From a virus: a stretch of DNA of 40,000 nucleotides. The position numbers were made by a program, and so were the translations under genes. This document shows, in pieces, positions 1 to 40,000 of this stretch. The stretch is taken from the IMG/VR virus record IMGVR_UViG_3300045988_116732, one strand, 5' to 3'. Below the pieces are notes generated by a model, which saw only the letters and a program-made list of their open reading frames with translations, ran no database searches and had not been told where the DNA came from. Each line of letters starts with the position of its first letter. The first letter of the stretch is position 1.

Positions 1-72
1 CCAAAAAGGCTGTAACCCTTGATTTATCAAGGATTACAGCCTTTTTTCTAGTTAAGCTGGCAACGGGAATCG
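1..72. repeat. Left copy of the terminal direct repeat (att core, or wrap-around of a circular genome)
   Basis: Exact identity with 39929-40000. Identity begins at base 1 and is cut off by the window end on the right, so its true length is unknown (at least 72 bp). Confidence 0.95.
3..47 (-). terminator. Rho-independent terminator downstream of the tRNA-like segment (bidirectional shape)
   Basis: Stem 8-18 (GGCTGTAACCC) pairs with 31-41 (GGATTACAGCC) with one mismatch and a 12-nt loop. It is flanked by A5 (3-7) and T6 (42-47), so a T-run follows the hairpin on either strand. Confidence 0.7.
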
Positions 73-99
73 GACCCGTGACCTCCGCACTACCAATGC
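55..99 (-). tRNA. 3' partial tRNA-Thr(GGU)-like segment (integration-site core), not a complete gene
   Basis: The reverse complement reads GCA TTGGTAG TGCGG AGGTC ACGGG TCCGATT CCCGT TGCCAGC T. That is the anticodon loop (anticodon GGT), variable loop, T-arm, acceptor 3' strand and discriminator. tRNA likeness stops at about 99 and there is no D-arm or 5' acceptor. The T-loop has C where U55 is expected. Confidence 0.6.
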
Positions 100-147
100 T
101 CTTTTTCATTTCTTAATCTAGCTTTCTATCAGTGTTCCATGGTTTTC

Positions 148-167
148 ACTCGATATTACTCGATATT
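148..167 (+). promoter_or_regulatory. Two tandem arm-type repeats ACTCGATATT (putative integrase arm-binding sites, P' side)
   Basis: ACTCGATATT ACTCGATATT at 148-157 and 158-167. The same 10-mer family occurs four more times in the same orientation at 39791-39811 and 39874-39893, flanking the core. Confidence 0.6.
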
Positions 168-205
168 TTTATCCTAGTAATGCATTTTTTATATACATCG
201 GTTTA

Positions 206-979
206 TTACTTTTCATACACCGATACATACTTACTAGCCGCTGTAATATATACTCCTGAAATGAGTTTATACATACTGCCGCCACCCACTTTAATAGGTC
301 CTTCTGCAATTGTAAAGACTTCATTCTTTGCCACTCTTCCATAAACAGCACTACTATCCCAGCTTGGTGTTTTTCTGACTGCCAAATTATCCACCAGTAC
401 TTTCACATACTTTTTCTTCTCCGGCAGTTGTACCGGTGCAACTGGCTTCGATTCAGCTGCTACATAATCAGATAAAGCGTATGCGATTGCTCTGCATACC
501 TCTTCAAACTTCTGTTCATACAGTGCTGCATCCGGATTATTCACAAAGCAAACCTCAATAAGCATTGCCTTCGCCTTTGTTTTACGGATAACATATAATC
601 CACTTCCGGCTTTTACTCCACGGTTAGTAAATCCAAGTGCTGCAATATGTTCACATACCTCTACAGCATCAGGATACTGTCTGCCCTTGTATGTATAAGC
701 CTCTACTCCATGTCCTGCTCTTGCAGCATCATTGTTAAGATGAATACTAATAAAATAATCCAAATCAGTTGCATTTGCCATTGCTACTACTTTCTGTAAA
801 TATGCTGCCTGTGTTGGTGCGGAATCTACTGTGCATGGTACCACCTGCACCCCCGCTGTTGTAAGAAGCTCTGTCAATCTGTTACAGACTCTTCTTGTTT
901 CTGTGCTCTCTGAAATAACTCCAATTGTTCCACTTCCTGCTCCAGAAAGTGTATGTCCTGCATTTAATCCAATTTTCAT
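206..979 (-). CDS. Endolysin: N-acetylmuramoyl-L-alanine amidase (Amidase_3 type) with C-terminal SH3b-like wall-binding domain
   Basis: 257 aa. Contains MKIGLNAGH, ISIHLNN..GHGVEAY and LIEVCFVNN, typical of zinc amidase_3. A linker (containing VAPVQ) precedes a beta-rich domain of about 65 aa. Adjacent to the holin. RBS GAAGGGA. Confidence 0.9.
   Translation of the reverse strand: MKIGLNAGHTLSGAGSGTIGVISESTETRRVCNRLTELLTTAGVQVVPCTVDSAPTQAAYLQKVVAMANATDLDYFISIHLNNDAARAGHGVEAYTYKGRQYPDAVEVCEHIAALGFTNRGVKAGSGLYVIRKTKAKAMLIEVCFVNNPDAALYEQKFEEVCRAIAYALSDYVAAESKPVAPVQLPEKKKYVKVLVDNLAVRKTPSWDSSAVYGRVAKNEVFTIAEGPIKVGGGSMYKLISGVYITAASKYVSVYEK
427..442. repeat. Copy 1 (15/16) of the dispersed palindrome GTTGCACCGGTGCAAC
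   Basis: GTTGTACCGGTGCAAC. In frame in the endolysin linker, read on the minus strand as GTT GCA CCG GTA CAA = VAPVQ. Confidence 0.9.
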
Positions 980-997
980 TTTATATCCCTTCTTTCT

Positions 998-1141
998 TTA
1001 GTCTAAGTCAATTTTTTCCATAATGGCTCTCATTTCAAGAACTGTCAGATACTCTTCCATTGCTCTAATCTGTATATTATATATATTTCTTGGACAAGTA
1101 GGGGTAAAATTCAGTTCTCCGGCATCCCACTTTTTAAGCAT
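998..1141 (-). CDS. 47-aa ORF directly continuing the frame of 1145..1441 after its TAG (separate small gene or read-through extension)
   Basis: The same frame as the upstream ORF reads TAG GCA ATG CTT... and gives MLKKWDAGELNFTPTCPRNIYNIQIRAMEEYLTVLEMRAIMEKIDLD, ending at TAA 998-1000. AAGGA lies 9 nt upstream of ATG 1141. The ORF is below the 60-aa cut-off of the ORF track. Confidence 0.4.
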   Translation of the reverse strand: MLKKWDAGELNFTPTCPRNIYNIQIRAMEEYLTVLEMRAIMEKIDLD

Positions 1142-1144
1142 TGC

Positions 1145-1441
1145 CTATAATCCTTTGTATCTGATATCAAGCTGTTTGTATTCTGCTTTAAATCTCTCCT
1201 TATAGTCATTGCTCTTCATTAAAACAGATGTTGCCGGCAGTTTGCTTTCGTCATATTTCCGGTATGCATCTTCAAAGATTTCTTTAGGGGACCAGCTTTC
1301 ATATCCATCCGGATATTTTACCAGATACCCTTCTTTCTTCGGGTTCTCATTTTCCGGTATTTTCCACCCACGGTAATTGTTATAATCACCCAGGTTCATT
1401 TCCTTTGCTTCAATGATTTTTGTTCCCACATACTTTTTCAT
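1145..1441 (-). CDS. Conserved small phage protein in the lysis cassette (function unknown), terminated by TAG
   Basis: 98 aa, MKKYVGTKIIEAKEMNLGDYNNYRGWKIPENENPKKEGYLVKYPDGYESWSPKEIFEDAY. Non-repetitive, globular-looking composition. Packed tightly between holin and endolysin. Confidence 0.65.
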   Translation of the reverse strand: MKKYVGTKIIEAKEMNLGDYNNYRGWKIPENENPKKEGYLVKYPDGYESWSPKEIFEDAYRKYDESKLPATSVLMKSNDYKERFKAEYKQLDIRYKGL

Positions 1442-1443
1442 CT

Positions 1444-1908
1444 CTATTCTTCCTCCTTCTCTTCTGTCTTTGCAACCTCTTCCACCTGCGATTTCAGATT
1501 TTTCAACAAAGGTAATAAAAATGGCGGAACCGGTGCACCTATATCCTTGATATTCTCCAGAATACTGATGATTTCATTACATATAATCCATATGGCTACT
1601 ACGCACGCTATAAGAAATGTTATTGGCATTGTGATTCCGATTGTGGCAGCAGCATACTTCAGTAACTGGTCAACAATGGCTCCAACCACTACCAGAAGCC
1701 ACATGGAAATCTTCTTTGCAATTCCCCGGAATCCCTTATAGGAATCTACTCTCTGGTTACGATACTTTGATGCGAAAATACCTGTTGCATAGTCAATAAT
1801 GTTGCATGCCACCAATAACAATACCGGTACATACAAGATGCCAAGCAGGGATGATAAGAATCCTGTAACCGCTGTTATGATTGCTTTAATTGTGTTTGTG
1901 TTGTTCAT
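1444..1908 (-). CDS. Holin (phage_holin_4 / TcdE-like family)
   Basis: 154 aa with 3-4 hydrophobic helices (GFLSSLLGILYVPVLLLVACNIIDYATG, MWLLVVVGAIVDQLL, ITFLIACVVAIWIICNEIISILEN) and a charged C-tail. Lies upstream of the endolysin. Confidence 0.85.
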   Translation of the reverse strand: MNNTNTIKAIITAVTGFLSSLLGILYVPVLLLVACNIIDYATGIFASKYRNQRVDSYKGFRGIAKKISMWLLVVVGAIVDQLLKYAAATIGITMPITFLIACVVAIWIICNEIISILENIKDIGAPVPPFLLPLLKNLKSQVEEVAKTEEKEEE

Positions 1909-1909
1909 G

Positions 1910-2968
1910 TTAGTTTCCTCCTTCTTTGTTCATTGCTTCTTTCAGTTTTTCAATTTCTTCCTGTTGTATCTGCACCATCTTAATAAGGTATGGAACCAGT
2001 TTTGAATAATCAATTGCAAGTACCTTATTCTTAATTCCTTTACTTGCATTGAACTCTTCTTCTAAATATCCATCAGGGATTTGAACGCATGATGGGATTA
2101 TATTAAGAACATCTTCAGCAATTAAACCTCTCTGGTCTTTATCTCCACCAAACTCTTTGATGTAATCAAAACTTACTGGTGTCAGCTGAAGTATTTTCTT
2201 TGCTTCCTCTTCTGATAAATTTGCAACATTCTTTTTTACTAATTTTGAAGATGGATTTGTAAAAGATGCACCATACACTGTAGCATAGCCAGAGCTATTC
2301 CAATCTGCCGTCATGTAGATAGGATTACCAATTATAGCTGTTCCTCCTGAGCCTGCACCAAATGAACCGTTGGCTCTCAAACATGCTGTCTGATTCCCGT
2401 TTGAAGTATTTTTAAAATAATGGTTACCATCACTTGAGGAGTACTGAAATCCGCCGCCAGGGCCATAGTCTACAATCCTACTGGTGAAGTCTGTATTGCT
2501 GTTATTATAATGAAAGTCTATATATGGAACAACGGCGATAATTTCTAATGCTCCAGCATTCAGCGCCTGACCATCATGGTTATGACTAGCCGGTGGATAA
2601 CTACTTGGTTTTCCAGTTACTTTACTCCACGCTACTGCATTTGCACTTCCAGCACTAGTTGCGTACTTAACACTCTGTGAACCTATATTTGATGTTGTGA
2701 TTGCAGCAGATGCATCCTGCTTCTTTTTTACATTCGTGTTTAGTATGTTGATCTGATTTGCCATGGTTCCAGAAATGGAAGCATTCTTTTCTCTTGCATC
2801 CAGCACATATCCATCCTGGTTTATGGCAGAGCTTTGTGTTATTTTGTCAATATTCAGTTTTTCATCATCCAGCTTTTTTATTCCATCATCCATATGACCG
2901 AGATTTTCAGCCGATATCAAGGTTGATTTATCTGGGTAATTTTTCCAATTTACTTTCTCATATGACAT
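1910..2968 (-). CDS. Tail fibre/spike protein with C-terminal intramolecular-chaperone (peptidase S74-like) domain
   Basis: 352 aa. The C-terminal part (...SSKLVKKNVANLSEEEAKKILQLTPVSFDYIKE...RGLIAEDV...LAIDYSKLVPYLIKMVQIQQEEIEKLK) matches the auto-cleaving chaperone domain of phage fibres. N-terminal MSYEKVNWKN is a fibre-type start. Confidence 0.8.
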   Translation of the reverse strand: MSYEKVNWKNYPDKSTLISAENLGHMDDGIKKLDDEKLNIDKITQSSAINQDGYVLDAREKNASISGTMANQINILNTNVKKKQDASAAITTSNIGSQSVKYATSAGSANAVAWSKVTGKPSSYPPASHNHDGQALNAGALEIIAVVPYIDFHYNNSNTDFTSRIVDYGPGGGFQYSSSDGNHYFKNTSNGNQTACLRANGSFGAGSGGTAIIGNPIYMTADWNSSGYATVYGASFTNPSSKLVKKNVANLSEEEAKKILQLTPVSFDYIKEFGGDKDQRGLIAEDVLNIIPSCVQIPDGYLEEEFNASKGIKNKVLAIDYSKLVPYLIKMVQIQQEEIEKLKEAMNKEGGN

Positions 2969-2970
2969 TC

Positions 2971-3960
2971 CTATTCTCCTTTCGGATAGCCTATAGAATC
3001 TATTACATTCTGAAGACTATTAAATAATTCTAGTGTTTTTTCATAATAATACTTTGCTGAATTTTTATCTCCGGTAGCGTAATTTTTTGCTTCCGTTACA
3101 CTACTCGCTGCTCCTTTCGCACTGTTTGCTGCTTCCGTTGCACTTCCGGCCGCTCCTGCGGCACTGTTCTTCGCTTCATCTGCATATCCACTAGCATCTG
3201 TCGCACTGTTCGCTGCTCCTGTTGCACTGCTTGCCGCTCCTTTCGCACTGTTTGCCGCTTCCGTTGCACTTCCGGCCGCTCCTGCGGCACTGCTTGCCGC
3301 TCCTGCGGCACTGTTCTTCGTTTCATCTGCATATCCACTAGCTTCTGTTACTGACTGGTTTATTAAAGTTATTGCATCATCTGCCTGCTGCCTCAGTGTT
3401 TCCTGCATACCTGATATCTCATTCTGATACTCCTCAAGAGCTGTTGCTTTCTCGGTAAATCCGCTTTCCATAGCAGATATATTCCTCTCTGCGTTCTCCG
3501 AAAGTGTCTTGTACTGTTCTGCCTGGTTGCAATAGTCTTCTGCCTGAGCAACCTGCTGCACCAATGATTTGTATTCATTTTGAGATTCAATGATATTCGG
3601 GTCCAGAATCTTGTTATATACATAGATTACAAACTCCGGCGAAGTAATAACTGCCCCATCCTGCATAGACAGCTCTATCTGTCCAATACATTCGCCCAAC
3701 ACATTAATGGTCTGTGTCGTGACTTCGTACTGTATCTCAGAGCCATCTATTACACAATCGTTGTAGCAAACTTTACCATCTGGCTTCACGATGCTTACTG
3801 CTGCCACTAATACATCCGACAAGTCGTATATCTTTCCGCTCTGCATAAGTGTAAAATGCAGGCTTCTTGTCTTTGTATCTCCCTGTCTTACAGAAATCCG
3901 GGGGCGTGTCCGTTCATGATCCAGGTCAAGTCGCATATTATTTACGATATTATTCCTCAT
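2971..3960 (-). CDS. BppU-N-like receptor-binding/fibre protein with Ala/Ser-rich repeat stalk
   Basis: 329 aa. The N-terminal ~120 aa (ISVRQGDTKTRSLHFTLMQSGKIYDLS...ITSPEFVIYV) resemble the BppU N-terminal domain. A coiled segment follows, then tandem ASGYADE.KNSAAGAA...SAKGAASS repeats. Confidence 0.7.
   Translation of the reverse strand: MRNNIVNNMRLDLDHERTRPRISVRQGDTKTRSLHFTLMQSGKIYDLSDVLVAAVSIVKPDGKVCYNDCVIDGSEIQYEVTTQTINVLGECIGQIELSMQDGAVITSPEFVIYVYNKILDPNIIESQNEYKSLVQQVAQAEDYCNQAEQYKTLSENAERNISAMESGFTEKATALEEYQNEISGMQETLRQQADDAITLINQSVTEASGYADETKNSAAGAASSAAGAAGSATEAANSAKGAASSATGAANSATDASGYADEAKNSAAGAAGSATEAANSAKGAASSVTEAKNYATGDKNSAKYYYEKTLELFNSLQNVIDSIGYPKGE
3096..3350. repeat. In-gene tandem duplication (126-nt unit, second copy carrying a 21-nt internal duplication)
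   Basis: gctcctttcgcactgtttgc.gcttccgttgcacttccggccgctcctgcggcactg occurs at 3110 and 3236. ttcttcg.ttcatctgcatatccactagc.tctgt occurs at 3167 and 3314. Confidence 0.9.
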
Positions 3961-3980
3961 AGATAACCTCCTTCGCCCTC

Positions 3981-4023
3981 ATTATATAAAAAAGAAATAG
4001 GGGATTTCTCCCCTATTTCGTCT
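3981..4023 (-). promoter_or_regulatory. Putative late promoter 2: AGACGAAATAGGGGAGAAA - 18 nt - TATAAT
   Basis: On the minus strand the 19-mer is at 4023->4005 and TATAAT at 3986->3981, followed by GAAGGAGG and ATG 3960. The same 19-mer, spacing and -10 box occur at 24305->24263. Confidence 0.55.
3988..4019 (-). terminator. Intrinsic terminator at the end of the giant gene
   Basis: 11-bp perfect stem, GAAATAGGGGA (3994-4004) with TCCCCTATTTC (4009-4019), and a 4-nt loop. On the minus strand it is followed by TTTTTT. It overlaps the TAG stop at 4013-4015. Confidence 0.7.
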
Positions 4024-7000
4024 TCTTTTTTGACCATTCTTCGATTTTTTTATTTGCTTCTGCATTCGTATATCCAAGGTGCATATAAATTGAAATAAGC
4101 AGATTCTTCATATCAGCATATTTACCTTTTTCCTTTGCCTTAAGGTATTTCTTTTTATATTCTCTTGTTACAACTCCACTGATATCTTTATTTTCTTTCC
4201 CGCCTTTACTTTTCACTTCACTTATGTAGTCAAAGATAGCATCTCTAGCTGCTCCATTGTTTATAGAATTGTCAATTGCATCATATAGCCTTTGATATGT
4301 TTCACCATAGTTCCATTCTTCCAGGGTACACCATATCTCCTCATCACTCTGTCCGGCTTTTTCTTTAAGAAACTTCTTAGCTTCTTTCTCTGATATGCCG
4401 CCGGCAAGGTAACCATCCTTTATCTCTTTTTTCACCTTAGATGTAATCTCTTTTTGCTCCAGTCCCTTTTCTTTCAGTTCTCCTTCTATCTCTTTATATG
4501 CTGCGTTATCTCCGGAAAGGTATGCGTCCAGCATTCTCTCATACTGCCTGCTATTCTTTCTCTTGATTCCTCCCAGATATTTTCCTGTGGTGGTATTATA
4601 AATAGCTTTGAAATCTCTTTCCACATTGTAAATTGGAATACCCGTCACAGAAGAAATTCCGCTCATTAACGATTCAGCCGCTTCTAACCAGGTATGGTTT
4701 TCTCTGTAGTCTGCATCTGTCGCATATTTCTGCACATTTTTTACCCCTGCAAACAGCTTCGACAGCCCCTGCATATCCAGTCTGTTTACATCATACCCCT
4801 GTGCTATTGAAAAGACATCCTTAAAATACGGTATCAACTGAATCGGATTCAGGTTATCTATTACATTATCCTTGTAATCCTCAAGCCATCTCTCCCAGTA
4901 TGTAGTGTCATCATCTTTCTTATCTCTGAATGCATCCATGAAGGACTGGACTGCTGCATTCACAACATTTGTAATAATATAGGCTTTCAATGTCTGTTTA
5001 AAGAATCTTTTACTTCCGGCATTCCACTTACCCGGCATCTCATACCAATCCCTCAATGCATTTGCCAGCATATTGTAAGATTTCATAGGCTCTGCCATGA
5101 ATGACGTTGCCATTTTATGCCAGCCATTGTTGCTTCGCATAATCTGTGACCGATGGAGCACTGAGTCTACTACCTGTGTCTGGTCGATAAGCTCATCGTA
5201 TCTGTCTACACACAAATCTGTAAACTCTTTGGAATTTACGTCTATATCCGGATGTAATGCCTTTGTTTCCTGTTTTACTGCATTCCACAGTACACCCCAT
5301 GTAATATCATCTGCCTGTTGAGCAAGAATCATGGATTTTTCCTGCAATCCCTCTTTAAATGTATGATGGTCCGTAATAACCTCTTTCATAGACTGACCAA
5401 TTGATGTTTCAAAATATCCCCAGGACTTCCACTTTGCAATAGGTGCTTTTTCCTGTACCTCATGCACTGCAGGTTTCATGGTCAGTGCTTTTAAAAGATA
5501 CTTGGAATCCATTACTGCCATTGCACGGAAATAAGCTGTTGGCTGCTGTATTGCCACTCTGATATTTGCAGCCACAGATGCTGCTTTCATATTTCCAACC
5601 AGTTCATCCACAAACTTGACCTGAACATCCCCTGTTCCTTCTGCATTGATATCCTTCACCAGCTTTTTAAAGTATTCCTGGTATTCTTTTCCGTAAGCCC
5701 TTTCTATCTGTGCCTTAACAGATGTCTTGGAATTCAGAATATCCAGTACTTCATCCTCTGACATATGTTCATCCAGTCCAGCTTTTTGTCTGTAATTAAA
5801 CCACTTCATAGCATCTGACAGTGCCGCTGTATAGCTTCCGTAACTTGCCATATCTGTTACATGCTTCGTAAATACATCAAAGATATCATCCACCACGATA
5901 GCATTTCTCGCATTTTTCATAGTCTTCTTAGTAAATCCCTGATTCTTTACTCCCCAGTATGAAGTCTGGTCCTTTGTATCTACAGTATTTCCGGATGTCT
6001 TGATAGGATAATAATGCTGTCCGCCGAATCTTCTGTATCCATACATCTGCATTGTGGTAGCATTACCCCATGCGGAGCATCTATTCTGCATAAACTGCTG
6101 CATAGAATCCGCCACTTTCTTCTGCTCCGGAGTAAGCTCCTCGCATATCTTTCCAACTTCGTATTCGGTAAGCCGGATTCCCTCGGAATTCCGATATACC
6201 TTTGTTCCAGCTTTGGTTGTTGTTATCAATCCACCATACTTGATATGTTCTTTCGCCTGCTCTCTGTTTTTAAGTTCATACAGCCCCATCATCTGTGCTG
6301 TTGTCATCCGCAACTTTTTATTGCCAAAATCAAACTCATGAACTTCCGCATCCCTTCCGGTCCACTTCTTCATTTCAGACTTTAACTGTTTTTCAGTAAG
6401 TCCGCATTCCTCGGCAATCTTTCCAAACTGAGACTGCATATAATCCTGTGCTTCCGCAATCTTTTCCGTTCTGGTATTCAGTCCCTTACGCAATCCTTTA
6501 TAGATGCTAAGTGCAGAATCTCCCAGTCTGTAGAAGTATGATCTTGGGTCCAGCATATTGGCATCCAGCATATTTTCTGCTTTGTTAATTGCCTTTCCCC
6601 TTAAAGTATCATTATTCCATACTTTCTTATCCTTCTTGGTTTTCAGTTCTTCAATTGTGTTGTCTCCAAGTTCTTCCACGTTCTGTGCACGTTCATTTAC
6701 ATATAACTGATTTACACTGGTGATGGCTCTCTTTAATCCGGATACCAGTCTGTCCAGATATCTCAAGCCATTCATATCCATGTCCGAAATTCGTACACCC
6801 TCATTATTGTTCAGGAAATCTGAAATATCATCCAGCAGTGAGCTTGTCTTCCGGTCTCCTGAATTGCCATCCATAAGAGCATTATAAATATCCTCATAAT
6901 CTCCAGCAATGGCTTCTCTCTCGCTTGATAACTTAAGCTGCATCTGGCTTAAAGCATTGTACCATTTCAGTGAATTAACACTATTTGGATTCGTCCGATC

Positions 7001-10000
7001 TGTCGTGAAGTCTATCGCATCAATGAAATCTGCAACCGTTTTCTTTAATGCATCCGGCACATGATTCTTATCTGTATTCTGATTAAATGCAGTTACAATT
7101 CCCTGTGCATTTTTTCTAATACGTTCCCGGTATCTTCTCCGCTCCTCAATATTTCTCTTCGCCGTACGGTTCTCTGACTGTGCCGCTTTCAGCTTCATAT
7201 ACTTATCGTTGCTCTGCTGTTTCACCTTTGCCAGCTTTGCTTCGTATGACTTTATTTTCTTTCTGATTTCCGTTTCTGCCTTTGCATCACGATAGGCCAT
7301 AGCCGAGCTGAGTTCTCTTCTCTGTTCATCCAAAGCCCTTTCATACTTCTGTTTCAGGCTGTCTCGTCTGGTCTTTTCCTGCTCTTTCAGTTTTTCGAAT
7401 CTTACACGGTATTCTGCATTCAGATTCTTTCTGTATTCCTGCTGCTTTGCAATCAGCTTCTGAGTTTCTGCCAGCACCTTTTTATTTGCCGCATCCGTGC
7501 TCTGCTCTATAAAGAATCTCCGGTAAATGTCTAATGCAAGGTCATATGCTGCCTGCTGCTTATTCATTCCAAAGATATTATGCTTTGCCGGTTTCATCTC
7601 ATTCATAGCATCAATCAATGCTATTGGCTGGTCATTCACAGCGGTATCCATATCCAATATGTAATTGGAACTCTGGCACAACTCATCCCATAAGGAATCC
7701 AGATACATACCGTCTTCCGAGAAAGTAATGTTTCCGAAATTCATCTTCCGGAATTTATCGTAGCTGTCATAGTAATGTGCCACTTCTTTCTTCTGGGCTT
7801 CATTCAATCTGATTTTCTGCCCTTTCAATGTTTTACGGAAAGAGTTATACACATCTGCTTCCACACTATCCACATCTGTACTTTCTTCGATAACCGGCAT
7901 AGCAATTTCCTGTACGATTCTTACCATATCTTCATAAGATACATTCTTTGTATCCTTCAGGTAGGCAAATACCTTAGTCAGATTGTCAGCCAGTTCCTTC
8001 GCATTGTAGGTGCTCTTATATTCCTGCTTGACCTCTGACGCAATCTTTCGCATGGTCTTTTCATCTATAGTCACGTTCTTAAGAGATTTAAAGCCATCCT
8101 CAATAATAGAACCCATCTCTTTTTCTGTATCAGAATACTCTTCGTCCAGGATTGCCATAAGGTCTTCGTCAATATCTATTGAGTATCTCTTCTCTGGGTT
8201 ATCTGTAATACTTTTGCCATTATCTGCTCTTCTGCTTCCGATATATTGTTCAGATATACTTCTTTCGGTATCTCGTATGCGAACTGAATCAGTTCTACCA
8301 CTTCTTCGTCCGTTTTCAATGCGTTGGCTACTCCCATTATTATATTTGTATCTACCCCACAAAAATCCAATCCCTTTATCAAATCCTTCATTGGTTCTGT
8401 AATTTTTCTTGAACCTTCCACTTTTCATTACCTCCTCTATATCGTCATGATATAATTCCACGTCATACTGTGCCAGCACTTTGAACTTATTTGCATTTTT
8501 ATCCGTCACCTTATACAGATAAAAATACTTGTCCGAAAATGCTGGATTAATTTTTCTGCTTATAAAATCTTTGCTATAATTATTTTTTTCTACTTCTGAT
8601 GCAAGTATAGCATATTCCCTTTTGCTAATGTAAACTTCTTTACTATTTTTTAAGATTGCATCTACATCAATAGAAAATACTGTATCCTGTTCAACTGCAG
8701 CTCTATTTACAACTTCCTTTCTACTAGCTTCATTATCTGTTTTATATTCATACGCTTTAATTCCCGCCTGTTTCAGTTTGTCTTTGGTCTTTTCTGAAAT
8801 GCTATCCGGAATTACAACTGCTGCAACCTCATCGAATCCTACAGCTCTTTGTGGTTTTCCTTCAAAGTACTTTACCGGAATATCTTTAAGGATTGTTCCC
8901 AAGCGCACAATATCATTCGCTATGTTGCTCGAAATATTTTTATAATATTTCTGCATGCTTTTTTGTATCTTTTCCGGCTTTAAACCTCCCTTTACTGCCT
9001 CAATAATATTTCTCCCTGCTATATCTCGGTCAAAAAAAGAATTATCAGAAATAGTTTTATTATTATCCACAATTTCGCTTACAATCTTTTGGTATAATTC
9101 TCTTGATTCACTATAGATTTCATCTACCTGCTCTGGCGTCAAATCAAGTAATCTTCCCTCCTGTTTCTTTATATCCTCTATGCTCTTAAAGTCTTTTGAT
9201 ACTGCTGCTCTTACCTCTCCTATTCCTGGTATAAGTGAACCCTCTTCATTCTTAACACCAGCACTTTTCATTGCTTTTACAATGTTTTCAATATTGTAAT
9301 CATCATGTAATGCCTCGAAGCTTCTCAAATTCCCACTGGCTGTATAATATTCTTTTCCATTATATATTCCTGCTTTTCCAATAACTGGTTCTGCTAATTC
9401 CAATGTATATACCTCAAAAGCATCCTGATTATCCTTAATTGTATTATTAACGCCATCTGTATATGAGTATCTGTCCTCTATTGGTTTTGCTTTTCCCTGT
9501 GCAATATCAAGATAGGTCTGATACTGTTCTTTTAATATATTGTAAATTTCTTTATCACTTTCCATATCTGACAGATTGTCGTTAATTTTTGTAGCCCACT
9601 TTTCGCCCAATGCTTTTAATGATGTTTTTTCTCTTATTGTGTCAATTAATCCCTCTCTCACTTTTTTATCATATACCAGTTTATCTACCGTTATATTTTC
9701 ATTGTTAAGATATTCTTTAACCGCACCTCGCCCCATAAATGATGGTTCTGCAGTTGGCATTCTTAAAACCGGCTCCACCTTCAGATTATTTTCCCTTATA
9801 AATCTTTCTTTTACTTCCATCATTTCACTTAATTTCATTGCTGCCGTTTTCAAATCATTTCCATTAAAGGCATTTGCATCAATATAGTTTGCGGAAGTCC
9901 CTATTCGTTCTGCCAATTTGCTCAATTCCTCTTCATTTACTTTATAATCAACTCTAGGAAATCTTGCTGTATAAGCATCTGCGCCAAATACTCTATTATC

Positions 10001-13000
10001 CGTATTTTTCGGGTCTACAGTTTCCTTCTTAAATAGTACCGAAATATCTCCGTATCCACTATGTCCAATCTGTTTTTTTGTAATTGCGATAGATGGCATT
10101 GGAAATCCACCAAGTTCTAGTGCTTTATTCAAGTTATCTTCTTTCAAATTATGCACTGCAATCAGATCTTTTCCCTCTTCCATGTTCACATCTAGTGAAA
10201 ATGTTTTTTCCGAATCAATATCCAGTGTCTCAGGTCCACCCAGTTCCATATATTTTTCAGCCGGTATAACTTTTATGGTATAATGTTCGCCCTCTTCTGC
10301 CGTTACATTTTCCCGCTTATAATTTTCCTGCGCCTTTGTCAATTCACCCAAAAACATATCTCTTATCCTTTGTGCTTCTTCTGCATCTGCTCTCAGTGCT
10401 TTCTTTGCTGTGCTGGATAATACATGATCATTCAGGTATGATGTGATTTTGTCATAAACTCCCTTAAAGAAATCTGCAATCGTTTTAAGGATGCTCTTAT
10501 GCTGGCTCTCTGTCATATTCTCTGACATATACTTGGAAAACGCTTCCACTCCCTTCTGGTCAGCAAATAGTCCTGCCACATAATCAAATACATACTCATT
10601 AGCAGAATCTTCATAGGTCTTTCCTTTTTCTACCGTCTTATATGCCTTATGGTACTGTTCAATAGTATTTGTAAGGTAAGCAGCTCCTTCTTTCGTTGTA
10701 ACATAATTCAATACCGTATCTACTACTTTCTGCATACCCTCATGATTATATGCCTCGGAGAATTCACCTAATTCATGCACAAGTGTAGTGTATTCATTAG
10801 TGGCGTTCCCCTTTCCGGTGGTCTTGGCTAATGCTATTCTTGATAATGCTTTCTGGAAGTTACCATTTTCTCCGTGCTCCAGTTCATCATTCAATTCAAT
10901 ATCAAGCCCGGTTTTCTTTGCTACCATTTCCACAACCGATTTCATGCGATTGTCAGATTTATCCAGTCTGTTATCGATTACAGAGCCGTTTCCCATCTTC
11001 ACAGCCTGCTGCACATTGGAATTCTGTAATAACGGACTTCTGCTATTCTCTCCAAGATAATACATTTCCAGCAAGGTTGATGGTGACATTTCACTTACAA
11101 TTCTTGCATTTATCGGATTATTCATAATACTTTCATATGATGTTTTACCCAGTTTTCCGGCATTGTAAAATACGGCTGCTGATTCCAGGTATGTAGGCAT
11201 ACTTTCCCCATTGTAATTTTCAATAACCGCATTGGCAGCCTTGGTATCATCAAATGTTGCAGCAAAATTATATAAATTTCTCATGGTAGGATTGTTTATT
11301 TCCACCGTCTTGTAGTCCACAATGCTTCCATCTGATAGCTTCACCATGGTTTTCTCCGGTGTACTCTCTGCTATTTCTACTACAATATTCTGTTTTCCAG
11401 TATTCTTATTTACCGCCTCTGTTACTCCGGTCTGATTTCTGCTATACGGTTGCACCGGTGCAACTTTCTGATTTTCTGCAGTAATACCTTCTGCATTTAC
11501 CATTCTGTCTGCTACATTATTTGTAGTATTCTCTATGGTGTTTTCTTCCTTTGTGGTAGTGGTATCTGCAGCATCATTCATTAACTTTTGAGCCTGCTGC
11601 TGTGCCTGTTCCTGTTCAGCTCCTTTTCTGACAAATCCCTCTGTTATAACCTTGTCCAGATTTACGTCTTCACTATTTGCCATGGACTCTATAATCTGGC
11701 TCATTTGCGAATCAGTAATATTATCTGCTTTTACTGTATCAGCAATCTGCTTTGCAGTAGAATTCTCCGGCATCTTTTCTGCTGTTTCCAGGATGGTGTC
11801 TCTCATTGTATTGTCCTGGTTAATAATCTTTCCCATTTTATGATACTGCACGGAATTTACGGTATTTGCTACTCCACCAAATACTGCACCAGAAATAGCA
11901 CCGGCTACGAAGTCCTGTCCTACCTGATTCCAGAACTGTTCATTAGCCGCTGTTTTTGCTTCGTCTTCTGACATTCCATTTTTCATATATTCCTTTACAT
12001 TTGTGCTATATTCAGATAATCCGCCATTAATCATGCGGTCTGCTGCTTCATCTGCAAAATCGGTAAATACTTCCTCACTGCCCTCGATTCCAGACTGAGC
12101 AGCCCAATCCAATATCTTTTTCTTAAATGTAGTTTTGGTTGGATTCTCCGCCATGCCATATAAATGGTCTAAGCTCAACTTTTCAAATCCTGCCTCTGCT
12201 GCTGCATTGGCAATTCCAATAGCGGCGGCTTTATTCGTATCTACACCACGCTCAGACGCATCCACATATGCCTGGGAGCCGGCACTTGCCGCCATGATTC
12301 CAAGAGAAACCGGTTCGCTTCCTGTTGCCATGGCTGCAGCCGAATCTGCCATACTCATTCCAACATCGTATACGAACTTTCCTATTGTGGAATCAATGTC
12401 ATTTGATACTGCTTCTCTTTTTCGGTTTCTCGACTGTGTGAAGCGAGCGGAATACGGGTCATAAGGTGTATAGGCTTCATCTCCTCCGAAATAGTTCTTT
12501 GCCGAATGACCCAACTGGTCTACAAAGTCCGCTCCGGAAAGCAATGAATCACCTACAGACGTAGCAGATTCCTTTGCATTAATGAGGAATCCTTTTAATC
12601 CTTCCTGCTTTGTTTCCTCTTCCAGTTCTCTCCGTTTCTTTGTATCAATCTGGCGATTATGAATCCAGGAATAGTATTCTTCCATATCATCAGCGTTAAT
12701 TCCCTGACTTTCCAAGTTTTCTTTTGCGCTGTTATATGCCTTTTCTAATTCGAATGGGTCTCTGCTTCCAATTGTATCTCTTATAGCCTGTTCCTGCTCT
12801 GTTGCTTCCTCCTCGTCATGGTCTGTAATATACATCTGCATGACAGCCTGTTCCTGTTCCGGAGTGAGCTTCGCATAATCCTCTGACCATTTCTTGATTG
12901 CCTTCTGGTTTTTTCTTATGCTCTGCTCATTTTCGTACTTGTCGATTGCTGTATTACCTTCCAGTGCATCATGCTCTTCTGCAGACATGGTTTCCCCTGT

Positions 13001-13873
13001 TAATCTATTTCTGTATCCTGCGAGCTTTGTATCCTTGGTAATGTTTCTTGCCAGCACTGGACTATCAAAACTACCGTATACCGGTTCATAATTCTTAAGT
13101 TTATCTTTATTTCCTTCTTTTTCATCCTTCGCACTTGTAATTTTTGCTGATAATTCTTCATCAGAAAGACTTGCAAGCTCCGGGTCAGATAAGCTCTGAT
13201 AATATTTATCTATGTAGTCTGCATATTCCTTTGCAGTTTCCGGTTCTTTTTCCGGCATCCATGCTGTATTCTCCTGCTGCTTTAACGCTTCTTCAATCGC
13301 ACGTTTTCTTGCACCTTTAAAACTGCTTACTGCGTTTCCGTGCTTTCCTTTTTGATTTGAATTCAGTGTGCTTTTTGCATTATTATAATCTTCCACCGTC
13401 ATTGTCTCTCCAGTGCTTTCATTTCGGTACTCTGTCGGTGTAAGTTTTTCTCTGCTTCTTCCTGTCATTGTTTTATCTTCATTGCTGCTATCATATACCG
13501 GTTTGAAGCTATCTAATTTTTTCTTTGTTTCCCGGTTTCTTTTTGCAATATCCAAAGCTCCCTGTAATGCTCTTCCATTTTTTGACATTGCTCTTGCGGT
13601 CGTATTTGCCGTGTTCCGTACCTTTTCCAGTGCATAGTCAAATCCAGCAGGTTTTTCCTGCTGGTATCTGCTCATGCTGTTGTGAAAAACTGAAACATCC
13701 GGCGAAGCATTTCTATTCATTCTTGCCTGTCTAAGTTCTTCCAGGCTCTTTCTCTCTCCGCCCGATTCTCTTGTTATTGCAGCGCTCCGTGTATTCAGTT
13801 TTCTTTCTGTATTTTCATGTGTTCCTTCCTGCCTTTTTTTCTTTAATTCTTCCAAAGATAATCTGTCTGCCAT
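4013..13873 (-). CDS. Giant (3,286 aa) multidomain virion-associated protein; candidate internal/ejection 'polyvalent' protein
   Basis: Single uninterrupted 9,861-nt ORF with RBS AGGAG 5 nt upstream of the ATG. It lies between the tail/internal protein genes and the fibre genes. It has N-terminal internal repeats, a Gly/Ala-rich hydrophobic block (about aa 495-675), and many helical and globular segments. I cannot name a catalytic domain by eye. Confidence 0.85.
11449..11464. repeat. Copy 2 (exact) of the palindrome GTTGCACCGGTGCAAC
   Basis: In frame in the giant ORF (aa 804-808, QKVAPVQPY), in a T/N-rich linker. Confidence 0.95.
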
Positions 13874-13881
13874 ATTTTCTC

Positions 13882-15036
13882 CTATCTTTTCTTTCTGTTA
13901 TTAAGGAATCCGCTTAAACTAGGTGTAGAGCTTCCTCCAGCCAATGTGCTCGATGTACTTCTTGCTGTTGGTGCATCAAAGCCAAGGTCGTCATATAGTT
14001 TATTCCATATTCCCTCGTCAATAATTCCTGCCTTATACAAGCTGTCTGCATATGAGCTTCCCTGTGATGCAGCTTTATTTTTTAGCTCATTATAGTAGCT
14101 GTTGCTGATTGTTCCGCTCGTTGCCGGCCGTGTTCCACCGGATGATGAACCAGAAGAACTCCTGCTTGAGCTACGTCCAGATGAACCGCTTCTTGCTGCT
14201 CTTGCCTGCGACAATGCGAATTCCTGCGCCCACTGGTCATCTGCGATTTGATCTCTCTGCATCTGATATTCAAACTGTTGCTGCCACTGGTCATCTGCAA
14301 CATTATCTCTGTCTACCTGATAGTTGTAATCATTCAAATACTTATCGTTAGTCTGTGAATTCTGAAGTGCATTAAACAGATAATCTCTGTCATTCTGCCA
14401 ATTACTTACTTTCTGCTGATATTCGTCAAAATCATTTCCATGAAGAATGTTATATGCATTCAATGCATTACTGGTATCATTCTGCCAATTCTGGTATTTA
14501 TCCTGATACTGTCCATATGCTCTATCCTCTGCCTGTCCCAATGCGGAATACTCATTATACATATTGGTGAGGTCTGTATTGTATTTATCTAATGCCTGTC
14601 CATAAAGATCCGGAATAATATCATTCAGCTTTCCAAGATATGCCTGGTATGCCTGAGAGCCTGCTGTTGCTCCATAACTATTGCCATATCCTCCGGATAA
14701 TGCTGCTGCCTGTGATGTTGTATCAAGCATTGCCTGTTTCCCCAGATTAGCATACTGCTCCTTATACTGTTGGTATAATGGGTCTGCATTGAAATCGTAT
14801 GAAAATGGCTTTTTATTCTGTATTCTATTTAAAATTGTATCAATTGCCCCCTGATACCTGCTGTTATAAGCCCCAGGCTTTGCATTCTGAGTGTCTGTAT
14901 AGTTTTTATAAGCATCCTGCACTCTCTGCGACTCCTGATAATCTCCAACTTTATTGTTCAGATGGTTATCAAGATTCGTCTGTGCTGTTCGTGTCCCGTC
15001 AGATATTACTTCCTCCCAGTTTTTATGATTCCCCAT
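13882..15036 (-). CDS. Q/N/Y-rich virion protein (candidate internal/ejection protein), function unknown
   Basis: 384 aa. Repeated D..YQ.WQND and ADDQW.Q.F motifs (18-aa unit at 14229/14283) and a Ser/Gly/Arg tract SGSSGRSSSRSSSGSSSGG. Immediately upstream of the giant gene. Confidence 0.75.
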   Translation of the reverse strand: MGNHKNWEEVISDGTRTAQTNLDNHLNNKVGDYQESQRVQDAYKNYTDTQNAKPGAYNSRYQGAIDTILNRIQNKKPFSYDFNADPLYQQYKEQYANLGKQAMLDTTSQAAALSGGYGNSYGATAGSQAYQAYLGKLNDIIPDLYGQALDKYNTDLTNMYNEYSALGQAEDRAYGQYQDKYQNWQNDTSNALNAYNILHGNDFDEYQQKVSNWQNDRDYLFNALQNSQTNDKYLNDYNYQVDRDNVADDQWQQQFEYQMQRDQIADDQWAQEFALSQARAARSGSSGRSSSRSSSGSSSGGTRPATSGTISNSYYNELKNKAASQGSSYADSLYKAGIIDEGIWNKLYDDLGFDAPTARSTSSTLAGGSSTPSLSGFLNNRKKR

Positions 15037-15205
15037 TGTCCTTACCTCCTGTTGATTCTTCTAGTGCCGATATCCTTGCATCTACCTGATTTAATGAATA
15101 ATTCAGTGTATCAGAAAGATTGTATAGAAAGCTCTTTAAGTTCTCTATATTCTGTTCATTTGACATGTTCTCTATATCTACATTTGGATAATCAATTTTA
15201 GCCAC
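15023..15205 (-). CDS. Small coiled-coil protein, function unknown
   Basis: 60 aa. Overlaps its neighbours by 8 and 14 nt (operon-style coupling). Helical, heptad-like sequence. Confidence 0.5.
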   Translation of the reverse strand: MAKIDYPNVDIENMSNEQNIENLKSFLYNLSDTLNYSLNQVDARISALEESTGGKDNGES

Positions 15206-17018
15206 TTACTGCACTTCCTTCCTGTATCATTTGTGCTATTGAATATACTTTAACTGCGCCTTTTCCGGATAAACGCAGCTTAAAGTGATCGCATCTCCTG
15301 ATTCTTATAGGAATCTGATAGGATCTCTTCTTTGTCCCTGTATACTCCATTACTTTTTGCCAGTTTTCCGAATCATACATGATTTCGATTTTAAAATAGG
15401 AATCAGGTTCTATCTCAACCCGTATAACAAGTTCCCTGATATATTTGTTGTAAATGGAATCAAGCCCCATGTCCCCAGTTATTGCATACCATTCCTGTTC
15501 TTCCTCTTCTTCTCCCACTGGGATTGCTCCTGGATACCAGTCTCCCGGATACATATACATTTCACCAAACCGGTCATCTTTTGGTGCAATTGACATAAAT
15601 ATCTGTTCGTAGTTGATAACCCATACCGTATTTTCATCATCCAGGAAGTATAGTCCACCGTCTGAATACGCAAATGCTCTTTTAACTCCTCTATCTTCTA
15701 TGGTCCATGTTCCTTTTGTGATATCATATACATATGTACGGTAATTGCTTCTTTCGTCCCTCATGCATATGTAATACTTGTCTCTATATCCGCCTGCCAC
15801 TGCGTCATAATACATTTCTTTTCCAAGGTTCCCCGATATCTTGCTTGGCAGGCCTCCACTATAAGCACATACGCCATCCCTGCTCTTGTAATATAAAACC
15901 TCATTTAATACAATCAGGCTCTTTTCTGAGCCAATTTGTACCCCACGCATAGGTTTCCATTGCAATTCATAATTCGCCGGCTTGTCACCGAATAGCTTAT
16001 GTACACCGCCTTCTTTGAAAAACAACACCGTTCCAGAATATGATATTGCTCCGGTAAAATCCCCTTCTGAACCTACCGTTGCCGCATAGCTGTCTGATGA
16101 TAAGCCCATATAACATCTCCAGTTCTTTGGGTCTCCCAGCTTACAGGCATATATTTCATGGTTTACAGAAGAGCACCCCCATAACCTATTATCCATTTCT
16201 GTTACAAAGTCCATATCCGGGACTGTTCTTTCAATGGTTATATTCTCGCTATTTTTAAACACTTTATTAATCAGACCTACAACAATTACATAATCATCAC
16301 TGCATCCATATAAAATGTTTGAGGTATTAAAATTGTAATCATTATATATCTCTGCTCTACGGTCTACTCCACTGAATGTAGCCACATCATACTCTTTAAA
16401 TCCTTTTCCGATTCCCGGAGATTGTATTTTCACATACGTTGTTCCTACCGATACCCAGGCAGATGAGTTTTCACTCCACATTTTCATTACAACAGTATTT
16501 TCCGATGTATCTATCCAGTAGTCATAATTTGTCTTGTCCGGCTCGCTATCTCCCGTATATGTTTTCTTTTCCGGGAAAACCGTTCCATCCATTTTGCAAA
16601 GCGTAAATGACGGTGGTTGGGTTGTTGTGACTGTGTTTTCCATCTCCGTCAGTGTCTGATCGTATATGTTGTACATTACTTTATCTGGGAATATGCAAAG
16701 GTATGCTCCCATTCTTACAAATGTTCTTTCCTTATCCCTGCAGGATTCTTTTAAATCACATACTTCAGACTGGTTATAATACAATTTATTCTCGGTCACC
16801 CACACCAGTTTATCTGTCCCATATAATCCACAGCAATCTGTAAGTACCCTTAACTTTCCTCTTGGAATTCTCGGAGATAATATCGGGTAATAATCTGCTG
16901 TCATATTTTCCATGTCGGAAAATTCACCATCCTGGATTCTTTCATTGGCATTGTACCCGGCAAATGCACTGAGTACCTTTGTTTCTGTCCGTATGCTCTG
17001 AAGGCTAGGTAATCTCAT
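15198..17018 (-). CDS. Large tail protein (candidate nozzle/tubular tail protein, beta-rich)
   Basis: 606 aa, rich in aromatic and Gly residues with a beta-strand pattern. The assignment rests on position after the adaptor-size gene and before the internal proteins (T7 gp12-like position), not on motifs. Confidence 0.45.
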   Translation of the reverse strand: MRLPSLQSIRTETKVLSAFAGYNANERIQDGEFSDMENMTADYYPILSPRIPRGKLRVLTDCCGLYGTDKLVWVTENKLYYNQSEVCDLKESCRDKERTFVRMGAYLCIFPDKVMYNIYDQTLTEMENTVTTTQPPSFTLCKMDGTVFPEKKTYTGDSEPDKTNYDYWIDTSENTVVMKMWSENSSAWVSVGTTYVKIQSPGIGKGFKEYDVATFSGVDRRAEIYNDYNFNTSNILYGCSDDYVIVVGLINKVFKNSENITIERTVPDMDFVTEMDNRLWGCSSVNHEIYACKLGDPKNWRCYMGLSSDSYAATVGSEGDFTGAISYSGTVLFFKEGGVHKLFGDKPANYELQWKPMRGVQIGSEKSLIVLNEVLYYKSRDGVCAYSGGLPSKISGNLGKEMYYDAVAGGYRDKYYICMRDERSNYRTYVYDITKGTWTIEDRGVKRAFAYSDGGLYFLDDENTVWVINYEQIFMSIAPKDDRFGEMYMYPGDWYPGAIPVGEEEEEQEWYAITGDMGLDSIYNKYIRELVIRVEIEPDSYFKIEIMYDSENWQKVMEYTGTKKRSYQIPIRIRRCDHFKLRLSGKGAVKVYSIAQMIQEGSAVSG

Positions 17019-17029
17019 ATTGTACCTCC

Positions 17030-17395
17030 CTAGTATATTGTTGCTCTTAATGAGCTTTTATGAGTCCGGTACCAGTAATTAGCAAAATCCTGGTATTTCT
17101 GATTAAACATAGCTGCTGAATTTGCGTATCTGTCCATTTCATTGTTATAATAATCAATCTGGCTCATAAGCCACTGGACATATAAATTGTCATATGGGGC
17201 AGGCACAAGAAGTTCTTTATCCATATCAGCTTCTGTATAAGGCTCTACCACTACATCCTCTTCACGTTCTTTTACGTTCAGGATTTCAATAGCAATTCTT
17301 TTATCCAATTCAGTGAGCCAATCTAACTTTTCGTTATCCTCATAAGTATTTGGTTCCAGATCATCCACCTTTGTTATTGCTTCATTTACCTTCAT
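17030..17395 (-). CDS. Candidate head-tail adaptor/connector protein
   Basis: 121 aa. First gene after the post-capsid terminator. RBS AGAAGGAGAG. Function inferred from position only. Confidence 0.45.
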   Translation of the reverse strand: MKVNEAITKVDDLEPNTYEDNEKLDWLTELDKRIAIEILNVKEREEDVVVEPYTEADMDKELLVPAPYDNLYVQWLMSQIDYYNNEMDRYANSAAMFNQKYQDFANYWYRTHKSSLRATIY

Positions 17396-17410
17396 ACATG
17401 TCTCTCCTTC

Positions 17411-17441
17411 TAAAAAAGAGGCACAACAACGCTGTGCCTCT
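17411..17441 (-). terminator. Intra-operon intrinsic terminator after the capsid block
   Basis: 9-bp stem, AGAGGCACA (17417-17425) with TGTGCCTCT (17433-17441). On the minus strand it is followed by TTTTTT. It lies between the 104-aa gene and the adaptor gene. Confidence 0.7.
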
Positions 17442-17464
17442 CCTCGTTTTAATGGAATCTCTTA

Positions 17465-17779
17465 TTAGTTTAAAGCCTTTCCTTTTGCAATAAGTTCCTG
17501 CTGTCTTCTCATTGCAAGCTGATCCATTTCTGTACTGTTTTTCAGAACTTCAAAGATTGGTTTCGGAATGGTTACCTCTTCCCCTCTTTTAATTCTGTAA
17601 TTATGTCCATTTAAAGATACGAAAATGTCTCCTTTTTCACCATCCAACGGTGCCATAAACTTAACATTTTCTTTCCATGGATCCACTTCTTCTACTGTTT
17701 CTGCCGCATCCATTACCTGAGTTTCTTCTGCTACTTTCGTTTCTTCTACTACTTTTGTTCCTTCTGTTTTTGCTCCCAT
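17465..17779 (-). CDS. Small acidic protein downstream of the capsid gene (possible decoration/head accessory protein)
   Basis: 104 aa. Repetitive acidic N-terminus (TKVVEETKVAEETQV) followed by a compact domain. Co-transcribed with the capsid gene upstream of the terminator. Confidence 0.55.
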   Translation of the reverse strand: MGAKTEGTKVVEETKVAEETQVMDAAETVEEVDPWKENVKFMAPLDGEKGDIFVSLNGHNYRIKRGEEVTIPKPIFEVLKNSTEMDQLAMRRQQELIAKGKALN

Positions 17780-17790
17780 ACAGTTGCCTC

Positions 17791-18771
17791 CTAGTTTGCT
17801 TCTACGCTTCCGCTGAATTTTGATGTTGATTCAATACGAATCATATACTGCTCTACCAGACGTTCTGCTGTCTTAATTGCTTTCCATCCTACCGTGGAGC
17901 GCTGGTTTAATGGGTCCTCTCCTGCACCTGCCGGCTTGATAATCATCTGTAATGCTCCGCCATCAATACCGGTTTTGGCATACGCATGTGCTCCAAGTAC
18001 TAATGTACCAAATACTGCAGTATCTGCCGGGCATCCTGTGCCTTTCCAAATTTTTGCGTTTGAAGTAGATACAAAACGTACATTTCCAATCTTTCCAATT
18101 TCTCCTTCAAAGATTGCTTCTGGTGCTGCATATTTATGTACGTCAATCCATTCCTCGCTGCGCATAAGGTCATATGCTGCGTATGGATGAATAATGGCTA
18201 CATAAGATTTCTGAATTTTTGGAGCATTCATTGCTTCAAGCATAGCTGCTGCACGGAAGAAGATTTCCGGCGTCAGTGTGTCTGCTGCTGTTAACTGGGC
18301 TCTTGTTGCTCTGTCTCCAACAATTAATACGTTTGTGCCACCGGCCATAACGTCTCTTGTTACATTGTCCAATGTCAAGCCTGCCTGAGCACCTAATACT
18401 TTTGAAGCCTGCACAACATTGTTATCAATAGCTGTAAGGTCCAGTACGTCAGAGATTGTGATGTAATCTCCGTACTGTTTTACCGTACTTGTAACTGAAC
18501 TTACGCTTAAGCTATTTCCATCCGGTGTCACACCTTCTGTAAGTGGTGTATTCGCCGGTTTCAAAGAGTCATACTTTCTGAACTCAATCTGTTTACCACC
18601 GTTTTTAGGAATCGGATAATCATCTCCAAACTGGTCATGCACCAATTCTGGGGATGCTTCTTCAATCAATTCCTTTTCGTAAAATGTTTTATTTTCTGCA
18701 GACAAACTGGATGTACCAGTTGTCTGTGTATTTGGGTCTGCAAAAAACTGCAAGATATTTCTGATTTTCAT
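17791..18771 (-). CDS. Major capsid protein, N4-gp56 family (HK97 fold)
   Basis: Start moved to ATG 18771 (RBS AAAGGAA; the track's 18792 start is GTG and overlaps the scaffold stop). Sequence MKIRNILQFFADPNTQT...FYEKELIEEA.P.LVHDQFG...PIPKNGGK.IEFRKY..L...PLTEGVTP...V.QYGDYI.ISD matches the pattern of this family as I recall it. Confidence 0.85.
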   Translation of the reverse strand: MKIRNILQFFADPNTQTTGTSSLSAENKTFYEKELIEEASPELVHDQFGDDYPIPKNGGKQIEFRKYDSLKPANTPLTEGVTPDGNSLSVSSVTSTVKQYGDYITISDVLDLTAIDNNVVQASKVLGAQAGLTLDNVTRDVMAGGTNVLIVGDRATRAQLTAADTLTPEIFFRAAAMLEAMNAPKIQKSYVAIIHPYAAYDLMRSEEWIDVHKYAAPEAIFEGEIGKIGNVRFVSTSNAKIWKGTGCPADTAVFGTLVLGAHAYAKTGIDGGALQMIIKPAGAGEDPLNQRSTVGWKAIKTAERLVEQYMIRIESTSKFSGSVEAN

Positions 18772-18788
18772 ATATATTCCTTTCCGAA

Positions 18789-19691
18789 TCACGAGAAAGA
18801 AACACGTTCTCCCTTGAGTACTTTCTTCTCGTATTCCCTCATCTGTTCAGGTGTCAATTTTCTAACATCTACTTTCACTGTTCCTTGTGAACCGGAAGAT
18901 GCTGCACCTTCAATTGGTCTTCCACTCTTTGAATTGATGCTTTTTACTACATTGTTTTTTGCTGTTTCTGCCGCCTGTGCCATTCCATATGTCATAATCT
19001 CATCATGGTGTGTGGCCATGTAAGCAGCTTCAATGCTTCCACCAACTTTAAGAATTGCCGTGAAGTCTGGATTTGCAAGTTCCTCATTAAGGTTAAAGTC
19101 CATGTTATACTTCTGTCTTAATGCATCCGCCTGCTGTGTCCACTGTGCATAAATCTGCTCGCCTTCTTTTTTCTTCTCCAACTGTTCCATTGCTTCTGTC
19201 AGTTTCTTGTTTTCCAACTTTACCCGGTTTACTTCCCGAAGCTGGTCTACGGACATTCCATGTCTTGCTGCTTCATCTTCCAGAAGTGCATTGTCCTGCT
19301 GTACTGCTCTTACGAGTCCTTCTACATCATCCGCTTCAAGACCATAACGCATAGCAAGCTCTCCCATGATTGGAGTCAGTGCATCATACTGTTTCTGCAA
19401 ATTACTGATTGTTTCATTCGATTTTTTCAATCTGTCCTTAACGATTCCTTCTGTACGCTTTCGATATGCGTCTCTGTAATCGCCCTTAATCAGTTCCTCG
19501 AAGGCTTTTTCTGTGTCTTCCGGTGTTGTCGCATCCTGCGACGTTCCAGCGTCGTCCTGGTTACCTGTTCGACCGTCTGTGGCTCCGGCGTTGAGCCCTT
19601 CCGCCTGTCCTGCTGTTCCTTCTGCTCCGGTTGAAGCTGCGCCTGCCCCACCTTCTGCAAAGAACTGCAAATTAAAATACTTTTTTCTCAT
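18789..19691 (-). CDS. Scaffolding protein with Prp-type N-terminal leader
   Basis: 300 aa. MRKKYFNLQFFAEGG leader, a Gly/Ala/Thr-rich spacer, then a long charged helical region. Lies between the protease and the capsid gene. Confidence 0.8.
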   Translation of the reverse strand: MRKKYFNLQFFAEGGAGAASTGAEGTAGQAEGLNAGATDGRTGNQDDAGTSQDATTPEDTEKAFEELIKGDYRDAYRKRTEGIVKDRLKKSNETISNLQKQYDALTPIMGELAMRYGLEADDVEGLVRAVQQDNALLEDEAARHGMSVDQLREVNRVKLENKKLTEAMEQLEKKKEGEQIYAQWTQQADALRQKYNMDFNLNEELANPDFTAILKVGGSIEAAYMATHHDEIMTYGMAQAAETAKNNVVKSINSKSGRPIEGAASSGSQGTVKVDVRKLTPEQMREYEKKVLKGERVSFS

Positions 19692-19756
19692 ACTTTCGTC
19701 CTTTCCGAAGTGCCATGTTTTTCTTAAACCACTTGTACTATATCAATTCAAAAAAT

Positions 19757-20089
19757 TTATTTCTCCCCAATTTCGTCTAAAAATAAAATATTTTTTGGAA
19801 AATTTTTTTCAATGATTTTATAGCCATTCAATATCGTTTCCAGCACTACTTCCGTCTCTCTACTCCAATCCGTTATTTCCACGTTGCATCTCCCGGATTC
19901 TCCCATTTCCAAGACTGTAATCTTTACTTTTCCTTCTGCCTGCTGCTTTTGTAATTCCTCAAGAAGCGTAAATAAAAGGATACTGCATGCCGAGCATACA
20001 ATATCCTTTCCTGCTTCTGCATAGTCAGCATGACCTTCCATTTTTATTTCCAGCAGATTTTCTTCTTCTCTCACTCTGACTTTAAGCAT
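19757..20089 (-). CDS. prp: Prp-like (YsxB/ribosomal-processing) cysteine protease
   Basis: 110 aa. EGHADYAEAGKDIVCSACSILLF matches the GHA...G.DIVCAA(V/C)S His/Cys catalytic dyad signature of Prp. Lies between the portal and scaffold genes. Confidence 0.8.
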   Translation of the reverse strand: MLKVRVREEENLLEIKMEGHADYAEAGKDIVCSACSILLFTLLEELQKQQAEGKVKITVLEMGESGRCNVEITDWSRETEVVLETILNGYKIIEKNFPKNILFLDEIGEK

Positions 20090-20098
20090 ATCTTTCTC

Positions 20099-22072
20099 CT
20101 ATACTGACGTAGAGTTTCTAGTTGCATGCGCCGCCTGGCTTGTTAATGAGCCATTGCTATTCCTGTTAAGCACCGACTGGCTCTGCGCCATAGGTTCTTC
20201 TGCCTGCTGCATTGCAATCTGTGCATTTCCCGCTATTCTTTCTGCATAATTCGTTGTTCCTCCGCTCGACATATCTACTGCCTGTGCCAGTGCAATAGCC
20301 TGCTGCTGCATCTGTAAGTACAGGTTGTAATATGTCTGGGATTTATTTAATCTCTGCTTCACCTCATCTTTTCCATCGAAGTCCATCATATCCAAACATC
20401 CGATAGCCATTTCTGCATTCTGCGGATTAAAAAATCCAAGGTTGTAGAATTGTAATGCAAGCTGATTCTGTGTTTCTCTGGTGTATGCGCTCTGCTTTGC
20501 TGGTACAACCTTAACATCGAAAATAGGGACTCTTTCTGACTGTGCCTGTCCAAATCCGGTATCCATTGGCTGTCCTTTTAATGTGCTATTGTCAAACGTC
20601 ACATAGTCTGTCTGTCCAGTTTCTCCGGTAATTCTGAATTCCCTCGGCTCATCGTAAAACTGTCTGATAAGCTCAATCACCAGATAGCATATCTTAGTAA
20701 ATGCTCTATAATCTGCTCTGTTTGCATCCCTAGACAATTTGCCGGACGCTTCCTGGAGACTGGCAATTCCGCTCGCTGAAGTAACATTAGAGGTCTGTCC
20801 CTGTGCTGCCGCTGTATTGCCAGAAGTATCCTTCAGTTCTTCGATTTTATTATTCAAAATGGTTTCATAAATGCCCGCCATTGGTGTCGATGTGATCTGT
20901 CGAAAAGCATCCTCTCCCAGATTTCCGTTAAAATGCACAAGTGATTTTGAAAAATCGCAAAACTCCTTTTCATTCAGCCCCACATCGTCTCTGACCGCCC
21001 ATCTTGGCTTTGCCAGTGACAATCCATTTTCAAGAATACCCTGCTGCATCTTATCTATGTATGCCTGTGTATCTTTCATGACATCCACATATCCAAATCC
21101 GCAGACACTGCTCTCGATTGGAAACAATACATCAAACTCAAATGGATATCGTCCATGATCATACAGCCCTGTATATTTTAATTCCTCGTCATTTTCTGTC
21201 GCATAGAGCACTTTTCCATTGCAGAATTTGCAATAATGCAGCACGTTCTTTCTTTTAATCAATCCATTATTGTCTTCAAGTACAATCGTTTTTTTATAAT
21301 ACCAGTCTACAACCGCAACCTTCTCTGTATTATCTTCCGCATCCGACTTTATGTACTGTGTAAGACTGATATCACTACCTGCCATTATCTCCTTATCTGG
21401 ATAAGCAGCCTTTATGTCCTCTACGTCTTCCATGGATACATAGAATACATTCTTCGACCTCTGAATATCTTTTACTCCTGGTTCCCAGAAAAGATTCATA
21501 ATGTCGACATTTTTAATTGATATGTCGCCTAATCCATTGTCTTTCGAACCATCCCAGAATACGCCTGTTACACAAGTTCCATTTTTTAATTTATACCAGC
21601 CGCCAGCTGAATACGTCTCTTCAAATTCATTTCGTTCCAGTATAACCGGTATGATTTCTGATAAAGCCTTAGCTGCTCTTTCATCATTCTTTTCTCGTGG
21701 AAGCACATTTGCTTCTGGAAAATTGTCCATGATGTCAGCATGCTTATTGGCAAGTGCGTTGAAAAGCCATGCAGACCGTGGTTCTATTCTTTTTTCTGCT
21801 TCCTCTTCCTGTTCTTTTCTTGCATAATCCCAATGTCTTAACCTCCACCATTCCTCGTTTTCCACAATTGTATTTTCAAGGTTCTTTTTTCCGGCATGAT
21901 ATTTTCTCAATACTTCTGCTGCTTCTTTCACATCATCATCCGTGATAGCATCTACCGTCTGCTCTTCCTGCATCTCTTTTTCTTCTGATTCCGTCTGAAT
22001 TAATGTGTCCTGCTGTTCTTTTTCCTGTTGCACCGGTGCAACTTCTGTTATTTTTCCTTTTTTGTAAGCCAT
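20099..22072 (-). CDS. Portal protein
   Basis: 657 aa, immediately downstream of TerL. Size and position are typical. Acidic N-terminal extension containing VAPVQ. Confidence 0.8.
   Translation of the reverse strand: MAYKKGKITEVAPVQQEKEQQDTLIQTESEEKEMQEEQTVDAITDDDVKEAAEVLRKYHAGKKNLENTIVENEEWWRLRHWDYARKEQEEEAEKRIEPRSAWLFNALANKHADIMDNFPEANVLPREKNDERAAKALSEIIPVILERNEFEETYSAGGWYKLKNGTCVTGVFWDGSKDNGLGDISIKNVDIMNLFWEPGVKDIQRSKNVFYVSMEDVEDIKAAYPDKEIMAGSDISLTQYIKSDAEDNTEKVAVVDWYYKKTIVLEDNNGLIKRKNVLHYCKFCNGKVLYATENDEELKYTGLYDHGRYPFEFDVLFPIESSVCGFGYVDVMKDTQAYIDKMQQGILENGLSLAKPRWAVRDDVGLNEKEFCDFSKSLVHFNGNLGEDAFRQITSTPMAGIYETILNNKIEELKDTSGNTAAAQGQTSNVTSASGIASLQEASGKLSRDANRADYRAFTKICYLVIELIRQFYDEPREFRITGETGQTDYVTFDNSTLKGQPMDTGFGQAQSERVPIFDVKVVPAKQSAYTRETQNQLALQFYNLGFFNPQNAEMAIGCLDMMDFDGKDEVKQRLNKSQTYYNLYLQMQQQAIALAQAVDMSSGGTTNYAERIAGNAQIAMQQAEEPMAQSQSVLNRNSNGSLTSQAAHATRNSTSV
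22027..22042. repeat. Copy 3 (exact) of the palindrome GTTGCACCGGTGCAAC
   Basis: In frame at portal codons 12-16 (KITEVAPVQQEKE). Confidence 0.95.
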
Positions 22073-22083
22073 CTCTCATCCTC

Positions 22084-23538
22084 CTAAATATTTAATATCT
22101 GTACTCCTTGGCTTCTTTTTTGCTCTTTGAACATATCTAGTGGGTCGAATGCCGGTTTTTTTTGTAATACATTTCCTCTTGGAGCAATTGGGTGCTCCAT
22201 AAGTACATATCTGCATTCATCATAGATGTGGTCTTCTTCTGTTGTGTCAATATCTTCCGGAATTGTCTCGCTATATGTAAGGTTTGGGATTGTTCTGATG
22301 AAGTTTCTGCAGGTGTTAAAAATTTGAAACATACAATCTCCCATTTCATCGAAGGCAAACCTATAGTGATACTGCATCTTTCCCGGCAGTCTGACATGGT
22401 CTCCGCCATGGAAATATACAAAATTAGGGCTTCTCTCCATCATTCTGGCAACAGATTCTCCTCTTGACTCATCAAATATAGCCGGATCCGCTACACCTGT
22501 GATTCTCTTACCTTTCAGCAACGGATTATTTTCTTCGACTTCTCGAATCTTTCTTGCCTGTTCTACGGGATGCTCTTTTAATCCCTGATTAGCAATTCCA
22601 TTCCAACCGTACAGCTCTGCTATCCGGTATATCTTTCCCTTTGTATCTACTGCATACCATCCAACTGAATACGGCTTTGCATATCCGAAGTCGAACCCCC
22701 GGTATATCTTCCAATGGTCCGGTATTTGAAATGGCTCAATTACATGCGTCCACATTCTGTCTTTATAATGATTTGGATCATCTCTGAATTCTGTAAAAAC
22801 CTGTCCGCTAAAGCTGTCCCATGAGCCATACATCAGGGCATTTCTTTCTGCCTCTGGCAATGCCGCTAGGTTTGCTAAATAATCCGGGTCATTCTCTAAC
22901 AGTTTTTTATTATCAAATACTGTGGCCGGTATGTATATCCTGTCTCGTGAAAGCTGTATCTTCTCGCCCTGCGGATTAATCACGCTGTACCTTTCCACAA
23001 TCCTTGTATTTGGCGGTGCCGGCGTTACAAATCTCTGCTTTACCCATGCCATCCCTTTTCCATCCGGATTCGCTGTCGCTCTCATGTATACCCTTGTGCC
23101 AGGTCCCATCGGTCTGTTACGAGACATCATATACTGGTACTGCGTTAGTGAAAAATGTGTTAATTCATCAAATCCAATAAAATCGTATGCTTTTCCTTGA
23201 TAGTTGAAGCGGTCAGAGTCTCTTTGCATATATCCGAAAAATATCTTTGCGCCGGACTCAAACAGCCAGCGTTTTTTATTTTCATTAAATTTGGGACGCT
23301 GCCCCTTCAAATTGCCATACAAGTCATAGGATCGTGTAATTAATCCTTCAAGCTGCGGTACTGTGTCTCTGAATATGATTCCTCTGTAATTTGGTATGTT
23401 TATCTGTCTTAACGCTTCCGCCAACATGGAATCTGACTTTCCACCGCCTGCTGCTCCTCCAAATAAGGCCTCATACTCCGGTCTTTCCATGAATATCTTC
23501 TGCTTCGGCTGTGGCATCCACGAAGCACTCATCTTCAT
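22084..23538 (-). CDS. terL: Terminase large subunit
   Basis: 484 aa. Walker A-like [10 protein letters not shown] near the N-terminus, FDELTHF (Walker B/coupling region), and C-terminal nuclease-like DHIYDECRY. The start could be the in-frame ATG at 23517. Confidence 0.9.
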
Positions 23539-24232
23539 CCACCTCCTTTACTGGTGGCAGGAATACTACTCCTTCATTGTCCTCTCCATCGTCTTCACCT
23601 TTAAAGCCATGCTTGTCCAACCAGTCAATTGCTTTCTGCGAATCTTTCAGTTCGATAGCTACTCCATGCGCTGTATTCTTTATGGCCTTTACTGTCTGCC
23701 AGTCTATTAGATCCGGATTTTTAATGCTCATTCCATATGCCGATATATTTACAACATCTGATAAATCAGCAAATGCAATTCTTGATTGCAATTCCGCCAC
23801 ATCCTCTTCTTTTGGAAGCATCCTTTCCATCTTGTCCCGCCGGATTTCTTCCAAGCGTTCTTTGATTTTAGGATTTTTTAGCTTATTATGTGCAGAAACG
23901 GCCGCTGACTGATAAGAGCAGTGATAAACACGCATATAACTTCTTACTGCATTGAAAGATTTCGCATAAAGCTGGCAAAAAAGCTCATCTCTGTCTATTG
24001 CATCATCATCTTCTGGCGATTCTTTTTCTTCTTCTGTATATGCATTCTTTTTTTGTGTGCACACTTTTTTTCGCTTTTTGTGTGCACACTTTTTTCCACC
24101 GCCTCTTTCCCATCCGTATCGTTGCTTCCAGGACTTGACCGTATTCAGGCTGATGCCGTATTTTTCCGCTATTTCTTTATATTTCATCCCAAGCATGTAA
24201 TCATTTTCTGCCTCTTCATGTACTTCTCCCAT
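23471..24232 (-). CDS. terS: Terminase small subunit (HTH plus Terminase_2-like domain)
   Basis: Start moved to ATG 24232 (RBS GGGAGGA), because the track's TTG start at 24271 overlaps the -10 box. Contains [29 protein letters not shown], followed by [21 protein letters not shown]...[15 protein letters not shown]. Confidence 0.8.
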
Positions 24233-24262
24233 ACGGTCCTCCCTTCTCTTTTTTCTGTCTGT

Positions 24263-24305
24263 ATTATACAAAAAGGTGCGCTGTCTTTTCTCCCCTATTT
24301 CGTCT
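24263..24305 (-). promoter_or_regulatory. Putative late promoter 1: AGACGAAATAGGGGAGAAA - 18 nt - TATAAT
   Basis: On the minus strand the 19-mer is at 24305->24287 and TG-TATAAT at 24268->24263, followed by an RBS and the terS ATG 24232. There is no TTGACA-like -35 box. This duplicates the architecture at 4023->3981. Confidence 0.55.
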
Positions 24306-24382
24306 CCGTTTATTAAAGGATGAGCTTGTCAAAGGTGAATACTTTAAAACTATGAGTATTGGAGAGCTGCTTCCTCTCATGG

Positions 24383-24430
24383 AAAAAGAAAACTACGAGA
24401 ACCCAGTCATTCTGAGTTCTCGTAGTTTTC
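24383..24430 (-). terminator. Strong intrinsic terminator ending the early operon
   Basis: 15-bp perfect stem, GAAAACTACGAGAAC (24388-24402) with GTTCTCGTAGTTTTC (24416-24430), and a 13-nt loop. On the minus strand it is followed by TTTTT. It overlaps the stop of ORF 24407..24622. Confidence 0.8.
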
Positions 24431-24622
24431 TTCCATCAACTTTTTTATTTTACAGCTACATTTTAACTTGTAGCAATTGTTAATCTGATGCCTTTTCTTT
24501 TTTGCTTTTGTTTTGAATCCAATTGTTAATTCTGTCCTGTCAGGTCCTTCACACACTATCTTTGTTCCGGTTTCACGCAAGAAAAACGGGCACTCGGTCT
24601 TTACCATACTTGTTTTATTCAT
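24407..24622 (-). CDS. Small Cys-rich basic protein (possible zinc-binding), function unknown
   Basis: 71 aa. Contains ECPFF...VCEGP...NNCYKLKCSC. It is the last gene before the early terminator and late promoter. Confidence 0.5.
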   Translation of the reverse strand: MNKTSMVKTECPFFLRETGTKIVCEGPDRTELTIGFKTKAKKKRHQINNCYKLKCSCKIKKLMEENYENSE

Positions 24623-24643
24623 TACCTTCTCCCTCCTATGCTT

Positions 24644-25219
24644 TCAAACACCCTTTATCTGCGAAGCTATCATGTCTGCTGTATGCGTCCAAAGAACATT
24701 CGGGTATCTCCGCACCGCCCGACTGTAAAACTCCCATTCTGACTTATCTGTGAACGCTCCCATATGATATCTGATGCACATTTTCTCTTCTTCTGTGAGG
24801 TCTATTAAGCCCATCAGCATGATAAGGCTTTTGTCTCCATGTCCTGGATACAGCCTTTCTTTCTTGTATTCATATCCAACTTTTCTGTGCTCCTCAAGCG
24901 ATACTGCGTAATAATCATCCAGCTTGCATACGTCATGGAGTAATCCTATTATCTCCGGGCTTTCCGGTCTCTCCCACCTTAAGCCCATCTTCAGGGTTAT
25001 CCTCTCAAGCTCATATGCCACCCGGAGTGAATGCTTCATTAATCCACCCTCATACGCTCCGTGATGATCCTTTGAAGCCGGCGCTGTAAAGTATTCTTTT
25101 TCTTCAAGCCATGCTATCAGTTTTGGCCACTTCCTCAATATGTCTCTTACTAGGTCTTTTTCATCATCTTTTCCCCTCTTTCCGGCTTTTATTGGAACTC
25201 TTCTCATGAATTCTCTCAT
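24644..25219 (-). CDS. HD-domain phosphohydrolase
   Basis: 191 aa. Contains KDHHGAYEGGLMKHS, IIGLLHDVCK (HD motif), PGHGDKS and IRYHMGAF. Confidence 0.8.
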   Translation of the reverse strand: MREFMRRVPIKAGKRGKDDEKDLVRDILRKWPKLIAWLEEKEYFTAPASKDHHGAYEGGLMKHSLRVAYELERITLKMGLRWERPESPEIIGLLHDVCKLDDYYAVSLEEHRKVGYEYKKERLYPGHGDKSLIMLMGLIDLTEEEKMCIRYHMGAFTDKSEWEFYSRAVRRYPNVLWTHTADMIASQIKGV

Positions 25220-25277
25220 TGTTCTCTATCCTCCATTTCTTTCAGCTATTTCCATCTTGTAAAATTTCCTAAAATCT

Positions 25278-25311
25278 AAAAACCACTAGCCAAATATGGT
25301 TAGTGGTTTTT
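25278..25311 (-). terminator. Weak/moderate intrinsic terminator after the 60-aa gene
   Basis: Stem AAAAACCACTA (25278-25288) with TAGTGGTTTTT (25301-25311). On the minus strand the GC core is followed by TTTTTAGATTTT. Overlaps the TAA stop at 25300. Confidence 0.45.
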
Positions 25312-25482
25312 TTCCTCTCCGAATATATCTTTATTGCTTTGCAGCCACTGCAAAATTTCGAGACTATTAAATGTCCCATCTTTATTCCGCAACTTATGAA
25401 CATTATTGCATATATATCCAGCCAGCAGGTCTGCCATCTGATATTCATTCTCACATTTTTTTATTCTATCAAAATTGCTCAT
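25300..25482 (-). CDS. Small protein with its own promoter and terminator (moron-like unit), function unknown
   Basis: 60 aa, MSNFDRIKKCENEYQMADLLAGYICNNVHKLRNKDGTFNSLEILQWLQSNKDIFGEEKNH. RBS AAAGGAG. The overlapping 25269..25454 frame is hydrophobic junk. Confidence 0.55.
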   Translation of the reverse strand: MSNFDRIKKCENEYQMADLLAGYICNNVHKLRNKDGTFNSLEILQWLQSNKDIFGEEKNH

Positions 25483-25507
25483 GCTGCCGTTCTCCTTTTT
25501 TATTTAA

Positions 25508-25536
25508 AATATACCACTACCATATTCAGTTTTCAA
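25508..25536 (-). promoter_or_regulatory. Sigma-70-type promoter: TTGAAA - 17 nt - TGgTATATT
   Basis: On the minus strand the -35 is at 25536->25531 and the extended -10 TGGTATATT ends at 25508. It lies 25 nt upstream of ATG 25482. Confidence 0.55.
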
Positions 25537-25550
25537 TGTCCGATTTTATT

Positions 25551-26135
25551 TTAATTTTTCAGTTGAGCATCTTCTTCTTTCAGCTTTGCTTCGGCTTCCT
25601 CTCTTGATAAAAACCAAGTATCATTAAATTCTTCAAGTGCAATGATTTCATGGTAATCTGGGTCGATATACACTTCAAAGCAGAAACAGTCAATGTCATC
25701 TGCTTCTGAAATTCCTGTTATACTTGCCTCCTCGATTCCATAAGGTTTTATGATATAGATGTGGTCTCCCACTTTGCACGGCAACCGTATGAGTAACCCC
25801 TGCTCCTCGGCATCCTCATAATATTTCAATTTTTCTCGCAAATCAGCCATAGCCCATAAATTGCGATAGAACAATGCTAAAAGTCCTATTGTGCTGTCTA
25901 TTCCTACCGACAGCATGGAAGCCATATATTCGTCAACTTCTTCATCTGATAAGTCCTTAAAATCTTCACCGCAAATATCTTTGGCAAGATTTCTTACAAG
26001 CCACCTACTATCAACATCCAGATTATAATCTCTGTATCTGGCATTGCGCTCATCATCTGCATAGCAGCTATTATGTGCCAGCTCGATCATCGACATTTCA
26101 GCCACGCTTTTATTTGTCGTTAATCTCTCCATCAA
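25551..26135 (-). CDS. Conserved phage early protein, function unknown
   Basis: 194 aa. ATGA-type coupling with the upstream gene. Globular composition. Confidence 0.65.
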   Translation of the reverse strand: MMERLTTNKSVAEMSMIELAHNSCYADDERNARYRDYNLDVDSRWLVRNLAKDICGEDFKDLSDEEVDEYMASMLSVGIDSTIGLLALFYRNLWAMADLREKLKYYEDAEEQGLLIRLPCKVGDHIYIIKPYGIEEASITGISEADDIDCFCFEVYIDPDYHEIIALEEFNDTWFLSREEAEAKLKEEDAQLKN

Positions 26136-26359
26136 ATACCGCTCCTTCCCACATACTCTCCGTATGTCATGCCTGCTTCTCTCGCTTTTGCATTTACCCA
26201 GGCAATGCTTCCTACCTTAAGCTCCGGCTTCTTATATGCCGCCTTTCTTCTTTCTGCTCTTTCCTTCATCCGTTCCTGCCGGCACTTCACTGAGCAGATT
26301 ACTTCTTTACCTATCGGAATAAACAGCTTTCCGCACTGCTTGCATCTTCGTCTTTTCAT
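26132..26359 (-). CDS. Small basic zinc-ribbon-like protein
   Basis: Start moved to ATG 26359 (MKRRRCKQCGKLFIPIGKEVICSVKCRQER...), which overlaps the upstream TAA by 1 nt. CxxC...CxxxC pattern. Confidence 0.55.
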   Translation of the reverse strand: MKRRRCKQCGKLFIPIGKEVICSVKCRQERMKERAERRKAAYKKPELKVGSIAWVNAKAREAGMTYGEYVGRSGI

Positions 26360-26649
26360 TAAGCAAATCCCTCCGTCTCTCCGCATTCATACCATGTATT
26401 CCATGGTTTATAATTGCCGTGCTTGTAAACTTTTCCGCTCAGCGAATTCTCTGCAATCATAAGAATGTACATATCATCCTCTGCCAGTCCGTTCTTCTTG
26501 GCCAGATTATAAATATCTTCAAAAGTTAATGTCTCTTTCTCTTCCTCTGTAGGCATTAATTCCAGGCATTTAAAGGTTTCATTCTCGCTGTGGAAAAATA
26601 CTCTTATTATGTCTGCTTCAATTAACTCTTCATTTTCTACTGGTTTCAT
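26359..26649 (-). CDS. Small acidic protein, function unknown
   Basis: Start moved to ATG 26649 (RBS GGAGGG; ATGA overlap with the upstream stop). Sequence MKPVENEELIEADIIRVFFHSENETFKCLELMP... Confidence 0.6.
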   Translation of the reverse strand: MKPVENEELIEADIIRVFFHSENETFKCLELMPTEEEKETLTFEDIYNLAKKNGLAEDDMYILMIAENSLSGKVYKHGNYKPWNTWYECGETEGFA

Positions 26650-27794
26650 TCTGCATTCCCTCCATTCTTCTGTATCTGCTCTATTCTCCAGCGTATGCTT
26701 GTTAATTCTTCCAAGCACTTCTCCAATTCCCGGTTTTCCCAGAGGCGGTCCAGCTTCTTAATGCTGGCGCTCACTGCTGCTGCATAACCTCTTAATACGT
26801 TTTTATCTAAGCCTGCTGCCGCCGGAGCTTCCTCTGTAGCTTTTTCTTCCTGTACTTCTTCCGGCTCATTGTCCACAACTTCTCCGGAAAGCACCTCGCA
26901 TTCTGTTTTTTCAACGTTTTCCGGTTCTTTTGGTACGTTTTCCGGTTCTTTTGGTACGTTTTCCGGCTTTTTGATAACGCTTTCTGGCTTTTCAGTAACA
27001 TTTTCCGGTTGCACCGGTGCAACTTCCGGCTTTTCATATGCAACCGGCATATCTGCTATCGGAGCAAATACCTCTCTGACCTTTTCCACATACTCATCCA
27101 TGCTCAAGGTCTGCTTTTCATTACTCCTTACTGCCAGGATGTCCACCGGCTGTCCTTCTCCCTTGAAGGATGTGAATACCTTTCCGATTCCCTGTGGCCG
27201 GGAAGCCAGCACTGCGATTCCTGATGGCGCCAGAATACTCTCAAGCTCTTCTGAATCTCCAGTTTCTTTCCACTTAAGCAGTTTTTTAAATATCTCCGGA
27301 TTGTCTTTTGCATACTGGAAGATAGCCTTCTGGCTTAAATCCATATCCGCCTGCTGCACATCCTCGCCTTCAATGGCTACTTCTACCGGTGATATGGCTT
27401 CCTCTTCCCTTACCTCTGCCTTTACTTCTGCAATCTCTTTTCTGGTCATTTCCGGAGATATGAGGTCTACTACCTCAATCGGAAGGGTGAGCATATCCTG
27501 GAGCTTCGCCACTCCATACCCTTCGTATTTGTCCTGAAGGCGGTCAGAGTAACCGCCCTCGCTGTATCTGTCATTTATGGCTATGTACCTCGATACAATG
27601 TCTTTGGAAAGACCATATTCTGCCTTTGCAAATTCAGCTACTGTACTGTATCCGGATGATGCAAGGATATCTGTGTCTCTTGCCTTTTTCAGCAGGTAGC
27701 CGGTTCTTACGAAGCCTGCTGCCTGATTTGCCAGCTCCGTGTCCAGAGCCTGCTTGAACTGTTCATAGTTTTCTATATTCCTTAATTCTTCCAT
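26646..27794 (-). CDS. Putative DNA-binding protein (N-terminal HTH-like region, ParB/KorB- or DUF3102-like by eye) with PEN(V)-heptad repeats
   Basis: Start moved to ATG 27794 (RBS GGAGGTG; avoids overlapping the PcfJ-like gene). N-terminal region GYLLKKARDTDIL...YSTVAEFAKAEYGLSKDIVSRYIAINDRY. C-terminal half carries PENVTEKPESVIKKPENVPKEPENVPKEPENVEK. Contains palindrome copy 4. The family assignment is tentative. Confidence 0.7.
   Translation of the reverse strand: MEELRNIENYEQFKQALDTELANQAAGFVRTGYLLKKARDTDILASSGYSTVAEFAKAEYGLSKDIVSRYIAINDRYSEGGYSDRLQDKYEGYGVAKLQDMLTLPIEVVDLISPEMTRKEIAEVKAEVREEEAISPVEVAIEGEDVQQADMDLSQKAIFQYAKDNPEIFKKLLKWKETGDSEELESILAPSGIAVLASRPQGIGKVFTSFKGEGQPVDILAVRSNEKQTLSMDEYVEKVREVFAPIADMPVAYEKPEVAPVQPENVTEKPESVIKKPENVPKEPENVPKEPENVEKTECEVLSGEVVDNEPEEVQEEKATEEAPAAAGLDKNVLRGYAAAVSASIKKLDRLWENRELEKCLEELTSIRWRIEQIQKNGGNAE
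26917..27000. repeat. 21-bp tandem repeat, four units (two identical), coding PENVPKE-type heptads
   Basis: ttttccggttcttttggtacg occurs at 26917-26937 and 26938-26958, with diverged units at 26959-26979 and 26980-27000. The next unit position (27001-) begins ttttccggtt and then runs into the palindrome. Confidence 0.9.
27008..27023. repeat. Copy 4 (exact) of the palindrome GTTGCACCGGTGCAAC
   Basis: In frame (KPEVAPVQPENV) in the HTH/heptad-repeat protein, abutting the 21-bp tandem array. Confidence 0.95.
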
Positions 27795-27795
27795 G

Positions 27796-29943
27796 TCACA
27801 CCTCCATAAAATCACTTTCCAGTGCATCTACCAGCATGGTTCCCTGTAATCTTCCATGCCATATCAGCTTCTTTTCTCTTCGAAGCTGACCATAATTTTT
27901 CTTTCTTGCCTTATCACTTTTTTCTGCCAATGCTGCATCCTCTTTTGAAAGGTTTTTCTTCACCCATTGCTGCCATTCTTTCAAAAATGGCATTGCATCC
28001 TCAAGGTCTGCATAGGCTTCATTTAATACTGATTTCTTCTGTCTGATATTGCCGCCCGGCTCTACCTCCAGTGTGTACCATGGTGTGTCCGGTGCTTCTG
28101 TCTTTCTAAGGAAAAGCAGATATGTTTCCTGAATATCAATGCGCTGGAAGTATATGTCACAGGTGTGTATGCAGTGTTTTAATGCCATGCCCTCCACATA
28201 GATGTCTTTTATTCCGGTTGGGGCAACGATGCAGTATTTATCCTCCTGATACTCATACTTTTTCAATGTTCCTTCCTGCATCAGCTTTTCCGCTTTTTTA
28301 AAGGTCTTTTTCTTCTCCTCTATCTCTGTGCCTTTCTTCAACATATCTTCCTGGAGCACCAGCTCATTATGTGCCACGGTCAGGTCCTTTGGCCGGATTA
28401 ACATACCGTTTGTCATATCCGTCTTTCTCTTTTCCAGCATGTTTATGTAATCCTTCCAGTCCATCCAGATGTCGGATAATGCTCTCTTTCTTACCGCCTG
28501 CTGCTTTCTCAAGTAATTAGCCGCCTGCTGCACGCTGACATATTGAAGGATACTGCAGTCTGCTCCGTCCGCTCCTGCTTCTGCAAGCGTCTTAATATCT
28601 TCATCCCTCCATACAGTATTTGCCTTTTTCTCGTCCTGAAGCCATAGAAGCTCATATCTCTTTCCATTCATCTTTTTCAGGCGATTCAGTCTTGCCTTGT
28701 CAAGCTGCAGTGCCTTTATAAGTTCTGTCTGCTCCTCGTCTATTAACTCTCTGTACCAGTATTCGCTCTGCATCAGCCCTGTTCCCATTGCGTAAAGCCC
28801 TGCCTTGTATGCTTTTTCAATCAGTGGATTTTCTTTTTCCCTCTTCATGAAGTAAATCGGTTCTCCTTTATAGCCATACTTGACCGCAATATTATAGGCA
28901 GTGTTTGTGTTTTTCAGCAGAGCAGATAGATTTCTCTTGTAGATTTTTTCATAATTCCCATAATATATGTTTACTCTGTCCTGTCTTCTCCAGCACTTTC
29001 CTTTCAGTTTGAAGTCCTCATAGCGGTATTCCTCCAGCCCTTCATCTGTGAAAAGTATCCTTTTTGTCTCACGGATTGATAAGCCTGTCTCTCCTACATG
29101 GAAAGATGCTTCCGTGTCCGCCCTTGTACATTGGAATGTTCTTTCCACGATTCCATTACGGTATCTCTGCAGCAAGATGGCAGTGCCATAGGACCAGATA
29201 AGATTTCTTTTTTTCTTCCTGGAAACATAGATTATCTTTTTTCCGCAGTGCGGGCATTTTTCCCATTCATTATGCTTCGGTTTTTTATTTATTTGGACTT
29301 CGCAAAGGCATCCGGTACAGTAACCTGTCTCTGCGTCTGCTCCATTATAAAAAATATAATGGTCGCTGAATGCTTCTGTTTTCCAAAATTTTTCAAATCC
29401 TTCCGGCAGTTTTTTGGGAACATCCTTCATGGCTGCGTCCCACGCATCCATCAGCCTTTTTGCCTTTTCCTCTTCCTTGTCCGACTGTATTTTTTTCTGC
29501 CATTCGATTGCCCCCTCTATCCCGTTTTTTTCCGTCTTAAGCAGTGCCTTTATCTCTGCCTTTCCAGCCGGATTCAGGTAATACATTTCGTCTGAATTGT
29601 AATACAACTCCCACCAGTTTTCGTCGTCCAGGTTATCTATCCTTGCTGTCCGCCATTTGTATGAGCCGTCTTTCTGCCTTTCTCTTGTGATATAAGCCCC
29701 GTCTTTAAAGTCAATAAACACATCCCATTTCGGTTCTGTGATTCCCTTTTTCACATCATCTGACCGGCATATTGCAATTTTTAAGTATTTACCAAGATTC
29801 TGGCACCGGCACACATAGGCATACCATTTTTTATTTAATCCACCCCTGTATCTTCTTACTTTTTTTCCCGGCATCTTCGCCCATTCAGTCATGGCTGGTG
29901 TGGCGGGAAGTCTTCTCAGCTTATTCAACTCATTCTTTTTCAC
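27796..29943 (-). CDS. PcfJ-like protein
   Basis: 715 aa. The C-terminal region EGMALKHCIHTCDIYFQRIDIQETYLLFLRKTEAPDTPWYTLEVEPGGNIRQKKSVLNE matches the PcfJ-like domain pattern. Internal CxxC...CxxC zinc-ribbon (YCTGCLCEV...CPHCGKK). Confidence 0.65.
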   Translation of the reverse strand: MKKNELNKLRRLPATPAMTEWAKMPGKKVRRYRGGLNKKWYAYVCRCQNLGKYLKIAICRSDDVKKGITEPKWDVFIDFKDGAYITRERQKDGSYKWRTARIDNLDDENWWELYYNSDEMYYLNPAGKAEIKALLKTEKNGIEGAIEWQKKIQSDKEEEKAKRLMDAWDAAMKDVPKKLPEGFEKFWKTEAFSDHYIFYNGADAETGYCTGCLCEVQINKKPKHNEWEKCPHCGKKIIYVSRKKKRNLIWSYGTAILLQRYRNGIVERTFQCTRADTEASFHVGETGLSIRETKRILFTDEGLEEYRYEDFKLKGKCWRRQDRVNIYYGNYEKIYKRNLSALLKNTNTAYNIAVKYGYKGEPIYFMKREKENPLIEKAYKAGLYAMGTGLMQSEYWYRELIDEEQTELIKALQLDKARLNRLKKMNGKRYELLWLQDEKKANTVWRDEDIKTLAEAGADGADCSILQYVSVQQAANYLRKQQAVRKRALSDIWMDWKDYINMLEKRKTDMTNGMLIRPKDLTVAHNELVLQEDMLKKGTEIEEKKKTFKKAEKLMQEGTLKKYEYQEDKYCIVAPTGIKDIYVEGMALKHCIHTCDIYFQRIDIQETYLLFLRKTEAPDTPWYTLEVEPGGNIRQKKSVLNEAYADLEDAMPFLKEWQQWVKKNLSKEDAALAEKSDKARKKNYGQLRREKKLIWHGRLQGTMLVDALESDFMEV

Positions 29944-30479
29944 CGTACCTTCCTCCCTTTCACATCATAATAGGTGTCCGGCAGGTACTTTTTTCCGTCT
30001 ATCGGATACTCTGCGCATTCTGTAATTTCGCCACTTTTGTCCTCTTTTATCAAAAAAACAGTGTCTCCTTTTCTGCCTGCTGCCACCGGGCTTCTCCCTC
30101 GCACGATCACATATCCGTCTGATGCTATCCCTTTGTTTCTCACGACAGAATCTGACTTCATGTCCGGATGATTTACCAGCCATATGACGCCTTCCCTTAT
30201 CAGTTCCAGCTTTGTAAGCTCCTTGATAAGTCGTATTTCCGGAGCGGATATCCTTGTGTTGTATCCATCTTCATCAATGTTGCCTGACAGCTCCACAATG
30301 AAGTAACGCCCATTTCTGTAGTAATTCAGCACATCGAGCGGGTTATCCGTGGCATGGAATCCATCTTTTGCACAGTGCGCCTTGTCTTCCCGGTACCATA
30401 CCCCAGGTTCATACTGGAAGGTTCCTTTTCCCATGGTGCAGGTCAGGTCTTTATTAAATCCCTTGTATGCGTATCTCAT
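29940..30479 (-). CDS. Conserved phage protein, function unknown
   Basis: 179 aa, MRYAYKGFNKDLTCTMGKGTFQYEPGVWYRED..CAKDGFHATDNPLDVLNYY. Overlap-coupled to its neighbours. Confidence 0.65.
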   Translation of the reverse strand: MRYAYKGFNKDLTCTMGKGTFQYEPGVWYREDKAHCAKDGFHATDNPLDVLNYYRNGRYFIVELSGNIDEDGYNTRISAPEIRLIKELTKLELIREGVIWLVNHPDMKSDSVVRNKGIASDGYVIVRGRSPVAAGRKGDTVFLIKEDKSGEITECAEYPIDGKKYLPDTYYDVKGRKVR

Positions 30480-30973
30480 TTTGTGCCTCCGTAATAAGTC
30501 CTGATTGTCTTCTTTCGCTCTGCTAAATTAGGAAATCCGATTGAAATTTCATGGTTGTCTGCTACTTTTGCCACTTCCTTTGCCTGCTGCACAATGCGTT
30601 TGTCTACCACCGCTTTTTCTTCAAATCCTTTTTCCAGTAAAATAGCCATATATCCTGCAAGTGAATGCTTCATTACTCCGGCACATACTTTTTCATTTGC
30701 AAGACACTCCTGACGTATTTCATCCACCCAGTCCATAAGCACTCCGGCAATCTTTAAATCTTCTGATTCCACTTTCAATCTTCCGTGTGCGGCGGTACAT
30801 GGTGTTGCCAGTTCTTCCATTTCACCTTCTGCATAATCCTCTGCATCTGCCTTATCCAGTCCATTTTCTTCTGCCAGCACTATGAGGGATGCTACATCTC
30901 CCTCTTCTTTCAAGCCTGCTGCCGCTTTGTTCAATTCTTCTACTGAGTTTAATTCGCCAAATTTTTCAAACAT
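30476..30973 (-). CDS. Acidic early protein, function unknown
   Basis: Start moved to ATG 30973 (RBS AAGGAGGAA). The track's 31102 start adds an implausible N-terminus and overlaps the upstream gene. Confidence 0.65.
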   Translation of the reverse strand: MFEKFGELNSVEELNKAAAGLKEEGDVASLIVLAEENGLDKADAEDYAEGEMEELATPCTAAHGRLKVESEDLKIAGVLMDWVDEIRQECLANEKVCAGVMKHSLAGYMAILLEKGFEEKAVVDKRIVQQAKEVAKVADNHEISIGFPNLAERKKTIRTYYGGTK

Positions 30974-31041
30974 AATACTTACTTCCTCCTTCTGATTTTT
31001 CTCGGCACATAGAATATGTGCGATTTTAAAAAAAATAAAAT

Positions 31042-31248
31042 TCAAATTATTCCGCCACATGATTCTGGCAGTTCCCGGAGCGGACAGAAGTCCGGTCTGC
31101 ATGTAACATAATCTGTCACTTCTTCACCCATGTCAGGTGCTGTGCAATACAATGTTTTTTCTCCATATCTTGGCGGTTGCTCATCATCTACGAAATCGCA
31201 CATATCACACGATTCCGGCATATCCATAACTAATACTGCTTTAGCCAT
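31042..31248 (-). CDS. Small Cys-rich protein, function unknown
   Basis: 68 aa, PESCDMCDF...YCTAP...TCRPDFCPLRELPESC. Confidence 0.5.
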   Translation of the reverse strand: MAKAVLVMDMPESCDMCDFVDDEQPPRYGEKTLYCTAPDMGEEVTDYVTCRPDFCPLRELPESCGGII

Positions 31249-31507
31249 ATAATTCTTCCTTTCTTCCCTGCACTATCTCTTTTACCTTTTTCTCGTAAAA
31301 TTCTTCCGAAATATACTGATCTCTATGAGGGAACTTACTGTCTGTCAGAACAGCATAGGCTTCTGCCCAAGACAGACCTCCTCTGGCTGCTAATCTGTCT
31401 AATGTCTGTCCACAATGGTTTTTTAATGCCTGTTCTTCATGCGGTTTAATGATATTATAGGGAATATATTCCTTCCCTTTGTTTGTCATAATCGGAAATT
31501 CTTTCAT
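31241..31507 (-). CDS. Hypothetical early protein
   Basis: 88 aa. Overlap-coupled. Balanced composition. Confidence 0.55.
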   Translation of the reverse strand: MKEFPIMTNKGKEYIPYNIIKPHEEQALKNHCGQTLDRLAARGGLSWAEAYAVLTDSKFPHRDQYISEEFYEKKVKEIVQGRKEELYG

Positions 31508-31530
31508 ATACTACCTCTATTTCAGTTTAT

Positions 31531-31785
31531 CTATTCTCTTACAATCTCAATATAGATTTGAGAACGTATACCCTCATTGATTATTTTCAATTCGTGAATA
31601 TCAAAAATATCAAAACCATCAATGCAATCATAATCTTTGGTATACTTTTCTACAAACTCAGACGGTGAACCTTCAAAACAGTATTCCTCATCTATGCCTT
31701 CATCTATCCAAAACCATTCTAAAACAACCTTTGTTGTAGCATTTTTACGCTCTGCATATTGCTTTATAAATTCAATTAAACTCAT
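31531..31785 (-). CDS. Hypothetical early protein
   Basis: 84 aa, acidic, globular-looking. Confidence 0.55.
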   Translation of the reverse strand: MSLIEFIKQYAERKNATTKVVLEWFWIDEGIDEEYCFEGSPSEFVEKYTKDYDCIDGFDIFDIHELKIINEGIRSQIYIEIVRE

Positions 31786-31843
31786 ATTTTCCCTTTCTGC
31801 CTTTATTGGCTAAATTCTAATTTATTTTTTCTTTCTCTCCTTT

Positions 31844-32044
31844 CTACTTTCCCATCATATCTGGAAAATCTCTCCAGCTCTTTTCCGTTTCCAGTTCATC
31901 ATTTTTCTTCCGAAGTGTGCGATTTTCCGCTCTTAATTTATTATTTTCTTTCAAGATTTTTTGCAATTCGCAATCCTTTTTATGTTCACATCTTGCATCA
32001 GCTGAATACTCTGTGCATATTTTGCATAGATCTTTGCTTTTCAC
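31844..32044 (-). CDS. Small Cys-containing coiled-coil protein
   Basis: 66 aa. CKIC...C...C followed by a leucine-zipper-like LKENNKLRAENRTLRKKNDELE. Confidence 0.5.
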   Translation of the reverse strand: MKSKDLCKICTEYSADARCEHKKDCELQKILKENNKLRAENRTLRKKNDELETEKSWRDFPDMMGK

Positions 32045-32057
32045 TCGATTCTCCTTT

Positions 32058-32297
32058 CTACCATCCCGCTATTACATACCCCGACATTAATCCGTATTCA
32101 GGAACATTCCGCAGCACATATTCTATCCTCCTGCTTGTCTCACGTCCGGTATATTTCTCCCCATCCCATTCTTTCAATATCAATACATCCACTTTCTGCA
32201 AATCATCCTCATCCTTACGGATTTCAAATCTTTTTTCGTCATGAATTACCGCCTTAAAGTATTCTGGTAATATCCTCTTTTCTATAATTTTACGCAT
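32058..32297 (-). CDS. DUF3850 / ASCH-like (PUA-fold) protein
   Basis: 79 aa. ILPEYFKAVIHDEKRFEIRKDEDDLQKVDVLILKEWDGEKYTGRE...GYVIAGW matches the DUF3850 pattern (P.YF..V..G.K.FE.RK.D..F..GD.L.L.E......YTGR). Confidence 0.7.
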   Translation of the reverse strand: MRKIIEKRILPEYFKAVIHDEKRFEIRKDEDDLQKVDVLILKEWDGEKYTGRETSRRIEYVLRNVPEYGLMSGYVIAGW

Positions 32298-32550
32298 CTA
32301 CTCCACCGCCTTTCACAATTTCGATTGCACCTTTGTAAGCCCATCTTGCACCTTTTCCCGTAAGTGAATCTTCCGTGTCTGATATGCAATCTTCCAACTG
32401 CTTCACAACCTTTTCCGGGTCGTAGGCGGTCGGCTGTTTATCAATAACAGAAGCAATGCGTAAAAAATCTAAGCAATCCATGTCTTCGTTCTTTGAAATT
32501 GCTTTTTCTAAATCCGCTTTTAATTTATCCGCATCAATCAAACTTCCCAT
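32290..32550 (-). CDS. Hypothetical early protein
   Basis: 86 aa. Overlap-coupled on both sides. Confidence 0.55.
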   Translation of the reverse strand: MGSLIDADKLKADLEKAISKNEDMDCLDFLRIASVIDKQPTAYDPEKVVKQLEDCISDTEDSLTGKGARWAYKGAIEIVKGGGVDA

Positions 32551-32752
32551 CGTTCACTCTCCTTCCTACACAGCAATCCCAGCACTCATCCGGAGTCATC
32601 CCTGAATCTTCATAATCCTTCAGTTTTGCCAATGCTCCATATATCTTCTCTTGTACCTTCTGTGTTATCGTCTCGCCCACATGGAGCTGATTCCATTTAA
32701 CACCTTTCAAAGCCCAGTTGCCTTGTTCATCCTTAATTGTCAGTCTTCCCAT
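32534..32752 (-). CDS. Hypothetical early protein
   Basis: Start moved to ATG 32752 (RBS AAAGGAGAG). Sequence MGRLTIKDEQGNWALKGVKWNQLHVGE... Confidence 0.55.
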   Translation of the reverse strand: MGRLTIKDEQGNWALKGVKWNQLHVGETITQKVQEKIYGALAKLKDYEDSGMTPDECWDCCVGRRVNDGKFD

Positions 32753-32904
32753 CACGCTCTCCTTTCTCCGGAGCATGGTGTATATGTGTGGTCTTTTGTA
32801 CCTCTTCCAAAAAACGCTCCGCATTCTGTGTTTATGCGGTTTCCATGCCCCGGCTGTGACAGATTTATAAGTTCCTTCGTGTATATGTAAGTAATCTTGG
32901 AGGT

Positions 32905-33330
32905 CTAGACTTCTGCCGCCCTCTGGACGGTTGTTTTGCGGTTTATTTTAATGTTTCCTTTTTTAGTCTCGCTGACCATCATCTTGAGTTCACCGGTAAC
33001 CTCAACAGTTACCTTTTCTGCTATTCCATCCACCACATAGCCTGCTGCCTGATGAAGCATCTGCATCCTTGCATCTGTAAGCTCCGGTTTATTTCCTGAT
33101 CCGAAAAGCTCTTCAATTCTGAAATCTGCCTTTTCTTTCCGGTACAACCTTGATGTATAATTCTGCGCTTCATAACAATTGCATTGCTCTGTAGCCAGTT
33201 CGTTCAATTCATCCTCGTTGAATTCCTCCAGTGCCTCTACGAGCTTTATCTGACCGCAAAATCTGCAGGCTCCATTTTTTTCTACAGCCCTGTCCTTGTT
33301 TTCTTTCACTAAATTTTTCAGCATCTTCAT
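32905..33330 (-). CDS. Hypothetical early protein (Cys motifs)
   Basis: 141 aa, GACRFCGQ...EQCNCYEAQNY. Confidence 0.6.
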   Translation of the reverse strand: MKMLKNLVKENKDRAVEKNGACRFCGQIKLVEALEEFNEDELNELATEQCNCYEAQNYTSRLYRKEKADFRIEELFGSGNKPELTDARMQMLHQAAGYVVDGIAEKVTVEVTGELKMMVSETKKGNIKINRKTTVQRAAEV

Positions 33331-33674
33331 ACTCCTTTCTTGTATACCAGCTTCTCACGGTCCCATCCCGGGTACTGCTCTTTCAGGTAACATTCTGCAA
33401 ATTCAAGCATTTCAGCTCTTAATCCCTTGTTTCCGTTGTCCAGTAACTGGTGGTGACTCCGGCAGGCGGTTACACCGTTCTGTTCCACTCCAAGTCCACC
33501 CTGGCTCCGGTTCACCACATGGGCGATATCCCGGATGTGCGCCCCGAAGTCCTTCTTTACAAGCGGCCATCTGCCGCTTTTGCAGAATATGCAGGTGTCT
33601 CCGTCCCTGCTGATGATTCTTGCGATTGTGCCCTTGTCAAAGGTGCACGCTTTTGTTCTTCTGCTCTTGCTCAT
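33327..33674 (-). CDS. HNH endonuclease
   Basis: 115 aa. CIFCKSG...HIRDIAHVVNRSQGGLGVEQNGVTACRSHHQLLD (H-N-H with flanking Cys/His). Confidence 0.8.
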   Translation of the reverse strand: MSKSRRTKACTFDKGTIARIISRDGDTCIFCKSGRWPLVKKDFGAHIRDIAHVVNRSQGGLGVEQNGVTACRSHHQLLDNGNKGLRAEMLEFAECYLKEQYPGWDREKLVYKKGV

Positions 33675-34095
33675 AATGTTTCATTCTCCTGTCCTGCCAA
33701 TTGGAATACTTGGTGTGTTCCGCATAGCAAATATTTATATTGTGTGGTGCAAGCAACTCTGCCGCCCGCTGCCATAAAACACTGTGTTTCACCGGCTCTC
33801 CATTCTGCTTCCGGAAGTCTGCCGCTATCCAGTCATCTAGGAACCGGTTCACACCGGATTCCAGATATTTACTGTCTGTGAATATCTCAAGGTCAGACGC
33901 TCTTCTCATATGCTCCATAGCTTTTATCAGCCCCAGCAAGGCTATCTGATTGGCTGTGCCGGTGTCTTTCCCGGTCTCTTCCAGCGTCTTCTCTCCTTCA
34001 CTGGTATCTGCTTCCAGGATGCCACAGTAACACCCTTCCGCTTTCCGGAGTCCATGGTATGAAGTTCTTAAGTAAATCCTTGCCTCCATCTTCAA
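33637..34095 (-). CDS. RNase HI-fold protein (apparently degenerate active site)
   Basis: 152 aa. Alignable by eye to RNase HI: TANQIALLGLIKAME with TNNRMELMAAIVALE, EIFTDSKYLESGV with ILSTDSQYVRQGI, and PVKHSVLWQR with PVKNVDLWQR. The positions of catalytic D10 and E48 read R and A. Confidence 0.65.
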   Translation of the reverse strand: MKMEARIYLRTSYHGLRKAEGCYCGILEADTSEGEKTLEETGKDTGTANQIALLGLIKAMEHMRRASDLEIFTDSKYLESGVNRFLDDWIAADFRKQNGEPVKHSVLWQRAAELLAPHNINICYAEHTKYSNWQDRRMKHYEQEQKNKSVHL

Positions 34096-34862
34096 ATTCT
34101 CCTATCCAGTTTTTCCTCGGTATATCTCATGTAGGAATACCCGGTATACCGGTTTGTGCCGCTCCGGATGCTCTCCGGGACGATATAATATCCCGGTGTC
34201 GGTTTTGGTCCATAAATCAGCAGCTTTCTCACAGTCCACCGCCTGTATCTCTTTCTCTCCGGTTTTGGCCGGATTAAATTCCGGCTCGTGGAATAGCTGT
34301 ACTCTTCTTTGGTCAGCTTCCGGGGGAGACCTTTCTTCTTTCTCTCTTCCTCATCCGGCACCTTTGCCATATACTGGGCGAGCTGTTCAAATCCACCCTC
34401 TTCATAGAGGTTTGAGAAGAATATCCTTCCATGCTGCCAGCACTCCTTGATTAACACATCCGTGTCTGCTCCTCTGATTCTGTTCATGATCATGTGGATA
34501 TGTATTCCGCCTCTGGATCCGATTTCAATTACTCTCATCCATTTCAGTTCTGCTCCGAACTTTCGGTAGCGTCTTGCCAGCTTTCGCAAAACGTTATTCA
34601 GGTCTTCTTTCACTCCCTGCATATCCTTCCGCTCTCCCTTCCGGTATGTGAAGGTCAGCCAGAAGTCATTTTCTACAAAGTTCGCTTTTATCGTCCTGCG
34701 GATTCTGTTTTTCTTATTAATCTGATTCTGCAGTTCTATCTGCCAGGGGGAAGTTCTCTCTCTTACGGCTCTCTTCTCTCCCTTGGCTCCGTAATTTCCT
34801 TCCCACTTATACTCATACTCAATCGAGCCGGGGAAGTTATAAATATCAACACAATATGCCAT
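34092..34862 (-). CDS. HUH-superfamily rolling-circle replication initiator (Rep)-like protein
   Basis: 256 aa with the three Rep motifs in order: FWLTFTY (aa 67-73), GGIHIHMIM (H-U-H, aa 118-126) and LAQYMAK (Y..K, aa 161-167). Confidence 0.7.
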   Translation of the reverse strand: MAYCVDIYNFPGSIEYEYKWEGNYGAKGEKRAVRERTSPWQIELQNQINKKNRIRRTIKANFVENDFWLTFTYRKGERKDMQGVKEDLNNVLRKLARRYRKFGAELKWMRVIEIGSRGGIHIHMIMNRIRGADTDVLIKECWQHGRIFFSNLYEEGGFEQLAQYMAKVPDEEERKKKGLPRKLTKEEYSYSTSRNLIRPKPERKRYRRWTVRKLLIYGPKPTPGYYIVPESIRSGTNRYTGYSYMRYTEEKLDRRI

Positions 34863-34929
34863 AACCTTTGTCCTTAACTTTAATATTCCTAATCGAGTTG
34901 CGAAAACAGGTCTGAAATGCCCTGTTTTC

Positions 34930-34958
34930 TTGCAATTTTGCGGCTTTTATGGTATATT
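34930..34958 (+). promoter_or_regulatory. Plus-strand promoter: TTGCAA - 17 nt - TGgTATATT
   Basis: -35 at 34930-34935 and extended -10 TGGTATATT at 34950-34958. It lies in the intergenic leader of the minus-strand Rep gene and points away from any plus-strand ORF. Confidence 0.5.
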
Positions 34959-34964
34959 GTTCAT

Positions 34965-35035
34965 GCGGGAAGTTTGCAATTCGCCAAATTACTTACAACC
35001 CACTTGAGGACGTGCGCCACACGTTCTCTTTTTTT
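34965..35035 (+). ncRNA. Candidate ~70-nt antisense (countertranscript) sRNA opposite the Rep mRNA leader
   Basis: Bounded by the promoter at 34930-34958 and the plus-strand intrinsic terminator at 35006-35035. No credible ORF. Fully complementary to the minus-strand transcript between genes 35038..35571 and 34092..34862. Confidence 0.35.
35006..35035 (+). terminator. Plus-strand-specific intrinsic terminator
   Basis: Stem GAGGACGTG (35006-35014) with CACGTTCTC (35020-35028): 9 bp including one G-U pair, 5-nt loop, followed by T7 (35029-35035). On the minus strand no T-run follows. Confidence 0.6.
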
Positions 35036-35037
35036 AT

Positions 35038-35571
35038 CTATCCGGCAGCGTCCACCACCTGAATGTAGACATAATCTCCGTACATTTCTATCCATTTGTA
35101 ACAACCCTCCAGTGTATCTCTGTATACATCAATGCTTGTCCCGTTGCGGATGGTCTCGCCCCTTCCGTCTCCGTCCAGGTCGATTCCATCCCCGGTGTCG
35201 GTGAAATCGAAATATCCGATAAAGTCACCGATTCCGCCATCTTCTGTGACTGAATACATGATGATTGCCTTTCCCAGCCATTCTTCCTTACCGGCTACGG
35301 ACAATCCCTCTACCGGCCAGCTGCCGTTCCGGCACTGATTGCCCGTCCAGGTGTAGCAGGTGCATCTTATAAGAAAAGGCTCGCCAAGCGGATTCTCCTG
35401 CTCTACTGGTTGCACCGGTGCAACTTCCATATTTCCAACTGCGTTCATGGTCTTTGCGGTGAAGCTATTCACTTCTCCGGACACTTCCTGCGGCTCGGTC
35501 ATCCACATGGTGAAAAGGAACACTGCCACCGCTATTGCCATTAATATGATTACTCTGATTCTGTAGCGCAT
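35038..35571 (-). CDS. Membrane-anchored 3D-domain protein (MltA/RlpA-like double-psi barrel; putative cell-wall-acting)
   Basis: 177 aa. N-terminal TM helix VIILMAIAVAVFLFTMW, a linker with VAPVQ, then CTCYTWTGNQCRNGSWP..G.SVAG...LGK...DTGDGI...GTSIDVY, typical of the 3D domain. Confidence 0.7.
   Translation of the reverse strand: MRYRIRVIILMAIAVAVFLFTMWMTEPQEVSGEVNSFTAKTMNAVGNMEVAPVQPVEQENPLGEPFLIRCTCYTWTGNQCRNGSWPVEGLSVAGKEEWLGKAIIMYSVTEDGGIGDFIGYFDFTDTGDGIDLDGDGRGETIRNGTSIDVYRDTLEGCYKWIEMYGDYVYIQVVDAAG
35409..35424. repeat. Copy 5 (exact) of the palindrome GTTGCACCGGTGCAAC
   Basis: In frame at codons 50-54 (NMEVAPVQPVEQ), in the linker after the TM helix of the 3D-domain protein. Confidence 0.95.
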
Positions 35572-35816
35572 TTTTTCTTTCTCCTTATCTCCTCACTCAT
35601 TTCCTGCACTGCTCCAATTGCTTCCCGCAATGCCGACTCCATCAGGTGGTCATCACTGACATCCTGCTTTTTAATCTCTGCTACTGGCATTCCGGATATA
35701 ATCATGTACCAGACGCATTCATCCCGATACTGGCTTATCAGTTCATTGAGTCTGTCCGTAATCTCCTTGTCCGTAATTTCCTTTTCCTTCTTCTCTCTCC
35801 ATTTTCTGAAAAACAT
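35550..35816 (-). CDS. Hypothetical early protein
   Basis: Start placed at ATG 35816 (MFFRKWREKKEKE...; RBS AAGGAG). Still overlaps the 3' end of 35743..36099 by 74 nt in another frame. Confidence 0.45.
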   Translation of the reverse strand: MFFRKWREKKEKEITDKEITDRLNELISQYRDECVWYMIISGMPVAEIKKQDVSDDHLMESALREAIGAVQEMSEEIRRKKKCATESE

Positions 35817-36099
35817 ATCTTTTTCTTCTCCTTTCTCTTTCCCGCTTCTGGAAGCCCTCGCCAAATATGAATGTCTCCATCGATACTATCTCTCCGGTCT
35901 TTCTGCGGTGCCTGCTTCCATACCAGTACATTCCAGTGGAATCTCTGTAGTAATCCGTGATTCTTCCAGCTTTTTCCGTAGAACCTATGTACTCTATCCG
36001 GCGATTCTCCGCTTCCCATCCTTCCATGTTCTCAATACTGTATGCCAGTCTATATGCTTTCTTCAGTTCTTCTTTGTCTATTTCAAAGAAGTCTTTCAT
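35743..36099 (-). CDS. Hypothetical early protein
   Basis: 118 aa. The first ~80 aa look globular (MKDFFEIDKEELKKAYRLAYSIENMEGWEAENRRIEYIGS...). The R/E/G-rich tail lies in the overlap with the next gene. Confidence 0.5.
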   Translation of the reverse strand: MKDFFEIDKEELKKAYRLAYSIENMEGWEAENRRIEYIGSTEKAGRITDYYRDSTGMYWYGSRHRRKTGEIVSMETFIFGEGFQKRERERRRKRYVFQKMEREEGKGNYGQGDYGQTQ

Positions 36100-36311
36100 C
36101 TCTTACCACCCAGCATTTTCATATTCTTTTTATAGGCATCCAGTGCATCCCGGTAAATATAATATGTTGTCCTCTTGCAGCCCTCTCTTAATACTGCATA
36201 TCCGATTGGAAGTCTTTCTTTTCTCATCAGATACTTTACTGTCTCATGGTCCATGTTCAGCTCTTCCGCTGCCTGTTTTACTGTTACTCTTTCAAGTTGT
36301 TCATGCTCCAT
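36096..36311 (-). CDS. Excisionase-type (MerR-like HTH_17) DNA-binding protein
   Basis: 71 aa. VTVKQAAEELNMDHETVKYLMRKERLPIGY is a typical HTH followed by a wing. Confidence 0.6.
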   Translation of the reverse strand: MEHEQLERVTVKQAAEELNMDHETVKYLMRKERLPIGYAVLREGCKRTTYYIYRDALDAYKKNMKMLGGKR

Positions 36312-36322
36312 TGCTGTTCTCC

Positions 36323-36508
36323 TTATCTTCTTCTGCGACGGTTTCTAAATTTTTCATATTCTCTAACATCAATCATCCATTTACCACCGCCCGATGTTTT
36401 CCAGGCAAAGGCCTGTCCCGGAACATGAACATCATTTTTCATATCCCTTATTGAAAAACCCATTGTCCCAAGCTCGGTGATACTCATTACTGGTTTTGGA
36501 TATTCCAT
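36323..36508 (-). CDS. Small DNA-binding-like early protein (excisionase/Cro-sized)
   Basis: 61 aa. SITELGTMGFSIRDMKND...WKTSGGGKWMIDVREYEKFRNRRRRR, with a basic tail. Confidence 0.5.
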   Translation of the reverse strand: MEYPKPVMSITELGTMGFSIRDMKNDVHVPGQAFAWKTSGGGKWMIDVREYEKFRNRRRRR

Positions 36509-36519
36509 CTGTTTTCTCC

Positions 36520-36669
36520 TTATGCTACTGGAAGTTTTTTCTTTTTCTCTTCTCTTCGTTTCTCCGCAGTCTGTTCAGCCTTTCCCAAAATGTAACCTCT
36601 GTCAAAATCTGATAATGTGGGTAAAACTCTTACCAATCGCTCCATTACGCTTTTTTCTTTTTCTCCCAT
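36520..36669 (-). CDS. First small early gene (49 aa), function unknown
   Basis: Start moved to ATG 36669 (RBS AGGAAGTGA). The track's start at 36735 is TTG and would overlap the early promoter's -10 and -35 boxes. Confidence 0.45.
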   Translation of the reverse strand: MGEKEKSVMERLVRVLPTLSDFDRGYILGKAEQTAEKRREEKKKKLPVA

Positions 36670-36706
36670 ATTCTCACTTCCTTTCTTTTTGTTTCCTTGT
36701 AAACAC

Positions 36707-36735
36707 AAATTAGCACACTTGGAAACTTTTGTCAA
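36707..36735 (-). promoter_or_regulatory. Early (lytic) promoter: TTGACA - 17 nt - TAATTT
   Basis: On the minus strand the -35 is at 36735->36730 and the -10 at 36712->36707. The direct repeat CTTGGAAACTTTT (36718-36730) fills the spacer. Confidence 0.55.
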
Positions 36736-36745
36736 TATATTTTTG

Positions 36746-36773
36746 TTGACTTGGCAACTTTTTATGTTATAAT
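36746..36773 (+). promoter_or_regulatory. Repressor promoter: TTGACT - 16 nt - TGtTATAAT
   Basis: -35 at 36746-36751 and extended -10 at 36765-36773, followed by AAGGAGG (36783-36789) and ATG 36797. The direct repeat CTTGGCAACTTTT (36750-36762) fills the spacer. Back-to-back with the early promoter. Confidence 0.65.
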
Positions 36774-36796
36774 CTTCTACATAAGGAGGTGATTAC

Positions 36797-37159
36797 ATGA
36801 ATGAACGTGTACGAGAATTGCGTGAAGCTCTCGGAAAAAGTCAGGAAGAATTTGCTAGAAGCCTTGATTTGTCTAGAAATTTTATAAATCAAATTGAAAA
36901 CGGAAAAAAGAATCTTTCCGCCCGTTCTATCAAATCACTATGTGTTTTATATGACGTAAATGAAACCTGGCTTCGTACCGGAACCGGTGATATGTTTATC
37001 GAGAAAACGTTGGATGAACGAATTTCCGAAATGGTGGCCGAGATACAGCTATCTGATGACAGGTCTTTTAAATATCGACTTGTTGCTGCTCTCTCAGAAT
37101 TTACGGATGAAGATTGGGACGATTTAGAGCGGTTACTTAATAAATTAGTCAAAAATTAA
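36797..37159 (+). CDS. XRE-family HTH repressor (CI-like, no peptidase domain)
   Basis: 120 aa. LREALGKSQEEFARSLDLSRNFINQIENGKKNLSARSIKSLCVLYDV is a classic HTH_3. Divergent from the early operon. Confidence 0.85.
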   Translation: MNERVRELREALGKSQEEFARSLDLSRNFINQIENGKKNLSARSIKSLCVLYDVNETWLRTGTGDMFIEKTLDERISEMVAEIQLSDDRSFKYRLVAALSEFTDEDWDDLERLLNKLVKN

Positions 37160-37161
37160 AA

Positions 37162-37198
37162 AAGAACCAAGGACAATGCGCAAGTCCTTGGTTCTTTT
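37162..37198. terminator. Bidirectional intrinsic terminator
   Basis: 13-bp stem, AAGAACCAAGGAC (37162-37174) with GTCCTTGGTTCTT (37184-37196). An A-run lies upstream and Ts downstream. It sits between the convergent repressor gene and the minus-strand sORF. Confidence 0.75.
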
Positions 37199-37199
37199 A

Positions 37200-37307
37200 T
37201 TATTTGACTATTTTTCTAACATATGAATATATGCATTTTATAACTTTTATTTTATCACATTTTTTTACAAGTCTTATAATTTCCTTTTTTATCAGGTCCT
37301 TTTCCAT
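37200..37307 (-). CDS. Candidate 35-aa Lys/Ile-rich small ORF
   Basis: MEKDLIKKEIIRLVKKCDKIKVIKCIYSYVRKIVK. RBS GGGGG 7 nt upstream of ATG 37307. Ends at the bidirectional terminator. Below the ORF-track cut-off; weak evidence. Confidence 0.3.
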   Translation of the reverse strand: MEKDLIKKEIIRLVKKCDKIKVIKCIYSYVRKIVK

Positions 37308-37369
37308 AACTCAAGCCCCCTTTCTGCCATGAGTTTACCACTGCTTCTCCCCACAGAAAAGTGTTTCGC

Positions 37370-37402
37370 TTAAGAATTCCGAATATCCGGAGGAATTCTT
37401 AA
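37370..37402. other. 11-bp perfect inverted repeat TTAAGAATTCC / GGAATTCTTAA with 11-nt loop
   Basis: Lies between the small XRE gene and the sORF. No adjacent T-run on either strand, so it may be an RNA structure or an operator rather than a terminator. Confidence 0.5.
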
Positions 37403-37436
37403 CATTTGGCTTATTTTTTCTATCTTTCGCACAATT

Positions 37437-37625
37437 CTATTCTGTATACAAATCTCTAATCCTTACCCCCATTGCTTTTGCTATTTTTTCTAAAGCTCTC
37501 AGTGTTGGTGATGTTTTTCCGCTCTCATAGTCATACAGGGTGCTTTCTCCTATCCCCGTCAGTTCTGCCAGCTCTGGCATTGTGATATGTTTCTCCCTTC
37601 TGATTTGCCAGATTAGTATTTCCAT
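37437..37625 (-). CDS. Small XRE-family HTH regulator (Cro/CI-like), probably leaderless
   Basis: 62 aa. ITMPELAELTGIGESTLYDYESGKTSPTLRALEKIAKAMGV. No SD sequence. An extended -10 ends 6 nt upstream of the ATG. Confidence 0.8.
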   Translation of the reverse strand: MEILIWQIRREKHITMPELAELTGIGESTLYDYESGKTSPTLRALEKIAKAMGVRIRDLYTE

Positions 37626-37631
37626 GCAAAT

Positions 37632-37640
37632 ATTTTATCA
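37632..37640 (-). promoter_or_regulatory. Extended -10 promoter TGaTAAAAT for the leaderless XRE gene
   Basis: On the minus strand TGATAAAAT is at 37640->37632. Six nt then separate it from the A of ATG 37625, so the predicted transcription start is at or next to the start codon. Confidence 0.45.
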
Positions 37641-37688
37641 TTGTGCCTGCTGCACATCCACTGGTAATGTATTCCATCTCTGTTTATC

Positions 37689-37717
37689 TTGACCTTTCTT
37701 CGTTTATTTTCTATAAT
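37689..37717 (+). promoter_or_regulatory. Promoter TTGACC - 17 nt - TATAAT for the YHYH-protein/integrase operon
   Basis: -35 at 37689-37694 and -10 at 37712-37717, followed by GGAGG (37738-37742) and ATG 37752. Confidence 0.6.
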
Positions 37718-37751
37718 TTCCTTAAATAACATCATATGGAGGTATTGAGTT

Positions 37752-38636
37752 ATGAAAAAAATGTCTTTTATTTTTACAGTAATTTTCTTTATTTTAATTT
37801 TTTCATTAAATGTTTCTGCTCATCCTGGCAAAACAGATTCTTCCGGTGGACATTATGACTATTCTACCGGCGAATATCACTATCATCACGGATACCCTGC
37901 TCATCAGCATCCCGATGGTGTCTGCCCATATGATAACGTTGTTATTAATTCTGACCAATCATCTGACATTGTATCTACTTCGGATATACCATCAAGTACG
38001 TTGCCATATCATGTAATATTGGTATCTCTAGGTTTGATATTAGTTATTGCATTGGGCTCCTATATATTTGTGCGAATTAATTCTGTAAATAAATACTGTT
38101 CTACTTGTATTATAAAAGGTTTCCCCATTCCAAACCTTTCCGACATTTTATTTTTGCTTTTTATACCTTTTGTAGCAGCCCTCTACTATCTATGCATTCA
38201 ACTTCCGTTTATCACCTCATTATGGCCAAAATTAAACTGGTTGTTTTGTATAATATGCATCATAATATTTTTTCTCTTCTGTTGTCTTTGGGAGGTCATT
38301 CTGCAAAAGAAAAAATCAAACTTTTTAAAACGCCCTTCCTATTCTTTGGAAGATGTGTGTTCCTATTTTAAATTAGGAAAATATAAATTATTAGATTATT
38401 ACGATTTTACTCATTCTTATACTTTAATATTAAAATTTAATTATTCTTCGTTTTCTGATGAAATATTTATATGTGAACTACGCAGAAGAGATTTTCTTTC
38501 TGACCCAGTTGTTTTATCTTTATATGTATATGATGGTCTGATTAATGAAAATTTCCCTTCTGAACTTGACGAAAGGCACAAAATATATTGGGTTAAAAAT
38601 GGAGAATACTTTCGTTCAAATCAAGAAGACTGTTAA
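37752..38636 (+). CDS. Membrane protein with N-terminal secreted YHYH domain (moron-like; function unknown)
   Basis: 294 aa. Signal/TM segment FIFTVIFFILIFSLNVSA, then HPGKTDSSGGHYDYSTGEYHYHHGYPAHQH (YHYH motif), about 3 further TM helices, and a ~100-aa C-terminal domain. Visibly more AT-rich than its neighbours. Confidence 0.75.
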   Translation: MKKMSFIFTVIFFILIFSLNVSAHPGKTDSSGGHYDYSTGEYHYHHGYPAHQHPDGVCPYDNVVINSDQSSDIVSTSDIPSSTLPYHVILVSLGLILVIALGSYIFVRINSVNKYCSTCIIKGFPIPNLSDILFLLFIPFVAALYYLCIQLPFITSLWPKLNWLFCIICIIIFFLFCCLWEVILQKKKSNFLKRPSYSLEDVCSYFKLGKYKLLDYYDFTHSYTLILKFNYSSFSDEIFICELRRRDFLSDPVVLSLYVYDGLINENFPSELDERHKIYWVKNGEYFRSNQEDC

Positions 38637-38651
38637 GTGGAGGTTTTAATC

Positions 38652-39779
38652 ATGGCAAGAAAGTTATATCCTGATGGTTTATATAAAACAACTGTCAGTA
38701 TAAAAAAATATGATGAAAACGGGAATTTGATGCGGGTGCATTTATCTGCTCCTACCAATAAAGAACTGGATCAGAAGGTTGCAGAGCTAAAGGCTAAAAT
38801 GAAATTTGGTATGTTTTCTCATGATGGCAACAAAATATTTGGCGAATATGCTATTTACTGGTACAACACCTACCAGAAAGGACATTGTGCTGATGCCACC
38901 GCTCAGAAGTACCTCGGTATTATTAATAATCACTTAGAGCCGTTATACAATATGCATCTTTCAGAAATTACCAAGAGTGATATTCAGAATTTAATAAATA
39001 TGCAAGAAGGACATCCTGATACACAGCGCATGATAAAGGTCACTGCGAATCAGATTTTTGAATCAGCCATTGATGATGAACTTATTTATAAGAATCCTTG
39101 TAAGAAGATAAAAGTTAAGCAGGCTTCCGGACAGACCAAGGCTCGAGCTCTAACCGATGCTGAAAAGAATGCTATTTCTGAACTAAAAAGAGAACATGCC
39201 TTTTCGCCGAAAGAGCAGCTTTATGTTGATACACTATATGTGTCTGGCTTAAGGCCTGAAGAAGCTCTTGCACTCACTTTTTCAGATATTAAAGATAATA
39301 CCATTACTGTGAATAAAGCCTTGAAATGGAAAGGTGGCAAAGGATTGAAAGAACCAAAGAGCAAGGCCGGATATCGTCATGTGGATGTTCCAGCCTGGTA
39401 TCAGGAAGAAGTGAACTCTTTTCATCTTGATAATAATACCAAGTTTATCTTTACTGGTATTAATGGGGACCTTATTTCTCAGAGTACCTATAAACGTTTT
39501 TGGCTCGGTATCTGGAATAAGATAAATGTGAAGCTTGGTGGCAAGCCCAAAATTGTAGTTCAGAACGTCGTAAAGGATCCTGGTATTGCCGTCACTGACC
39601 TTACCCCATATATGTTCCGTCATAACTACTGTACTATGCTTTATGAGTTAAAAGTAGATGTAAAAGAAGCATCTAGAATTATGGGACATTCAAATGTTAG
39701 AATCACTCTTGATATCTATACCCATCTGGATTCCATAAAGTCAACTATATGTCAAAAAGTTGCAGGAATTACTCTTTAG
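38652..39779 (+). CDS. int: Tyrosine recombinase / phage integrase
   Basis: Start moved to ATG 38652 (GGAGG 38639-38643). Contains GLRPEEALAL (catalytic R), HMFRHNYCT (H..R), GHSNVRITLDIYTH (H...Y), and an N-terminal SAM-like domain. Confidence 0.9.
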   Translation: MARKLYPDGLYKTTVSIKKYDENGNLMRVHLSAPTNKELDQKVAELKAKMKFGMFSHDGNKIFGEYAIYWYNTYQKGHCADATAQKYLGIINNHLEPLYNMHLSEITKSDIQNLINMQEGHPDTQRMIKVTANQIFESAIDDELIYKNPCKKIKVKQASGQTKARALTDAEKNAISELKREHAFSPKEQLYVDTLYVSGLRPEEALALTFSDIKDNTITVNKALKWKGGKGLKEPKSKAGYRHVDVPAWYQEEVNSFHLDNNTKFIFTGINGDLISQSTYKRFWLGIWNKINVKLGGKPKIVVQNVVKDPGIAVTDLTPYMFRHNYCTMLYELKVDVKEASRIMGHSNVRITLDIYTHLDSIKSTICQKVAGITL

Positions 39780-39790
39780 AACCGTTTTTT

Positions 39791-39811
39791 ACTCGATATT
39801 TACTCGATAAT
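39791..39811 (+). promoter_or_regulatory. Arm-type repeats ACTCGATATT / ACTCGATAAT (P side, pair 1)
   Basis: 39791-39800 and 39802-39811. Same orientation and word as 148-167. Confidence 0.6.
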
Positions 39812-39873
39812 TCTATTTTTTTTGTGCAAAATCACAATGAAAAATCGGTCATTTTTTCGAACGTATGTATCAA

Positions 39874-39893
39874 ACTCGATACTACTCGATATT
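39874..39893 (+). promoter_or_regulatory. Arm-type repeats ACTCGATACT / ACTCGATATT (P side, pair 2)
   Basis: 39874-39883 and 39884-39893, tandem, about 35 nt from the core repeat. Confidence 0.6.
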
Positions 39894-39928
39894 TATTTTA
39901 CCTCATTTGCACCTACTTGTACCTATTA

Positions 39929-40000
39929 CCAAAAAGGCTGTAACCCTTGATTTATCAAGGATTACAGCCTTTTTTCTAGTTAAGCTGGCAACGGGAATCG
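39929..40000. repeat. Right copy of the terminal direct repeat (contains the terminator hairpin and the first 18 nt of the tRNA-Thr-like 3' end)
   Basis: Identical to 1-72 and truncated by the window end. If this is a prophage, the intact tRNA-Thr gene would continue beyond 40000 on the minus strand. Confidence 0.95.

What the first reader, a model, noticed from the sequence alone, without database searches (positions are those of the whole stretch)
427..35424. A perfect 16-bp palindrome, GTTGCACCGGTGCAAC, dispersed five times, always inside a gene, in the same frame (V-A-P-V-Q) and with the same codons
Where it occurs:
- Exact copies lie at 11449-11464, 22027-22042, 27008-27023 and 35409-35424.
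- A 15/16 copy (GTTGTACCGGTGCAAC) lies at 427-442.
- A specified 16-mer is expected on the order of 1e-5 times in 40 kb, so this is not chance.

What the copies share:
- Each lies inside a different, functionally unrelated minus-strand CDS: endolysin, giant virion protein, portal, HTH/heptad-repeat protein, and membrane-anchored 3D-domain protein.
- All five are in the same reading frame and translate to VAPVQ: [36 protein letters not shown] and MEVAPVQPV.
- Each falls in what looks like an interdomain or N-terminal linker.
- The four exact copies use identical synonymous codons (GTT GCA CCG GTG CAA). This points to selection on the DNA word rather than on the peptide.
- The other two frames would read LHRCN or CTGA. 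Linker-compatible VAPVQ may therefore be the only tolerated way to host the site in coding DNA.

Distribution: the copies are spread around the genome, with gaps of 11,022, 10,578, 4,981 and 8,401 bp, and 4,946 bp across the junction.

Working hypothesis: these are dispersed binding sites for a dimeric DNA-binding protein. ParB-parS and KorB operator sites are comparable 13-16-bp palindromes that are often intragenic. The phage's own HTH protein (26646..27794) carries copy 4 inside its own gene, abutting its 21-bp tandem array.

Alternatives: a target of a modification or restriction activity (core ACCGGT/CCGG), a recombination or condensation signal, or a miniature insertion repeat tolerated only in linkers.
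Basis: partly seen in the sequence, partly recalled or inferred. Interest (0 to 1): 0.85.

Follow-up and report, generated by a model that had tools for sequence, protein, structure and literature searches.

The report
Phage DNA-binding protein's dispersed palindromic sites
A 16-bp palindrome repeated five times in this gut-phage genome is a DNA signal under selection, probably the binding site of an uncharacterised phage helix-turn-helix protein that carries one copy inside its own gene; this protein-and-site pairing is widespread in phages of gut Lachnospiraceae.

Summary
There are four exact copies and one one-mismatch copy, against 0.07 expected. All five are in frame as VAPVQ in linker segments of five unrelated genes.

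The window is a complete 39,928-bp circular temperate phage genome.

The word is selected as DNA, not as peptide:
- Relatives always use the palindromic codons.
- Variants change both half-sites symmetrically: TTGCACC, TTGTACC, TTGCGCC, TTTCGCC.

The word travels with a conserved module next to a rolling-circle Rep gene. The module is a 165-aa protein, a PcfJ-like protein and a 382-aa helix-turn-helix protein.
- 80 loci were chosen only by homology to the 382-aa protein. 76 carry the consensus TTGYRCCGGYRCAA (125 sites against 0.04 expected).
- 72 of the 80 carry one copy inside that gene's disordered linker.
- The site variant tracks the protein's recognition helix.
- Sites are spaced a median 6 kb apart, far more evenly than chance.

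Best reading: these are duplex binding sites for a dimer of this protein. It marks the phage chromosome at intervals for a replication or chromosome-organising function.

ParB/KorB is a working analogy only. No homology, ParA gene or CTPase domain was found. Binding and function remain untested.

The parts
427..442 (.). Site copy 1, GTTGTACCGGTGCAAC. It is a hybrid of half-sites TTGTACC and TTGCACC, and lies in the endolysin interdomain linker.
   Evidence: The TTGTACC half-site is used as a bona fide half-site in relatives.
11449..11464 (.). Site copy 2, exact. It lies at aa ~803 of the 3286-aa polyvalent virion protein.
22027..22042 (.). Site copy 3, exact. It covers codons 11-15 of the portal gene, just downstream of terL.
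   Evidence: An unrelated portal (phrog_12) in locus L289 also hosts a site.
27008..27023 (.). Site copy 4, exact. It lies inside the disordered linker of the 382-aa HTH protein's own gene. This is the copy whose position is conserved across the family.
35409..35424 (.). Site copy 5, exact. It lies in the post-TM linker of a 177-aa early-region protein.
26646..27794 (-). Gene for the 382-aa candidate site-binding protein (phrog_15077). The model shows a helical N-terminal domain with an HTH, a small alpha/beta domain, an ~80-aa acidic disordered linker and a C-terminal helical hairpin.
27564..27641 (-). Codes for the helix-turn-helix VAEFAKAEY-GLS-KDIVSRYIAINDRY (aa 52-77). The second helix is the presumed recognition helix.
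   Evidence: Helix type correlates with half-site type.
27796..29943 (-). PcfJ-like 715-aa protein with a zinc ribbon. It is the conserved upstream neighbour of the HTH gene.
   Evidence: Present in 77 of 80 protein-selected loci.
30476..30973 (-). 165-aa protein of unknown function. It is the third conserved module member.
   Evidence: (70 of 80 loci).
33327..34862 (-). Rolling-circle Rep (34092-34862), RNase H-like (33637-34095) and HNH (33327-33674) genes that usually accompany the module.
26914..27010 (.). 21-bp x 4.6 tandem array abutting copy 4. It encodes PENVPKE-type linker repeats and is lineage-specific, so it is probably not part of the cis element.

Best explanation
The palindromes are cis-acting duplex DNA sites with consensus TTGYRCCGGYRCAA. 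In this lineage the consensus is extended to GTTGCACCGGTGCAAC.

Each site is read as two half-sites by a dimer of the phage's own 382-aa helix-turn-helix protein (26646-27794). One site is kept inside that protein's gene, in the DNA that encodes its disordered linker. Further sites are seeded about every 4-10 kb round the phage chromosome. They sit wherever the sequence is tolerated: intergenic spacers, or linker-coding DNA in the benign V-A-P-V-Q frame.

The protein belongs to a conserved early-gene module with a PcfJ-like zinc-ribbon protein and a 165-aa protein, next to a rolling-circle Rep, an RNase H and an HNH gene.

Inferred function: the multi-site complex marks or organises the replicating phage chromosome. 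This could be loading, bridging or spreading of the module's proteins along the DNA. It is not control of individual promoters.

Shown by comparative data:
- Selection is at the DNA level.
- The dyad symmetry is maintained.
- The sites are linked to this protein family and co-vary with it.
- The sites are over-dispersed.

Inferred, not shown: that this protein is the binder, that it binds as a dimer, and what the complex does.
For: 1. Non-chance occurrence. The window has 5 sites against 0.07 expected.
2. DNA-level selection. In loci chosen by protein homology, every [VILF]AP[VA]Q uses the palindromic codons or a 1-nt variant; none uses unrelated synonymous codons. The peptide itself changes (VAPVQ, VVPVQ, IAPAQ, ISPAK) while the dyad is kept.
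3. Linkage to the module.
   - Among 240 motif-selected loci, only the HTH, PcfJ-like and 165-aa genes recur (60, 57 and 46 loci). Structural genes recur in 5 loci or fewer; terS, cI and integrase in 4-16.
   - Profile HMM search finds the HTH family in 36 of 120 viral and 25 of 120 genome loci of ~8 kb. That is roughly what I would expect, by my own estimate, if every carrier has the gene.
4. Reverse test. In 80 loci picked by the protein alone there are 125 consensus sites against 0.036 expected. 76 of 80 have at least one site, and 72 of 80 have one inside the gene.
5. Peptide footprint. 121 of 150 family representatives clustered at 50% identity carry it.
6. Co-variation with the recognition helix. 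KD[IT]VSRY helices go with TTG[CT]ACC. xST[TV]SRF helices go with TTGCGCC (126 half-sites, none TTGCACC). KTQVSRF goes with TTGTACC.
7. Duplex rather than hairpin. They occur in both orientations, 8 and 8.
8. Protein model. The N-terminal domain is confidently folded with a classic HTH, and the site lies in the disordered segment with pLDDT below 50.
9. Spacing. Median gap is 6.1 kb; 11% of gaps are under 3 kb against 47% under random placement.
10. Link to rolling-circle replicons. Rep-RNaseH-X-PcfJ-HTH synteny is seen in Clostridium phage phiCs5676-1. Rep phrog_3584 is present in a distant clade. A true homologue sits beside Rep in the inovirus-like replicon pCBU3.
Against: - There is no binding experiment. 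The co-variation rests mainly on two large clades, so it is confounded by phylogeny.
- The N-terminal domain has no significant match to any solved DNA-binding protein or to Pfam, NCBIfam or PADLOC.
- phiCs5676-1 has the module but only one consensus site, and its own-gene site has decayed to a half-site. Multi-site marking is therefore not obligatory.
- The loci are not phylogenetically independent, so the spacing and frame statistics are inflated.
- The function (replication or organisation) is inferred only from gene neighbourhood and from the sites' indifference to position.
Confidence: 0.6

Rival explanations
1. The sites are read by a different protein of the same module: the PcfJ-like zinc-ribbon protein, the 165-aa protein, or the HNH endonuclease. 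With the HNH, the result might be site-specific nicks at intervals, as in T5-type phages. On this view the HTH gene only hosts a copy.
For: - The PcfJ-like and 165-aa genes are present in 77 and 70 of 80 loci. HNH is present in 44 of 80.
- HNH and Rep nucleases sit in the module.
- Regular spacing would suit periodic nicks.
Against: - The own-gene position is conserved in 72 of 80 loci, and the site variant correlates with the HTH recognition helix.
- pCBU3 has an HTH homologue but no PcfJ-like gene in its PLSDB annotation, which may be incomplete.
- HNH is missing from many loci.
Confidence: 0.15
2. The sites recruit a host protein, such as a host ParB/Noc-like or other nucleoid protein of Lachnospiraceae. 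The phage would hitch-hike on a host system, as phi29 does with Spo0J/parS.
For: - The half-site GTTGCAC fits the degenerate parS half-site GTTNCAC (consensus TGTTNCACGTGAAACA, PMC7022226).
- The distant homologue in pCBU3 lies 183 bp from a perfect canonical parS.
- The motif is essentially restricted to one host family.
Against: - The two half-sites are 2 bp further apart than in parS. The window has no canonical parS even at 2 mismatches.
- Variants track the phage protein clade.
- Hits in genomes are 1-4 per contig, clustered at phage-like spacing, and often prophage-like (63 of 120 loci share DNA with viral loci). They are not spread genome-wide.
- A copy is conserved inside one particular phage gene.
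Confidence: 0.08
3. The element works as a nucleic-acid hairpin. Either it is an RNA stem-loop next to ribosome-binding sites (stability or translation control), or it is a hairpin on displaced single-stranded DNA that primes lagging-strand synthesis during rolling-circle replication.
For: - Many intergenic copies end 10-25 nt before a start codon.
- The module sits with an RCR Rep and an RNase H.
- Spacing of ~6 kb would suit repeated priming.
- The exact 16-mer folds at -5.2 kcal/mol.
Against: - Every site within a genome has the same sequence, rather than freely compensated stems.
- The 'loop' CCGG is itself self-complementary and invariant.
- 19% of sites are hybrids that put a C.A or A.C mismatch in the stem, on either strand equally.
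- There is no U-tract, no Rfam hit, and the stem is very short.
Confidence: 0.07
4. The sites are targets of a restriction-modification or methylation activity (core CRCCGGYG / ACCGGT / CCGG), or short shared sequences that promote in-frame modular recombination between phages.
For: - The central 8 bp equals an SgrAI-type site (from memory).
- Sites sit at domain and module boundaries in one shared frame, which would permit in-frame exchange.
- A DUF3850/ASCH (PUA-like) domain is fused to some family members.
Against: - Phages avoid restriction targets rather than conserve them.
- Conservation extends over 14-16 bp.
- None of the window proteins scanned against Pfam, which include every ORF of 190 aa or more, is a methyltransferase.
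- Homology breakpoints are not enriched at the sites: 3 endpoints within 40 nt of the five sites, against a background of ~0.35 per 80 nt.
Confidence: 0.05
5. VAPVQ is a peptide-level linker motif, and the DNA identity is incidental.
For: The five window copies share a frame and lie in linkers.
Against: - Codons are fixed in all 23+ independent VAPVQ contexts in protein-selected loci.
- The peptide varies while the dyad is kept.
- Many copies are intergenic or in other frames.
Confidence: 0.01

Closest known systems
ParB-parS and KorB-OB systems, including the dispersed SopB sites of prophage N15 and the parS inside B. subtilis spo0J
   Same: - Both use 13-16-bp palindromes read by an HTH protein.
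- Several copies are dispersed over a replicon, often inside genes.
- One copy lies in or beside the binding protein's own gene.
- A long linker leads to a C-terminal helical (dimerisation-like) domain.
- The sites do not care where promoters are.
- SopC and OB sites are short inverted repeats found at one locus or dispersed (PMC5016525). The N15 and spo0J details are from my own knowledge.
   Different: - No ParB/Srx CTPase domain and no ParA partner were found.
- There is no detectable sequence or profile homology. Structural matches are only marginal (VirB 3w2a, SopB 3mkz at E 3-6).
- The partners here are a PcfJ-like and a 165-aa protein.
- The element integrates into the host chromosome.
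- The half-sites are parS-like but 2 bp further apart.
Phage origin-binding initiators with the origin inside their own gene (lambda O/ori-lambda; SPP1 G38P with oriL in gene 38 plus a distal oriR). This comparison is from my own knowledge.
   Same: - The binding site is embedded in the segment of the protein's own gene that encodes the linker between an N-terminal DNA-binding domain and a C-terminal domain.
- The gene sits in the replication module.
- SPP1 has a second, distant site.
   Different: - Those origins are arrays of iterons with an AT-rich region. Here there is a single palindrome, and the adjacent 21-bp array is not conserved.
- There are five spaced copies rather than one or two.
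- A separate rolling-circle Rep is the likely initiator.
Highly iterated intragenic palindromes (HIP1 of cyanobacteria) and in-frame palindromic elements (Rickettsia RPEs). This comparison is from my own knowledge.
   Same: A palindromic DNA word is tolerated inside coding sequence, with a codon or frame bias.
   Different: - HIP1 is 8 bp and genome-wide.
- RPEs are 100-150-bp mobile insertions with conserved flanks.
- Here the word is 14-16 bp with no flank homology, a few copies per phage, and a link to one protein family.

Membership tests
ParABS / ParB family | N-terminal ParB/Srx (CTPase) domain in the site-binding protein | tested here: not met
   No Pfam hit at E<=0.01 for the window protein. 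No ParB-type family among 12 diverse members even at E<=10, nor among 105 representatives. The AlphaFold model starts directly with the helical HTH domain.
ParABS / ParB family | HTH DNA-binding domain homologous to that of ParB/SopB/KorB/VirB | tested here: inconclusive
   Foldseek of the N-terminal model against PDB gives nothing significant. VirB-DNA (3w2a, 3vwb) and SopB-DNA (3mkz) are among only 17 hits at E<10, but with E 3-6 and TM 0.18-0.33. Profile HMM against PDB sequences finds nothing.
ParABS / ParB family | Partner ParA-type ATPase encoded alongside | tested here: not met
   All window ORFs of at least 190 aa were scanned against Pfam. None is a ParA/CbiA/Walker partition ATPase.
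ParABS / ParB family | Palindromic centromere-like sites, with one in or next to the binding protein's gene | tested here: met
   There are five 16-bp palindromes, one inside the gene. The own-gene copy is present in 72 of 80 relatives.
ParABS / ParB family | Site matches the chromosomal parS consensus TGTTNCACGTGAAACA | tested here: not met
   No match in the window at up to 2 mismatches. The half-site GTTGCAC fits GTTNCAC, but the halves are separated by 2 extra bp.
Origin-in-gene phage initiators (lambda O / SPP1 G38P type) | Binding site(s) inside the linker-coding part of the protein's own gene | tested here: met
Origin-in-gene phage initiators (lambda O / SPP1 G38P type) | Clustered iterons plus an AT-rich unwinding region; the protein is the replicon's initiator | tested here: not met
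   Each gene has a single palindrome. The 21-bp array is lineage-specific. A separate RCR Rep (PF23343, phrog_3584) is present.
Restriction-modification target | Short (4-8 bp) word with a cognate methyltransferase or nuclease; usually avoided by phages | tested here: not met
   Conservation spans 14-16 bp. The word is enriched, not avoided. None of the window proteins scanned against Pfam, which include every ORF of 190 aa or more, is a methyltransferase. Methylation itself cannot be tested with these tools.
Miniature mobile repeat (MITE / REP / RPE-like) | Conserved sequence extending beyond the core, with target-site duplications | tested here: not met
   The alignment of the five copies with 50-nt flanks shows no conservation outside the word, apart from one A.
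CI/Cro-type immunity operator | Sites clustered in the cI-cro intergenic region, with a conserved repressor | tested here: not met
   No copy lies between 37159 and 37437. The CI-like gene is found in only 14 of 240 motif loci.

The most novel reading that the evidence does not exclude
This is a large, undescribed family of phage proteins (about 2,000 clusters at 50% identity). The family runs from tailed Lachnospiraceae phages to an inovirus-like replicon. Together with self-encoded palindromic sites it forms an autonomous chromosome-marking system that has no ParA and no ParB. The sites are written at ~6-kb intervals into the phage genome, partly through the disordered linkers of unrelated proteins. 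They nucleate a complex that contains the PcfJ-like protein. That complex organises or primes rolling-circle replication, or shields the phage DNA. If true, this would be a new class of phage cis/trans genome-organisation module.
Probability: 0.3. Interest if true: 0.85.

Novelty: new variant of a known kind. Interest (0 to 1): 0.7.

Why it matters
- It assigns a testable role and a cognate DNA site, with natural specificity variants, to a very abundant 'dark' protein family of human-gut phages and to its PcfJ-like partner. PcfJ-like proteins also occur on conjugative plasmids and have no known function.
- It shows how a regulatory DNA word can be threaded through coding sequence by using disordered linkers and one benign reading frame. 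This leaves a recognisable peptide footprint (VAPVQ / IAPAQ) in unrelated proteins.
- The regular ~6-kb spacing points to a chromosome-scale function in replication, compaction or protection that is hardly explored for temperate Firmicutes phages.
- The consensus is also a practical marker for finding this phage group and its prophages in metagenomes.

Tried and rejected
- **Peptide motif.** Rejected: codons are fixed and the peptide varies.
- **Mobile mini-repeat.** Rejected: no flank homology.
- **CI/Cro operator, TerS pac site, integrase att site.** Rejected: those genes do not co-occur with the word, and no copy lies in the cI-cro spacer.
- **Recombination hot-spot.** Homology breakpoints between the window and 36 related loci are not enriched at the sites.
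- **Known RNA element or tRNA.** None found.
- **Known defence system.** No PADLOC hit.
- **Homology of the 382-aa protein.**
  - Pfam, NCBIfam, PDB sequence search and Foldseek against PDB gave nothing significant.
  - BFVD returned only unannotated family members.
- **PcfJ-like and 165-aa proteins.** No PDB relatives by sequence.
- **Literature.**
  - Neither palindrome variant occurs in the searchable corpus.
  - 'PcfJ' searches gave no functional study.
- **Widening the inovirus branch from pCBU3.** The scan found only the same element.
- **Strand-specific hairpin.** Hybrid-site orientation is 8 to 8.

Full report
**Observation**

The 16-mer GTTGCACCGGTGCAAC occurs exactly at 11449, 22027, 27008 and 35409, and with one mismatch (GTTGTACCGGTGCAAC) at 427. 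Nothing else in the window matches at up to 3 mismatches. Dinucleotide shuffles give 0.07 matches.

All five copies sit in minus-strand ORFs in the same frame, GTT GCA CCG GTG CAA = VAPVQ. An alignment with 50-nt flanks shows no similarity outside the word, except one invariant A.

The last 72 nt of the window repeat the first 72 nt. The window is therefore one complete 39,928-bp circular or terminally redundant genome. The five gaps are 11,022, 10,578, 4,981, 8,401 and 4,946 bp. For five random points on such a circle, the chance that every gap is at least 4,946 bp is (1 - 5 x 4946/39928)^4 = 0.02 (my arithmetic).

**The genome**

This is a temperate tailed phage.
- Lysogeny and early genes: integrase, CI- and Cro-like HTH proteins, a rolling-circle Rep (PF23343, phrog_3584), RNase H-like, HNH, a PcfJ-like protein and DUF7666.
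- Late genes: TerS, TerL, a P22-type portal, capsid, holin and an Amidase_3 endolysin.
- A 3,286-aa virion protein carries a PBECR5 nuclease domain.

The copies lie in linkers:
- In the endolysin, between the two domains.
- In the portal, before the portal domain.
- In the 382-aa protein, inside a segment with pLDDT below 50.

**The word elsewhere**

The exact 16-mer is in more than 120 IMG/VR stretches.

It is also in more than 120 stretches of GTDB species genomes, overwhelmingly Lachnospiraceae such as Roseburia, Acetatifactor, Lachnospira and Alitiscatomonas. Isolated hits in unrelated phyla are at the level expected by chance: about 139 for a 16-mer in 596 Gb (my arithmetic). Genome hits come as 1-4 per contig at phage-like spacing. 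63 of 120 share DNA with viral loci. This is not a genome-wide host repeat, although whole host chromosomes could not be scanned.

In relatives, many copies are intergenic and end about 10-25 nt before a start codon.

**The linked genes**

tblastn of all window proteins against the 240 motif-selected loci shows three genes that recur:
- the 393/382-aa HTH-like protein (60 loci);
- the PcfJ-like protein (57 loci);
- the 208/165-aa protein (46 loci).

Structural genes appear in 5 loci or fewer. TerS, CI and integrase appear in 4-16 loci. An HMM search finds the HTH family in 36 of 120 viral and 25 of 120 genome loci of about 8 kb. With roughly four sites per ~35-40-kb genome, one of them in the gene, that is about what I would expect, by my own estimate, if all carriers have it.

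**Reverse test**

80 IMG/VR loci were fetched by homology to the protein alone, at 28-99% identity.
- 76 contain the consensus TTGYRCCGGYRCAA: 125 sites against 0.036 expected.
- 72 have one copy 600-1,400 nt into the gene, in the same frame.

The variant follows the protein:
- TTGCACCGGTGCAA in the window's clade and in clades at about 50% identity;
- TTGTACCGGTACAA in L265;
- TTGCGCCGGCGCAA in 50-odd loci at 28-43% identity;
- TTTCGCCGGCGAAA in L270 and L271.

Both half-sites change together, and the encoded peptide changes with them (VAPVQ, VVPVQ, IAPAQ, ISPAK).

The recognition-helix sequence separates the classes cleanly:
- KD[IT]VSRY goes with TTG[CT]ACC.
- xST[TV]SRF goes with TTGCGCC (126 half-sites, none of the other kind).

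Every [VILF]AP[VA]Q in these loci uses the palindromic codons or a single-base variant.

The family has 2,016 clusters at 50% identity. 121 of 150 representatives carry the peptide footprint. It even emerges as the consensus 'KxEVAPVQP' inside an otherwise unalignable linker.

That outcome is not seen, so the DNA-word reading stands.

**Duplex or hairpin**

17 of 90 distinct sites combine two different allowed half-sites, as window copy 1 does. This puts a C.A or A.C mismatch, or a G.T wobble, in any hairpin (-0.8 against -5.2 kcal/mol). The two orientations relative to the coding strand occur 8 and 8 times.

All sites within a genome share one sequence, and the centre CCGG is itself symmetric and invariant. 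Half-site reading of duplex DNA by a symmetric dimer fits better than an RNA or ssDNA hairpin.

**Placement rules**

In ORFs of at least 300 aa, 49 of 50 own-gene sites use the VAPVQ frame. In other genes the three frames hold 27, 14 and 9 sites. That set is diluted by chance hits from unrelated bacteria. The frame preference is real but not absolute.

Adjacent sites are over-dispersed. There are 108 distinct gaps with a median of 6.1 kb. 11% are under 3 kb, against 47% under random placement (p<0.0005 by simulation; the loci are not independent).

A site recurs in portal genes of two unrelated families and near lysis genes.

**The protein**

AlphaFold gives a confident model (pLDDT about 90):
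- a helical N-terminal domain with a textbook helix-turn-helix, VAEFAKAEY-GLS-KDIVSRYIAINDRY;
- a small alpha/beta domain;
- an ~80-residue disordered acidic linker that contains the site's peptide;
- a C-terminal helical hairpin.

No known family matches:
- Pfam, NCBIfam, PADLOC;
- PDB by sequence;
- Foldseek against PDB. The best hits are non-significant, though VirB-DNA and SopB-DNA complexes are among the 17 marginal hits;

One lead comes from the 6-kb inovirus-like rolling-circle replicon pCBU3 of Clostridium butyricum. It encodes a true homologue (hhalign 98.7%, E 4e-16) beside its rep gene. That homologue lies 183 bp downstream of ATGTTTCACGTGAAACAT, a perfect canonical parS (consensus from PMC7022226). 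The window's half-site GTTGCAC fits the parS half-site GTTNCAC, but the halves are 2 bp further apart. The window has no canonical parS.

**Two complete relatives**

- MT835488 (64 kb) has four exact sites, one in the gene.
- Clostridium phage phiCs5676-1 has the Rep-RNaseH-X-PcfJ-HTH synteny. It has only one consensus site, and a decayed half-site in the gene.

**Mechanism**

Most likely (about 0.6), these are duplex binding sites for a dimer of the 382-aa protein.

The sites ignore promoters. They are tolerated anywhere the sequence can be hosted, and they are evenly spaced. The module sits with a rolling-circle Rep, an RNase H and an HNH. I therefore infer a chromosome-scale role during lytic replication, such as loading, bridging, spreading or priming, rather than promoter-by-promoter regulation.

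Plasmid-type partition is unlikely. There is no ParA, there is an integrase, and relatives lie in bacterial contigs of up to 600 kb.

Rivals, with my rough weights:
- another module protein or the HNH as reader (0.15);
- a host protein (0.08);
- a hairpin (0.07);
- a modification target or recombination site (0.05);
- a peptide motif (refuted).

**Known systems and novelty**

The system works like ParB-parS, KorB-OB and N15 SopB: dispersed palindromes with one at the protein's gene (PMC5016525). It shares the site-in-own-linker layout of lambda O and SPP1 G38P. It fails the defining features of each: no CTPase domain, no ParA, no iterons, and no initiator role.

Neither palindrome variant occurs in the searchable literature. 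I class it as a new variant of a known kind: a new protein family, new sites and a distinctive in-frame, evenly spaced deployment.

**Not done**

- No binding, methylation or phenotype data were obtained.
- Host chromosomes were not scanned whole.
- The co-variation was not corrected for phylogeny.
- The functions of the PcfJ-like and 165-aa proteins remain unknown.

Noticed in passing
window 1-72 and 39929-40000: The last 72 nt repeat the first 72 nt, so the window is a complete 39,928-bp circular or terminally redundant phage genome. The junction carries a strong terminator-like hairpin (AAAAAGGCTGTAACCCTTGA...TCAAGGATTACAGCCTTTTTT).
   Followed up: partly
window 4013-13873 (-): The 3,286-aa virion protein has a PBECR5 (Barnase/EndoU/ColicinE5-RelE-like nuclease) domain at aa 1222-1450. 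From memory, that domain is a hallmark of the 'polyvalent proteins' of phages and conjugative elements. It takes up a quarter of a 40-kb genome.
   Followed up: partly
window 26914-27010: A 21-bp x 4.6 tandem array abuts site 4 and encodes PENVPKE-type repeats in the disordered linker. Close relatives differ in length (375-403 aa), which suggests copy-number variation. The array is not seen in the representatives of more distant clades.
   Followed up: partly
window 32058-32297 (-): A stand-alone 79-aa DUF3850/ASCH (PUA-like) gene. In some relatives (L262, L270, L272; 4 of 105 representatives) the same domain is fused to the C-terminus of the HTH protein. The fusion hints at a functional link, possibly to modified nucleic acids.
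   Followed up: no
window 31005-31021: A different inverted repeat, GCACATA-gaa-TATGTGC, sits in a T-rich spacer about 30 nt upstream of the ribosome-binding site of the 165-aa module gene (true start ATG at 30973). It could be an operator or a terminator for the module operon.
   Followed up: no
L324 (pCBU3, NZ_AP019719.1) 3688-3705 and 3888-4583: A 6-kb inovirus-like rolling-circle replicon of Clostridium butyricum (it has Zot and Rep genes). It carries a perfect canonical parS (ATGTTTCACGTGAAACAT) and a second palindrome (GTAACGACGTCGTTAC) just upstream of a true homologue of the HTH protein.
   Followed up: partly
L321 (Clostridium phage phiCs5676-1, OR574845.1) 30141-34887 and 16073: A cultured-host phage of [Clostridium] scindens has the same Rep-RNaseH-X-PcfJ-HTH synteny. 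It keeps only one consensus site, in the lysis-module spacer, and a decayed half-site in the HTH gene. It also encodes a separate annotated ParB-like protein (21701-22357).
   Followed up: partly
window 37752-38636 (+): A 294-aa multi-pass membrane protein with a His-rich N-terminus lies between the Cro-like gene and the integrase. It has no family match and is probably a lysogenic-conversion (moron) gene.
   Followed up: no
L126 and L184 (genome contigs): Contigs binned as Moraxellaceae and Odoribacter splanchnicus carry the word and an HTH-family ORF, and L184 is 97% covered by DNA similar to the viral loci. They are probably mis-binned phage contigs rather than evidence for other hosts.
   Followed up: no
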